A stretch of 64,000 bases of DNA, from the NCBI GenBank assembly GCA_000165345.1, contig CM000433.1, positions 96,001-160,000 on the forward strand, in the 5' to 3' direction. The number at the start of each line of letters is the position of its first letter. The stretch's first letter is position 1. Of this stretch, positions 1 to 64,000 are shown one piece after another. The position numbers were made by a program, and so were the translations under genes. The notes below the pieces were generated by a model. The model made no database searches, was not told where the DNA came from, and worked only from the letters and a program-made list of their open reading frames with translations.

Positions 1-641
1 CATTTATTATATACAAATAACAAAACTTAAATGAATAAATACTTTTTCAGCTGCTATTATTTATTTTCTTTTATTCAAACCTTATCATCATTTCCACTTA
101 ACTTGTTTAACTTTAGTTCATATATTTGAAAATTAATTATATCTTTTTTTTCTTTTCAATAATAATTTTTTAATTTCACACTAATAATGAAACCGCCACA
201 CGTAGTACCGCAATTTGCCGCCACTTGTCAATTTTGAATAATTTTTTTCAATATAAATACATTCTGCAAGAAAAAAAAAATTAAATTATAAGATAATAAT
301 TTTAATTAGTTTATTCTAAACATTAAAAAATTATTTACTTCTGCAGCCTGTTTAAATTTCTTTATCATTAATAAAAATTTACGAAATTCCGAGAATAATA
401 ACAAATAATTATGACGTAATTATTTATTTTTCATGTGGATAATAATATATAAAAATTGCATGTGCTAATAATAATGATAAAAAATGATGGAGAGTAAATA
501 ATTATTATTTATCATTATTGTTAACAATAGTAATAAATAACAAAATAAAAAAAGGAATAGATAGTATTTGAAAGTTAATTTAGTATGAAAACAATTTCAA
601 GAATATTAATGGAAATAAATTAATATTGAATAATTTCGAAT

Positions 642-1931
642 ATGCCAATTTTAAAAAATGAATTGCAAAAAGATAGAGACAAGGATGAAGAAAAGGTTGA
701 AGTACTTAACAAATCTATTTCAGAGAAAAAAGAAAAATTAAATTTTTTAGAGAATAATACCAGAAATGGTTTCAACAATTCAATAAAGAAAATTGAAAAT
801 ATATTAATAAATGCTTATAATCAAGCAAACTCAAACTATAACTCATTCTTTTATAATATTAATATGTTAACTTTACCATATAATAATTTAAGTGAAGAAC
901 CATCAGAAGTACTACAAAGGTTGAATATAAGAAACGAAAATATAAGTGAGCAAGATAATTTAAGAATGAAAATATTACAAGGAGTTAATACAGAATTGAA
1001 TGATAGCTTAAGGATGACTTTGGATGTTGTTTTAAAAACATATAAAGAATTAGAAAAAATACAAAATAAAATTGAAGATTTAATTCTAGAAAATAAGGAA
1101 TTAAAAAATGGAACATTTAACTTAAATATGTCAATACAAGAATTAAAGAATGAAAATAATAAGTTATCACGAGAAAATTTTTATCTAAATGAACAAATTA
1201 AAGAAAGAGTTTCAACTTGTGATAAATATAAAAGTGCTTTAAATAAATCTATTAAAACAATGAAGAAATTATATTTTGAAAATGATAAATACAATAAAGA
1301 AATAAGTCAACTTGAAAATCAGTTAGTAGTATCTAAATTAAGAGTTGCTCAACATAATGAAGAACTTGAACATATACGTACATTACTTAAATATTATAAG
1401 AATCAAGTAAAAAGTGATTATATACTTTCCCCTGCAATTGAACAAATTATTAAAGTTGAGCCTTGTAGAATTCCTTCAAATAACAAGGAAATATCTAAAA
1501 ATAATAATCAAAATCACCACAAGAATACTAATATTGGAAGTATATTATCAAAATTATTATTTAATCATTCTTCAAGTAATACAAGAAATCTTCACAAAAA
1601 TAAGTCTAAGAAAATACCATTAATAAGTACAAGTTATAATAATAATTCACCACAATCATTATCGCCATTTTCAAAATCTCATTGCAACAATAAGCAAGAA
1701 AATACTAAATATAATTCCTCATTAACTATTACTACTCCTGTTAAATTTAAAAAATTATATAATGATGAACACTCGATACAAAGTACTGGAACTGATTATT
1801 GTAATAATGATTTATTTTTCAATCATCAAAGAATATGTAAAGAAAATTTATTTTCATCAGATGATGAAGGATTTATAGAAAATCTACTAAGCAGTCCTCC
1901 ATCAATAAAATCTGCAAAAAGTCTTAAATAA
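642..1931 (+). CDS. hypothetical coiled-coil protein with Asn/Ser-rich C-terminus (429 aa)
   Basis: ATG at 642 verified. Single uninterrupted ORF. N-terminal two thirds are heptad-like and charged (LKNELQKDRDKDEEKVEVL..., ENKELKNG...). C-terminal third is N/S-rich low complexity. No recognisable catalytic motif. Confidence 0.5.
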   Translation: MPILKNELQKDRDKDEEKVEVLNKSISEKKEKLNFLENNTRNGFNNSIKKIENILINAYNQANSNYNSFFYNINMLTLPYNNLSEEPSEVLQRLNIRNENISEQDNLRMKILQGVNTELNDSLRMTLDVVLKTYKELEKIQNKIEDLILENKELKNGTFNLNMSIQELKNENNKLSRENFYLNEQIKERVSTCDKYKSALNKSIKTMKKLYFENDKYNKEISQLENQLVVSKLRVAQHNEELEHIRTLLKYYKNQVKSDYILSPAIEQIIKVEPCRIPSNNKEISKNNNQNHHKNTNIGSILSKLLFNHSSSNTRNLHKNKSKKIPLISTSYNNNSPQSLSPFSKSHCNNKQENTKYNSSLTITTPVKFKKLYNDEHSIQSTGTDYCNNDLFFNHQRICKENLFSSDDEGFIENLLSSPPSIKSAKSLK

Positions 1932-1989
1932 ATATTTCAGTTAATCATTTATATATGCATATGCGTAAATATATATATGTCATTTCATA

Positions 1990-2604
1990 TCATTCTATTG
2001 GATATTCATTAGGTAATTGCCCTCTATTCCATGATCCAGGACCAGCTTTCTCTACATTTAATGGTGGTACTGGTGATTTTTTTATGTTATTGCTGTTATT
2101 ATTATTATTATTATTATTAGTAATAGAATTAGGACTAAGTAATTTTAAATTCACAAATTCTTGATTATTATTTAAATCAATCTTTTGTTCAAACTCATTT
2201 ACATCTATATTTATTGAATTATTATTTAAACTGTTTCTTTTAATATCTCCAATTTGCTCATATACTCCATCCTGTAAATTATCAACATCTTTTATTATAT
2301 CTATATCTGTTCTGAAATCTCTACTAATATTATTTAGCAGTAATATTGAAGAAATCTTATTTCTAAATAATTTTACATATTCAATAACTGAATCAAAGTC
2401 TCCAGTCTCTATTGCGATTAATAACATCTGTTCATCTGCTTGTGTTTCCAAACCAAAATCGTCTAAAATACCGCAAAATGAAGATAACAACAATCCACAT
2501 AATTCCTTTAGTGATGAAGAGGAAGACGTTGAAGATGCATTATTCATTATTTGTGGTTCATATTTATTACTATTATTGTAATGATTAGCTTCAGATACAT
2601 CCAT
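1990..2604 (-). CDS. hypothetical protein (204 aa)
   Basis: ATG verified (cat at 2602-2604 on the + strand). Uninterrupted ORF with a poly-Asn tract. No family assignment possible by eye. Confidence 0.45.
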   Translation of the reverse strand: MDVSEANHYNNSNKYEPQIMNNASSTSSSSSLKELCGLLLSSFCGILDDFGLETQADEQMLLIAIETGDFDSVIEYVKLFRNKISSILLLNNISRDFRTDIDIIKDVDNLQDGVYEQIGDIKRNSLNNNSINIDVNEFEQKIDLNNNQEFVNLKLLSPNSITNNNNNNNNSNNIKKSPVPPLNVEKAGPGSWNRGQLPNEYPIE

Positions 2605-3104
2605 ATTGTTACATTCAACCTAAAAAACACTAATTAAACTTATTATCCTCTTTTTCAATACTTGATTCTTGTTCTATATGTTTATATTAATCTGATTTTT
2701 TCTTCTTTTGTAACCAATTTTCCTCTCATTTACTTTTCAAAACTCAATCTCAAATCCTAACTAAGTATCTCCTATTTTCGTATTATTAGTATTTCATTAT
2801 TCTTATGCATTTATTTATATATTATTTAGTGCCTAAATTTAATGAATTATAATCAAAATTTTATATTTCACACATATTTTAACCCTCATCCACATGTTAA
2901 TAAATACATATTATAAATTTTATTTCTAATTAATTTAAATATAGTAAATTTGAGGTAACCGGAGATTCCCGCCTTTTAAATTAATAAATCAAGTTACTAA
3001 TGAGAAACAAATAGATCAGCTTTATATTATTGATCAAATTTAAAAAAAAAAAAGATAGATTTTAAAATTAATAAATTAAATAAATAAAAGATATGGTAAA
3101 TATT

Positions 3105-3439
3105 TTACCTCCATTTATTAGTATCAATATCACGTGTATCTCTTTCTTTATTTCTTTGATTATTTCTAGAAGAGTTACTAGAATGTCTTCCCATTGATGA
3201 AGATTGTTGCTGATTTTTTGATTGATCATTTGTACCAGTTCTTCTTAGATCCGTAAAACTAACATTTTTATTACTACTATTTGTTCTACTGAAACTTGAA
3301 TTACTAAAACCAGCTCCACTTTCAGCTCCTGAAGCACCACTTGATGAATTTGTCACTCTTGTTAAATCACGTGTAAAATCTACTCTTGATGGGCTTCCAT
3401 TTCCTGAAGTTCCAGTTTTTTGTCTTGTAAATTGTACAC
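3105..3439 (-). CDS. EIF3A: putative 3' terminal exon of eIF3a (S/N/R-rich tail, 111 aa)
   Basis: The donor GTAAGT is at 3869-3864 on the minus strand. The acceptor is ...aaaatttag|gtgtacaattt, with the exon starting at 3439. Phase 1 is conserved: g+gt gives Gly, and the exon continues in the frame of track ORF 3105..3356, whose first codon is actually GTG. Composition matches the low-complexity eIF3a C-tail. Implied intron is 3440..3869 (430 nt). Confidence 0.4.
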
Positions 3440-3869
3440 CTAAATTTTCAAGTTAAAAAAAAAGTATTATGAATAAAAAATAAATGACTATTCTCTAAAT
3501 GAATTTTTATACATATTATAACTTGAAAATTTTGATCATAATCCAAAAGAAAAAAATATTTGAATTAGAAATTCATTCTTATTAAAAAATATTCATACTG
3601 ACGTGCAAATTGGGATTATTCAATCATTTCTTTTTTCTGAAACATAAAAATTATTATTAATAATATAATAATAATCCTCATGTTCTAGCCAGTTTATAAT
3701 CATAATAATAATAACAAAAATGAATTTCTAATCCAAATATTTATTTTCCTTCTTTAAAAGTATTTTCAATTCAATATTTCATTTATATATATTAAAATGA
3801 AAAATTGCCGCGCGCGGCAAATTCATGTATAAATATTCATTCAATAGTCAAATTATTATTTAAACTTAC

Positions 3870-6800
3870 CTGAAGAATTACCATTATTTGATCTAGAGTT
3901 ATTTCCAAAACTTCTATTAGAGTTGTTATTCCCACTTGTTTCTCCTCTTGTGAAGCTAATTGCATCACCTCTATCATTAAATCCACCACTATTATTATTA
4001 CTTGAATTATTAATATTACTACTACCACCACTACTCTTAGAATTTGCAGCCATTAATTTAGCCTCAATTTCCTCCTCTCTTCTTCTCTGCATTTCTAATT
4101 GTCTTTGCATCTTTAATCGTTTTTCCTCTTTTTGTCGGTTCGCTTCTTCAAGTAATCTTGCTTCTTCTTCCTCTCTCTTAGCCTCTTCTTCTTTTCTTCT
4201 TTGTTCTTCTTCATGTAATTTCTTTTCAATAGCTTCATTACGTCTAATCTTAGCTCTAGAAATCTTAAGCTCCTTAATCTTTTTAATACATCTTAATCTT
4301 TGTACCTTTAATTCATCCATAAGCTCTTCCTTTCTTATTTCTAATCGTTTATCTTTCCAATTATTTAAATATGGTAATATAGTTTTCAAGATTTCCTTTT
4401 CTTTATGTGCTTCCTTCTTAATTTCTTCTATCTTTAATAAATAACTATCTTGTAATTGTTTATGCAATTCTTTATCACTTTGAGATATTTTTTTATTCCA
4501 ATCCATTATTAATGGAATTTCCTCTAATCTATATGCTCTAGCTAAATGATCTAATCTTTTAGCTTCTTGTTTTCTTTGTTTAATTCTTTCTTGTCTTTCA
4601 AAGTTACATTGTTCCTCTTGTAATTTTTCTAAATCATCATATAATATTCTACCTTCTAATAAGTCTTCCAATGTTATTTCATCCAAAAGTTTTCCTTTTA
4701 ATACTATCTTATTTGAACTTGTATTCTTAAATGCAAGCTTTTTTATTGTTTCTAGCATCATTCTACAAGCTTCAATCTTATTCTTCTTAATCTCTTCCAA
4801 TTGTCTTGCCTCTTCTCTTCTTCTTCTATCTTCTTCTCTCTTTTGTATTTCCAATAACTCCTCTTGTGCTTTTGCTTCCTTTTCTTGACGTTTCTTATCC
4901 TCTTCAACTCTCTTAAGTTCCTCAATTCTTTCTTTTCTTCTTAATTTAATTTCTTCAATACGTTTTTCCATTGAAATCATTTCAATTGGAAGACGTCTCT
5001 GTACCATTTGAGAAATCTTTGTATTTTGATTATTTAATCCAACCTTTATATTATCTTTATCTAATCTTCTTAAAAGTGTTTCTAACATAAAAGCAGATGA
5101 TAATAATTGATTATTATATTTAGATCCCGAATTATTAATATTACATATTGTTTGTGTCTGTGATAATCCGTTATTATTCGATACAATATTATTTGAATTA
5201 CCACTATTTTTATAGCTATTATTAGCATAATTATTATATCCCAAGCATTTATCCACTGAATATATACATTTTCTTGCATAATCAATTCTTAAATTTATTA
5301 TTGAAGAATTTGATAATTGTACAAGAAGTTTTTCTGTGTCAGTCCATGGTAAAAAGTCATTTGGACATATATTCTTCAAAAATTGATCAATGCAAATAGA
5401 AGAATATACTCTTGAAATTAATAAAAATAGTTTTGTTAAAATAGTTACTTTCAAGGGACGTGTATATTCATTAAAATCTGGATCAATTTGCATCAAGTTT
5501 GTTAAAAGACCATTAGTACTAACACATAATTTCAAAGTATTAGATCTTCCTTCAATTATCCCATATAATTGCTGACATACTGGTAATGATAATCCTAAAA
5601 TATTCTTTGAAATTAACATACTTTTTAATATCTCCCTTGTTGGAATAAATAATGATCCTAATAATAATGCAGCTTTCTTAACTTGATCGCCTTGTGGATA
5701 ATAATCATTGGATGTCATATTTCCTGTAAAATAGCGTGATTTTGAATTTAAGCTCAAGTTATTCTCACTTAATGGAATTGATAATACTGCTAATACAACT
5801 GTAGAAGCCATTTTTGTTAATTCTTCCTGAGATACATTCTTTTTAAATTGCTTTAAATGTAAGAAATATTTTAAATGTGCCAAAGCATGGAATGAATAAT
5901 TCTCTGTTAATAAAAACATTTTACTTAATATATCATAATATAATGCAACCCATCTTAAATATGTTGGTCTAACTTTCATTGCATGTGCACTGTCCATAAT
6001 TTGTGAATTGGCGCCATTTGGGTTATTGGAATTTAATGGAAGAGTAGTACCGCCTAAAAAGTTATTTTGATTAATGCCATGTAATACATTAATTTGGTTA
6101 TTTTGATTATTAGAATTAAATGATGCATTTTGAGTGAAAGAGTTTCCAATAAGAGGATCAAATTGAAAAATTCCAAGATGGAAGATTTCCTCTGCAGTAG
6201 TGAAACATTCATTCCATAATGATAATTTTGCTGCACCTCTGAGTTGAACAATTCTTGTTTCTAGATGACATTCTGGTCTAAGCATGACTTCAATTTCAGG
6301 TCGATGACGATTTGAAACTAAGAGTTGATAGTGAGTTCTGAGTAATTCACAAAGTGTCTTGAATTCGCTAGCTCTATTGTGTTGCCAACAAAATTCTAAA
6401 GCTCTTTGTGCGGTTTCATGATATATTCTCTCTAATTTAGGAGTAAGTCTGATGATGTCTAGAATCATCTTATAAGCTTCCCAAGTAAATCTGAGAGTTT
6501 CATGTAACTTCTTTTCTTTAGCCCCTCTTCTCTCAATTTGTAAGCTTGCTAATAATAAACTTTCAGGTGTTTCTTCTTGTTCAAGATTTTCTTTAATGAG
6601 ATTTGGATCCATACAATCAACACATTCATTTTTCACTGATTGTAGTTGTTCTTCTGCTCTATTACGGAATTCTACAATAACTTTACCTAATGATCCAATA
6701 TTAGATTGATGTGTTACATATCTATATTGATGTAATCCTTCACGTGCCATTCTTGGTTTTTGCAAGTCTACTGAAAGTATAATATATTGAATCATCATCA

Positions 6801-6948
6801 ATTCTTGTGAAGAATCCCATCCATGAACTCTAAATCTTCTGTGATTTACTACTGAGTGTAGTAGTTGAAGAGCAGTTTCATCTTGACCAATTGATCTAAG
6901 TTCCTCTACTCTTCTAATTGCATTTTCTGGTTTGTGAAAGGTCAACAT
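3870..6948 (-). CDS. EIF3A: translation initiation factor eIF3 subunit A (eIF3a), main exon
   Basis: ATG verified at 6946-6948. N-terminus MLTFHKPENAIRRVEELRSIGQDETALQLLHSVV... is the conserved eIF3a/PCI-domain start. A long charged RRREE/EEKR coiled-coil repeat region and a G/S/N-rich tail follow, both typical of eIF3a. The ORF-track stop at 3856 lies inside a GGTAAGT donor. I therefore end this exon at 3870, leaving phase 1. Confidence 0.85.
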
Positions 6949-7277
6949 TTTGTATATAATAAAACAGTATTGTCAATATTCCGTTTGAGAGGCACGTAAT
7001 AAAAATTTATTCACAGAATTTAATAATTTCGTAGAAGTTTTGCTTTTTTATTGATAAATATTTATACTTTTATTATCGAGTAAAAGTAAAGCAATTTAAA
7101 GCAAAGTCTTTCTACAGTTTATTTTTCCTTTATATATGAATATTTTTACTTCCTGTACTTCTCCTTCCTTATAATTTTGTATCAAACAAAATTATTCTTT
7201 TGTTTATTCCCTTTTATTCTTGGGGATTAATATTTGTTTATTTATACGAAATTTATTAGTTTTAGTCCCATTCAATT

Positions 7278-7290
7278 TTTGGCGCCAAAA
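7278..7290. promoter_or_regulatory. palindromic E2F/DP-like element TTTGGCGCCAAAA in divergent promoter (eIF3a / SET gene)
   Basis: Perfect palindrome with a GGCGCC core, read directly from the sequence. It lies between two divergently transcribed genes. The same motif class recurs at most promoters in this window. Confidence 0.6.
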
Positions 7291-7908
7291 GACATCAGTA
7301 ATAGTAAATAATAACTCTGTCTCGTTATAATAATTAATTAATACTGCAACCAAAAAAAAATTCTTTTTTTTTCAGATAGAAATTTGTTTTCTGTTTTCTT
7401 TTTAAATGGACTATTTGACTTTCATGAAACCAATAAATTTCCTTATTTCCATTGTTTATTAATCTTTTTACGCTTATGAGCGAATATCGTTAATATAGTT
7501 ACTAAATATCTTTCAGTTGAATACTGAAATTTGCTATTAGATTGAACTCCTTAAATTTATCGAGATGATTATTCTCATTGAGGATATCTCACTTTTAACG
7601 CCAACTCCAATATTTATACTTATCCAAAACTTTGTTTCATGTTCATATACAAAATATTTGGCGGGTCAGCCGTTAAATTTACAATACTAAGTTACGTCAT
7701 TTATTCTGTGGGAAAAAAAAATAGTAAAATAAAGTATTGAACAATTCATGTTAATTAGTTAAAATCAATTTAAAAATTTATCAGCTAAATACTTCTAAAA
7801 TAAGTATTTATATCCTATCTGTAGAGTTTTTATCTTGCAATAATTATTTTAATCTGATAGTAAATGTATGTGAAAACATACTTAATTTGTTAACGAATAA
7901 AATTTCTA

Positions 7909-10900
7909 ATGCAAAAAAAAAAAGATGATGAAATAATAATTGAAAAAGGAGTAGAAGATGAAATTTTACATCCAATTTCAACCAATTGTACCATTGATGA
8001 AATTTCTCCACCAATTTCATTTCCATTGGACATAAGCATTAATGAGCAATTATTTGAGAGTGATTATTGGGATGATTATTTATCAGATTCTGAAACAGAC
8101 TATTGTGATAACTTTAATGTTAAAGATAAAGTTCATCCAACTAAACGAGTTTGGAATGATAACTTAGAAAGATCCTGCGGAGTATGCAATTATATAGAAA
8201 ACTACACTGAACTCTCAAATATGATAAAATGTGAAGGTTACTGCAGAAAACCATACCACTTAAAATGCGTCGGACTCGAAGAATTACCAAATACTCGATG
8301 GAAATGCCAAAACTGCATAAATAATCTTGTTTTTTGCAATATCTGCAACTCATTCAGCAATAAATCTAGCTGTAATTTTCTTAAATGTTATCATCCAATA
8401 TGTATGAGATTCTTCCACACTCAATGTTTACTTTATTATCAAAATAATATTATTTGGACCTTCAATAATTCATGTGGACAAAAGTGCGTGGCGCCTGACG
8501 AAAATGCATGTATGCACCCTGAGATAAATATAGGTGGTAAAATATTGAAAAAAATATTTGGCACAGAAAATGTGAATGAAGAAGAAGTAACTTCAAAGTT
8601 ATTGAATGAATTTGGATTTAAGTTCATTTGTGATCGTCATTATTGCTCATCTTGTAGTGACTATAATAAAAACAAGAGAATTTTGAAAAATGAAACTCAA
8701 ATTGAAATTTCAAGAAAAAAAAGAGTTATATTTAAATTAGATGATCCTGATGATTTATTCTACTGCATTAAATGCAATTCAGGGTATCACAGCCATTGTC
8801 TACATCCTGATTCTATTAAATTAGTAAATGGGGTTTGTATTTGTTATAAACATATACACGATCAAAGTGATATGATATTGGGTAGGTATAATATTAAAGA
8901 TGAAATTGACTCTAAGTTAAAAATACAGTTACAGAATTGTTTGAAGTCTAAGAATGGAAAAAGATTAAATAAGGAGCTAAAATTGGCATTAATACAAAAA
9001 ATAGTTAATCATTTAGAATCTTCAGAGTTTAATCTTAATTCATTACCATTCCAACTTCCTGGACAGTCAAAAGACTGGTTATGTATTGAAATAGAAAATC
9101 TAATTAATGAACATAATTTGAAATATGAGAGTCAAAAGGCCATAAATTTTTTACAAAATTATGGATTTACGCATATTAGAAGAAATATCTATTTAGAAAA
9201 TATTAACGACTCCCAAGATGAAGAATTTGAGACATTATCAGACACAGGTCATTCAGGAAGCAAAAATAAACAAAAAAAAGAAAAAAATATTAAAAATAAT
9301 CAAAATTTAAAGAAAAAAATATCTACATTAAATAAAAAAGATAAAATATTCAATGAAAAATGTGTTTGCAAAACAATTTGTGAAAAAGATACTTGCCAGA
9401 ATGCTGCAATGTTTATTGAATGCAATTCAAATATATGTGGGCTGGATGAAGGAATTCAGAAAAAAAATTGTATGAATAGAATATTTAATAGTAATAATAA
9501 CAAATTCTTAGATAATCAAAAGAAAATTATTTTAAAGAATTTAAAAGTTATAGATGCTGGAGAAAAAGGATTTGGTATTACTACTAATATGACTATTCCA
9601 AAAGATACTTTTATTATAGAATATGTCGGAGAAATATTAACTAGAGAAAATTACTTAAAAAGAGTTGAAAAATATAAGGAAAGAGAATTAGAATCAAGAA
9701 AAAAATCTATAATAATGGATTATTATAAAGAAGATCATGAGTTTAATGAAGACTTTGTCTTACCAAAAGATACTAGAGAAAGGCATTGGTACTGTATGGA
9801 GATTGGAAATGACTATATTATTGATAGTACAAATAAAGGAAATTTGAGTAGACTAATTAATCATAGTTGTGATCCAAATTGTATTGCGCAAAAATGGTTA
9901 GTAGGGAACGAATGTAGAGTTGGTATTTTCTCAAAAAGAGAAATTTTACCAAATGAAGAACTTACATATGATTACTCATTCACAGCTTTTGATATTGGTT
10001 TTAAATGTAAATGTAATTCTCCTTCATGCAAGGGAAGAATTGGAATAGAAAACTTTAAAGAAACTAATCAAGAACTTATTAAGAAAAGAAATTTACTATG
10101 TAAGAACACGAATATGATAAATTCATTCACAAATCTAAATAAATCATTATTTAATAATCCAATTTGTTCAGAAATAGATGAGATCTTTACGTCAAGATAT
10201 GATTATATTAATGACAATCCAGAATTTTACCATAAATTAGAAAAATATTGTGATAAAATTAGCAAATATAATCAAGTATTACATGATCATGTTACAAATG
10301 GGATTCAAATTTATCCATATGATTTCAAATTCAGAAATTCATTATATGGTTATACAAGCCTTTTATATTTTGATTCTCCTGATATAATTTCAGATTGGTA
10401 TTTTAAAAAATCAAAAAATATTGTTTTAATGAATAAACCATGGATTATTCTTCCCTTCGCATTTAATTCACGAGAATTTACTTATTTAAAATATCCATTA
10501 AATATGAATTATTTAAAAAAACAAGTATGTAAACGTTTAACTATTTCTTTGGATAAAAGCAATCCAAAACTAAGTAATAATTCAATTTTCTGGCATTTAT
10601 TTGATTTAGGGATTGGAAGTGATGAATGTTGTAATATTTGTAATAATCCCGGTACTTTAATTACGTGTGACTATTGTTATGATTCATTTCATAAATATTG
10701 CTTATATAATAATGAAATTCCAAATAATTTGAAAAGATCACGACTTTCTTATAATTATAATAAAGTTGAGGAAAAGATTAAATGTAGAAATTGTATGGAA
10801 AATGAGTTGATATCAGTTTATTGGCTTAAAACTACCTATAAGCGAAGAAGGTACAACTATTTTTTAAGACATAAATTACATTCTATTCCATTATATATTA

Positions 10901-10923
10901 ATAGAATAAACCCTCTTATATAA
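7909..10923 (+). CDS. PHD-finger / AWS-SET-postSET histone-lysine N-methyltransferase (SET2/ASH1-like, H3K36 class), 1004 aa
   Basis: ATG at 7909 verified. N-terminal Cys/His PHD-type fingers (CGVCN...CEGYCRKPYHLKCVGL...WKCQNC). AWS-like Cys cluster (CVCKTICEKDTCQNAAMFIECNSNICG). SET core (GFGITTNMTIPKDTFIIEYVGEIL...RLINHSCDPNCIAQKW...ELTYDYSF). post-SET (CKCNSPSCKGRIG). C-terminal extra PHD (CCNICNNPG...CDYCYDSFHKYC). Confidence 0.8.
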   Translation: MQKKKDDEIIIEKGVEDEILHPISTNCTIDEISPPISFPLDISINEQLFESDYWDDYLSDSETDYCDNFNVKDKVHPTKRVWNDNLERSCGVCNYIENYTELSNMIKCEGYCRKPYHLKCVGLEELPNTRWKCQNCINNLVFCNICNSFSNKSSCNFLKCYHPICMRFFHTQCLLYYQNNIIWTFNNSCGQKCVAPDENACMHPEINIGGKILKKIFGTENVNEEEVTSKLLNEFGFKFICDRHYCSSCSDYNKNKRILKNETQIEISRKKRVIFKLDDPDDLFYCIKCNSGYHSHCLHPDSIKLVNGVCICYKHIHDQSDMILGRYNIKDEIDSKLKIQLQNCLKSKNGKRLNKELKLALIQKIVNHLESSEFNLNSLPFQLPGQSKDWLCIEIENLINEHNLKYESQKAINFLQNYGFTHIRRNIYLENINDSQDEEFETLSDTGHSGSKNKQKKEKNIKNNQNLKKKISTLNKKDKIFNEKCVCKTICEKDTCQNAAMFIECNSNICGLDEGIQKKNCMNRIFNSNNNKFLDNQKKIILKNLKVIDAGEKGFGITTNMTIPKDTFIIEYVGEILTRENYLKRVEKYKERELESRKKSIIMDYYKEDHEFNEDFVLPKDTRERHWYCMEIGNDYIIDSTNKGNLSRLINHSCDPNCIAQKWLVGNECRVGIFSKREILPNEELTYDYSFTAFDIGFKCKCNSPSCKGRIGIENFKETNQELIKKRNLLCKNTNMINSFTNLNKSLFNNPICSEIDEIFTSRYDYINDNPEFYHKLEKYCDKISKYNQVLHDHVTNGIQIYPYDFKFRNSLYGYTSLLYFDSPDIISDWYFKKSKNIVLMNKPWIILPFAFNSREFTYLKYPLNMNYLKKQVCKRLTISLDKSNPKLSNNSIFWHLFDLGIGSDECCNICNNPGTLITCDYCYDSFHKYCLYNNEIPNNLKRSRLSYNYNKVEEKIKCRNCMENELISVYWLKTTYKRRRYNYFLRHKLHSIPLYINRINPLI

Positions 10924-11072
10924 TTTTTTTTCTTAAAAAAAAAAAAAAAAAAAAATTGAATATTTTATTAATTTATTTTGGATCTAAGTTTGAGTTATTA
11001 TTTAATTAATTATTTATCGTTGTTATGATGGCTTTCTAATACTTCTCACTTGTGTAAACTATAGTTAATGAG

Positions 11073-12116
11073 TTACTTTTCATCTTTAGGGTCGTTTATA
11101 CCCCCTTCTGTAATAGAAAATGTGGCATCCCCTTCAGGTAGATTCGGGGAATCGTAGATTTTGCAAATTCTTGTCTCCCCACGTCCTTTTTTGAGGAATA
11201 ATCTAGTTTGTGAAGCATGAGCAATAATATTACCTCCAATAGGCACTTTATCATTTTGGAACATGGCGGCCATGGCATCGACTTTTGACATTACTTGATT
11301 AGTGATAACAACTGCGACGCCAAAAGTATCCGCAATTTTTTGAAGAGCTCTTAGAAACTGGCCTAAATGGCTTTGTCTAGTTGCTAATTCTCCTCTTCCA
11401 TTATATTCTGATCTATAAAGCGCAGTTGCGCTATCAACAATCATTAATGCAAATCTGGATTCTGTCATCATAGCTACAGCTGATTGTAATAAATCCATTT
11501 GATGTTCAGTATTAAATCCTCTGGCATAGGCAATATTATCTAAGCAATCTGAAGCATTCAAGTTAAATCTATCAGCAATTTGAACAATTCTTTCAGGCCT
11601 AAAAGTACCTTCAGTATCAATCCATAAACACTTTCCTTCACCTCCTTTATGTTCAACAGGAAGCTGGCAAGTTACAGCAAGAGTGTGGCATAATTGAGTT
11701 TTTCCTGTTCTAAATTCACCAAAAATTTCTGTAATACTTCCTGTTTCTATTCCACCTTGTAAAAGTCTATCTAATTGGCTAGAACCCGTTGTAAATTTGA
11801 TTAGATTGGTTCTAGCTTCTAAATATTCAGTTCCACTGCAAAATCCCATTGCTACTAATTCTTTGCATGCAGATTTTATTTTATCACATTTTTGTTCACT
11901 AATTCCTTTAACTGACAATAAAGCTTTTTTAGGAGCATAAGCAAGACATTCTATTGTATGATATCCATTTTCACGGAGTATTTCTAGATCCCTTTTTGTT
12001 AATCCACTTGGAAGAAGATGCTCCAGTTTTAATGGCCCATTATATACTGTTTCATTTAAATTATTTTGATTTTCATTATTTTCATTGACTATTTCGTTTG
12101 GGTTTATTGTTGACAT
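11073..12116 (-). CDS. RAD51: DNA repair/recombination protein Rad51 (347 aa)
   Basis: ATG verified at 12114-12116. Walker [22 protein letters not shown] is present. Rad51 signature [51 protein letters not shown] matches. N-terminal HhH region ([33 protein letters not shown]). Confidence 0.92.
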
Positions 12117-12473
12117 ATTTAAAATTAATTATTAATTAGTATAACTTTAGTTTTGTTTTTCCAATACTTAATTACACACAGGCTTTTAAAAATGTTTTGC
12201 CTTATATATGTCTCTTAGTTTAAGAACTTGTCATAAAAATTTAATGTTTCAATTCACTTTTGTCTGTTCAAAATTTCTTTTCAAAAGTGATAAAGTTGTT
12301 TGCCAGTTCTAATTTGTAAATTCAATATTAACATCCAAATAAATAATAGCTATACTTTATTATTTGAAAACTAATAATATTATTGATAAAATTCTTCTCT
12401 CCAATTAAATAAAATTAATTGATATTTACTTAAAAACTTATTGATAGACGATAAATAATACAAATACAATGTG

Positions 12474-12483
12474 TGGCGCCAAA
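12474..12483. promoter_or_regulatory. E2F-like TGGCGCCAAA element upstream of Rad51 / divergent Asn-rich gene
   Basis: GGCGCC core in a GC island within a 1.4 kb AT-rich divergent promoter. The flanking CACATG / TGCATG motifs were also read directly. Confidence 0.5.
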
Positions 12484-13320
12484 TTTCCCCACATGTGGCT
12501 TCACATGCACCGGTATAGGTAATATTGCAATGATGCATGTGGACAATTTTTAACAATGATGTAATAATTATTCAAAAAAAAAAATGTTAATTGATTTGAA
12601 GAATTTATTTATCATTTTTTAAGAAGGAACTTAAAAATTTAATAGAATGGCTATTTTGTGAAGATATTGCTATAATAATGCTTTTCAAATTTAAGAATAA
12701 AAGCTCGAACGAAGAATTGTTGTAAGAACAATATGTCTTGAAGATTTTTCTTTTAAAGAAAAAAGAAATAAAATTTCTATAAATGGAGAAAACTATGATT
12801 AATTGAATATTGAAACTTATATATCTATTTAAAAAAAAAAAAATTAGCTCTATACTCAAAATATGTGGCGCATATGCTTAAAAAATATGCATAGATAATG
12901 TGCATTATATAAAGATATGCATAATTTGTAAATATCCTATGCATTTTATGTGAGGAGAAAATATAATATTTATTAAATACAGTGAGGTACCAAATAATAA
13001 TTAAATACGAGGATAAATGATCTAAATATCTACGCACTTATTATTGGATCTCGTAAACGGGGAAAAATAAATAAATAAAATACATAAGAGGTTTGTTGAT
13101 AAAGTGAGTGAATGAAAGGAGGAATATTGAGGATTGGAAAGAAAGGAAATATTCACAATAGGAGAGATTTCAACAAATAAAGATTGTTGCGAAAATAACC
13201 ATAACTTTAATTCAAATAAAACAAAAAAAAAAAAAAATAGTTGCTAATCTATGTTTATATTAAAAAGCAGCTTTTATTGAAAGAGTTTGAATGAATCTTT
13301 GATTGAATGTTGAGATCAAA

Positions 13321-13450
13321 TAAATAAAATAACTGAAAATCAAAATTATAATTATATATATATTTATATATATATATATATATATAATTATATATACATA
13401 AATATTTATTTATATTTATATTTATATATATTTATATTTATCAATAAATG
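13321..13450. repeat. (TA)n / TTTATATTTATA simple-sequence microsatellite
   Basis: Direct reading: runs of atatatatat and tttatattta units in the promoter region. Confidence 0.8.
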
Positions 13451-13547
13451 ATTACTAAATTTAACAGGAAGCTTTGGTAAGCTATATTTCGCAATAAAAG
13501 GTTTTTTTTTAAAAGATAAGATTGGTTAAATTAGATTAGAGAGAGTA

Positions 13548-17846
<4,299 letters not shown>

Positions 17847-17888
17847 ATAAATACAAGTATAAATACTAAATATAAAGTATAACCATTT

Positions 17889-18906
17889 CTAGTTTTTATT
17901 AAACATTCTTTTATATTTATCAGTATTGGAATTCTTATATTTACTTTCCATTAAAACAATATCATTTCTTAGTTTAATAAAGGCTGATTTGTCATCAATT
18001 TGGTTGGATAAAACTTTATCAATAATTTCTATAGCTTTATTAAATTCATAAATATTTATATAAGCTTGTGAAAGTCTATATAATGCCTTTAAAGTTATAA
18101 ATAAGAATTTATTGGGAATTTATTTAAAAAGTAAATAATTATAAAATAAGGGTATAATGGAAAATATATTATAAGTTTATACTTACTTTAATATTATTAG
18201 GGTCATTTTTTAGTACATTATTACAATGAAGCATAGCCATATTAAATTCCTATATTTATAAACTTTTATTATATGAATATATGGAATAAATGAATAAATA
18301 AACTTACATTAATTTTTAGAAAGCATGCAGACAAATTGAGATTAATACGTGTAATAAGTTGGTTATATTCTTCCTCTAGATTCTTGTTTTCAGGAAAAGT
18401 ATAATCTACATAAATGAGTGCATTCTTGTACTCCAATATTGCTTCTTCAATTTTATTATCTTTGTATTTAATATTTCCTTCCTAAAAGTTAAAAAAGTTA
18501 TTATTATTATTGGTATTAAATATTGGCAAATTATATTATTAAATTTGTAAAAAAAAAGAAGAAATGAATAATAACTTCTAGAGAATGAATTTGGATAATC
18601 TTGTGATTTAGAATAAATGAAATAAGAAGATTTGTCATTATTTCTTTCTATTGATAATATTAATGGAAAGTGGGGAAGAAAGAGGAGAAAGAAAAAACAA
18701 AATAGATGGGAGGAAGAAACAAATCAACTTACATCACAAAATAGTCTGATAGCTTTTAGCTTATCAGTTGTAGATCTTTCATATAATTCTCTTTCTTTAC
18801 TTCTATCGTGGCTACATCCTTGATTTTTCTTTATTAAATCATTATATTTGTCATAATTATCTAAAATTTTCTGGCAAAACTCGTACTCACTCCTTGTTGT
18901 CTCCAT
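17889..18906 (-). CDS. TPR-repeat protein, 4 exons (about 202 aa): join(18733..18906,18308..18481,18187..18249,17889..18086) on minus
   Basis: ATG verified (cat at 18904-18906). Three introns, each with a GTAAGT donor and YAG acceptor, all preserving phase 0. Exon 2 carries a canonical TPR motif (EGNIKYKDNKIEEAILEYKNALIYVDY). Exons 3-4 continue the TPR pattern (AMLHCNNVLKNDPNNIK|ALYRLSQAYINIYEFNKAIEIIDKVL). The ORF track only shows exon 1. Confidence 0.6.
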
Positions 18907-18974
18907 TTATACTATTTGCAAAAAAAATATATAGTTATTGTGAGTTTTCTTAAAATATTACAGATTAACACGTA

Positions 18975-18983
18975 TGGCGGGAA
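18975..18983. promoter_or_regulatory. E2F-like TGGCGGGAA site upstream of TPR gene
   Basis: Read directly (acacgtatggcgggaacatgc), about 70 nt upstream of the TPR gene ATG on the transcribed side. Confidence 0.4.
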
Positions 18984-19133
18984 CATGCTTTTATAAAAAT
19001 AAATATTTTTCTTAGAAAAAAATATAAGAGAATAAAGTAAATCAAGCATTGGAAATACACATATCAATACTTTATTATGCTAGAAAATCTATAATTTTAG
19101 TAACTAACAACAAATTAGAATTGGAAGAAAACG

Positions 19134-19170
19134 ATGTATGTATGTATGTATGTATGTATATATATATATA
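19134..19170. repeat. (TGTA)n(TA)n microsatellite
   Basis: gtatgtatgtatgtatgtatgtatatatatatata read directly. Confidence 0.8.
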
Positions 19171-19515
19171 GAACAATACAAAAAGTTACAAGCTCGAAGT
19201 AGTAGTCAATCTTTCCCTGTACTATTCTTTTTCTCCCTCTATTTTTCTTTTTTTTTCTTTTTATAATATAAATCATATGTTTCCTGTATACAATTCAAGT
19301 TTGAAATTAAGCGAAAACATTACATACAAGTAGAGACATTACAAATTTCCTCTCACAATAATTATTTCACTATTTCTATTGATTTGATTTTCTTCATTTC
19401 TTATATCTAAATAAGGGTATGTTGAGTTGTAATGTGGGAAATTTATATTATAAAATAATATTAATCCAAGTTAAGATTAATACTAATTATAATATTTTAA
19501 TTGAAAGTAATTTAT

Positions 19516-20036
19516 TTATCCATACAATGGAGAAACCATACTTTCTAATTTGCCCTTACTTTCATTGTATTTAGTGACAAATTGTTCAGGAATTGCAAGT
19601 TCTTTCCAGTCACCTTCTTCTTCTCCTGGAAAGAGTAAATTCATTTCACTTGATTTACTGCTGTAAACCTCAACATTCTTTCCTTCTTTGGATGTGTAGA
19701 TATTAACTTTATTTGATTTATCAAGAGAAATAGTTGGAACAATGCCTGTCATTTGTAATTTAATATCATCACAATTAACAATTTCTATGGAAGAAATTAC
19801 ACCATTTACTAGAAAGATACATCCAACACAATTTTCAATAAAAATACTGTTGACTTTTTGTTCAACAATAATTCTGCTATTTTGAGAGCATCTAACTGAA
19901 ACCTTGTTTTTAATACTTCCTTCTGATAATGTAATAGGATCAGCGCAATTTACATGATTTTCTACAAGATATGTATCCTTTTGTAATTCCACCTTTGGAC
20001 TACCATTTGTAACTACTTGTCTTGCTGCTTTCATTT
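19516..20036 (-). CDS. CAP: adenylyl cyclase-associated protein, apicomplexan minimal C-terminal CARP-domain form (C-CAP, about 173 aa)
   Basis: Beta-helix CARP repeats: RIIVEQKVNSIFIENCVGCIFLVNGVISSIEIVNCDDIKLQMTGIVPTISLDKSNKVNIY. The track start at 20052 is a TTG codon (caa on the + strand). The first ATG is cat at 20034-20036, giving MKAARQVV.... This size is typical of apicomplexan CAPs, which lack the N-terminal domain. Confidence 0.75.
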
Positions 20037-20496
20037 TCTTTTCTTTTTTCAAATAAATTTGCGATTTTCAAAATAACTATTTTAAAGTAATTCAATTTAC
20101 ATATAAATATAAGTATATATATTAGTTAATATAATAATTTAGAAAATTATTATTTACTAATAATTTAAGAAATAATGAAATTATATAATTATATAATTTT
20201 TTCAATTATAGGTTTTTTTTTGCATGCATTTAGATATTAAATATTTTATTCATTTAATACTTTATGAATATCCAAGTGGATTTTTTTTTTTTTTTTATAA
20301 ATAATTAATAATTTTTGGATATTCTTATAATCCCTAACTATTTTAATAATTGTTTTCTGGTTTTTTAAATTTCTATTAAGAAAATAAAACTTTACGTATA
20401 ATTTCAAAATTTGATAGATCTTTCACTTTAATTCAATCCAATTGCATGTAATTCGAATCTGAGATTTTAATACTTTCAAATTTTATCAGATTTGGG

Positions 20497-20512
20497 TTTT
20501 TCCCGCCAAAAC
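20497..20512. promoter_or_regulatory. E2F consensus-like TTTTTCCCGCCAAAA upstream of CAP
   Basis: Read directly. TTTCCCGCC matches the classical E2F site TTTSSCGC. It lies about 460 nt upstream of the CAP ATG. Confidence 0.5.
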
Positions 20513-20789
20513 AAAATGATATTAATTATATTAAAATAAGAGAAGAATAAGTAGAATTAGAAATTAGGAATAGAGGTTTAGGAATAGAGAGAAGAAAATA
20601 AAGAATAAAAAATGAGGATACATTTAAAAAAAATGAGAAATAAAATGTAAAAAGAGTTAATAAGATATTGATAATTATTTTAACAAAAAAATTGACATTA
20701 AAAAATACATGTTACCGCCATACGTGTATTTATGAATTATATTAAATATGAAAGGGGGGGGGGAAATAGAGAACAAAAAAGAGTCAAAT

Positions 20790-21746
<957 letters not shown>

Positions 21747-22258
21747 TAAAATTTGTAAAATTACCGTATAGTTTACTATTTACCTTTATTATTATTAATT
21801 TAATCTTAAATAGTGTGTTTTTACTCCTTAAACACAAATATTTATATACATATATATTTATATATATATATATATATATAAATATATGTATATTGCTTTT
21901 ATTAATAATTTAATGTTAATTCATTTAATCCCAGAGATAACTAGTTATTTACTTTATCTTGTTAAAAATATGACCCAAAATATTTTTATAATATTACCAT
22001 GCAATTTATATTCACATATTTATCTTATATAAGCTAATCATTTATTAGAAAAGTATTGATAATATATAATAAATTATTACTTTTATATATGAACATAAAT
22101 TTCTATATCATATAGTATAGTATTCTATACAAATACAATAAACAATTTAATGAATAATTTTCATTCAATTTCATTACAAGTAATAATTCATAGTCTATTC
22201 TTCCATAAATCCTGTTAAAATTCAATTTTGAATTTATTGCACATTTACCGCCACTTTA

Positions 22259-22266
22259 TGGCGCCA
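22259..22266. promoter_or_regulatory. E2F-like TGGCGCCA in divergent promoter (RING gene / 3-exon gene)
   Basis: ccgccactttatggcgccacattcaagtgg read directly. A second CCGCCAC half-site lies 12 nt upstream. Confidence 0.5.
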
Positions 22267-22427
22267 CATTCAAGTGGTATTTTTTTTTTAATTTTATTAT
22301 AATACTAATAGCATTGAGTTTAATCGTAATTTTTAACAATTATATGTTATTGAAATATATGTAAAAATAATAAAGCACACACTTGCATTTACTTAAAGTT
22401 AAATAATAACTGGTTAGATTCAGAAGA

Positions 22428-23034
<607 letters not shown>

Positions 23035-23047
23035 ATATTTCTTAAAC

Positions 23048-24133
23048 TTATAATATTTCAAACACAAAATTTGAAATTTCATTTTGTGCCTTTTTTATAT
23101 GTTTTGAATTAGTTAATAAATGATTTCCATTATTAATTTTCAAAAGTCTTAAATATCTGTTGTTTTTATTACTAAAATTATTATTTAAATTTAATAAATT
23201 TAATGACATTTGAAAAGGTACCGATTGATCATCAGTACCATGTATTAATAATATTGGATAATTAACCACTTTTTCTTTATTTTCTAATAGAAAATTATAT
23301 GTTGGAAATATATTATATGACTCCAAATAATCTCTTGAAATTAATTTTAAATCATCTTTTATTTTATTTATATGATTAATTTTAACAATTGGTATTTTTG
23401 TATTAATTTTTGTATATCCTAATTCGTTAAATTCATTTAATTGTTCATTATTAAAATCTAATATATAACTTTCTGGAATATTATCTACACATGCAATACA
23501 TATTATACCAATTAAATTATTATTTGAAATAAAGTATTCATTTTCACATTTTATATCTTTTCTTGTATAATTAGTTGAATAAGAAAAGGTTAAAAATGCA
23601 CCTGTACTTATACCAATCATTATTAATTTTGAATTTTTAAATAATATATTAGAAAAACATTCTACTATTGTTTCAATATCATACATATCTTTTGTTAACG
23701 TTTTGTCATAAAATTCACCTCTTTGAGATAATTTACCAATTCCATTAGTATTAAATGATACAAATAAAAATTTATCAATTTGACTTTTTTCCTTGAGCTT
23801 ATTTATATGGTTTTCACTTAAACATATATCCCTCATCTTTCCACAAAATCTAGATAACTTAATATTTTCATCGATTAAATCTTTAATAATTTCCAATTTA
23901 TAAGCTTCAGAATGACATAAATAATTATCTATTAGTTGAAATTCAATAGTATTCTCATTATTATTATAATCTATTGAGTAATCTGGAAATCCATGATTAT
24001 ATATATATATCAAGACTTGATCATTTTGTAAGTCCTTATTATCCTGAGTTAAATACTTTGTTAATGAGAAATTACTTTCAACATAAGTGAATATTCCATT
24101 AATTCTTAATAAATTTTTAAAATTTTGAGACAT
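23048..24133 (-). CDS. alpha/beta-hydrolase fold serine hydrolase (esterase/lipase-like), about 361 aa
   Basis: HG oxyanion motif (IYNHGFPDYS). Nucleophile elbow GXSXG (GISTGAF). C-terminal LLIHGTDDQSVP acid/His region. The track start 24151 is TTG. The first ATG is cat at 24131-24133 (MSQNFKNLL). Confidence 0.65.
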   Translation of the reverse strand: MSQNFKNLLRINGIFTYVESNFSLTKYLTQDNKDLQNDQVLIYIYNHGFPDYSIDYNNNENTIEFQLIDNYLCHSEAYKLEIIKDLIDENIKLSRFCGKMRDICLSENHINKLKEKSQIDKFLFVSFNTNGIGKLSQRGEFYDKTLTKDMYDIETIVECFSNILFKNSKLIMIGISTGAFLTFSYSTNYTRKDIKCENEYFISNNNLIGIICIACVDNIPESYILDFNNEQLNEFNELGYTKINTKIPIVKINHINKIKDDLKLISRDYLESYNIFPTYNFLLENKEKVVNYPILLIHGTDDQSVPFQMSLNLLNLNNNFSNKNNRYLRLLKINNGNHLLTNSKHIKKAQNEISNFVFEIL

Positions 24134-24143
24134 ATCAAAATAT

Positions 24144-24820
24144 TTAATCAACTGAATTCAAGTCTATAGAATTTTCAATTTTCTCAAAAATTTTAAAAAC
24201 AGGAACTAACTTAATATCTTGACCAATTTTATTATTTTTATTATTATTGTTATTATTATTATCCAAATTAAATTTTGATTTATCTTTTTTTGCACTATTA
24301 ATAATAAAACTTAATTCACTTAAAGAACTTTCTGGAATATTTGGGTGATGATTTAAAAATCTTTCAACTTGTCTATATCTTTCTTCTCTAACTTGTTCAA
24401 TTAAATTACTAATTGCCTTTTTTTCTGATAGTAAATATTTATGTATTATATAATTTGAAGTACTTATAAAAAAATCCCCTAATTTCAATAATTTGTTTGA
24501 AATATCAAATTGGCTATATTCTAATCCCTGTAATGTTGTAACTTTATTATTCTTTTTTGATTGATTAATTTGACTATATTCTCTTCTTAATGCTGATAGT
24601 GATTCTCTATTAATATTCAAATTAATATCAAGTTCAATTAACTGAAAATAAAATGAATAGAATAAATATTTTATCATGTGAAATTATTTATTTCAAATTT
24701 TGATGTTATGGTTTTAAATATTTAACTCACCTGTTGATGTTGTTGTATTATTTTATCTGCTTCAAAAGTAAGTTTCTTTAAATCACTTATATATTTACTA
24801 TTATCGGAAAAGATCTCCAT
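24144..24820 (-). CDS. hypothetical coiled-coil protein, 2 exons (about 195 aa): join(24731..24820,24144..24641) on minus
   Basis: ATG is cat at 24818-24820 (MEIFSDNSKYISDLKKL...QQHQQ). GTGAGT donor, 89-nt intron, ttttcag acceptor in phase 0, continuing LIELDINLNINRESLSALRREYSQ.... The track ORF 24144..24677 starts inside the intron. Stop at 24144-24146 is only 10 nt from the ATG of the downstream hydrolase gene. Confidence 0.5.
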
Positions 24821-24993
24821 TATAAGACTAAAGGAGATTATTTAAGTAAAGTTATAATAATATAATTAATATTATTAATTTATAAATTATTATAATTATT
24901 ATTTTTTTTTTGACTAGTTTTCTTGCATTTATTATAATAAATATATTATAAACTTTTAACTATTTAANAAAGAAAATGTTTGTGGGGACTTTA

Positions 24994-25000
24994 GGCGCCA
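24994..25000. promoter_or_regulatory. E2F-like GGCGCCA in divergent promoter (coiled-coil gene / Rpn13)
   Basis: gactttaggcgccaattcg read directly. Confidence 0.45.
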
Positions 25001-25182
25001 ATTCGTTTTTTTTATTAATTTTCAATAAAAAAACGAATATGAATAGAAAACTTATCGGATACAGATCAAATTAGAAATAAAAATAATCTACTATATCATC
25101 AATATTTTTACTTTAATTATTATCTAATTCTTTCCTATACTAAATCCTTTTAATTATTGAGAGAAACTAAAAAAAAAAAGAA

Positions 25183-25905
25183 ATGCAAGAATCAATACAC
25201 GTAATTAAAGAATATAAAGTGGGTAAAATGACGTGGGATGGTAAAATTGTGAAAGCATGTACTGATAAAGGAAAATTACAATTTATTAAAGAATTGGATG
25301 GAAATACACATAAAATCAGATGGTATAATATAGATAAAGAAATTAATGAAGATGAAATAATAGTAGAAAATGAAATTAATTTTGATATAATTAAGGAAAG
25401 TAAGAGTAATAATGTTTTTGTATTAAAAAAAAACTCCAAGCCATTAAGTATTTACTGGATACAAGATAGCAAGTTAATTTTGGATGATCTTATAAATGAT
25501 TTGAATACTCAGATAAAGTTAATAACTAATAATTTAAATGAAACTATAAGGAGTGTACTTGAACAAATGAACAATAATAATAATAATAAAAGAAGAATCT
25601 CACTATCGGAAATATTAACAAGTGAAATTATTAATGAGCTTAAGCAAGACCAAGATTTAATTGAAGAACTTAAAGAGCATATGCCTTCAAATCAAAGAAA
25701 TCTTCAAGATATTAACTCAGTGATTAATTGTCCACAAGTTAAATATACTATGAGATTATTGGACGAATCAATATATTCTGAACAAATATTTACACTCTCA
25801 ACTGCTCTTGGATTAGATATCAATTTTGATTCATTAATCAATAAAAATCCAATGCAAGTTTTTATTAATGCTCTAAATAAAAAATATAATCCAGAAGAAA
25901 AATAA
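25183..25905 (+). CDS. RPN13: proteasomal ubiquitin receptor Rpn13/ADRM1 (PRU domain + DEUBAD), 240 aa
   Basis: ATG at 25183 verified. PRU-domain pattern: VGKMTWDGKIVKACTDKGKLQFIK...EDEIIVENEINF...NVFVLKKNSKPLSIYWIQ aligns with ADRM1 (AGKMSLKG..PDKRKGLVYIQ..EDDLIIFPDDCEF..RVYVLKFKAGSKRLFFWMQ). C-terminal helical DEUBAD-like segment (LSEILTSEIINELKQDQDLIEEL). Confidence 0.7.
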   Translation: MQESIHVIKEYKVGKMTWDGKIVKACTDKGKLQFIKELDGNTHKIRWYNIDKEINEDEIIVENEINFDIIKESKSNNVFVLKKNSKPLSIYWIQDSKLILDDLINDLNTQIKLITNNLNETIRSVLEQMNNNNNNKRRISLSEILTSEIINELKQDQDLIEELKEHMPSNQRNLQDINSVINCPQVKYTMRLLDESIYSEQIFTLSTALGLDINFDSLINKNPMQVFINALNKKYNPEEK

Positions 25906-25907
25906 AC

Positions 25908-26975
25908 CTATTTAAAAGGCTTTATTTTATTCTTTATATAATATTCTCTCAGTAAATTTGGCCTATCTGACATTATTCCATCCAATTCTAACTCTTTACA
26001 TATATTCATTTCTTTCTCATTATTACATACCCAAGCAAAACACCTTATTCCTCTTTTTTGTAAATGCCTTATTAATAACTTCCTACTAAATAACCAAACT
26101 AGAATATTTGGTACCAACTCATCTTCAATATATTTTAATTGATATTTACTCAATTTAAAATATTTTGAAATCTTATCTGCAAACTTTCTTCCATATGTTG
26201 AAAAGAATATATAACTCATTGGAAAAGATAATACATGTTCTTCTATATGAATCCAAGGTAAAAATCCTGTAAAATATGCTAGTAAGATCTTTAATAATTT
26301 ATCTTTACCAATACATATTACTAATTCTGGTTCATTTTTATTCTTATTATACTCATTTAAATAATCAATATTCTCATTCGAAAATGAACATAACATTGTT
26401 TTATTCTCTCTTTTAAATCTTCTAACTAATCCAACTGTTTTAGATACTGCTAGTCTACTATCAGGATTTTTAACATCCACGGAAATTAGTGTATCAGGAT
26501 ATCTTTGAAATAACTCTTCTAATGTTATTAACTTTTGTGATGAAAACTTTTTTGGATAACATTTCCATTCATTACGGTTGAGAAAATCTGAAGATGGTGT
26601 TAATGATTCTGAATCTTTTGTCATTGGAAGATCTGCATAATTAAATTCTCCAACTAATTTGTCAATGTTACAAATATTTAATAAGTTCTCATCATGCAAT
26701 ACTACTAGTAAATTATCTTTTGTTAGCCAAACATCTATTTCCAACATATCTGTACTACAATTATTTATTGCATGGTCAAATGCTACAGTTGTGTTTTCTG
26801 GAACTTCTTCGGATCCTCCTCTATGTGAAATATGTAAACAGCCTTTACCTTTACCTAGAACGCTGTTAGAGGATTTAAGCTTTGAATTACTTCCGTTTAT
26901 TGCTCTTAATATTTTTGGAAAATGCAAAAGTAAGTAATTTACTATAAGAATGATTACGAAAAGCTCTAAAACCAT
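25908..26975 (-). CDS. glycerophosphodiester phosphodiesterase (GDPD family) with N-terminal signal/TM, 355 aa
   Basis: ATG verified (cat at 26973-26975). N-terminal hydrophobic segment. GDPD catalytic signature HRGGSEEVPENTTVAFDHAINNCSTDMLEIDVWLTKDNLLVVLHDENL. Confidence 0.8.
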   Translation of the reverse strand: MVLELFVIILIVNYLLLHFPKILRAINGSNSKLKSSNSVLGKGKGCLHISHRGGSEEVPENTTVAFDHAINNCSTDMLEIDVWLTKDNLLVVLHDENLLNICNIDKLVGEFNYADLPMTKDSESLTPSSDFLNRNEWKCYPKKFSSQKLITLEELFQRYPDTLISVDVKNPDSRLAVSKTVGLVRRFKRENKTMLCSFSNENIDYLNEYNKNKNEPELVICIGKDKLLKILLAYFTGFLPWIHIEEHVLSFPMSYIFFSTYGRKFADKISKYFKLSKYQLKYIEDELVPNILVWLFSRKLLIRHLQKRGIRCFAWVCNNEKEMNICKELELDGIMSDRPNLLREYYIKNKIKPFK

Positions 26976-27367
26976 CTTTATCGTTTTATTATTGTTATTT
27001 CTATTTTTTTTTTTTTTGGCCCTTTATTTCCAAATTCAAACAAAATTCCAACTTCTATTTAAAATAATGGGTTTTATTGTATATTATTTTAATTATGTAA
27101 TTTGAATCGTTTAATATTTAATTTATTATTATTACTTTTTTCACCCTCGCTTTTTTTTTTTTCCTCTGACCCGCAAATAAAAAAAAATAAATAATTTAGT
27201 TACCGTCCACTTTGTAAAAAATGACGTTTAAAATGCACAATTTATTTTGGCGGTAATGATGAAATACAATAAATTATATTAAGAATTAGATATTATTTAT
27301 TAAATAAGTAGGGAGAAAGAATTACTTTGAAAGTATCTTAGAATCTCTATAATAAATAAATCACGAG

Positions 27368-28108
27368 ATGGAGTTTGAAATATCTTCAGAAAACATTAAT
27401 GATCATGTAAAGTGTCAAATAAAGAAGAAAACTAATGATAATAGGAAAAATAGAAATTTCAAAAGCAATCAAGATTATTTAAATAATATTGGGCTTGGAC
27501 CAACGCTTATCATTGATTGTGACTATGATGATAAACTTTCGGATCGAAATCTCAAAAGTTTGGTTGTACAACTTAGTATATCTTATTCTTGTATAAGAAA
27601 ATCTAAAATTCCTTTAAAAATGATTATATGTGGTGTTTCTCAAAGACTTAAACAAGGATTATATAAAACATTGGCAGAATCATGGCTTGGAGTTGAAATA
27701 TTAAGTGATAAAGTTAATAAAGTAGTTTCTGATAGATATTCTGATAAAAATTCAAACTATGAGATAATTTATTTATCAGCAGATTCAAATAATGTATTAA
27801 CTTCTAAGCAAGACCAAGATGAATATGGGAATTCATCAAATCAAGGATTTAACAACAAGCAAATATTTATTATAGGTGGAATAATTGACAGAAACAAATA
27901 TAAAAATATTAGTAAACTTAGAGCTGAGGAGTTTAATATTAAAACTGCCAAACTACCAATTATAGAATCTGGAATAACTTTATGCTCAAATCAAGTGCTT
28001 ACAGTTAATCATGTAATTGAATGTATTGTTAAATATAATGAGACTTGTAACTGGTATACAACTTTTGATTCAATTCTACCAAAAAGAAAAAAAGACAATA
28101 CTAATTAA
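27368..28108 (+). CDS. TRM10: tRNA (guanine9-N1)-methyltransferase TRM10 (SPOUT family), 246 aa
   Basis: ATG at 27368 verified. TRM10 motifs: LIIDCDYDDKLSDRNLKSLVVQLSISYSCIRKSKIPL and IFIIGGIIDRNKYKNISKLRAEEFNIKTAKLPI (IGGxVDR motif). Confidence 0.7.
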   Translation: MEFEISSENINDHVKCQIKKKTNDNRKNRNFKSNQDYLNNIGLGPTLIIDCDYDDKLSDRNLKSLVVQLSISYSCIRKSKIPLKMIICGVSQRLKQGLYKTLAESWLGVEILSDKVNKVVSDRYSDKNSNYEIIYLSADSNNVLTSKQDQDEYGNSSNQGFNNKQIFIIGGIIDRNKYKNISKLRAEEFNIKTAKLPIIESGITLCSNQVLTVNHVIECIVKYNETCNWYTTFDSILPKRKKDNTN

Positions 28109-28200
28109 TTATTATATTTTTAATGCATCTTGTACATATTGTGGTATAGATCTCAAATTCTAAAATTTAATTTAAGTTAATATAAATTTATAAAATTAAT

Positions 28201-31200
28201 TCAATGAAAAATATAATATTTTACTAAACTTACCGTTTTTTTAATAATATCCATACAATCAACTCTTAAATCAGAATTTGTTTCAATTAATTCATTGAAT
28301 ATTCCTTGAAATTCTATTTGGGGAAGTAAAATTAAACTTGGAAATATTGAAGCTTTATAATCACACCAAAGTTTTTGAATACAATGCTTTACTCCTCTCC
28401 AAGTTAAAGTATCCTCCCATACTTTGTAGTTTCTTATCAAAGAAGAAATAACAAATGATGAAATAAATGAACGAACTGTTGGTAAGTACATTACTGATAA
28501 TACAAGAGTCCTTCCAAGTGTTCTTGGGAATACTGATTTTTCATCTTGAACAATTTTACCAATTACTGATGCAATAATTTCTGAATCAAATATTGGTGGA
28601 TTACTCTGCGTTAATTCAAAGCAACAGTCTATTATATCCACAGTCTTTTTCTTATCAACATAATTTACATCAGGATAACTGTATGATATTAATAATAATA
28701 ATAAATCAGAGGATGAAATAACTTTATCTTTTAGGGCAAATGGATTTGTAACAATATTCTTGATACATTCTTTAATCATTGATTTATCTGATTTACTAAT
28801 TATTACAGGTAGTAGTTCTTTAATCTTTTGTAAATCATAGTAACCAATTATTGGTATTATTATGTTAATATTTTGTGTATCTTTAAATATATTATATACT
28901 TTTAAGCAAAGTTCCAAATTACTGAAATTAATATTTCCAAGTATTTGAATAATAAAATCAAATAAATAATTATATTTTATATGATCGCTTGAATATATAT
29001 CCAATATTCTTAAATATTCTTTTATTAAAATATCCAAATTACCTTTTTCACTTGAATAATGATGTTTAAATAGTAAAATAATTTCCACAAATAGATTATT
29101 AAACAAATCTTTAATTTTATTTAATAATGTAAGTATGTTATAATCATTATTATGATTATTATCACTGCTGTTGATTTGCTGATTTTTATTTATTTCATCA
29201 ACAATTCTTGAATATAATTTAAACAAATAATTTATCAAACATGGATATCGTAGACAATAGTATTTAAATATTAAACAAGAACGAGAAAATAAATCTTCAA
29301 CATAACTTAAATATATTTTTTCAATATTTTGGCTATTATTTTCAATATTCTCTAAATTCATTGTTTCCATTAAAGTATCACTACCTTGATTTTGATCTAT
29401 TACCATGCTTTGAATCCTTTCATTAACATTTGACTTGTTAAATTCATCTTCAAAATCTTTATCTTGTTCATTATCAAAATCTTGTTTAACTCCTACCTTA
29501 AAGTGATTATAAATGTGTTTATTTAAATCGTATGTTTTCTTATATTTTGGCATAAGCTCATTTTTAATCATTTCTTGAATATTTTTTGCCGCTATTATAA
29601 GAAATTTGTTTGTATTAAACAAATCAGTAATTATTTCATCGTTATTATCACAACTTATTTCATCCGAAACTATAATAGAAACAAGAACAAGTGATAATAC
29701 GATAATCCAAATTTCACCATAAATTTCTGCATCATTCCAATTATTCATTTCCTCATTCAAATAGGTCTTTAAATGAGTAACTTCATTATTATAAAAATCG
29801 TTTTTCACTTCATTGATATTGCAGTATAACACTGAAATTAAATTCTCTACAAAGGTATTTCGTAGATTATTTACTTGATTCAACTGAATGTTTATCTTCT
29901 TATTGCTTTGAATATTTTTGACAGTAAATAATTCTTTAGTAAACTCAAAGAAATTAATATTGCGATTCAAGTTTATGCTTTCCCCACAATTGTCAATATT
30001 TGACGACTCTATATGCATAGGTTCCACATTTTCTAAAAATAAACAAATATTATCCAAGAAATTTAAATTGCTTGAATCTGAATTATAGCTTAAAAATGCT
30101 ACAATCAACACAAAATATGAAACCTTTCTTATATTATCAATAGGATAATTTGAATTTAATAATTCATAAAATATATTTAATGCATATTCTCTCTTTACTA
30201 ATAACATGCTATCATCTGTTTGGGCGGCAACCTCATGATTTAATGTGGATAATTGCATGCAATAATTATTAGAAAATAGCCATTGATTGAATAATAATCT
30301 CAGAAAATTTGTAGGTATTTTTGGCGTATTCATAATAAGTCTTTTGAGTTGAGAGAGAAAAATATTACTCTTAGTATTATAATCAGAAATACACTTGGTG
30401 AAGTTATTAAAACAAAATATGAATAATTTATTATAATCAAAAAATATTTGATTTTCATTTTCTTCATTAATTACATCATTATTCATATCATTTTCGTTAA
30501 TAATCCACTGAAATACCTTCTCAAAAATTAATTCCTCTTGATTTGCCTTTGAATCATAATGGTAAAATCTAAAGAATAAATTGTGTAATACTTTAATTCT
30601 TTGTTCTAAAACAAAATTATAAATCCATAGAATGAATACTATATTAATATTTCTTAAATTATTTGAAGTATTTAATGCCTCATTATTATTAATTGAATTT
30701 TCGTTCATACATTGAATATTGTGTAAATTTAATTCATTATAATAAAGTATATTATCCAAATAAACAAAGTAATCCTCATTAATTTCATTAGTATATTCCT
30801 CATCATTAATATTTGTTATAAGTAGAATGTTTGTTAATAGTTCTTTTGTTTCGCTTAAAAGTGTTTTTACCAAAATCTCAATAAATACTTGCTCCATTTT
30901 TAAGTCACTTTTATTATTTAAAATAATTCTTTCTTTGTTTAAGATTAATCTTATTAAGAGTCTATATTTATAGAATAAAATTTCAAAAGCAGTGGTAATT
31001 CTTTCTACAAGTAAATTCCATGCCATATTAACACCTTCACCATAAGTTTCAATACTGCTAGTAATAATATCTTTATCTTCTGATTCACTAATTCTCTTCA
31101 ATAATAATTCCCAAGATGTTAAAATCAACTGTCCATGTTTTAGTACATTCATTAACTGATTATTATTTAATAATGTTCTTGAAACTTTATATAATCCATC

Positions 31201-33363
31201 TGTAGATATATCTACAGCTGGTGACACTAATACGCTTGTAATAATTTGAGAAAATAATATTGACTTAATACTATTACTATTGCTTTTCAATTCTTCCCAA
31301 GTTCCAATATTTATTGCATTGGTTAAACCTTCAATATCATATTTTTCTTCGGTTATAGCGTTATCTACTTTAACTAAAGCATTTAAAGTCCTTTTTTTGT
31401 TATTAGAATTTTCACCAGATAAATCTGGAATGTTAGATTCTAAATCAAGAATCTGCTTAATTTCCTTATTTTTATAATTAAAAACAAACATCTCATCATC
31501 TATGTTTCTCATTTCTTTTTCATAGTCCTCTTCAATATTTTGTTTTTCATCTTGAACATTAAATTCCAATTTTTTATTGCTATTCAAAGGTGAAAATTTA
31601 TTAGTCCAAGGAAATTTACTCGAATTTAGTATTAAGTCTATATTCTTCTTTTGTTCGTTACATTCATCATTATTTCCTTCCTCAACAAATAAGTTATTTG
31701 GTATTTTCAAGTTTAAAAAATTATTTATTGCAATATCTACAACATTTGAATAAGAGTTTGTTGAAAATAACCAACAAACTCCTTCTATTACACTTTGCGG
31801 TGAAATCTTATAAAATCCATCATCTACATCATATTTCATTCTTTTATACGAGTATCTCGTTGACCTACCACGTAATTCTTGTGCATGAATTGGCGGTAAA
31901 ATGTCGTTTGTTGATTCGTTCTTCTCATCCACATGGAAATCATTACTGTCATTATTGTTTTTATTATTATTATTGTAATTTTTGTTAAATTTGTTAATAG
32001 CTTCTTGTCTAAGTTCGTGAAGATTTCCTTTCTTCCCAAGCTTATTAAGAATACTAATAATTTCACCAAAAAGAATTATATTGTCGTAAGTGTGTGCTGA
32101 AGCAAGAATACGCAGTAGTTCTTCTTGAAGTACGAATTTTACTGCATTTATTCTCTCAACTTCTTTTTCATTAATTTGAATGAAAAGTTCCTTTGAGAGT
32201 TCTATTATCGAGGAAATGAATCTGCTAAGATAAATTCCTTTTGAACTACAAAGCCAACCTATAAATTGAATCCAGTAACATATATTGAGGTAATTAATTT
32301 CTTTCAATCTCAATAAAAATCTTCCTGATAATTCTATTGAATCTGAAATACTTCTAATAACATTTTCAAAAACTGTTATCGAACTTTTACATAAAATTAC
32401 TTCTATTGGTAAAATACATCCAAATTGATTAAAATAAACATAATTACCATTACTTTGATGATCGTATGTTACTATTACTCTTGAATTCTTTTTTTGATTC
32501 AAATTAAAGTTACCTGGATAATCCCAACATTGGTGATTTACTCTATTTCTTGACTCTATTATTAAATTTGATTTTACCTCTTGTAAAATATTTGTATTAA
32601 TCATACATATACGTAATATTTTAAAGGCTAATTTAAGTGTCTTCTTATATAATGCCTCTCTTTTCCATTCATCATCTATTTGATAAGAATTTAAAATCAC
32701 TAAATCTCGATCTTTTTGTTTATTATTAATTGTTCCACCATTACCATAAGTTTCTAATATTTTTGAGATTAATTTAATTAATGAATAAAAACTATTTAAT
32801 GATTCATCTGTTGCTAAATGTAATTTTCTGCAAATTTCAGAATCCCACCAAGAATCCTTATTAAATGTGCTTTCTTGTAATTCTTCTATTTGTTTATAGC
32901 TTTCCTCTTTTTCAATTATTAATTGTTTAATAGAATATGGTAAAAGTAAATCAGAAATTATTACCTCAATTTGATTATATAATATATCAATTATAGCCTT
33001 AATTACATTAATATCATTATCATTAATCAAATTTGAAAGTTTAACAGTAACTAAGCAAGTAAATATTGGATCAATCTTCAAAATCTTTTCTAAATTCTTT
33101 GCTAATTTTACTCTTACATTAAAATCTTGGTCAAATCTACAATTTACTAATTCTTCAATTACCTTAATAGCTTTAAAATATTCATTATATAAATTTTTTA
33201 TTTCAATATTTGAAAATTTTCTATTATTAAGATTCTTATCATCAGTATTAGTATTTATATTCAATTCTTGCCTCAATTTAAATCCTTGTATCTTTCTTTG
33301 TACTGATAATTGCAAAAATTGGGAAAGTAAATTCTTATCGTCATCATCAATTTCCAAGCTCAT
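28201..33363 (-). CDS. large hypothetical helical-repeat protein (1720 aa)
   Basis: ATG verified (cat at 33361-33363). Single 5.2 kb ORF, mostly non-repetitive and Leu/Ile/Asn-rich with an alpha-solenoid-like character. No catalytic motifs visible. A GGTAAGT sits 9 codons before the stop, so an alternative short 3' exon is possible. Confidence 0.6.
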   Translation of the reverse strand: MSLEIDDDDKNLLSQFLQLSVQRKIQGFKLRQELNINTNTDDKNLNNRKFSNIEIKNLYNEYFKAIKVIEELVNCRFDQDFNVRVKLAKNLEKILKIDPIFTCLVTVKLSNLINDNDINVIKAIIDILYNQIEVIISDLLLPYSIKQLIIEKEESYKQIEELQESTFNKDSWWDSEICRKLHLATDESLNSFYSLIKLISKILETYGNGGTINNKQKDRDLVILNSYQIDDEWKREALYKKTLKLAFKILRICMINTNILQEVKSNLIIESRNRVNHQCWDYPGNFNLNQKKNSRVIVTYDHQSNGNYVYFNQFGCILPIEVILCKSSITVFENVIRSISDSIELSGRFLLRLKEINYLNICYWIQFIGWLCSSKGIYLSRFISSIIELSKELFIQINEKEVERINAVKFVLQEELLRILASAHTYDNIILFGEIISILNKLGKKGNLHELRQEAINKFNKNYNNNNKNNNDSNDFHVDEKNESTNDILPPIHAQELRGRSTRYSYKRMKYDVDDGFYKISPQSVIEGVCWLFSTNSYSNVVDIAINNFLNLKIPNNLFVEEGNNDECNEQKKNIDLILNSSKFPWTNKFSPLNSNKKLEFNVQDEKQNIEEDYEKEMRNIDDEMFVFNYKNKEIKQILDLESNIPDLSGENSNNKKRTLNALVKVDNAITEEKYDIEGLTNAINIGTWEELKSNSNSIKSILFSQIITSVLVSPAVDISTDGLYKVSRTLLNNNQLMNVLKHGQLILTSWELLLKRISESEDKDIITSSIETYGEGVNMAWNLLVERITTAFEILFYKYRLLIRLILNKERIILNNKSDLKMEQVFIEILVKTLLSETKELLTNILLITNINDEEYTNEINEDYFVYLDNILYYNELNLHNIQCMNENSINNNEALNTSNNLRNINIVFILWIYNFVLEQRIKVLHNLFFRFYHYDSKANQEELIFEKVFQWIINENDMNNDVINEENENQIFFDYNKLFIFCFNNFTKCISDYNTKSNIFLSQLKRLIMNTPKIPTNFLRLLFNQWLFSNNYCMQLSTLNHEVAAQTDDSMLLVKREYALNIFYELLNSNYPIDNIRKVSYFVLIVAFLSYNSDSSNLNFLDNICLFLENVEPMHIESSNIDNCGESINLNRNINFFEFTKELFTVKNIQSNKKINIQLNQVNNLRNTFVENLISVLYCNINEVKNDFYNNEVTHLKTYLNEEMNNWNDAEIYGEIWIIVLSLVLVSIIVSDEISCDNNDEIITDLFNTNKFLIIAAKNIQEMIKNELMPKYKKTYDLNKHIYNHFKVGVKQDFDNEQDKDFEDEFNKSNVNERIQSMVIDQNQGSDTLMETMNLENIENNSQNIEKIYLSYVEDLFSRSCLIFKYYCLRYPCLINYLFKLYSRIVDEINKNQQINSSDNNHNNDYNILTLLNKIKDLFNNLFVEIILLFKHHYSSEKGNLDILIKEYLRILDIYSSDHIKYNYLFDFIIQILGNINFSNLELCLKVYNIFKDTQNINIIIPIIGYYDLQKIKELLPVIISKSDKSMIKECIKNIVTNPFALKDKVISSSDLLLLLISYSYPDVNYVDKKKTVDIIDCCFELTQSNPPIFDSEIIASVIGKIVQDEKSVFPRTLGRTLVLSVMYLPTVRSFISSFVISSLIRNYKVWEDTLTWRGVKHCIQKLWCDYKASIFPSLILLPQIEFQGIFNELIETNSDLRVDCMDIIKKTVSLVKYYIFH

Positions 33364-33999
33364 TATTCAATTAATTCTTCTTTTCAATGAAATTATGTAA
33401 TATTGTATTTGTATAGTGCTAATTAATACTTTTAGTAATTACCTTTTCATTAACTGAGAAGTAAATGTTAAATTAAAAATAACTTAATTTATTAATTCTT
33501 TCATATGAATCAACGAGTTATAATTAATTTTTATTAACTGGAAAAAAAAAATTAAAATGAGTTGAATTTATAATATATATTTATATAATTTTACTGGTAC
33601 CAAAAATAAATAAAATAATTATTCAATTAATGAAATATTAGTTTCTTCATCTAGCATTTCATTTCGTAAACACAATAACCTGTGTTATAACAATTTATTT
33701 TAGTATTCTAATGTTTTCCTTTTAAAGTTTAATTGAAAAATTACTGTGGGAAACACAATTAGTCGGTATCAAACACTTTAATATATGATTTCCTTTTGAG
33801 TAAATTCTCTATCTTATTTTTATATTTTATAATAATAATATTGATTATTCCAGTAATTATTTTAAATTTTAATATTCCAGATTTATTTTCAACGAAAAAT
33901 CACATATAATTTGACAATTTTTTCCATTTATTTTAATTATTTTTTTTAAAAAAAATTATAAATATATATATGTAAATATATATATATTCGGTACCGTTA

Positions 34000-34034
34000 T
34001 TGGCGCCAATGCCATGATCACCTTTGGCGCCAAT
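34000..34034. promoter_or_regulatory. tandem pair of palindromic E2F-like elements TTGGCGCCAAT (x2, 24-bp spacing) in divergent promoter (large gene / CTU1)
   Basis: ccgttattggcgccaatgccatgatcacctttggcgccaatagctg read directly. Two GGCGCC palindromes, each flanked by CCAAT. Confidence 0.6.
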
Positions 34035-34129
34035 AGCTGAATTAAAATTAAATGTCAAATGAAGATTAAAATAAAGTTAAAAAAAAAAAAATAGTTGGAA
34101 TTTATACGAATATATCGAGCAATCAGATA

Positions 34130-35327
34130 ATGAGCAGTATTGTGAGTTGTTACTACTGTAAGGAAGGGAAGGTTGTAATGAAAAGGTGCAAAACAGGGTA
34201 CCTAAGTTGCAAGAAATGTTTTATTGATAACTTTGAAGAGGAGGTACATGAATATATAATGGAAAATAGGTAAGTAAATAATGATTGAATGGAACTTTCC
34301 ATTAAGAAAAATTTGAATAGGTTTTTAATATGACTGCGTTTCATATTTAATACCTTATTGTTAATATTTAAAATTCTAACTTGTTTTAATTATCTTATTT
34401 TATTGAATGAAATACAGTATGTTTAAAAGAGGAAATAGAGTTGGAGTATGTATTTCAGGAGGAAAGGATTCAAGTGTTTTATTAAATGTATTATATGAAC
34501 TAAATAAAAGAAAAGATTACGGTATAGAATTGGAATTAATTGCGGTAGATGAAGGAATTAAGGGATATAGGGATGACTCTCTAGAAGTTGTTAAATATCA
34601 GCAGGAATACTACAATTGTCCCTTAACTATTCTATCCTTTAAAGATATGTTTAATACAACAATGGACGAAATTCAAAGTAAATCAAGCAAATCAAATTCG
34701 TGCACATATTGTGGTGTATTTAGAAGAAAAGCATTAGATATTGGAAGCTATAAAGTTAATGCTGATGTTATTTGTACAGGTCATAGTTGCGATGATACAT
34801 GTGAAACTTTATTATTAAATATACTACGTGGCGATTTTAATAGATTAAGAAGATGTATTAACCCAATAACAAATAATGAGATTACTACAACTAAAGATCA
34901 AATGCAAAATCATGATTCTCAAAATGAAGCTTTCTTAAATATAAAGCCTAGAGTTAAGCCTTTAATGTATTGTTATGAAAAAGAAATTGTATTATATGCG
35001 CATTATCTTAACCTCAAATATTTCTCAACAGAATGTACTTATTCTGTGGATGCATATAGAGGAGTTTCACGTGAATTCATACGTAAGATTCAAAGCTTTG
35101 ATTACAAATACTCTTTCAATATGATACTTGCAGCTCAAGAACTTAACCTTGAACAGTCTAATTCTAGTCCCAATTATATAGCTAGAAAATGTACTATTTG
35201 TGGATACATTTCATCATCTACTATTTGTAATGGATGCAACCTTATTAACGCTCTTAAACATGATAATCCAAACTTAATTCTTAAAAATCAAAGACAGAAA
35301 AAGAAAATTTTATTGCAAGAAAGTTAA
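34130..35327 (+). CDS. CTU1: cytoplasmic tRNA 2-thiolation protein 1 (CTU1/NCS6), 2 exons: join(34130..34269,34418..35327)
   Basis: Exon 1 is MSSIVSCYYCKEGKVVMKRCKTGYLSCKKCFIDNFEEEVHEYIMEN, the conserved CxxC...CxxC N-terminus. GTAAGT donor (phase 2) and acceptor atacag| join to the PP-loop exon (SMFKRGNRVGVCISGGKDSSVLL). CTU1 body follows, with C-terminal CxxC...CxxC zinc ribbon (CTICGYISSSTICNGCNL). The track ORF 34407..35327 misses exon 1. Confidence 0.85.
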
Positions 35328-35611
35328 TATAAATCAATTATAAGTCTGCCCGCTTTAACACATAATATAATATTTCTTGATAATTATTTTATTACCAAGT
35401 GTTACATACATGATATATTTCAACTCAATATTTACAATATTATCAAATATGTATTATATATTCTATCAAATTCAATCTACAAATAATAAATCATACTTTA
35501 TTATTATTTTTTTTTTATTTACTAATTTACAACTCTCCTCACTTTTTCCTCACTTTTTCACACATCTCACAATATTTTAATATGACCCAATTTTTACCAC
35601 TCGTTAGCGTC

Positions 35612-35687
35612 GCCTTCGTAGCATAGTCTTGGTTATTGCGTCGGTCTTGTAAACCGAAGGTCACGAGTTCGAATCTCGTCGAAGGCT
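35612..35687 (+). tRNA. tRNA-Thr (anticodon TGT)
   Basis: Hand-folded cloverleaf. Acceptor GCCTTCG/CGAAGGC (7 bp). Anticodon stem TCGGT/ACCGA with loop CTTGTAA (U33, anticodon TGT, A37). T-arm ACGAG-TTCGAAT-CTCGT. Discriminator T, followed immediately by a TTTTT Pol III terminator. Confidence 0.85.
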
Positions 35688-36167
35688 CGTTTTTACGAAT
35701 TTCTCAAATTGTTTAACCTTGGGGCCCCCCTTTCCCGCTAAAACTAAATAGCGCGTGTACAAGTAAACGTGTAATTTATTATTTAAGTATTTTTTTAATA
35801 AAAATTTTGATTTTTTTTCAAGTATTAATAAATGTTATTAAAAATATTTATTTATATAATTAAACTCAACTATATGCTTTAAATTCCCAGTTTTTTTTTA
35901 ATTTACTATCATTTAACTAAGTGAATATTTCAAAAGCACTCGCTTGTGCCGCTCAAAAATTTTATTCTTGAAAATTAAACTAATTACATGTAATACTATT
36001 CAATAATATAAATTTCCTTTTCATTTCACGAACTTATTACTTAAAAAACTATCTATAACTGTATCAATTTTTTCCTATTAATACTCTATTATTATGAATA
36101 TCATCAATAGTTATTTGAAATATACTCTATAGGGAAATTAATTGAAAAAAAAAATAACGCGAATCAT

Positions 36168-36992
36168 TTAAAATAAAATTCCTTCATTCTTTTGCTCCAA
36201 AATTGAATCACCAGAGTTCTTGATTGTATCGTATGAGGAGGAATCGTTTTCTTTAGAATTACTTTTATCCTTCTTTAGTTTCTCTTGAAGTTCAGCTTCT
36301 GCCCATTCCTTCTTCTTCTCTTGAATCTTCTTCAATCTAAAGAATTCTTCTCTCTCAATTTCATCCAATTCTCTTAAAATGTAATTCATACCATCCTCTA
36401 ATTTTGGTAAAACTACATTCTGTAATGCATTTACACGACGATTTGTCATCTTAATCTCTTCATCTAAAGAAAAGAATGCAGTCTGTAAGCTAGCTAACTT
36501 GACTAAATCCCTTAATACTTTCATGTAAATTTCTCTAGTTGATTGAATTACTTGACCTCCACTTGCTACACCAATATGACATGTTTCTGTAGATGAATTA
36601 TTATCAACATTCATCTCAAAAATTGGTAATCTAACACCTGCAATATTCTCAGTACCAACTTCCATTGTTACTGTTGGTCTTTTACATGATTCTATGATTC
36701 TATCTTTGAAATCACCAGCTGCCCATGTTGCCTTTGCCAATGCAAATGACGCTTCTTTAATATCATTACCTATTGAACGTTTTGTTTCAACAATTTCTTT
36801 TAACATTCCTCTAAATTTGTTTGATAAAGCATCACTCTTTCTTTTCAATAAATCATATCCTTGTTTTGCTCCTTTGCTCTTCAACTTTATTGCTTGTAAA
36901 GCCCTATAAATTAACAATTAATTTTCAATATTAAAAATTATTCTATATAAATTGTAAACTTACATTCGACTTGGTGTTGGTTTCTGATCCAT
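36168..36992 (-). CDS. VMA8: V-type H+-ATPase subunit D, 2 exons: join(36964..36992,36168..36903) on minus, about 255 aa
   Basis: Micro-exon 1 is ATGGATCAGAAACCAACACCAAGTCGAAT (MDQKPTPSR, phase 2) with a GTAAGT donor. The 60-nt intron has a tttatag acceptor. The join gives ...SRMALQAIKLKSKGAKQGYDLLKRKSDALSNKFRGMLKEIVETK, which matches the V-ATPase D N-terminus (FPTRM..LK.KLKGA..G..LLK.KSDAL..RFR). The rest is conserved to LDEIEREEFFRLKKIQEKKK. Confidence 0.85.
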
Positions 36993-37563
36993 TTTTCTTT
37001 TTTCACTAAAACACTATTTTCTCCTTTAAATTGCTTTTGTTTTACTAATAATTAAATTATTTATCTATTTATCTTCCTCTTATTTATATATAACCACTTT
37101 ATTCTAAATACTATCCTATATTGTTATTATTTATATATATATATACATATATTCAATTACTGATATCCAATTAAAGAGAAAATATTATTTATACTTCCTA
37201 TTATTATCCTTTGATAATATTTTATTTATTTATTTATTTTTCTCTCTTTTATTTTTATTATTATTATTATTTTTTTTGCCTCCTTTTTTTTTAACGAGAA
37301 AAAAAAAATTCGAATTTTTCCGATAATTTATATTAAAAAATAATTTCGGCGGGAACTCGTGGGGATTTGACCGCCATTTCACTATATAGGTATCGAGATC
37401 TTTATAAGTAATGAAAATAATTAATTAATTAGTTACATGTAAAAAAAAATTATAATTTTTTTTTTTTCTTTTTTGTGTTCTTTAAAATTATTATAAATGC
37501 AATTTTTTATTATTTATATTTATTTAAAAAATAATAATAATATTAATAAAAATAATAATAATA

Positions 37564-39501
37564 ATGAATTACCAACTTTTTTTATTTTATTATTTAATTA
37601 TTAACTGTTTAATATATGCATTTTATTGTAATGATGAAATTACATATTTAAAGGAAAAGGTGAAATTTATAATATTTGATGACTTTCATATTGGACCAGA
37701 TGTAAGTAATTTAATTTATTATAATTAAATTATTATTAAATAATAAATTTTCTTATTCTATTTTTTTTTTTTTTAAATAGAATAAATCCATTTTAGATAT
37801 TTTATTAATTGATAATAAGATTCCAAAAGATAATGTATATTATTTATCAGAAAATATTCCATACAAATATCCACAAGATACATTATTATTACCTATACTA
37901 TTTAGATATGTTAAAGAATCCAATAATAATAATTTTGATTGGTTTTTTATAATTAATTCTTATACACGTTTTAATCCAATATTATTAAATGAATTATTAT
38001 TTAAATTAAATAAAGAACAAACAATATTTGAAAAGATACAAAATGTTCCAAATATTAGTAGTAATATTAAATCTCCAAATAATAATTTTATTGGTGTTCA
38101 AATTAATGACAATGTTCCATCTATAGTACATCATTATAATTTGGATAAAAATTTTAAATATCCATTCCATCATTCTGGATATGCTATTAGAAGATTTACT
38201 ATTGAATCTTTACAAGTATCAATAAAATCATCATCAAATTATATTAATAATAAAAATAATTACAAAATTTATACTGATGTAAATTTTGAGGTATGTTATT
38301 TCATTATGAGTTTACTATTAATAATAATAAAATTAATTAATTTATAGTTATCAAAATTAATTTATGATGAATTAAATATTAAATTAAAAGATATACCAGA
38401 ATTTTGTATAAATATTGATGATACTGATCCAAAATATCATAAAAAAAATAGTATAATACCAAAAAAATGTATTACTTGGTCAATATCTTATCGAATTTCA
38501 AATAATTGTGTATCATTTTCACTTCCTTAAATAATATAAATCAAAAATATATTATTAATCCAAATGAAGTTGTTATTGCCATAAAAACTACTCAAAAATA
38601 CCATAATAATCGTATTTCACAAATTAATCAATTATGGGCAAATAAAAAATATTTAAATTATAATTCAATTAATTCAAATCCTTATTGTAAGAATTATTTT
38701 AGTTCAATCTCACATTTAATTAAACCATTTAATGATAAATCTATTCATATTGATATTTTGAGTGATCATAATGATATTATTAATAATATACCCATAAACG
38801 ATTTAAAAACTGGAAATCAATCTAATGGTCATTGTTTAAAATTATATTCTATTATACACTTTTTATATAATAAATATATTATTAATAACATCAATTCAAA
38901 TTATAAAATCAAATATTTTGCTCTTGTTGATGATGATACTCTAATCATTCCATTTTCTTTACTTAATTCTCTAACTTATATAAATCACCAATATAATGAT
39001 AATGATCATTTTGATTTATATCTTGGATTAAGATACTCATTTGGATCTATTATTGATAATTGGTCTATTGATTATATTACTGGTAAGTTTTACCTTTTTT
39101 ATTTATTTATTTATTATTATTATTTTTTTTTTTTTACTATTNATTTAGGGGGGGGGGGTNTTATTATTAATTCAAATNCCTTATCTAANCTTGCAAAANG
39201 TAAAGGTAANGTTAAAATTTTATAATTATTCCATTATTATTTATTAATTTCAATTATAGAATGTATTTGTAATAAACCTGATGAACCTGATGATATGGCA
39301 CTTGGTAGATGGTTTAAATTTCTCAATATTAAAGCAATTAATTTTAATGGATTCCATCAAGCTGAATCAATTCACTATCATTCTTATTATAATTATTTTT
39401 CACATATTATTTCTTTTCATAAAATTGAATCAAATATTTATAATACAGCNCAAAAATATAATCCAAAAATATTTAATTTATTATATCCACNNATNGAATG
39501 A
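37564..39501 (+). CDS. two-domain GT31 fringe-like glycosyltransferase (B3GLCT-like beta-1,3-glucosyltransferase candidate), about 6 exons, about 526 aa: join(37564..37701,37781..38290,38348..38468,38570..39082,39149..39205,39260..39501)
   Basis: Exon 1 has ATG at 37564 and a type II signal-anchor (MNYQLFLFYYLIINCLIYAFYC). Exon 2 is an N-terminal GT-like domain. Exons 4-6 carry GT31 motifs: VVIAIKTTQKYHNNRISQINQLW (fringe IFIAVKTT...TW), DDD motif YFALVDDDTLI, Gly-rich LGGGGxII, and CNKPDEPDDMALGRWF...FHQAE...FH (ED..LG......FH). All introns have GTAAGT/GTATGT/GTATTA donors, AG acceptors and consistent phases. The 38468|38570 junction is the least certain. Bases 39142-39520 contain N calls. 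Confidence 0.55.
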
Positions 39502-39520
39502 TCNNANTNNNTACNNANAA
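39142..39520. other. low-quality assembly segment with scattered N base calls and a G11-12 homopolymer
   Basis: n characters at 39142, 39160, 39178, 39189, 39199, 39210, 39450, 39492-39519 and others. The ggggggggggg run is at 39148-39159. The segment overlaps the last exons of the GT31 gene. Confidence 0.9.
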
Positions 39521-39864
39521 AATAATCATGATAATAATAAATTTGATGAATTATAATAAACAGTAATTATTACTAAGTTATTATTGTTTTTTTTTTTTTA
39601 TCATTTCCATTTTATCTTAAAATTACGTGTCATGTTAAATTTTAATGTCAAAATAAAACAGCCCGCCTTTTTGTTTAATACTTGTAATAATTTAATATTA
39701 TTCTTAAAATAATAATAAAATTATTACAAGCTTCCCACATTTTTTTTATTACCAATAATTTAGTTAAAATAATCCATAATATGTTAAAATTTTTTTAACA
39801 TATTTATATATATATGTATATATGAATCCATATATTTAAACATTTAATATACTTGCTATAAATT

Positions 39865-42859
<2,995 letters not shown>

Positions 42860-42873
<14 letters not shown>

Positions 42874-45758
42874 TCATTGGAATATTATATGTATTAGCAA
42901 AAGCTCTCGTTAAACATATTTTTTTTTTCTTTTCAGTTACTTTAACTTTTTCTTTCTTATTATGTTTTACAAATGAATTCCACATTCTTGGATCACCAAT
43001 TTGCATTAATAATTTTTGATTGTTATGTAATTCTCTATAAACTAATAAATTCTTATGTTCAAAAGCATTTACTCTTTTTAATCCATTTTCACTAGATGGA
43101 CACTTTAAACAATCTTCTCTTACACATTCTCTTAAACCACAATGATATGGAATAATATTTTGATCTTTAATTGTTAATGGATATGGTATTGATAAATTAC
43201 ATGAATCAAAAAATACTTTAAATGATAAATTATTATATATATTATTATAATATTTATCTTGCAAATAAGTAACAGACTCTGATTCCAAAATTTCGTCTTT
43301 TGTATTATGTAAATGTAATCTTATTGGCCAATTTACTGTTGAATTAAAAATCAATGATGCTGGTGGCACAGCCATTAATCCACATGTTGATGAATGTGAT
43401 AATTTCCAGTGAGATTTTTGACATTTATCTGAGCAATAACTAACAACAAAACAACGTCTGCAATATCTAAAATCTAATTCTCCCTTTTTTTCTTGTTTGA
43501 TTTTTATTTCTTTATTTAATTCAGCAGTTCTAACTTTTGAACCAACTGTGAAATTATTACAACTTGGATGAAAACATGGTACTTTTGCGCTTTCTTCTAA
43601 TTTTCTTGAAATTGTACTTTCCTATATTAACAAATAATAATAAATAGTTAATTTTGTTGTTAAAACTTACCTTTATTCTACGATCTGTAATCCATTCTTG
43701 TAAACGTTTTAGATCAATTTCTTGTCCATTATATAACAATCTCAAATATTTTTTAACAATTTTTGTATCTTCCAATAAAATCTGTGAAAATGACCCTTCA
43801 TTGCCGATTTCCTTTATAATTATTAAAATATGAAATAAATCATCAAACAATTAACTTACTATTAAAGCTTTTTTGAAATGTTTGTTTAACTGAATAATTG
43901 AAATTAATAAATTCTTTAAACTATCATATTCCCAATTCACCTCGTATACAAAAGAAAAATACATTGCATCAGCTAAAAATAATACTATTGGATATAATAT
44001 TGATTCTTTATATTTTGGATCGCAAACAATTGAAAATATATCCCAAATATTATATTTCTCATTATTATATCTTAAATTCATGTTAGTTTGATTTCTATCA
44101 TACCCAACAACTGAATATTCTTTTGTTTCTCGATTACTTCTGTTAATATTTTCACCACTTTTATCTAAATATATATTATCTGCATCTAATTCTGAATAAA
44201 ATTTATATCCTTGGCCAAAAGTTGAGTAAACAATATATTTATTTACGAATTCATCTGTTGAAACGTAACTTAATAATTCCTTTGAATGCCCAATTAATAA
44301 ACATTCATTCAAAAATTCAATATAGCAAGTAATTAACTTAAGATTGTTTCTATCATGTACCAAACTAATTGGAGAGTTGACCAGATGAAAGAATATTATT
44401 GAAGTCAAATTACTTGAAAAGACTCTAATAGCCAGCTGTTGAATATCCACATCTTTCGATTCAGATAATGAAGTCAATAAGGTTCTTAATGAATCAATAT
44501 TGTTAAGTAGGGATGAAATTTTAATGTAATCAACCCATAATTCCATTGGGTTGTTACAAAATAATATTAATGTATTAATTCTGCATTCATAATAATACAT
44601 CATATTTAATCTAACCAATAATCTAAGCACGCCAGGAATTTTGGTGTCAACCATTCCTGAAAGTAAATAATTGATAGCAATAAAATAATCCGGAAAAATT
44701 TGATTTCTTTGCAAATTACTTTCTGATTGATTAGAAGTATTTAGACTTTTAAGTATTTTTTCAGTTGATTGATCCCCAACTTTCAAATTATTATGTTGTG
44801 AAACAATAATAAAAAGCCATAATTCATGCACAACTGATGCCCAAAAATTTGGATTAGTAAATTTATATTTAACCACAGATAAAAGCATTGGAACTAATCC
44901 TATTAGCCTATTTGGATCAAACTGGATAAGTCCTTTTATTACAAAATCAGCGCTTGCTTCAGGTATTTTTGATATAATTGATTCTTTTACGTGTAGTAAT
45001 CTATGCCTTATTCTTGTTACCTCAGATGTATCAATATCTTCTAATAATTCAAGACCAGATAATCCCAAAACACTATGAATGGTTGTTATATCTATTTCAA
45101 TCTTTCTTTCACCCCTTCCTGAATCTTGCCCAAATTTTGTCTGGTTGAGTAATTCAGACTCGTTATTTTCTGCATTATCACTTTTTCCTTTATCTAAATT
45201 TTTTTGATTTTTTAATTCAGACTTTGATTTATTTTTAAATTTTTCAATCGCAGTTGGTAGCTTAGCCTTAATATATATACAAACTCCTCTCATCTTCTGC
45301 AAGGTCTCTCTTTCATGAAGTATTTTGCTTCTTACTAAACTTTTTTTAACTGCCAATGTATTTGTTTCCAAATACAATAGTTTGTCTACATTTTTATTTG
45401 TAATATGAGGGTGATAATCTACTGAGTAATCCATAAAAGGTTGTCTACTAGTTTCCATTTCACGAACTTTTGCTGCTGCTCTTGATATTATTTTTAATGA
45501 TGTTATTTGATTCTCCACTGTTGGAGCTCTCTTCTTTTTCACATTATTTTTTTTATCCTTTGTTTTGCCTGCTTGCTTTCCCCTTTTATCAAGTCCTTTG
45601 AAATGCGCTATTAACTTCTCGGCCTGTGTTTGTTTGTTTCCAGATTGTACTTTACTTGCTATTTTTTCTTCGACCTTATTTCCCACTTTTTTTTCTTGTT
45701 TCTCCTCCATCTTTTTACCATGATTATGAATCTTTCCCTTTAACTTTCTGAGCCCCAT
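42860..45758 (-). CDS. MYND zinc-finger domain protein, 3 exons (about 933 aa): join(43860..45758,43671..43811,42860..43621) on minus
   Basis: ATG verified (cat at 45756-45758). Exon 1 ends ...KKALI with a GTAAGT donor, and the track stop at 43851 lies inside the intron. Exon 2 (EIGNEGSFSQ...WITDRRIK) has a GTAAGT donor and a 49-nt intron. Exon 3 carries the MYND finger (CFHPSCNNF...YCRRCFVVSYCSDKCQKSHWKLSHSSTC). Phases all 0. Three separate track ORFs (43851..45758, 43557..43850 with a TTG start, 42860..43375) collapse into this one gene. The 3' end overlaps the convergent beta-CASP gene by 14 nt. Confidence 0.6.
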
Positions 45759-45886
45759 CTTTATAATTTGGCTTATAATTTAAAAATTCTCCTTATTTTA
45801 AATTTTTTTCTATTTAAATTTTTTCATTAATATATTTTTTAAAAAATTCTGCATGCATTTCTACATGCACTTTTGTCCACATAGAC

Positions 45887-45895
45887 TTTGGCGCC
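45887..45895. promoter_or_regulatory. E2F-like TTTGGCGCC element next to TGCATGCA (ApiAP2-like) in promoter of MYND gene
   Basis: ctgcatgcatttctacatgcacttttgtccacatagactttggcgcctgatg read directly. TGCATGCA is at 45850-45857. Confidence 0.5.
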
Positions 45896-46316
45896 TGATG
45901 TGTTGACTATTCACGATATATTTGGAGTAATTTCTAATAATGGTCATAATAATCATATAAAATAGCTTATGAAATAATTTAATAATAGTTTATATCATGG
46001 TTTTATTTAGAGTTGAAGATTAGCTGAGAGTTTTGAGAGGTGAAGAATAATGTAATATAAATTACTAAAATATTCTATTTTATTAAATTGCGACAAATCG
46101 AAATAATTTGGGAAAACAAATAATTTATCAATATTAAGAATAAATTCTTTTATAAAATTTCTTAATATTTTTCTTAAGTCCTTATCGGCAGTTATGAATA
46201 ATCCCGGACGTAAAGTAAATGAAATAAAATCTAATTCAAAAATGACTAATAAAAATGGGAAAAACCCCTAACCTAATAAAATATTATCTATTTAAATATG
46301 AATTTTTTAATCAAAT

Positions 46317-46724
46317 ATGATCTTTAAGACAAAAAATCAATCCAAACTTACGCAAAAAAAGTCAAATACAGAAAGCAATCACGGAAAATGTAATAATCTA
46401 ATTGAAATAAGTAAAGATATGGACAATTCTACATATAAAAAATTTATCAATCGAAAAAGAAATGTATCTATATTATTAATAGTAATTATCTTTTTATTTT
46501 TCTGGTTTTTAATCATTAATAAGCAAGAGCTTTTTTCTAATTTAATATTTTTGAAAGAAAAATTTAATTTGCTTGCAAATAAGTTTAATACAAGTTTAAA
46601 AATATTTCAAAATTATCATTTATTCAGCTTTGATGAGAATTTAACTAAAACTCTTATTGGAAAAATATATGAGCTTTTTAACAATATATATTTAACCTTC
46701 GAGAAATGTTCAAATTTTCATTAA
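46317..46724 (+). CDS. small ORF with one predicted TM segment (135 aa); may be an upstream ORF or a mis-framed N-terminus of the next gene
   Basis: ATG at 46317. Hydrophobic stretch ILLIVIIFLFFWFLII. Terminates in three consecutive stops (TAA TAG TAA), 16 nt before the ATG of the next, larger ORF in a different frame. Confidence 0.25.
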   Translation: MIFKTKNQSKLTQKKSNTESNHGKCNNLIEISKDMDNSTYKKFINRKRNVSILLIVIIFLFFWFLIINKQELFSNLIFLKEKFNLLANKFNTSLKIFQNYHLFSFDENLTKTLIGKIYELFNNIYLTFEKCSNFH

Positions 46725-46740
46725 TAGTAAACTTAGTTTA

Positions 46741-49725
46741 ATGTATATATGGGCCAAGTATATTATTAATTTATCAATTTCAAGTATGAAATTTGAATAC
46801 AAAAAGCTTTCAAGAAAGTACCAAATAATAATGCTTACAAATGCAATCATTCATAGAATGATTCAAATGATTGTTGCCAAATACTTTGATTTAATCCAAG
46901 GAATCAAGCATTTTATTATTAATTCTTCAAACTATACGTTTTATTTTACAACAATATCAATATTGGTGATAAATGTGATAATTTGGGATAATATTATAAT
47001 GAAAAATATTGTTGAGGATTATAGACTTAATAATTTGAAGATTGTTACTAGTACTATTTCAAGTCTGCTAACAGTATTTTATCTATCAAATATTGAAAAA
47101 TATACTAATCACTTCATTGGGAAGTATAATAATTATATTTATGGATTTTGTTCAAGAGCCTTCTTACAATCCGACAGCAAACAAAATAACGAATTTGGTT
47201 ATTATAGTAAGAGGAAATTTACATTTATTTCAAATGAATGGTGGAAGATTCACAAACTTGAAAGTGTATTTAAAGGAGTAGAAATTATTAACGAAATTAA
47301 GAAAAGGTCCCACCCGGAAATAACAACTGAAATTACAAATAAAGTCTCTATATTTAACTTTGAATTTCTTAAAAAATTAAAATATAAAGGACAAATTTCA
47401 AAAGACATTTGTAATTTTTTAATAGATGGGAATCAAGAAATACGAATAATAACTAGAATTCTCATTTTTTCTATCAGCACATTAAGTGTCACTTATATAT
47501 TATATAGTGAACATAAAAGAATCAACATAAACAATAATATCACCTCCCACTCAAAAATTTATACATTTTTTACAGTTATTTCAGGTTTGATTATTCCTAT
47601 ATTATTAAACAATATACAGAAATTTAGTGCATATAAAGAACAAGGACAGGTTATTTTTTTATTATTGTTTTTATCATTAAAACTAATAACCAACCATAAG
47701 CATTTTCTAATGTTAATATTCGAGTTGATTAACAATATAAAATCTAAATTTACTTCAGAAAATAACTTTGAAAAAATAATTCTACAAAACCAAGATAGGG
47801 AAGTATTACCAGAAGAAATTAAAGATATTAAGAATAGTTTGCCACAAATTAATGAAAACTCTTCATTATCAAGAGAAACAAATAAAAAAACTAGCTTATT
47901 ATTAAAAAGTACTAAAACCCATTCAAACTCTTCAAGTTGTGAAAATAAATACAAAAACATGAAAAATCACTCAAATCAAAGAAAGCAACAATCATCCAGA
48001 GATATAAGCAAGACCAGAATAAAGTATTTGAATGATATAATTCGTACAAAAATAACAAGTAAGAATGGAATTCAAGAAATATTTGATAATGTCACAGATA
48101 TCAAATCAATTCAAGAAAAGAATTCATATTTATCTTTTTTTGCCAAAACAATAGAAATATTTAAAAAGATTATAATTTTTTTAAAGGACTTGATAATTAA
48201 TATATTTAATGAAAAAATTGTGGGTTCTATATTTTACTTACTATTCAAAGATTGTAGAGGAATAGTATTAAGCTCATTTGATCATTACAAAATAAATAAA
48301 TATATTCAAGAAAGTAAGATCTCAATGGAATTAAAAGAAGAGTTACTTAGAAGCATGACACTTTGCTACACAAATATTGGAAATCCACAAATTATTAGAT
48401 CAATCAATCTTTCAAAAAAAGATTTAATACAAGATTTAGAGAATTTGAAGATCATTTTGCCAAATACACTGGTAATGGAAAAATTAAAATCAATTCAAGA
48501 TAAATCATCTTTAAGTCAAATTGAAACAATATTGCAACCATTTTCCGGAATTAATTCACTTGAGGAAAAGATTAATGCAGAAATTCAGTATTACTTAATA
48601 TTAAATTCAATTAATATATTATCAGATAGTTGTGAAGCCATTAAAGAATCATGCAAAGCAATTATTAATTCTGAAAGCCTTATTGAATTAATTAATAATA
48701 TTACAAATCATGATTTAGATAAGATTAATTTACTGTTAAATACAAATATGGATTACAATATTATTTCAAGCATTATTAAATCTGTAGTATTAATGGATGA
48801 AAATAAAGCAGGTATTTGGAATAGATTTTCACTAATAACTAATTCAATAAGTAAAGTTCATTTAGAACTTGTATGTAAATTAAATAAATTAAAAGATATT
48901 GAGATTAATGAAATATTTATTCAATGGAATATATTAAGAGCAGGATTGAAATATATTTTGCATCAGATAAAAAATAATCGTAAATCTTATGAAGATATTT
49001 ATATGGGAGGATTACCGTTACATACGTTACAAATGGCATTACATTATTTAAATACTTCAGCAAGAAAAACATCCGACTTAGTTCAAGAATCTATTATAGC
49101 TTGTAGCGAATTCTGTTTATACTTTAATTTAAAAACCATTGAAGAGTTACACGAATTAAATAGAACTTCTTTAGGTCAATCAAAGTTATTTGAATTATGC
49201 AAGAGAGATTGTAATGATATTTTAAGATTAATTCAAACAATAAAAAGTGTATTAGAAGAATTATGTGAAAATAAAATAAGAATTGATGGAAAAGAAATTG
49301 ATATTAGTTATTTATCATCAATGTTGCCTGCCGTAACATTAAATTCGGAGCATAAGTATTGTAGAAAGGAAACAGAATCCAGTTGTAAGCTACATGGTAA
49401 AGGATTACATGACACATTTAGATTGTATGCTGAAGGAAATTTTCCTGCAGTTACAAACACTATTCAGCCTATCCAATCTAAAAGAGAGACTTCAAAATTT
49501 ATTCCAGAAAGGCCAAGAAGTTCAATTCCAAGGGAAGCCTCAGGGAATAAAGAAGGAATCTCAAGTATTAACACGGAGGAAAAAAATCACATTGGTAAAA
49601 ACAATGAGTCATTTTTAAATCAAACAGGACTAAGAAAACCAAAAGAAATTATTAGAAAAGAAGGAAATAATAATAATGAAGAGAATTTACCTTTTTTACC
49701 ATCAACCCCGGATGAGTTGATTTAA
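46741..49725 (+). CDS. large hypothetical protein with N-terminal multi-pass hydrophobic region (994 aa)
   Basis: ATG at 46741 verified. Several hydrophobic helices in the first 330 aa (FTTISILVINVIIW, LLTVFYLSNI, IITRILIFSISTLSVTYILY, FFTVISGLIIPILL). A long Ile/Asn/Lys-rich soluble region follows. No catalytic motif recognised. Confidence 0.5.
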   Translation: MYIWAKYIINLSISSMKFEYKKLSRKYQIIMLTNAIIHRMIQMIVAKYFDLIQGIKHFIINSSNYTFYFTTISILVINVIIWDNIIMKNIVEDYRLNNLKIVTSTISSLLTVFYLSNIEKYTNHFIGKYNNYIYGFCSRAFLQSDSKQNNEFGYYSKRKFTFISNEWWKIHKLESVFKGVEIINEIKKRSHPEITTEITNKVSIFNFEFLKKLKYKGQISKDICNFLIDGNQEIRIITRILIFSISTLSVTYILYSEHKRININNNITSHSKIYTFFTVISGLIIPILLNNIQKFSAYKEQGQVIFLLLFLSLKLITNHKHFLMLIFELINNIKSKFTSENNFEKIILQNQDREVLPEEIKDIKNSLPQINENSSLSRETNKKTSLLLKSTKTHSNSSSCENKYKNMKNHSNQRKQQSSRDISKTRIKYLNDIIRTKITSKNGIQEIFDNVTDIKSIQEKNSYLSFFAKTIEIFKKIIIFLKDLIINIFNEKIVGSIFYLLFKDCRGIVLSSFDHYKINKYIQESKISMELKEELLRSMTLCYTNIGNPQIIRSINLSKKDLIQDLENLKIILPNTLVMEKLKSIQDKSSLSQIETILQPFSGINSLEEKINAEIQYYLILNSINILSDSCEAIKESCKAIINSESLIELINNITNHDLDKINLLLNTNMDYNIISSIIKSVVLMDENKAGIWNRFSLITNSISKVHLELVCKLNKLKDIEINEIFIQWNILRAGLKYILHQIKNNRKSYEDIYMGGLPLHTLQMALHYLNTSARKTSDLVQESIIACSEFCLYFNLKTIEELHELNRTSLGQSKLFELCKRDCNDILRLIQTIKSVLEELCENKIRIDGKEIDISYLSSMLPAVTLNSEHKYCRKETESSCKLHGKGLHDTFRLYAEGNFPAVTNTIQPIQSKRETSKFIPERPRSSIPREASGNKEGISSINTEEKNHIGKNNESFLNQTGLRKPKEIIRKEGNNNNEENLPFLPSTPDELI

Positions 49726-49748
49726 TTCAATTCAATTTTGAAAAGAAA

Positions 49749-50375
49749 TTACCTTTTAAGTATCTTATAAATATATGGAGTGAGTGTAATAGTAGAAAAT
49801 AATCTAAATGGTTCAACAATTTTTGTTGATATCCAAGCTATAAATAGTTTACCAAATGGAGTTTCCATTCTTTGTTCAATTTTAGAAGAATTAATGTGAT
49901 TATCTAACCTTAATACTGAAATCAATTTTATCAATTTTGCTGCATTTATAATATTATTAATTGCTAAAATCCAGAATGAAATAAATGTTGCTAAATATAT
50001 TGTAAAATATGTGAATATACTGGTATATCCGTACTTATTCCACAAATTCTTCATTTTTCCAAATCCGTCTAATAGCCTAAACTTTTTATCCAAATCACTG
50101 ATATTAATTTTGCTAAATTGGTTTTTCAGACTGTGATAATAATATGGGCAAAGTCTTTGACTTCCAGATAAACAATAATTTAAATTCTTGAAGGAATTAT
50201 CATTTCTGAAAGGAGAAAAATATTGATTAAAGGTACTTGAACTGTTAAATAAGAGTCTAGAACTACAAAAGGAAGAAATTGGAATAAATATTGAATTTTT
50301 GTAAGTTAAATTTATTGTCTTTGATACTTTTTTCAATGTTGATGAACTAAAAAATAATTTATTGCCAAATATCAT
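49749..50375 (-). CDS. DUF1279/FAM210-family protein (likely mitochondrial membrane), 208 aa
   Basis: ATG verified (cat at 50373-50375). DUF1279 signature MKNLWNKYGYTSIFTYFTIYLATFISFWILAINNII (compare FAM210 LKELWKRYGKVAVGTYFSVYL...). Confidence 0.55.
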   Translation of the reverse strand: MIFGNKLFFSSSTLKKVSKTINLTYKNSIFIPISSFCSSRLLFNSSSTFNQYFSPFRNDNSFKNLNYCLSGSQRLCPYYYHSLKNQFSKINISDLDKKFRLLDGFGKMKNLWNKYGYTSIFTYFTIYLATFISFWILAINNIINAAKLIKLISVLRLDNHINSSKIEQRMETPFGKLFIAWISTKIVEPFRLFSTITLTPYIYKILKR

Positions 50376-50420
50376 CCTTTATAACAAATAATTGCGAAAA
50401 TTTAAACATTCTTTTTTTTT

Positions 50421-50500
50421 TTTAATAATTACCGGTGACACGTAATTTAAAAAAAAAAAATTTCCACAATATTACGTGTTTACATGTAATACCGGTATTG
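50421..50500. promoter_or_regulatory. GC-containing inverted-repeat element (ACCGGTGACACGTAAT ... ATTACGTGTTTACATGTAATACCGGTA) in divergent promoter
   Basis: Read directly: ACCGGT and CACGTA half-sites repeated in inverted orientation about 45 nt apart, flanking an A12 run. Sits between the FAM210 gene and the Arp gene. Confidence 0.4.
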
Positions 50501-50672
50501 AAAAAAAATAAATTAGAATTTTGTGAATTTTTTTAATAATTTTTTTTCAATTTAAAATTGGTTTAAATTATCAGCAGAGGAAAAAGGAAAAAAATAAATA
50601 AATAAATCTTCAAAGGAAAAATATTAACAAGTTAGTAAATGTACTTAACAATTTTGAGAAACAAAATATTTA

Positions 50673-51929
50673 ATGAAAACAATAATTTTTGAACCAGGGA
50701 GAACCATTTGTAAAGGAGGGAATAGTGAAAACTTATTGCCAACTGTTGAAGTTCCATCAGTTTGTTTCCTAAAAAATTTTGAAAAAGAAGGCAATGAAAA
50801 TAAACTTTCAGAGCTTAATAATTTACAAGAAACAAATAAAAATATCCGCAATTTAAAGAGTAATATTTTGTCAAAAGATGAATTAAAAAGAATTGTTCTA
50901 GTTGGAAATGAAGCAATTAAGAGCTTGGAATCAACAAATGGGAATTTAATATATCCTCTTCATAGAAATTTAGTAATGAGCGATTGGTTACTCTGTGAGT
51001 TAATTTGGGAGCAGGTATTACTGGAATTAGGAGTAAAGACTAAAATTGAAAAATTTAAAAATAAAAAGTTATCATCTGAATCTGGATCTGAATCTGAAAA
51101 TCAAGTATTAATGGTTATATTGCCTTCTACAGGAGGAATTCTCATCAAAGAGAAAGTTAATGAATGGCTCAAAGAAAATTATGATTTTAATCAAGTAACT
51201 TTTATTCCAGCATATTTACTAACTTTATATTCATATGGTAAAGAAACTGGAATAGTTGTTGATATTGGATCATTTTGGACTAATATTACTCCAGTAATTG
51301 AAGGAGTTTCTGATGATAATTATTCTTTAAGCATTCCAATTGGAGGAAGAAGTTTGGAGGAATATATGAAAATCTTATTATCTAGAAGAGGATTAAAATT
51401 CTCTGGAAAAAAAGATACCAAATTTATTGAGGAAACAAAAGATGACTTGCTAGTTAGAAATATATTAAGCGAAAATTGTTTTGTTTCTACAGATGAAAAA
51501 AATACTAGAGAAATTATTTCATACACAACTTCATATTTGGAACTTATAAGAGTTAACTCAAAATTAAATAATAGTAAATCTATCTTCTTAGAAGAGGAAA
51601 GATTTCAAGTTACTGAAAATGTTTTCTTCAAACCATATAAAATTGGAATTGAATCCCCATCCATTTGTGAAGCTATACTTAAAGTAATAAATAAATGCCC
51701 ATTAGATACTAGAACCCTTTTAATGGAAAATATTTTCTTAACAGGAAGGTCATCATTATTTATTGGGCTGCCTCAAAGAATCCAAGTTAATCTAACACAA
51801 CTATTCTTAGACAGCAAGTTAAGAGGAGATACTAATCGATTAAATAAGTACAAATTCTACGTAAATGATGATCCTATGAGAGATGTTTCAACTTTTAAAG
51901 GTGCTAATATTTATTTGCAGTTAATTTAA
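50673..51929 (+). CDS. actin-related protein (Arp/ALP family), 418 aa
   Basis: ATG at 50673 verified. Actin-fold landmarks: IIFEPGRTICKGG (phosphate 1), GIVVDIGSFWTNITPVIEGVSDDNYSLSIPIGGRSLEEYMKILL (phosphate 2 / DxG), FLTGRSSLFIGLPQRIQ (adenosine loop). Divergent from conventional actin. Confidence 0.7.
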   Translation: MKTIIFEPGRTICKGGNSENLLPTVEVPSVCFLKNFEKEGNENKLSELNNLQETNKNIRNLKSNILSKDELKRIVLVGNEAIKSLESTNGNLIYPLHRNLVMSDWLLCELIWEQVLLELGVKTKIEKFKNKKLSSESGSESENQVLMVILPSTGGILIKEKVNEWLKENYDFNQVTFIPAYLLTLYSYGKETGIVVDIGSFWTNITPVIEGVSDDNYSLSIPIGGRSLEEYMKILLSRRGLKFSGKKDTKFIEETKDDLLVRNILSENCFVSTDEKNTREIISYTTSYLELIRVNSKLNNSKSIFLEEERFQVTENVFFKPYKIGIESPSICEAILKVINKCPLDTRTLLMENIFLTGRSSLFIGLPQRIQVNLTQLFLDSKLRGDTNRLNKYKFYVNDDPMRDVSTFKGANIYLQLI

Positions 51930-51931
51930 CT

Positions 51932-54900
51932 TCAAAAAAAAGTTATCATTGGCCTTGATGGAATAATTTGAGATAATTTATCAGCAGATATCTCTGAACA
52001 ATCTTGTTTTGTGTGTTTTACTTTTACGCTCTCCAAACCTAAAGATTTTGAAATAAAGTATGATTGAGTTGAGAAAAGTTCAAATTCATCAAATGGAAGG
52101 CATGTACTGAATGCTGAATCATTCTCTTTAAATTCACTGGCTTTTAATGAAATAAATGAAAGCACATTCTTAAGCATATTCTTATCCATCTGTTCTATTA
52201 CAGGTGTTTTTCTTAATTTTGAAACATAATCTTTTGGAAGAACTCCTCCCTCTTCATTGATAATCTTCTGAACTTGATTCAAGCCTTCTATTTGCCAGTC
52301 TTGATATTCATTTGAGACATAAATTATTGCTGAACTTGCTTTCTGTTTACCAACTCCTGTTGATGCAGATCCACCTTTTTTAGCACTACTCCATTTATCC
52401 ATTGATTTTCTAAAATCTTCAATTGACTTTATTATCAAATTCAACATTTTACTATGATTTGGAGAGAATCTAAATTCTTTAATTGAATCATCATTGAAAT
52501 CTGGCCATTTCATATTTACAATAAATCCTTCATTCCCTAAAATATCTCTCCAAATATATTCACATGTATGTGGAGCTATTGGCGTTAAAATCTTAATTTG
52601 TGTTTCTAAAATTTATGAAGTTAATATATTTGATTTAATATAGATTTATTAAAAATTATAGAGAAACAATTAATTCCAATTAAGCCAAGTCGAGTTTAAA
52701 ATTATTGTTTTTTTTCAACCAATTCTTAAATAAGTTAAGTTTGAAATAGTAATGATTAATCGAAGTCATTTTTGGAAATATAGAGAATGAAATCGTCCTT
52801 CAAGAATCAAAGTACTAAACTTATTCTTGAAAGAATTAAATATTATACTTTCACTCCCAAATTGTTATCCTCCTGGAGATAATCTAAAGACAAACAAAAT
52901 AGTAGAATATTGTAATTAGGATTAGAACAGGAGGTTTTGCTTTTATAACCAATATAATAAAAGATTTACTTGACTTTTAGATTAATATTTGATTTCATAT
53001 TATTACAAACCTTGATATAGCAATATTTTTGACTCCATTTTAATTGAAATAATGTTTCTCATAATGAAATAAACTTACCTATAAATAACTTTAATACATT
53101 GGTATTTAAGAAAAGATCATTAGAGTCACATAATAGACGATATTGATCTCTTCTAAGTTGAAATTCAAACAAAGCATACTTTAATGCATCTCTATATGCA
53201 AAATTCTTATATGAATTATAAGCTTCATTAGCAAGACGAATAACTTCACTTGTAAATATTTGATCAGCCTGATTTAAAGCATTTAAAGCGTTTGGATTTT
53301 CTTTAAGGAAAGTTTGCAATTCAGAATTGGACATTTCCTGAGATCCACATCTCAGTTTATCTTTATTCTCAACATAAAATTGAGCAGATTGAATTATAGA
53401 GTAAAGTCTCATAATAGCAGAATTAGCAATATCTCGGCAGAAGTTTGCATCATCAATAGTATCGCCGGCATCAGCTAAAGCAATTCTACAAGCATCTGCA
53501 GAATATTCATTAATTCCATCCTCTAGTGTAATCCAATTTCCAGTGGATTTACTCATTTTCATGGAATCGATCATAACATGACCATTACAATAGAAACTTC
53601 TTGGCCATAAATCTTTCCTATCCTCCCAAATAGCAGCATGATTATATAAACACATTGTTAGATGGTTAAATATTAAATCTTTTCCTGAAACTCTACAATC
53701 CAGAGGATAGAAATATGAAAACTCATTTCTCATTCTATCAAGTTGTCCTCTACCAATATTCTTAATTAAATCTTCAGATGGCTCATCTGTTAAACAAAAG
53801 ACATAGTTAAAAAGATCATCATTAACATATTCAATAGGAATATCCATCAATCCCTTTGATCTGCCTTCAAAGTCAGAATGGAAGAAATGGCAAATTGTAT
53901 AATAAGCCATATAAATTGTAGAATCGGATAAAGACTCAATTAATACCTTTTGGTTATTTTCAGTATCCCATGGAAGATAAGTCCCTAAACCATAAGATCT
54001 AGAGCATGCCCACTCTCTTAACCAATTAATAACTTCCAAGAATGAAGTTCTTACTTGTGGATAGAATGTTTCAAATGATTTTTCATCATTAACCCAGTCA
54101 TAAACATCTTTTCTCCATTTTTCTTCTCCATATTCAATATACCATTGTTTACATAAAGCAATAATGCAAGATTCTCCTGTTCTACTAATTACGGTATTTT
54201 CAGGCTCCAAATAAACGAGAGCATTTTTATCATCTATTAATTTTTGTTTAGCTTGGTCCTTAATCTCCGAAACTTTCATACCCTTAAAGTCACCTGATAT
54301 CATTACTCCGTCGTAAAAGCCTTTTTTGTAAACCTCTTCCTTAGCTTGTTTTAATTTAGCTGAATCATTTTGACTTTGAATCTTATATTTTAAATATACA
54401 GCCTCTCCAGCCAAAGTTCCAAGTTCTGGAGTATCAATAATTGGAACCAAATCTAATAACCAATCTTCTTGAATATTATATTTTTCTCTAATTCCTACTT
54501 TCGATTTAATATCATTCCAAGCAGCATAATCATCTGGAGAATCGGAAGGTACTGATGAAACTACTCCAGTACCTTTATCCATTGAAATTGAAAACATTGG
54601 TAAGGTATAAATCTTAGAATAGTATGCATTAGGAGGCATTAATGGAGTTCCAATTAGTTTTTCTCCACTAATTGTTGAAAAAGAGATAACCTCAGGTAAT
54701 GAATTAACACTTTTACCTGTGGGTATTGATTTTTCACTAACAAGTGGTACTATTCCTTGATATGCCATATTATAAGCGCTTTTCTTAGAACATATAAATA
54801 CTGTGTTACAATCAGCAAGTGCTTCTTCTTTGCTATCATAAACTTTCCTCAAAACACCATCAGTAGTTTCTGATGATTTGCAAATTGGAGAGTCAAATGC

Positions 54901-55896
54901 TAAAATTAAATCGTATTCCCCAGTGGGTAATATCCAACAGTTAGTTTGGCCATACATAGTTTCTGGTCTTAAAGTTGCACAAACTAAAAACACATCCCTT
55001 CCGCCCACTAATTCCTCAATATCTTCTGGTAAACTTAGTGCTTTCAACTTAATTAAAGTATATTCTTGAGGTCCAACGCCCTCACCTGAAGATCTATCGT
55101 GGTCAGCACAAGGCTGATTTTCTATTCTACTAAATACTGCAGGCCTTAGTCCATATCTTATTTTATCTTTCTTAAACTATAATGTAATTAAAAATTAATA
55201 TTATAATTTTTAAAAAAAAAATCCAAGTATTGATTTAAAACTTACCTTCAAAGTTCTGAACTGCCATTTAACGAAAGCATCATAGTAAGGATTAATATCA
55301 GTTGTAATAAATGATCTCCTCCAATCAACAGCAGTTCCAAAATTCTTTAAATCTTTCTTTGTAAGTGGGGGAAAATATTCTGTCCAATAAATTGGGTCAG
55401 TAAATTTACTAATTTCTTCTTCAGGAATACCCATTGCTTTAAGAATTTCTGATTGGGTTTTTGCTCCCCCAGTTTTAGCTGCAACCTTACTTTTAAGTTG
55501 TACTTGGCTTGTCTCTTGTTCTTTATCATCATCAGTTTCAGCTAACTTTGGTGAATTCAACTCCATCTTTAACTTATCTGCGCTTGCACAAATTGGCATT
55601 CCCGTACAATGAAAACCAAATGGAAATAATACATTTTTATTATTCATTCTTTGGAATCTTGCTTGAAAATCTGCTTTTGTCAACGTAAAGGCATGCCCCA
55701 AATGTAACCTTCCATTCATATATGGATATGGAAATGTAATCATGTATTTTTCACGAGATGGATCTACATCTGCCTCATATATTTGACTCTCTTCCCAGAG
55801 TTTTTGAACCTGATGCTGTACCGAAAGTAATTTATCCCTTCTTTGTCTTGAACCTCCAGTATTTCCAGAATCATTGGCTTTTGTACTCATATTCAC
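51932..55896 (-). CDS. LARS1: cytosolic leucyl-tRNA synthetase, 3 exons (about 1140 aa): join(55246..55896,53079..55176,51932..52605) on minus
   Basis: ATG verified (cat at 55894-55896). HIGH motif FPYPYMNGRLHLGHAF. GTAAGT donor after ...FRTLK, then a 69-nt intron. Exon 2 runs from the CP1 editing domain to the KMSKS motif (SMKMSKSTGN) and ends phase 1 at a GTAAGT. A 473-nt intron follows. Exon 3 begins E-TQIKILTPIAPHTCEYIW, which aligns to human LARS1 [15 protein letters not shown] with no missing residues. The three track ORFs (55210..55896, 53059..55047 with a TTG start, 51932..52513) are exons of one gene. Confidence 0.85.
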
Positions 55897-56050
55897 TGAT
55901 AATTAATCCGCCCCTCAAACAAATAATCACGAGGCTAAAATTGAAAATTAAAATATAAATATAGAATATATATTTATATCACTAGTTTACATCAAAAGTC
56001 AAACTTTTCAAGTTAAATAATAATAGAAAAAAAAATTGTAATGACGTGTT

Positions 56051-56060
56051 TTCGGCGCCA
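56051..56060. promoter_or_regulatory. E2F-like TTCGGCGCCA in divergent promoter (LeuRS / YggS)
   Basis: aatgacgtgttttcggcgccaccacaatt read directly. Confidence 0.5.
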
Positions 56061-56214
56061 CCACAATTAGTTACTACTTAAATATATTTAATGTCATGTG
56101 GATGGTATTTATTAAATAATAATAATATTAACAATAATATGTTGAATGAATATAATAAACCAGCACAATTTAAATACAATATATAGATTCTGAGGGGAAA
56201 ATATTTTATTTAAA

Positions 56215-56931
56215 ATGTCAGAAAATGAAGTTATTGATAACTATATGAAAATTAAGAACCAAATTAAAGAGCTTTGCTCAGGTTTTGAAAGTTTTCCCGA
56301 ACTATTGGTTGTAAGTAAGTACCAGAGTGAGGAGAATATCAAGTTACTGCATGAAAAAACCGACCAAAAGATATTTGGAGAAAATTATGTACAGGAGTTG
56401 ATGGAAAAATCTAGGAATTTACCCAAATCAATTAAATGGCATTTTATAGGTCACTTGCAAAGTAATAAAGTTAAAACTTTATTATCTATTGACAACTTGG
56501 AAGTTATAGAAACAGTTGATTCAATAAAACTTGCGCAAGTGTTAAATAAAGAATGTCAGTTACAAGGAAGATCAGTTTTGAAAGTAATGATACAGGTAAA
56601 GACTTCAAATGAAGTCAACAAATCAGGAGCTCAAATTTCTGAAGCTATAAATATTTTTGAATATATAATTTCTGAGTGTAGGAATCTCAAATTTCAAGGT
56701 TTAATGACAATGGGAGATTCAGATGTTAACCTTACTAGTGAATGTTTTAATAAGATGGTAAATTTGAGAAATATTATCAATGAAAAGATTTCAAAGAATG
56801 GCAACTATGATCAGTCTATTGAATGTAGGCTCAGTATGGGAACTACAAGAGATATGGAAATAGCAATAAAAAATCATACGAATGAAGTAAGAATTGGAAG
56901 TGCAATTTTTGGAGATAAAAAGAAAGGTTAA
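56215..56931 (+). CDS. PLPBP: pyridoxal-phosphate homeostasis protein (YggS/PLPBP/PROSC family), 238 aa
   Basis: ATG at 56215 verified. Family motifs LLVVSKYQ (PLP-Lys), FGENYVQEL, WHFIGHLQSNKVK, RLSMGTTRDMEIAI, RIGSAIFG. Confidence 0.8.
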   Translation: MSENEVIDNYMKIKNQIKELCSGFESFPELLVVSKYQSEENIKLLHEKTDQKIFGENYVQELMEKSRNLPKSIKWHFIGHLQSNKVKTLLSIDNLEVIETVDSIKLAQVLNKECQLQGRSVLKVMIQVKTSNEVNKSGAQISEAINIFEYIISECRNLKFQGLMTMGDSDVNLTSECFNKMVNLRNIINEKISKNGNYDQSIECRLSMGTTRDMEIAIKNHTNEVRIGSAIFGDKKKG

Positions 56932-57066
56932 AGTTTAAGTCCTGATAATAAATATAGATATTTACGTTAAAGACAATAAAATTTATCAACAAGTTTACAT
57001 TAATATAAAATTATAGATATATCTTATAAAGCATAATAAATATATGAGGGGGGAAAGTAAATTTGA

Positions 57067-58374
57067 TCATTCTACTTTGGTATCTTCCTTTATATTCACT
57101 TCGCTCTTTAAATTAAATAGCTCAGCTTCTTTATTAAGAATCGAATCAATATCTTTACTAGATTTCAAACTATTGAAATGTTGTTCGATCGCCTTACAAA
57201 GAATTGAAACACTTGAATCTGGCTTATTGTAAAGATAACAATTAGAAAATATTTGCTGTATATCTGCTATTGTTTCCCTACAAAGTTCGTACTCACCATT
57301 TCTAAGTTTCTTGCGTATTAGACTAAAGTCCATTGGCTTTGTAATAATCTTATAATAATCTGAACAGTTCCAAGCTTTCTCATCAACAGGCTTATCGAAA
57401 ATCCAGGCACCCTCTTGTTTTCTGAGCTCTTCAACACATTCGCTGATAGTTTTATACCACGATGCTCTGAAAGGATCAGAATTTGGCTTCAAACTTGCGA
57501 CTGGTGACTCTTTTGACCAAACTGCAATGTTTGGAAATTTTTCTTCAAACTCCTCAATTTTTATTTTTGGAGCGAAATACCACTTTCCGTCACTCCCCTT
57601 AAATTGTAATCTATAACACTGTCTTATTTCAGAATCTTTAATTCCTCCCTCACCCACAATAGAATTACACAAAGATACTCTATCAAGGCTGGCATCCTTT
57701 TCTAAGTTACCCGAGCCTTCAAATGCATTAGCACCCATTCCCGCTCCGCCAGAGCTAGCCATCCTATTTTTTAAAATATTTGCTAATTGTTTATGCCCAC
57801 TTTTTAATGCATAAGAATGTGCTGCTTGTCTATTCTTATCCTTAATCCCTGCATCAGCTCCATTATCTAATAATAACATACATGTTTGAGATCTCCCATC
57901 TCTTGCTGCATAAAATAAAGCAGTTTGGCCAACATTGTCAGAAAGATTCGGTTCTGCGCCTTTATCCAATAAAAGTTTTACAGCTTCAAACCTACCATCC
58001 CTAGCTGCATAAAACAAAGCTGTCTGATTTACTCTATCAGTATGATTGACGTTGCAGCCATTATCTATCAAAAATTCAGCTGTCTTTACATTTCCATCCC
58101 TGCAAGCAAAAAACAATGCAGTTTGTAAGCTAAAATCTGTGGATGCAACATCTAGCTCTGGGCACTTCTCCAAAATCTTCTTACAAACCTGAAGTGCTTC
58201 ATCATCGTTTGTTCTTTGAACTGCATAAAATATTGCATTAGCATTCGTAACTGAACATTTTTTCGATAATTCACTACTATCTAATGTATCTATCAGATCC
58301 AATGTTGACTGTACACCATCCCGTCGAATGGACTCTATTAGACGGCTACTTTCAAAACTCACTAACTCTCCCAT
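57067..58374 (-). CDS. ankyrin-repeat + bromodomain protein, 435 aa
   Basis: ATG verified (cat at 58372-58374). About four ankyrin repeats (TALFFACRDGNVKTAEFLIDNGCNVNH, TALFYAARDGRFEAVKLLLDKGAEPN, TALFYAARDGRSQTCMLLLDNGADA, AAHSYALKSGHKQLANIL). C-terminal bromodomain (FDKPVDEKAWNCSDYYKIITKPMDFSLIRKKL...IFSNCYLYNKPDSSV). Confidence 0.75.
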   Translation of the reverse strand: MGELVSFESSRLIESIRRDGVQSTLDLIDTLDSSELSKKCSVTNANAIFYAVQRTNDDEALQVCKKILEKCPELDVASTDFSLQTALFFACRDGNVKTAEFLIDNGCNVNHTDRVNQTALFYAARDGRFEAVKLLLDKGAEPNLSDNVGQTALFYAARDGRSQTCMLLLDNGADAGIKDKNRQAAHSYALKSGHKQLANILKNRMASSGGAGMGANAFEGSGNLEKDASLDRVSLCNSIVGEGGIKDSEIRQCYRLQFKGSDGKWYFAPKIKIEEFEEKFPNIAVWSKESPVASLKPNSDPFRASWYKTISECVEELRKQEGAWIFDKPVDEKAWNCSDYYKIITKPMDFSLIRKKLRNGEYELCRETIADIQQIFSNCYLYNKPDSSVSILCKAIEQHFNSLKSSKDIDSILNKEAELFNLKSEVNIKEDTKVE

Positions 58375-58486
58375 TTCATATAGAGTCTTTTCCTATATTT
58401 TTAATTTGGGAGGAAAAAACTCGTTTTTTCCTATTTTATTCTTCCTTATTCGCCGATAGTTAACTATCCAATTTTTGACTAAACTA

Positions 58487-58501
58487 TGGCGCCGGCGGCA
58501 A
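58487..58501. promoter_or_regulatory. extended GC palindrome-like element TGGCGCCGGCGGCAA in divergent promoter (bromodomain gene / alveolin)
   Basis: Read directly. Followed by CCGCC and GATGCATGC (near-ApiAP2 motif) within 50 nt. Confidence 0.5.
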
Positions 58502-58854
58502 TTTCCATGCCCACACTTTTTTATTACCGCCTGTCCGATGCATGCTTGAAAAAATTAGTGGAAATTGAAAATAGTGCCTGAAGAGGAGAAATAAATTATT
58601 CTTCCCAACTGTCATCTTTGTTTAAAACAAGAGCAGACTAGGAAGCCTACTTTTTTCTTTGATTGATCCCTGAAAAGTAAAATAAAGGAACAAAGTAAAT
58701 CTAAAGCTTATAAATATTGCAAATAAAAAATATTATTCGAAATTTTTATAATAATATACACCCATTAGAAATTGTATCATAAATTTAGCAATCTTCGAGG
58801 TGAAAAAAAAAATACTTCTTCTTACAGTAACATATTGTAGCCCACCCAAAGAAG

Positions 58855-60124
58855 ATGGAGAATGGTAAGTTTAAATATTTAGAAAAATTACATTTAAGAT
58901 TATAACTTTTAATTTACTATTTGTAGATATTGACTCAAAAGGAATGCATTTACCTCCGAATATTTCTCTTGTGCCTCCAGAAATACCAACCAAATTGATG
59001 GCACAGGGAGTATTTCATGTAAGTTAATCATTTTGAACATGTAATGTGCAATTTATTCTTAATTTTAGGAGAGAGTTGTGGAAAAGCCTAAGGTTATTAA
59101 TGAAGAAGAAATTGTTGAAATAGAAACAATAGAGTACCGAGAAAAGTTGGTCGAAGTCCCAGAGATTATTTACAAAGAAAACATTATAAAAGTTCCAAAA
59201 ATTGAAATACAGGAAAGAATTATAGAAGTTCCTAAAATTAATGAAGAAGAGAAAATAGTTTATGTACCAGAAGTGAGATATGTGGAAAAATTTGTGGAAA
59301 AGAAAGAAAGAGTATTAAAGGAAAAAACAGTTTTTGTTCCAAGAGTTGAAGTTCAAGAGAGAATCGTAGAGGTGCCTAAAATAGTAATCGAAGAGAAAAT
59401 TGTTGAAGTTCCACAAATTCAGTACAAAGAAGTTATTATGGAAAAGATCTTAGAAATACCACAAATACAAGAAGAAATTGTGTGGAAAGATGTGGTTGTT
59501 CCAAACATTCAGCCAAGATATATTGAAACTGAAAAAATCGTAGAAATTCCTGTTGTACAAACAATAGAAAAGTTGGTACATGCGTCAGTTCCTCAGTATA
59601 AAATGATTAAACAAGATATCAATGTCCCAATCGTAGATATTAAAACAGTTCCAAAAGATTGTGTATTAGAAAAATTGAAATATGTGCCTGTTCCTGTTGA
59701 TAGATATCAAGAAGTACAGGTGCCAAAATATGTACTTAAAACTGTTGAAGTTCCTGTTCCTGTTCCAATTGAAAAAATTGTTGAAGAAGAAGTACCGGTA
59801 CCAATATCTGTAGAAAAAGTTGTACATGTGCCAAAAATAATACAGAGGCATGTACCGCGTACATTTAATGTTCCAATACCTGTATATTCAGATGCATTGA
59901 TAGAATCAAGGGTAGGACTAATGCCATATAATACATTTTTATCTATTAATCATGAATCAGCAGAAGAATCATCTCAGCAATTAACACCACCAAATAATAT
60001 TAGTCATATTCAACAAAATATACAGGCTAGAAGTAGTTATGGAACTGGAGTCGAAGTTAGTTCTAGCATCTCATTATTCAAATCCCCGGAAAGAGAAGCA
60101 GAAGATAGAGATTACTTAAATTAG
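58855..60124 (+). CDS. alveolin / IMC1-family cytoskeletal protein with EKIVEVP-type repeats, 3 exons: join(58855..58864,58927..59018,59069..60124), about 385 aa
   Basis: Iterated alveolin repeats (EKLVEVPEIIYKENIIKVPKIEIQERIIEVPKI...ERIVEVPKIVIEEKIVEVPQIQYKEV...VEVPVPVPIEKIVEEEVPVP). The track ORF start is GTG. Upstream, two in-phase GTAAGT introns connect a 92-nt exon (DIDSKGMHLPPNISLVPPEIPTKLMAQGVFH) and a 10-nt first exon (ATGGAGAATG). An alternative start is the in-frame ATG in exon 2 (MHLPPN...). Confidence 0.6.
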
Positions 60125-60320
60125 ATTAGTCAAAACCACCTTACATCTAATACTAATATCTAAAGAATTTAAAATAATGCTATTTTTAATTATAATAAAT
60201 ACTTTTATCCAAAAACTCTTATATTTAACTCTTTATATTTAGCCAATTTTTCTTTTTATAATAAATCATTACGTATTTTGCAACGCCATGCATCTTCCCC
60301 CAAAATAAAAACTTGCTAAG

Positions 60321-60328
60321 TTGGCGCC
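60321..60328. promoter_or_regulatory. E2F-like TTGGCGCC upstream of His-rich protein gene
   Basis: gcaacgccatgcatcttcccccaaaataaaaacttgctaagttggcgccctattg read directly. Includes a CCATGCAT near-ApiAP2 motif. Confidence 0.4.
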
Positions 60329-60724
60329 CTATTGAGATTGTATTATTTAAGATAGAATAAATCGAACTAAATGAAGGAACTGAAAATAGAGTGTATATAA
60401 ATTCTATATATGGGATAAAATTAGAATAATGGATTTTATGTGTGTTAAGTAAGCATTTGTCAATCGAATGTTTATCTATAGCTTAAGATCAGTAAACTAG
60501 GCTTTAGATGAATATTTAGAATAGCAGATAGCCATAATTAATAAAGCTATAATTATTTTTTTATTTGAGTTAAAGTTCTTGGATGAGCATATTAAAAATT
60601 GAAATTTGGTATAATTTTCTGCAATATTTCAGAATTATAACCTATTGTTCTTAGTTTTTAACTAAATTATTTCAAATCAATTGATAAGTTGCTTTAACTT
60701 AAATATCGTACTCAACCTCCGGAA

Positions 60725-62689
60725 ATGCTAAGCAATGAGAATAATATAAAAACAAAATCAAAAATCTCCAATATGTTCAAAAAACCAATTGATTCTAATA
60801 TAGAAATCCAAACATCTTCAAATGATTCTGAATTGAAAAATACTTTTGAAAGTAAAATATATCATCAGATTAAAACATGGAAAGATAATAAAATATCTAA
60901 TAAGGACTTAGAAGATTTGGATGGTAAGTACTTGGTATGCAATCTTGAGTTTGATGAGAAGAAAAATATTGAATTTGATAGTAAAGAACAAATCAATAGA
61001 AGAATGAAAGGAAGTATATTAAATCCACTGATGTTTAGCTTTTCAGATACAGAAACTCCAAAATTTGAACTTAAAGAACTTCCTGGTAATGATTTGAATA
61101 ATATAATTCAAGATAATGTCAAAAAATCTCAACTAAAACAAATCAGTCATGTGAATTTAAAGGTAAAACTTTCAATAGAAAATCTACTAAAATTAAATGA
61201 AATACTCAGAATAAATCTAGAAAGCGAAACACCAACTGTTGTATCATCTTCTGAAACTCAGCTTGAATTGGATCAAAGTGCTTTGGATGAATTGTTTTGC
61301 GATCAACATGATGGTAATTCTTCAAAAATTGACTTTATTGAAAAGTTGGCAGACCAAATTGTATCTAGTATTAAAAGCCTAATAATGGGAGAAGCTTTAT
61401 TAGGAGCTGATAATGCAAGACAAATACTTGTCTTCGAGTTGAAATCGCTTCAGAAATTGTTTATTGAAGATAAAAAAGAAGAGATTTCTAAATCTATTGA
61501 ATCTTTAATATTGCAAACTAGTTCTGATGACGATATTCAGATGTTAATTTTTAAGATAGACCAAATCCGCTCTGCATTGAAACATTTTAACCTTTCAAAT
61601 AGGTTTCAGGATTTTAATTTCGGATATAACAACTCATCCAATGAAATAGAAGATGGAGAACGGACACTACAAACCAATCAAGCAAATAACTTTTTTGCAA
61701 AGCATAAACTTCTAAAGTTTAATAAATGGTGCAAGCAATTGAATGCTTCATCAGAGAATACTGGAAGCAACGTTGCAAGTGGTGAAAGCAATTCAAACAA
61801 TCATCGTCTCGCTCATCATCATGATGGGCATTCTCATCACCATCATATTCTTTCACACTATAAGCATCACCAGCATCGCAATATTAGTAATAGCAATGAA
61901 AAAAATAGAGACATTGTAAAAAGAGAAGAAGATTTTGATTCTCCTCATGCGGAAAATTGTGTCCAACTGTTTTCTCCTGACAATTATGATGGCTGGAATA
62001 CAGAACATTCAAAAGGTGTTTCATTATCATACAAAATAGACTCATCATCAAATGGGCATTTGTCTATAAATGTAGTAATAAAGAGTGATATTAATTGTAA
62101 ATTACTGAACTTACTTACAATATTGAATGAAGTTGAACTTTCAAATATGTGGGTACCATATATCTCTTATTCAAAATGCTTTTACAACTTTAGTCGTGTA
62201 AGCAAGTTGGTACAACAAGTATATGATCTTCCATGGCCAATAGGACAAAGAGAAAATATCATGTTCTGCTTTGGAGTAGATACATTAAAAGAACATGACT
62301 GCATTATGATTTCATGTGGGGATCCTCAAACTTCAAATAATAAATTCTTTGGAGCCAATATTCCCGATCCACCTCCAAAAGTACCAAGAGAGAAATGCAG
62401 TTATCTTCTGTTTATTCTAACTCCTTCAGAGAATGACAAGGACCTCACTACTCTGGAAATGTTTTCTAGTTTCTCTGTGACAAAGTATGTTCCGATTAAA
62501 CTTACATCATTTTTGATTAAAAGAATGACTAGGAAAATGTATACTGATATTACAACCTTAGCTTCGAATATTAATGGCTCCCCTTATGAGACTGCATATA
62601 ATAATAACTTACAACTCTATTCGTGGCTAGATATGAAGCTATCACAATATGAATCGAAGCAAAGAAAAAATGACAAAGATTTCATATAG
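60725..62689 (+). CDS. hypothetical protein with His-rich tract (HRLAHHHDGHSHHHHILSHYKHHQH) and a conserved-looking C-terminal domain, 654 aa
   Basis: ATG at 60725 verified. Uninterrupted ORF. N-terminal half is charged and coiled. A His-rich segment sits mid-protein. The C-terminal about 230 aa are non-repetitive with W/P/C landmarks (MWVPYISYSK...DLPWPIGQRENIMFCFG...PDPPPKVPREKCSYLLF), which could be a lipid-binding (START-like) fold. Unconfirmed. Confidence 0.5.
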   Translation: MLSNENNIKTKSKISNMFKKPIDSNIEIQTSSNDSELKNTFESKIYHQIKTWKDNKISNKDLEDLDGKYLVCNLEFDEKKNIEFDSKEQINRRMKGSILNPLMFSFSDTETPKFELKELPGNDLNNIIQDNVKKSQLKQISHVNLKVKLSIENLLKLNEILRINLESETPTVVSSSETQLELDQSALDELFCDQHDGNSSKIDFIEKLADQIVSSIKSLIMGEALLGADNARQILVFELKSLQKLFIEDKKEEISKSIESLILQTSSDDDIQMLIFKIDQIRSALKHFNLSNRFQDFNFGYNNSSNEIEDGERTLQTNQANNFFAKHKLLKFNKWCKQLNASSENTGSNVASGESNSNNHRLAHHHDGHSHHHHILSHYKHHQHRNISNSNEKNRDIVKREEDFDSPHAENCVQLFSPDNYDGWNTEHSKGVSLSYKIDSSSNGHLSINVVIKSDINCKLLNLLTILNEVELSNMWVPYISYSKCFYNFSRVSKLVQQVYDLPWPIGQRENIMFCFGVDTLKEHDCIMISCGDPQTSNNKFFGANIPDPPPKVPREKCSYLLFILTPSENDKDLTTLEMFSSFSVTKYVPIKLTSFLIKRMTRKMYTDITTLASNINGSPYETAYNNNLQLYSWLDMKLSQYESKQRKNDKDFI

Positions 62690-63110
62690 AGTATTGAAAA
62701 GAATAGGTAAATATAAGTAAAAATATTATTCATGTTTTTATTATTTTAATATAAATTTTTTTTTCTTGATTTACATTTAATTAAAGGAATTAATATATTA
62801 TTTTTTAATATCTCCACGTGTCACAACTTCCTGATAATTTAACTCATTAAATTTCAACCAAGTTTTGTTAGGTATGTTATATGTTTTAAATTAAAAGCTA
62901 GAAACAAAATACTTCAGAATTTCTGATATATTCACGTATTCAGCAATTATTTCGAATTTTTTTTTTTTACCATTTAACAAATGCTATTTCATTTCGCATG
63001 TGATTAAATATTCAAATAAATGGCGGGCAATTGATTTGAATGAAAAATAAATTTCTGGAGAAACAAAAATTAGTAATTTTTTTTGGCAATGAAATAATAG
63101 CTTAGTAAAA

Positions 63111-63713
63111 ATGATAATATGTTTGGGACCATTTTGTATTCCAGTATGGAATATTTTTCTGTTTCTATTTGCTCTGATCGGTCCAATAATTAATTTTTTG
63201 AAGAGGATATTTCTCGGAAAAAAGTCAAATATAAAAAATAGGGGTGAGCTAACTATTGGTAATCATGAGAAAATCTTAGAAGAGAAAGATTTAGCTGAAA
63301 TCGGTATAGAATCGCACCTTTTTAGGGAAAGTTACGAGAAAATCTTGAAATTAGTAGAATCACGAAATGTTTTGGAACTTGAAAATATTAATGATTGGGA
63401 AATATGTAAGCTTTTAGGAAAGAATTTGGAGCTTCCCATTCTGGTAGATTACTATGCAGATTGGTGTAACCCATGCAAAAAGATCTCCACCACTTTTAAG
63501 AAACTATGTAAAGAATATAATGGTATATTTATAAAAATTGACTACGAAACTCATACCAATTTTTGCTATGATATGGGCGTTTTCAGCCTTCCAACTTTTC
63601 ACTTTTGGATACTGGACAACAACTCCTATATTCTAGTAGACAAATTGGAAAGATCAGATTCTAAAGAATTAGAGAACCTCTTGGTAAAAAATAAATTCAA
63701 AATTATAAAATAA
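63111..63713 (+). CDS. thioredoxin-domain protein with N-terminal TM anchor, 200 aa
   Basis: ATG at 63111 verified. N-terminal hydrophobic segment (IICLGPFCIPVWNIFLFLFALIGPIINFL). Thioredoxin active site variant WCNPCK (canonical WCGPCK). Thioredoxin fold landmarks follow (SLPTFHFW). Confidence 0.65.
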   Translation: MIICLGPFCIPVWNIFLFLFALIGPIINFLKRIFLGKKSNIKNRGELTIGNHEKILEEKDLAEIGIESHLFRESYEKILKLVESRNVLELENINDWEICKLLGKNLELPILVDYYADWCNPCKKISTTFKKLCKEYNGIFIKIDYETHTNFCYDMGVFSLPTFHFWILDNNSYILVDKLERSDSKELENLLVKNKFKIIK

Positions 63714-63814
63714 CTATTACTTTTATTAATTTAAAAAAAAAGAGAAATTAATCCTCATATGAATGTTTAAACTATTTTCAAACGTAGTATTAATTCTTTT
63801 AACTTTTTTGTGAC

Positions 63815-64000
63815 CTAAATTAATGTCATTTTTTCCTGAACTGCAGTGTCTCTCATTGTATCATTGCCATTATCTTTATCTTTCACGTCATTATTTGAAT
63901 GTTCAATCTCAGAAAATAGATACTCTTGTTGGTAATCAATAAGATATTGAGTACTTCTCTTAACATCAATAAAAAGTGAATAGGCTTTTTTAATCTCGTC
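63815..64000 (-). CDS. 3' end of an unidentified gene running off the window (partial, C-terminal about 61 aa)
   Basis: Open frame on the minus strand from the window edge to TAG at 63815-63817 (...DEIKKAYSLFIDVKRSTQYLIDYQQEYLFSEIEHSNNDVKDKDNGNDTMRDTAVQEKMTLI*). No identification possible. Confidence 0.3.
   Translation of the reverse strand, partial: DEIKKAYSLFIDVKRSTQYLIDYQQEYLFSEIEHSNNDVKDKDNGNDTMRDTAVQEKMTLI

Follow-up and report, generated by a model that had tools for sequence, protein, structure and literature searches.

A compact, AT-rich 64-kb DNA segment almost certainly derived from chromosome 5 of Cryptosporidium parvum IOWA

The window, by which we mean the whole 64,000-nt stretch of DNA analyzed here, is almost certainly a segment of Cryptosporidium parvum chromosome 5 of the IOWA lineage, an assignment that we base on sequence comparison. 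In a megablast alignment against chromosome 5 of the IOWA-ATCC assembly (CP044418.1), four overlapping pieces together covered the window from 1 to 64000, with identities of 99.995% (1..20923), 99.961% (15186..35905), 99.887% (29865..52874), and 100.000% over the final 13,276 nt (50725..64000), and the end-to-end alignment placed the counterpart of the window at ~117,117-181,117. The window was thus collinear with CP044418.1 throughout, in agreement with an earlier sequence-only reading that had recognized apicomplexan DNA, assigned it to Cryptosporidium, and proposed synteny with the Rad51-CAP neighbourhood of C. parvum chromosome 5. There were 34 differences from CP044418.1 in 64 kb, 20 of which were N calls. 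When 10 ORF products were tested, 6 matched C. parvum proteins exactly (EAK accessions in Table 1), and the matching entries bear 5g locus tags. An exact match was absent for the other four (eIF3a, Rad51, GDPD, and the bromodomain protein): for eIF3a this is because of a differing start or exon model, the ORF here being exon 1 only, and Rad51, GDPD, and the bromodomain protein have gene calls of equal length in IOWA-ATCC.

The N calls, which the sequence-only reading had also reported, were located at 24968 and 39142..39518, and relative to IOWA-ATCC we observed a G-run artefact at 39150-39156 and two single-base indels that break reading frames (a 1-nt deletion at 38527 and an extra T at 46698). 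The 2004 IOWA II Sanger assembly is known to contain 18,558 ambiguous bases (PMC8744675). Three features of the window make that assembly its most likely source: the N calls, the indels, and a 306-aa ORF that matches EAK88167 exactly. The N calls and the two indels represent base-calling and assembly errors that were fixed in the later long-read assembly.

The sequence-only reading had gone on to suggest a draft assembly, either of a Cryptosporidium species with lower GC that has been less studied (C. baileyi, at 24.3% GC, would be one) or of a close relative of the genus, and had counted the N calls toward it. Its underlying observation, that AT content exceeds the expectation for C. parvum, was correct: GC is 25.46% in the window (4.7 points under the genome mean), 27.0% in CDS, and 18.0% at third codon positions (GC3, a comparison it had proposed), against published C. 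parvum values of 30.2%, ~32%, and 24.0%, respectively (PMC10438818), so that a GC of 25.5% and a GC3 of 18% lie nearer to the published values for C. baileyi (24.3% and 12.6%) than to these C. parvum averages. However, GC climbs to 34.9% in the 8.7 kb just downstream on the same C. parvum chromosome, and it is 23.3% in the central 32 kb; the low GC of the window is a local trough that reflects regional heterogeneity within a C. parvum chromosome. The N calls, the G-run artefact, and the frame-breaking indel fit the 2004 IOWA II assembly and give no sign of a draft from another species. The 99.89-100.000% identity to C. parvum IOWA-ATCC over all 64 kb and the several exact protein matches also speak against a less-studied species, as does the gradient among species, in which C. 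meleagridis, the nearest other species sampled, is only 92.8% identical at the DNA level, followed by C. ubiquitum (79.3%), C. canis (76.3%), and other Cryptosporidium (~70-73%). We regard this origin as refuted by these three lines of evidence and as scarcely credible.

[quoted passage not shown] Several window proteins share 90% clusters with proteins of both species, and the top cluster representatives for LeuRS and eIF3a are labelled C. hominis (100% and 99%); yet the exact-sequence matches are C. parvum entries, with the C. hominis versions forming distinct members within the clusters, and the length of the actin-like protein is 414 aa in C. hominis as opposed to 418 aa in the window. Set against the 95-97% identity to C. 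parvum reported for both siblings (PMC8744675), the 100.000% identity to C. parvum IOWA-ATCC over 13.3 kb leaves a sibling species highly improbable. C. parvum was the closest to the window among the species aligned; for C. hominis and C. tyzzeri the comparison uses the published figure. Placement of the window in C. parvum is accompanied by a consistent picture at the level of the genus: in homologue comparisons of the kind that the sequence-only reading had suggested, Cryptosporidium species ranked first both for LeuRS (100, 87, 73, and 60% identity) and for eIF3a (99, 94, 93, 88, 84, 74, and 70%), with other apicomplexans and chromerids below them at ≤47%. The same gene order is found in C. 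meleagridis, C. canis, C. bovis, C. ubiquitum, and C. ryanae; C. andersoni preserves most of it and C. muris part of it.

When the gene calls of IOWA-ATCC were mapped to the window, they gave 30 protein genes that are complete, one that is truncated at the window end, and a single tRNA-Thr(UGU) (Table 1), with CDS ranges taking up 80% of the window and intergenic DNA 19%. The compactness and the single tRNA described from the sequence alone therefore stand, and the figure of about 36 protein genes was a modest overcount. Convergent stops, which had been described as 2-14 nt apart, are indeed separated by 2 nt in two pairs, Rpn13/GDPD (25905/25908) and actin-like/LeuRS (51929/51932); the 14 nt exists only as an overlap (42860..42873) if the zf-MYND model includes the terminal ORF, and the remaining convergent pairs are spaced by 23-840 nt. 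All three stop codons are in use (TAA 20, TGA 5, TAG 4), and the Asn and Ser homopolymers in coding regions include runs of N12, N14, and S28, both as previously read.

Table 1. Genes, introns, candidate RNAs, and GGCGCC-type sites in the window
Feature	Position	Strand	Remarks
Hypothetical protein, 429 aa	642..1931	+	without Pfam match
Hypothetical protein, 204 aa	1990..2604	-	N8 run
eIF3a, 1137 aa	3105..6948	-	two exons
eIF3a intron, 430 nt	3440..3869	-	GTAAGT...TTTAG; sole GT..AG solution for annotated 1137 aa
Candidate C/D-box-like snoRNA in eIF3a intron	3588..3708	-	guide AUUUGCACGUCAG
E2F-like site tttttGGCGCCaaaa	7281..7286	.	eIF3a/SET divergent region
PHD/SET histone methyltransferase, 1004 aa	7909..10923	+	exact match C. 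parvum EAK88172
Rad51, 347 aa	11073..12116	-	
GGCGCC	12475..12480	.	divergent region Rad51/1432-aa gene
Asn-rich hypothetical protein, 1432 aa	13548..17846	+	22.8% Asn; runs N12, N11, N10
TPR protein	17889..18906	-	two models: 202 aa, with introns (CP029784.1); 60 aa only (CP044418.1)
CAP, 172 aa	19516..20034	-	CARP/CAP_C domain only; 100% identical to PDB 2B0R
RING-finger protein, 318 aa	20790..21746	-	S28 run
GGCGCC	22260..22265	.	divergent region RING/102-aa gene
102-aa protein	22428..22837	+	101-nt intron
Alpha/beta hydrolase (Peptidase_S9-like), 361 aa	23048..24133	-	
Hypothetical protein, 177 aa	24144..24677	-	stop 10 nt from next gene's ATG
GGCGCC	24994..24999	.	divergent region 177-aa gene/Rpn13
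Proteasome receptor Rpn13/ADRM1, 240 aa	25183..25905	+	
Glycerophosphodiester phosphodiesterase (GDPD), 355 aa	25908..26975	-	
TRM10 tRNA methyltransferase, 246 aa	27368..28108	+	
Symplekin-like protein, 1720 aa	28201..33363	-	
GGCGCC x2 (34002, 34026)	34002..34031	.	divergent region symplekin/CTU1
CTU1-type tRNA 2-thiolation protein	34130..35327	+	two exons; 306-aa ORF exact match EAK88167
tRNA-Thr (UGU)	35612..35688	+	
V-ATPase subunit D, 254 aa	36168..36992	-	60-nt intron 36904..36963
Fringe-like glycosyltransferase, 574 aa	37564..39556	+	19/20 N calls (39142..39518), G-run artefact, 1-nt deletion 38527
Asn-rich hypothetical protein, 1002 aa	39865..42873	+	
zf-MYND protein	42860..45758	-	3' end model-dependent: 850 aa partial (CP044418.1) or 886 aa, GTAAGT..TAG intron 43622..43859
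GGCGCC	45890..45895	.	divergent region zf-MYND/1135-aa gene
Hypothetical protein, 1135 aa in IOWA-ATCC	46317..49725	+	extra T at 46698 gives two ORFs in window
FAM210-domain protein, 208 aa	49749..50375	-	
Actin-like protein, 418 aa	50673..51929	+	exact match EAK88162
Leucyl-tRNA synthetase (LeuRS), 1138 aa	51932..55890	-	three exons; introns 55177..55245 (69 nt), 52606..53078 (473 nt)
LeuRS intron 2, 473 nt	52606..53078	-	position conserved in five species
Candidate H/ACA-like snoRNA in LeuRS intron 2	52777..52938	-	hairpin-hinge-hairpin-tail
GGCGCC	56054..56059	.	divergent region LeuRS/YggS
PLP homeostasis protein (YggS type), 238 aa	56215..56931	+	exact match to C. parvum
Ankyrin-repeat + bromodomain protein, 435 aa	57067..58374	-	
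GGCGCC	58488..58493	.	divergent region Ank-bromodomain/alveolin
Alveolin (IMCp repeats), 385 aa	58855..60124	+	two short introns 58865..58926, 59019..59068
GGCGCC	60323..60328	.	upstream of START-like gene
START-like domain protein, 654 aa	60725..62689	+	exact match to C. parvum
Thioredoxin-domain protein, 200 aa	63111..63713	+	exact match EAK88158
RuvB-like/TIP49 gene, 3' end	63815..64000	-	cut by window end

GGCGCC palindromes had been assigned to promoters, and quantification agreed: we counted 12 sites in the window vs. 0.25 expected (48-fold), a number reached in 0 of 100 shuffles, and 10 of the 12 fell in intergenic DNA, which makes up 19% of the window (binomial P ~3e-6), every one of them upstream of a start codon. 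The core is usually flanked by T-rich sequence on its 5' side and A-rich sequence on its 3' side, and the variant GGCGGG/CCCGCC was likewise intergenic and upstream of a start codon in 7/7 cases. The GGCGCC sites resemble E2F/DP-type elements in their palindromic [C/G]GCGC[G/C] core, T/A-rich flanks, and upstream over-representation; E2F/DP factors are reported to be absent from P. falciparum (PMC3734150). The description of CAP as a CARP domain and nothing more was confirmed, with CAP_C (PF08603) spanning residues 12-167 of 172 and a weak TBCC match inside the same region as the sole addition. Being without N-terminal helical-folded, proline-rich, or WH2 regions, this CAP fits the definition of the apicomplexan C-CAP (PMC6785269); that apicomplexan CAP keeps only the CARP domain is stated in a passage of the same source citing Hliscs et al. 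(2010). The alveolin matched Pfam IMCp in three stretches (E 2.7e-22; 79.3 bits vs. a gathering cut-off of 21.1), and the EKIVEVP repeats ascribed to it can be read in the ORF as EKIVEVPQ, ERIVEVPK, and ERIIEVPK.

The introns of 430 and 473 nt had been measured exactly from the sequence; they belong to eIF3a and LeuRS, are real, and are both in the published annotation. Intron limits were taken as the unique GT..AG solution giving the annotated product length. We also observed that each of the two long introns carries an RNA element that is conserved throughout the genus; that in eIF3a is C/D-box-like and that in LeuRS is H/ACA-like. The candidate in the eIF3a intron has a C-like box AUGAUUA (3703..3697) and a D-like box AUGA (3596..3593). 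Its 13-nt guide AUUUGCACGUCAG, followed by U and then AUGA, has the length and position (at least 10 nt of rRNA antisense next to a D or D' box) expected of such an RNA, and the complement of the guide is part of a 16-mer, TCTGACGTGCAAATCG, present in LSU rRNA genes. Both boxes depart from the canonical forms (AUGAUUA or GUGAUUA vs. RUGAUGA for the C box, and AUGA vs. CUGA for the D box), with a perfect AUGAUGA at an internal C'-like position in C. muris, and the element scored 24.6 bits, below the Rfam snoZ122 gathering score of 38. The candidate in LeuRS intron 2 folds into hairpin-hinge-hairpin-tail in 5/5 species; hairpin 1 includes 6 pairs with compensatory changes, and hairpin 2 is not alignable across species. 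An H box (ANANNA) lies in the hinge in 4/5 species (AUAACA, AUAAAA, AGAAAA, AUAAAA), and the tails, as defined by predicted ends, carry AUA in C. parvum and ACA in C. meleagridis, C. canis, C. bovis, and C. andersoni. Its pocket strands had no recurrent rRNA target in the 120 metagenomic LSU-containing fragments searched. The length of each intron is probably owed to its hosting a conserved snoRNA.

Taken as a whole, the window is an ordinary stretch that has been sequenced and annotated before, and the finding itself is wholly known already; all the features that mark the window out are usual for the compact C. parvum genome and have been published as such. They comprise a density of roughly one gene every 2 kb, a small number of introns, most of them short, the standard genetic code, an AT bias and runs of Asn and Ser in coding sequence, the truncated apicomplexan CAP, an alveolin, and short divergent intergenic regions with putative E2F/DP-type TTTGGCGCCAAA sites. 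When compared to IOWA-ATCC (CP044418.1, GCA_015245375.1) at ~117-181 kb, the window is alike in sequence (99.9-100%), gene order, gene models, and the 430-nt eIF3a and 473-nt LeuRS introns, and it differs in its N calls, G-run artefact, two indels, and a few substitutions, as expected of the older 2004 IOWA II assembly. Its CAP is identical to the crystallised C. parvum C-CAP (PDB 2B0R), with no difference. The GGCGCC sites, which we consider candidate E2F/DP sites on the strength of their sequence, are likewise no different from the E2F/DP-type motif 5'-TGGCGCCA-3', which shows the strongest over-representation of any upstream motif in C. parvum (Oberstaller et al., 2013; PMC3734150). The eIF3a-intron element and the consensus of the plant C/D-box snoRNA Z122 (Rfam RF00343) have in common the antisense string AUUUGCACGUCAGU and an adjoining D-type box; unlike Z122, the element has AUGA rather than CUGA as its D box and AUGAUUA rather than RUGAUGA as its C box, and it is longer, contains an internal hairpin, and is intron-encoded.

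The products of ten open reading frames were looked up exactly, and six of them occur word for word in Cryptosporidium parvum, including EAK88172, EAK88167, EAK88162 and EAK88158 of IOWA II, the 2004 Sanger assembly of this species, and entries with the locus tags CPHLJ_5g620 and 5g650. DNA around four exact-match genes was fetched from C. parvum IOWA-ATCC (long-read chromosome 5, CP044418.1) and aligned with the window, which matched at 99.887-100.000% in every part (see table), indicating that the window corresponds to approximately 117,117-181,117 of that chromosome. The two sequences differ at 34 positions in total: 20 N calls, three G-for-T calls in a G run beside N calls, seven single-base indels (five intergenic and two frame-breaking) and four other substitutions. 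IOWA II has been reported to hold 18,558 ambiguous bases and to be 99.93% identical to IOWA-ATCC, which has none (PMC8744675). We infer that the source of the window is most likely the 2004 IOWA II assembly. This amounts to the re-identification of a well-known reference genome, with nothing new in the finding, and its biological weight is small: a reference genome was recognised from sequence features alone.

Window positions of aligned segments, assembly defects, uncertain gene models and intronic elements
Feature	Position	Strand	Detail
Segment aligned to CP044418.1	1..20923		99.995% identity
Segment aligned to CP044418.1	15186..35905		99.961% identity
Segment aligned to CP044418.1	29865..52874		99.887% identity
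Segment aligned to CP044418.1	50725..64000		100.000% identity
eIF3a intron	3440..3869	-	only possible intron of the gene
C/D-like element in eIF3a intron	~3588..3708	-	candidate
GC palindrome in eIF3a intron	3805..3820		16 nt, TTGCCGCGCGCGGCAA
Central 32 kb	16001..48000		GC 23.3%
TPR locus	17889..18906		two conflicting models
177-aa/361-aa gene junction	24133..24144		10 nt from stop to next ATG
Intergenic single-base indels	24874-25169		five
Fringe-like gene, frame-breaking indel	38527		1-nt deletion
Fringe-like gene, N calls	39142..39518		19 N
zf-MYND 3' end	42860..43859		model-dependent
zf-MYND possible intron	43622..43859		GTAAGT..TAG
ORFs of split 1135-aa gene	46317..46724; 46741..49725		
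Frame-breaking indel in 1135-aa gene	46698		extra T
LeuRS intron 2	52606..53078	-	long intron
H/ACA-like core in LeuRS intron 2	52777..52938	-	candidate
LeuRS intron 1	55177..55245		69 nt

That the window comes from Cryptosporidium, as the sequence-only reading had proposed, is borne out by protein rankings and conserved gene order alike. Searches with LeuRS returned the C. parvum/hominis cluster at 100%, C. canis at 87%, C. bovis at 73% and C. andersoni at 60%, with homologues beyond the genus (Chromera, gregarines, Babesia) at no more than 47%; eIF3a matched Cryptosporidium species at 99, 94, 93, 88, 84, 74, 73 and 70%, and Toxoplasma, Cyclospora, Theileria and Babesia at no more than 42%. 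Gene order from zf-MYND to the thioredoxin and RuvBL genes is kept in C. meleagridis, C. canis and C. bovis, and in C. andersoni from zf-MYND up to a START-like gene; the order from Rad51 to CDC50 is kept in C. ubiquitum and C. ryanae, and partially in C. muris. The Rad51-CAP neighbourhood lies on chromosome 5 as predicted, and best hits and synteny neither left Apicomplexa nor fell in Plasmodium or Toxoplasma.

The same reading had suspected a less-studied species of lower GC, on the strength of composition, N calls and two long introns. Low GC was confirmed: the window is AT-rich throughout (25.46% GC overall; 0.205-0.315 across 4-kb steps), with 27.0% GC in CDS and a GC3 of 18.0%, against published C. 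parvum values of 30.2%, ~32% and 24.0%, respectively, and a genomic GC of 24.3% for C. baileyi (PMC10438818). As a hint of species it failed, since the low GC is regional within the chromosome, the central 32 kb standing at 23.3%, the last 16 kb at 29.1% and the next 8.7 kb past the window at 34.9%. This contrast inside one chromosome is sharp and might reflect the genes present or low-complexity proteins rich in Asn. As for the N calls, they are Sanger bases of low quality that cluster within 380 nt of a Fringe-like glycosyltransferase gene, rather than a sign of another species' draft, and both long introns belong to the C. parvum annotation. Against the near-complete identity to IOWA-ATCC, DNA identity at orthologous loci was 92.8% in C. 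meleagridis, 79.3% in C. ubiquitum, 76.3% in C. canis and ~70-73% in C. bovis, C. ryanae, C. andersoni and C. muris. The window is thus C. parvum; the 99.9-100% identity and the cross-species gradient rule out C. baileyi and similar low-GC species. Neither composition nor N calls reliably indicate species or assembly status, and a 64-kb window can lie nearly 5 GC points under its genome mean.

Long open reading frames crowd both strands. Mapping of the IOWA-ATCC calls placed in the window 30 protein genes in full, a RuvB-like gene represented by its 3' end and a single tRNA-Thr(UGU), so that the "about 36" genes counted from sequence were a small overcount of a density that is indeed high, at ~1 gene per 2 kb, slightly above the published 422-442 genes per Mb (PMC10438818). 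An Rfam scan of the whole window at the gathering threshold returned the tRNA only. Convergent stops had been placed 2-14 nt apart; two pairs do lie 2 nt apart, the 14 nt is an overlap under one zf-MYND model, and other pairs are separated by 23-840 nt. All three stop codons are used (TAA 20, TGA 5, TAG 4), and amino-acid homopolymers reach 14 residues for Asn and 28 for Ser. The alveolin carries EKIVEVP-type repeats and matches Pfam IMCp (E 2.7e-22). Alveolins are found across Alveolata, and this one therefore supports the superphylum and not Apicomplexa specifically. The CAP gene does encode only the CARP domain (172 aa; CAP_C, residues 12-167), with a product identical to C. parvum PDB 2B0R; Apicomplexa retain solely this domain of CAP (PMC6785269).

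The sequence-only reading was also right about GGCGCC palindromes in promoters. GGCGCC occurs 12 times in the window against 0.25 expected; 10 of the 12 sites fall in the intergenic 19%, each 5' of at least one gene, and nine of these 10 lie between divergent genes. Most have a T-rich 5' flank and an A-rich 3' flank, the shape of an E2F/DP site, and the related GGCGGG/CCCGCC is intergenic with a start codon downstream in seven of seven cases. A GGCGCC-type element is the most over-represented upstream motif in C. parvum; P. falciparum reportedly lacks E2F/DP factors (PMC3734150). Taken together, the gene-level reasoning from CAP, alveolin, E2F sites, stops and intron lengths was sound. Separately, a GC palindrome with an E2F-like CGCGCG core, TTGCCGCGCGCGGCAA, lies in the eIF3a intron ~50 nt from the 5' splice site and ~100 nt upstream of the C/D-like snoRNA candidate in that intron; it is nearly kept in C. 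ubiquitum (TGCCGCGCGCGGGAA) and not in C. ryanae, and could be an internal promoter element.

Two genes are broken in the window relative to IOWA-ATCC. The Fringe-like gene has the 1-nt deletion, the N calls and a GGGGGGGGGGG run where IOWA-ATCC has GGTGGTGGTGG, which looks like a low-quality read end retained in the assembly; the extra T that splits a 1135-aa gene into two ORFs is probably an error of the older assembly. Other models are uncertain. A 177-aa hypothetical gene and a 361-aa hydrolase gene on the same strand lie too close together for a promoter to fit between them; this may be a single gene split in error, or two genes transcribed together. Polycistronic transcripts have been reported in C. 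parvum (2025 preprint). For zf-MYND, CP044418.1 gives a partial, stopless model of 850 aa, and the possible intron would yield 886 aa, ending at 42860 with a 14-nt overlap with the neighbour's end; many splice solutions are possible. The TPR locus is a 60-aa call in CP044418.1 and a TPR protein of 202 aa, with introns totalling 409 nt, in CP029784.1. The annotated Fringe-like, TPR and zf-MYND models were not recovered by a simple solver allowing one or two GT..AG introns.

For eIF3a and LeuRS, introns were solved by requiring the annotated product length, GT..AG ends and an open frame, and the long intron lengths read from sequence (430 and 473 nt) were exact. The eIF3a intron position is conserved in C. 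ubiquitum (~470 nt), C. ryanae (~400 nt) and C. muris (226 nt), and the long LeuRS intron is likewise conserved in position in C. meleagridis (~474 nt), C. canis (~612 nt), C. bovis (~408 nt) and C. andersoni (~231 nt). A tentative, rather unlikely proposal is that these two longest introns persist through genus-conserved snoRNAs that they host, a Z122-like C/D RNA, possibly with non-canonical boxes, that would guide methylation within the LSU rRNA segment CUGACGUGCAAAU, and an H/ACA RNA, one or both absent from the C. parvum annotation and Rfam. Among the 23 intronic ncRNAs that Li et al. 2022 described for C. parvum are four snoRNAs, and such RNAs were suggested to preserve introns (PMC9465071). 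The main text of that paper gives no coordinates for the region of the window, and both candidates may already be among its ncRNAs; if not already listed, they could help complete the sparse Cryptosporidium snoRNA catalogue.

In the LeuRS intron, a core of ~160 nt aligns in five species (C. parvum, C. meleagridis, C. canis, C. bovis and C. andersoni), the rest being mostly unalignable. Its fold is hairpin-hinge-hairpin-tail in each of the five, with a minimum free energy of -40.7 kcal/mol and a z-score of -3.8 in C. parvum. The pocket strands of the internal loop in hairpin 1, GUUCUAAU and UUAUCUCC, are invariant, and its stems carry compensatory changes, both sides being altered in six pairs. 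In four species an ANANNA box occupies the hinge; the tail carries ACA in four species, C. parvum having AUA instead. This architecture is H/ACA-like, and we regard the core as a candidate snoRNA of that class. No recurrent rRNA target of the pocket emerged from 120 metagenomic rDNA fragments. The sole relevant Rfam match at a permissive threshold, S. pombe snR5, was at chance level (E 1.1).

In the eIF3a intron, the 18-mer AUUUGCACGUCAGUAUGA is invariant in C. parvum, C. ubiquitum, C. ryanae and C. muris. It is preceded on its 5' side by a AUGAUUGA box, an internal hairpin and a 5' (A/G)UGAUUA box; the hairpin sequence is wholly different in C. ryanae and C. muris, with pairing retained, and the boxes in C. 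parvum, AUGAUUA and AUGA, are non-canonical. Matches to mir-302 and mir-2012 in this intron are to the AT-rich internal hairpin and were discounted as miRNAs. The guide can pair with CUGACGUGCAAAU, a segment of LSU rRNA, and its complement falls within TCTGACGTGCAAATCG, found in at least 120 metagenomic contigs, of which the three checked were all LSU rRNA genes (one eukaryotic, two archaeal). Against the plant C/D snoRNA Z122 of Rfam, the element scores 24.6 bits, below the threshold of 38. The Z122 consensus ends in AUUUGCACGUCAGU-CUGA, that is, in a guide identical to that of the eIF3a element followed by a D box. From this likeness to Z122 in the arrangement of guide and D-type box, together with the LSU rRNA complementarity, the element is best read as a candidate guide RNA of the C/D type, with variant boxes, that would act on LSU rRNA.

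Follow-up and report, generated by a model that had tools for sequence, protein, structure and literature searches.

The 64,000-nucleotide stretch of DNA analyzed in this study (the window) has a GGCGCC/GGCGGG element ahead of almost all of its genes. The element is genuine: its occurrence departs strongly from randomness, and it is conserved between species. Earlier publications describe it as an E2F-like motif, the most common one upstream of Cryptosporidium parvum genes, which means that the finding itself is known. The window, whose assignment to Cryptosporidium in an initial annotation proved right, is a part of C. parvum chromosome 5 (99.99% identity to chromosome 5 of C. parvum IOWA-ATCC, about 117–181 kb), and is simply a local sample of a genome-wide pattern. 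Our contribution is a set of controls for one region of 64 kb, using convergent and shuffled spacers, together with cross-species footprinting in two syntenic blocks.

Thirty genes were tabulated with the help of publicly available gene calls for the identical assembly, and sites were defined as GGCGS on either strand. Of the 18 spacers containing 5′ ends (10,946 bp in total, 21% GC), 17 were occupied by at least one site (27 sites altogether). The earlier claim that the motif is present at essentially every divergent promoter holds with the exception of the divergent spacer FAM210|ARP (50376–50672), in which no GGCGS site was found. All 15 of the sites listed in the initial annotation were present within 2 nt of the stated positions, but nine intergenic sites (193, 218, 7660, 12867, 20715, 22248, 39663, 55908 and 58527) had been missed, as had the copies inside genes (6050 and the palindromes at 6010 and 8490). 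The intergenic sites, followed by the intragenic copies, are:

192–224, minus strand: two GGCGG-type sites, ACCGCCACA (192–200, adjoining ACACGTA) and GCCGCCAC (217–224), upstream of the gene at 642–1931 (plus strand)
2966–2975, minus strand: TTCCCGCCTT, tandem spacer hyp204|eIF3a, hyp204 ATG at 367 bp, eIF3a stop codon at 134 bp
7278–7290, unstranded: TTTGGCGCCAAAA, full palindromic E2F-type site, divergent spacer eIF3a|SET
7657–7665, plus strand: TTTGGCGGG, asymmetric, second site of the eIF3a|SET spacer, SET ATG at 247 bp
12474–12483, unstranded: TGGCGCCAAA, 361 bp upstream of Rad51
12866–12872, plus strand: TGGCGCA, weak variant, Rad51|hyp1432 spacer
18975–18985, plus strand: TGGCGGGAACA, preceded by ACACGTA, TPR gene ATG 72 bp downstream
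20497–20511, minus strand: TTTTTCCCGCCAAAA, full asymmetric E2F-type site, tandem spacer CAP_C|RING
20713–20721, minus strand: TACCGCCAT followed by ACGTGT, CAP_C|RING spacer, located 73 bp beyond the RING stop codon
22246–22266, unstranded: TACCGCCAC and TGGCGCCA with 12 bp between them, divergent spacer RING|hyp102
24993–25001, unstranded: AGGCGCCAA, divergent spacer hyp177|Rpn13, GTGGGG 5 bp upstream
27245–27256, plus strand: TTTTGGCGGTAA, divergent spacer GDPD|TRM10, TRM10 ATG at 117 bp
34000–34034, unstranded: two exact copies of TTGGCGCCAAT, 24 bp from centre to centre, divergent spacer Symplekin/PP-loop gene, PP-loop gene ATG (34130) 101–126 bp downstream
37344–37378, unstranded: inverted pair TTTCGGCGGGAA and GACCGCCATT with GTGGGG between them, divergent spacer VatD|Fringe
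39660–39669, minus strand: AGCCCGCCTT, tandem spacer Fringe|hyp1002, downstream ATG at 200 bp
45887–45896, unstranded: TTTGGCGCCT, divergent spacer zfMYND|hyp1135, with TGCATGCA 30 bp away at 45850
55906–55914, minus strand: ATCCGCCCC, divergent spacer aaRS|YBL036C
56050–56060, unstranded: TTTCGGCGCCA, same spacer, YBL036C ATG at 158 bp
58487–58533, unstranded: composite module of TGGCGCCGGCGGCAA (overlapping double site), GCCCACAC and TTACCGCCTG, divergent spacer AnkBromo|IMCp, followed by GATGCATGCT at 58538–58547
60321–60329, unstranded: TTGGCGCCC, tandem spacer IMCp|hyp654
63019–63030, plus strand: AATGGCGGGCAA, thioredoxin-like gene (63111–63713) 87 bp downstream
6008–6056, unstranded: pair TTGGCGCCAT and TACCGCCTA within the eIF3a coding sequence, outside the promoter set and possibly acting as an antisense or internal promoter
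8489–8496, unstranded: TGGCGCCT within the SET gene, retained by C. ubiquitum and C. canis at the corresponding codon

Dinucleotide-preserving shuffles of the window gave an expectation of 0.25 for GGCGCC (maximum 2), against 12 observed copies. The same excess was seen for TGGCGCCA (6 observed, 0.03 expected), GGCGG (22 and 4.0) and TTGGCG (19 and 3.7), while TGGCGCC(A) and TTGGCGCC came top among the non-low-complexity words in a de novo k-mer ranking. When each 5′ spacer was subjected to 2,000 dinucleotide shuffles, 1.9 ± 1.3 GGCGS sites (maximum 7) were obtained in 1.8 occupied spacers (maximum 6), and the frequency in matched shuffled spacers, a comparison proposed in the initial annotation, is thus far below the 27 sites observed. 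An artefact of chance or composition, created by GC-containing words in AT-rich DNA, is refuted by these shuffle counts together with the cross-species enrichment, and we regard it as practically impossible: although the control set of convergent spacers is small (2.1 kb), none of the 2,000 matched shuffles approached the observed counts, the enrichment was clearly reproduced by five of the six further species, and the motif has been found independently on a genome-wide scale (PMC3734150).

Another possibility is that the sites have no protein specificity and, as short GC islands in AT-rich spacers, affect the structure of chromatin or DNA (by nucleosome exclusion, methylatable CpGs or replication origins). 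They contain CpG, are embedded in spacers of 79% AT upstream of almost all genes whatever their function, and the motif coincides with published ATAC-seq peaks (bioRxiv 10.1101/2025.01.17.633476). However, GC hexamers of identical composition were not enriched in the window (GGGCCC 1, GCCGGC 2, CCGCGG 0, GCGCGC 1 and CGGCCG 0, against 12 for GGCGCC), and the enrichment of GGCGCC is therefore sequence-specific. Moreover, the motif is present in just 24 of the 42 short GC islands of the 5′ spacers, the other 18 being different sequences, which contradicts the previous description of the sites as the only GC islands. Given that the exact sequence, beyond its GC content, is also conserved between species, a purely structural role is very improbable.

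The sites are restricted to spacers containing 5′ ends. No GGCGS was found in the convergent (3′/3′) spacers (0 in 2,078 bp; 5.1 expected at the 5′ rate, P≈0.006), and genic sequence, although richer in GC than the 5′ spacers (26.5% versus 21%), contained only 9 sites in 50,966 bp (0.18/kb versus 2.47/kb, i.e. 14-fold fewer). The convergent spacers thus bear out the view that the motif is almost never seen at 3′ ends, but the tandem spacers do not, since 5 of their 7 sites are closer to the upstream stop codon than to the downstream ATG. In tandem spacers, promoters were assigned by gene order rather than from mapped transcription start sites. In the divergent spacers, where many sites were first described as lying exactly between the paired genes, the sites are seldom central (relative position 0.24 to 0.87), and the nearest ATG is at a median of 187 bp.

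Two syntenic 21-kb blocks were compared with those of six other Cryptosporidium species. The enrichment was clear in C. ubiquitum (7 sites observed versus 0.3 expected), C. canis (17 versus 3.7), C. felis (23 versus 5.5), C. bovis (17 versus 3.3) and C. andersoni (7 versus 0.5), and weak in C. muris; the pooled density was 0.47 sites/kb in convergent spacers and 2.28/kb in 5′ spacers (P=0.0035). In the gastric species (C. muris and C. andersoni) palindromic sites were fewer and GCGCC(T/A) variants more numerous. Of 75 core bases, 38 (51%) were invariant, compared with 15.6 ± 4.7 (about 21%) for random windows of the same spacers; a count of 38 was reached in none of 10,000 permutations. These alignments indicate that the sites are under purifying selection across species.

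The same conservation was visible at individual loci. In the four-species alignment of the eIF3a|SET spacer, an invariant run was 7 nt or longer in just two places, one of them TTTTGGCGCC. The region 12440–12520 forms a conserved module that includes the TGGCGCCAAA site, CCCCAC (G-box) and ACATGCACCGGTAT. Within it, C. parvum, C. ubiquitum, C. canis and C. felis share TGGCGCCACA and the adjacent blocks without change, and C. bovis nearly so. The AnkBromo|IMCp module aligns over its entire length in C. parvum, C. canis and C. felis (with a variant in C. bovis), and the core of TTTCGGCGCCA is invariant in the same three species. Other sites were retained in part of the set: GGCGGGA of hyp204|eIF3a in C. 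ubiquitum and C. canis, CCGCCA(N)ACGT of the TPR gene in C. ubiquitum, C. canis and C. felis, TTTTGGCGGGAA of CAP_C|RING in C. ubiquitum, the paired site of RING|hyp102 in C. canis, C. felis and C. bovis, GGGCGGA of aaRS|YBL036C in C. canis, and TTTCCCGCCAT of the thioredoxin-like gene in C. felis. The orthologous Rad51|hyp1432 spacers carry GCGCC-type sites at similar positions.

Two variants occur in the window, (i) the palindromic TTTGGCGCCAAA and (ii) the asymmetric TTTGGCGG(G/T)AA. The flanks are E2F-like, with T at −1 to −3 and A at +1 to +3 (15/20, 12/20 and 13/20 at the half-site flanks), and the full sites are therefore TTTGGCGCCAAA and GGCGG(G/T)AA. The variants TTTGGCGCCAAA and TTTGGCGGGAA match motif 3 (DTTGSCGCCH) and motif 4 (TTTGGCGGGAAV) of Oberstaller et al. 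2013, the motifs with the strongest over-representation upstream of C. parvum genes (PMC3734150), which confirms the E2F-like identity proposed in the initial annotation. The two classes, lumped together there, are distinct in vertebrate in-vitro work: human E2F homodimers select GGCGCC in SELEX, TTGGCGGGAA is preferred in the presence of DP1, and E2F reads GGC while DP reads GGG (PMC4686757).

We consider it probable that the sites are E2F/DP-type cis-regulatory sites of C. parvum, bound by dimers and activating promoters, often in both directions. They would lie in nucleosome-free promoter regions common to divergent genes or ahead of tandem genes, where winged-helix E2F and DP proteins of the parasite would bind as dimers and assist in the opening or activation of RNA polymerase II promoters, in many cases bidirectionally; by the vertebrate model, E2F-type domains would read the GGC half-sites and the DP-type domain the GGG half-site. 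Candidate proteins are encoded by the E2F genes cgd1_1560 and cgd6_1430 and the DP genes cgd7_3650 and cgd8_1850, known from the literature. Both the identity of the binding protein and the activation of transcription are what we infer from the sites.

Alternatively, the sites may be a genuine selected promoter element of another protein (an uncharacterized zinc-finger, Myb or ApiAP2 protein), with the resemblance to E2F sites being coincidental. A 2025 review counts few regulatory components of the genus as experimentally confirmed (PMC12246861). Transcripts of E2F and DP are most abundant early in the asexual phase, while motif-bearing clusters peak at any time point (PMC3734150; bioRxiv 10.1101/2025.01.17.633476). 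The six sites of the GGCGGT(AA) subclass do not fit the GGCGGG consensus and may be those of a different factor (GGCGGTAA: 4 observed versus 0.07 expected). In addition, the sites recur in fixed modules (12440–12520 and 58480–58560) with the ApiAP2-bound TGCATGCA and GTGGG motifs; these apicomplexan ApiAP2 sites (including the G-box GTGGGG) are likewise short and over-represented upstream, but differ in sequence. Nevertheless, both variants, flanks included, coincide with two experimentally defined types of E2F site, the GGCGCC motif is classed as non-AP2, apart from the motifs of the PBM-tested AP2 domains (PMC4117751), and, among the apicomplexan genera studied, both E2F and DP survive in Cryptosporidium alone (PMC3734150; PMC12246861), which means that the parasite has the proposed binding protein at its disposal. 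Another binder is thus unlikely, and E2F/DP is the preferred reading.

With respect to the motifs of Oberstaller et al. 2013, organism, sequences and upstream location are all the same, and their near-ubiquity (upstream of 161/200 co-expression clusters; Oberstaller et al. 2013; PMC4117751) shows no essential difference from the 27/30 genes found here. The motif was noted earlier by Bankier et al. 2003, and E2F-like motifs were previously reported upstream of replication and glycolysis genes (per PMC3734150; PMC12246861). In sporozoite ATAC-seq (Xiao et al. 2025, bioRxiv 10.1101/2025.01.17.633476) the E2F motif tops the regulatory peaks and occurs once in each accessible upstream peak. Over half of the peaks are annotated as bidirectional promoters, in agreement with the shared bidirectional regulation suggested initially, the comparison with the window being made at the level of the motif. 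The E2F motifs which that study places between tandem genes (inter-gene regions of polycistrons) match our tandem-spacer sites near upstream stop codons.

The sites resemble vertebrate and plant E2F/DP sites (TTTSGCGCSAAA; GGCGCC for homodimers; TTGGCGGGAA for E2F/DP; PMC4686757) in core, T/A flanks, palindromic and asymmetric classes, and location in promoters that are often bidirectional. Canonical E2F regulons, however, consist of cell-cycle and DNA-replication genes under Rb-family pocket proteins, whereas most canonical E2F partners, e.g. Rb-family proteins, are reported absent from C. parvum (PMC3734150), and here the motif precedes almost every gene. The expression coherence that the initial annotation proposed as a test is weak, and no cell-cycle coherence was seen among the target genes of the window. 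Since 27 of the 30 genes, functionally unrelated, carry a site, the element looks like a near-universal, general component of C. parvum promoters rather than a cell-cycle-specific switch.

The window is AT-rich (18–33% GC per 2 kb), with tightly packed long ORFs. It is 99.99% identical to approx. 117.1–181.1 kb of the C. parvum IOWA-ATCC sequence CP044418.1, and an exact-protein look-up showed that its Rad51 and the C. parvum Iowa II protein EAK88173.1 are identical. The first homology match (C. bovis Rad51, 95%) and the low GC had pointed to a species like C. bovis or C. ryanae, which the look-up and a megablast comparison excluded. Eukaryotic Pfam matches were obtained for ORFs encoding eIF3a, a SET/PHD methyltransferase, Rad51, Rpn13, symplekin, an actin-related protein, an Ank+bromodomain protein and an apicomplexan inner-membrane-complex (IMC) protein. 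The public gene calls of the IOWA-ATCC assembly, moved to window coordinates with start and stop codons checked, gave a map of 30 protein genes and one tRNA-Thr. At 46317-46741 the window differs by a 1-bp indel from IOWA-ATCC and from two further assemblies, and its ORF is thereby shortened to 994 aa, versus the 1135 aa annotated from the ATG at 46317; this is probably a homopolymer sequencing difference between assemblies.

Convergent genes are only 2–23 bp apart at several places (25906-25907, 51930-51931, 49726-49748), and therefore their 3′ UTRs must overlap the neighboring gene; this extreme compaction is also the reason why the 3′-spacer control described below is so small. The 840-bp convergent spacer between the PP-loop and V-ATPase D genes is unusually long and higher in GC because it contains the tRNA-Thr gene (anticodon TGT; 35612-35688, + strand). 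Scans for tRNAs and Rfam families yielded this tRNA alone; it has no relation to the E2F-like motif, and its spacer contains no E2F-like site.

Whole-window counts were compared with dinucleotide-preserving shuffles of the window. GGCGCC occurred 12 times versus 0.25 in the shuffles, TGGCGCCA 6 versus 0.03, GGCGG 22 versus 4.0 and TTGGCG 19 versus 3.7, and in an unbiased k-mer ranking TGGCGCC(A) and TTGGCGCC led the words that were not of low complexity. For the analysis of spacers, a site was defined as GGCGS on either strand. The 18 spacers containing a gene 5′ end (11 divergent, 6 tandem and the left window edge; 10,946 bp, 21% GC) held 27 sites distributed over 17 of them. In 2,000 dinucleotide shuffles per spacer, the number of sites was 1.9 ± 1.3 and never exceeded 7, and 1.8 spacers (at most 6) were occupied. 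No site was found in the 2,078 bp of convergent (3′/3′) spacers, most of them tiny, although the 5′ rate predicts 5.1 (P≈0.006). The comparison with 3′ spacers and shuffles, which the initial annotation had named as decisive, thus came out in its favor. Site density was 2.47 per kb in 5′ spacers, 0 per kb in convergent spacers and 0.18 per kb in genes, which are GC-richer (26.5%). This is the location expected of E2F-type sites, i.e. 5′ regulatory DNA with depletion in coding and 3′ regions, and it was observed again in other species.

These counts also bear on the alternative that the sites reflect a sequence-independent effect of GC content or chromatin, which should enrich any word of the same composition equally. 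Control hexamers composed like GGCGCC occurred only 0–2 times and were not enriched, and CGCG was absent from the 5′ spacers. Furthermore, just 24 of the 42 short GC islands of the 5′ spacers carry the motif, the others being different sequences (including GTGGGG/CCCCAC, TGCACCGGT and a G10 run); the initial view that the sites are the only GC islands was therefore mistaken, and a general GC or chromatin effect is very unlikely. Taken together, the shuffle, spacer, hexamer and k-mer results confirm an enrichment far beyond chance, and chance as the source of the pattern is extremely improbable.

All of the sites listed in the initial annotation were found, with offsets of at most 2 nt, although it had overlooked nine sites between genes and, within genes, the copies at 6010, 6050 and 8490. 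Its statement that nearly every divergent promoter has a site holds with one exception, the spacer between the FAM210 and ARP genes (50376–50672). Many of the sites were also said to lie exactly between divergent genes; central placement is rare, with relative positions ranging from 0.24 to 0.87. The median distance from a site to the nearest ATG, which was taken as the reference instead of the transcription start site, was 187 bp (interquartile range 130–364). The claimed near-absence from 3′ ends is borne out by the convergent spacers (just 2.1 kb) but not by the tandem ones, in which five of seven sites are closer to the stop codon upstream than to the ATG downstream.

The intergenic sites fall into two classes, 10 being palindromic (GGCGCC) and 17 asymmetric (GGCGGG 7, GGCGGT 6, GGCGGC 2, GGCGGA 1 and GGCGCA 1), and their cores agree with the E2F/DP core [C/G]GCGC[G/C] or GGCGGG. 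The flanks are likewise E2F/DP-like (TTT-core-AAA, with T prevailing 5′ and A prevailing 3′ of the core): among the 20 palindromic half-sites, T occupies positions −3/−2/−1 in 13, 12 and 15 cases and A occupies +1/+2/+3 in 15, 12 and 13, and A is present at +1/+2 in 10 and 13 of the 17 asymmetric sites, against a spacer background of approx. 40%. The resulting consensus sequences are TTTGGCGCCAAA (palindromic) and TGGCGG(G/T)AA (asymmetric). Several copies have a distinctive arrangement or location.

Duplicated, overlapping and intragenic E2F-like sites
34000–34034: tandem duplicate, two exact 11-mers TTGGCGCCAAT 24 bp apart, 101–126 bp upstream of the annotated ATG of the PP-loop gene
58487–58501: overlapping double site, TGGCGCC/GGCGGC
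6008-6056: intragenic pair in eIF3a, two sites 40 bp apart
8489-8496: intragenic site in the SET gene, TGGCGCCT

In order to examine conservation, two syntenic blocks of approx. 21 kb each were compared, one around Rad51 (C. ubiquitum, C. canis, C. felis, C. bovis and C. muris) and the other around the Ank-bromodomain gene (C. canis, C. felis, C. bovis and C. andersoni). Gene order was kept in both, and enrichment in 5′ spacers over matched shuffles was again clear in five of the six other species.

E2F-like sites in the 5′ spacers of other Cryptosporidium species (observed; shuffle mean)
C. ubiquitum: 7; 0.3
C. canis: 17; 3.7
C. felis: 23; 5.5
C. bovis: 17; 3.3
C. andersoni: 7; 0.5
C. muris: 3; 0.6

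Pooled over species, the density was 2.28 sites per kb in 5′ spacers and 0.47 per kb in convergent spacers (P=0.0035). Individual sites appear as footprints in alignments of orthologous spacers. In the spacer between SET and eIF3a, where 13% of the columns are invariant, just two runs of 7 nt or more are invariant, and TTTTGGCGCC is one of them. Of the 75 core bases in nine spacers, 38 (51%) were invariant, compared with 15.6 ± 4.7 in random windows of the same spacers, and none of 10,000 permutations reached 38. The sites are therefore under purifying selection, and this constraint also argues against a GC or chromatin effect. MAFFT alignment of three tandem spacers (RING/CAP_C, CAP_C/TPR and eIF3a/hyp204) gave no invariant run of at least 7 nt; their sites are kept in every species, yet the alignment is unreliable, and the figure of 51% is therefore probably an underestimate. 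In the sampled spacers of the gastric species C. muris and C. andersoni, the GGCGCC palindrome is rare and GCGCC(T/A) or CCGCC variants predominate, which suggests that the preferred site has drifted between clades.

The FAM210/ARP spacer (50376-50672), the sole divergent spacer without an E2F-like site, has orthologs which lack the site in C. canis and C. bovis and contain it in C. felis and C. andersoni. Instead of the site, the spacer of the window has an imperfect inverted repeat composed of TACCGGTGACACGTAAT (50430–50446) and ATTACGTGT…TACCGGTA (50471–50497).

Two composite modules with E2F-like sites are conserved. Upstream of Rad51 (12440-12520, approx. 75 bp), TGGCGCCACA is accompanied by TGCATG, ACCGGTGCATGT and GTGGGG blocks, and this module is invariant also in C. 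ubiquitum and still recognizable in C. bovis. The spacer between the Ank-bromodomain and IMC protein genes (58480-58560) contains the series AGCATGCATC – GGCGGTAATAA – GTGTGGGCA – CCGCCGGCGCCA, which is kept in C. parvum, C. canis and C. felis and occurs as a variant in C. bovis. Each module spans approx. 70–80 bp and combines an E2F-like site with a G-box-like GTGGG(G) and an AP2-type TGCATG(CA); conservation of both extends over C. parvum, C. canis and C. felis and, for the most part, C. bovis.

Two further words were enriched in the window: TACCGGT (6 versus 0.9) and ACACGTA (11 versus 0.9 expected; positions 198, 18968, 20721, 39624, 50438 and 50473, plus five genic matches). Three copies of ACACGTA adjoin E2F-like sites to form ACACGTATGGCGG / CCGCCAYACGT, and this composite is kept in four species upstream of the TPR gene. 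The 25 motifs of Oberstaller et al. 2013 (PMC3734150) do not include ACACGTA, and a text search for it returned primer sequences only.

The motif itself is already well documented in C. parvum and is rediscovered here. The sites fit motifs 3 and 4 of Oberstaller et al. (DTTGSCGCCH and TTTGGCGGGAAV), E2F-like sequences which are the most over-represented motifs upstream of C. parvum genes, and that study acknowledges that they had been noticed before, on chromosome 6 and in front of replication and glycolysis genes (PMC3734150); the match to the E2F consensus and to a known upstream motif, asserted in the initial annotation, is thus correct. The E2F motif was reported in 161 of 200 co-expression clusters (PMC4117751), and it stands out above all other motifs in the regulatory ATAC-seq peaks of sporozoites, over half of which were annotated as bidirectional (bioRxiv 10.1101/2025.01.17.633476). 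PMC11337648 employs an "E2F promoter" just as a weak driver and does not mention the motif. Since both the motif and its interpretation were published in 2003–2013 and reinforced by the ATAC-seq data of 2025, the window holds no new kind of element.

The sites are probably E2F/DP-type binding sites that act as near-universal, often bidirectional promoter elements, and the interpretation in the initial annotation was essentially right. This reading is based here on the enrichment, the restriction to 5′ spacers, the E2F-like flanks and the cross-species constraint, and in the literature on the factor genes and the association with open chromatin. C. parvum has the E2F genes cgd1_1560 and cgd6_1430 and the DP genes cgd7_3650 and cgd8_1850 (PMC12246861; bioRxiv 10.1101/2025.01.17.633476), and among the apicomplexan genera studied, Cryptosporidium alone has retained E2F and DP (PMC12246861). 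E2F/DP would be the binder of the sites, and binding would activate transcription. Recognition by some other protein is unlikely. The GGCGCC/GGCGGG core does not correspond to the ApiAP2 motifs from protein-binding microarrays (TGCAT, CACACA, G[T/C]GGGG), AP2-type motifs being present as separate elements in the site-bearing spacers, and the E2F motif has been classed as non-AP2, apart from the motifs of the ApiAP2 domains tested on such arrays (PMC4117751).

The sites do not behave as a canonical cell-cycle regulon. A site is present in the upstream spacer of 27 of the 30 genes, which are functionally unrelated (among them eIF3a, SET, Rad51, Rpn13, GDPD, TRM10, symplekin, V-ATPase D, an aminoacyl-tRNA synthetase and an IMC protein) and do not form a cell-cycle or DNA-replication set; in addition, motif-bearing clusters peak at any time point, and most E2F partner proteins are reported missing in C. 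parvum (PMC3734150). These observations lower the claim of a canonical cell-cycle E2F regulon, but not that of an E2F-type site.

The tandem-spacer sites close to upstream stop codons resemble the E2F motifs that Xiao et al. 2025 found between the genes of polycistronic transcripts (bioRxiv 10.1101/2025.01.17.633476). A peptidase-S9-like gene (23048–24133, − strand) and the 177-aa gene upstream of it (24144–24677, − strand) are separated by 10 bp (24134-24143), and by 8 bp in C. muris (locus L012, 816-823). One E2F-like site (24994) lies ahead of the pair, and the two genes may form a dicistron of the type that these authors reported. As for the intragenic copies, TGGCGCCT of the SET gene occupies the same codon position in C. 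ubiquitum and C. canis (Val/Met-Ala-Pro, with Ala = GCG). Because the E2F motif ranks first among the motifs upstream of C. parvum antisense lncRNAs (PMC7840661), the copies at 6008-6056 and 8489-8496 may be internal or antisense lncRNA promoters.

The two site classes have counterparts among human E2F sites: GGCGCC is the SELEX site of the E2F homodimer and TTGGCGGGAA is preferred when DP1 is present, the E2F domain reading the half-site GGC and the DP domain GGG (PMC4686757). We tentatively propose, as a possibility that is not the likelier one, that an E2F-type element has been re-purposed from a cell-cycle switch to a general RNA polymerase II promoter element with two site classes and fixed AP2/G-box/E2F modules. 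Such an element would define the promoters of the majority of RNA polymerase II genes and make chromatin accessible to either side. An E2F–E2F dimer would recognize GGCGCC, and E2F–DP would recognize GGCGG(G/T)AA, both acting in a species-conserved arrangement with TGCATGCA (AP2) and GTGGG (G-box), and the conserved intragenic copies (6008–6056 and 8489–8496) would be antisense lncRNA promoters. If this proposal is true, its novelty would lie solely in the split into dimer classes and in the arrangement of the modules.

Cryptosporidium is a leading cause of childhood diarrhoea, and its transcriptional control is poorly understood. To the published record the present analysis adds a clean local test against matched shuffles and 3′ spacers, together with evidence of purifying selection on single sites in several Cryptosporidium species, and the conserved modules upstream of Rad51 and between the Ank-bromodomain and IMC protein genes would be well suited to promoter mutagenesis. 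The E2F-like motif is the best candidate for the main promoter element of Cryptosporidium, a genus distinguished by E2F/DP factors that are absent from the other apicomplexans studied.
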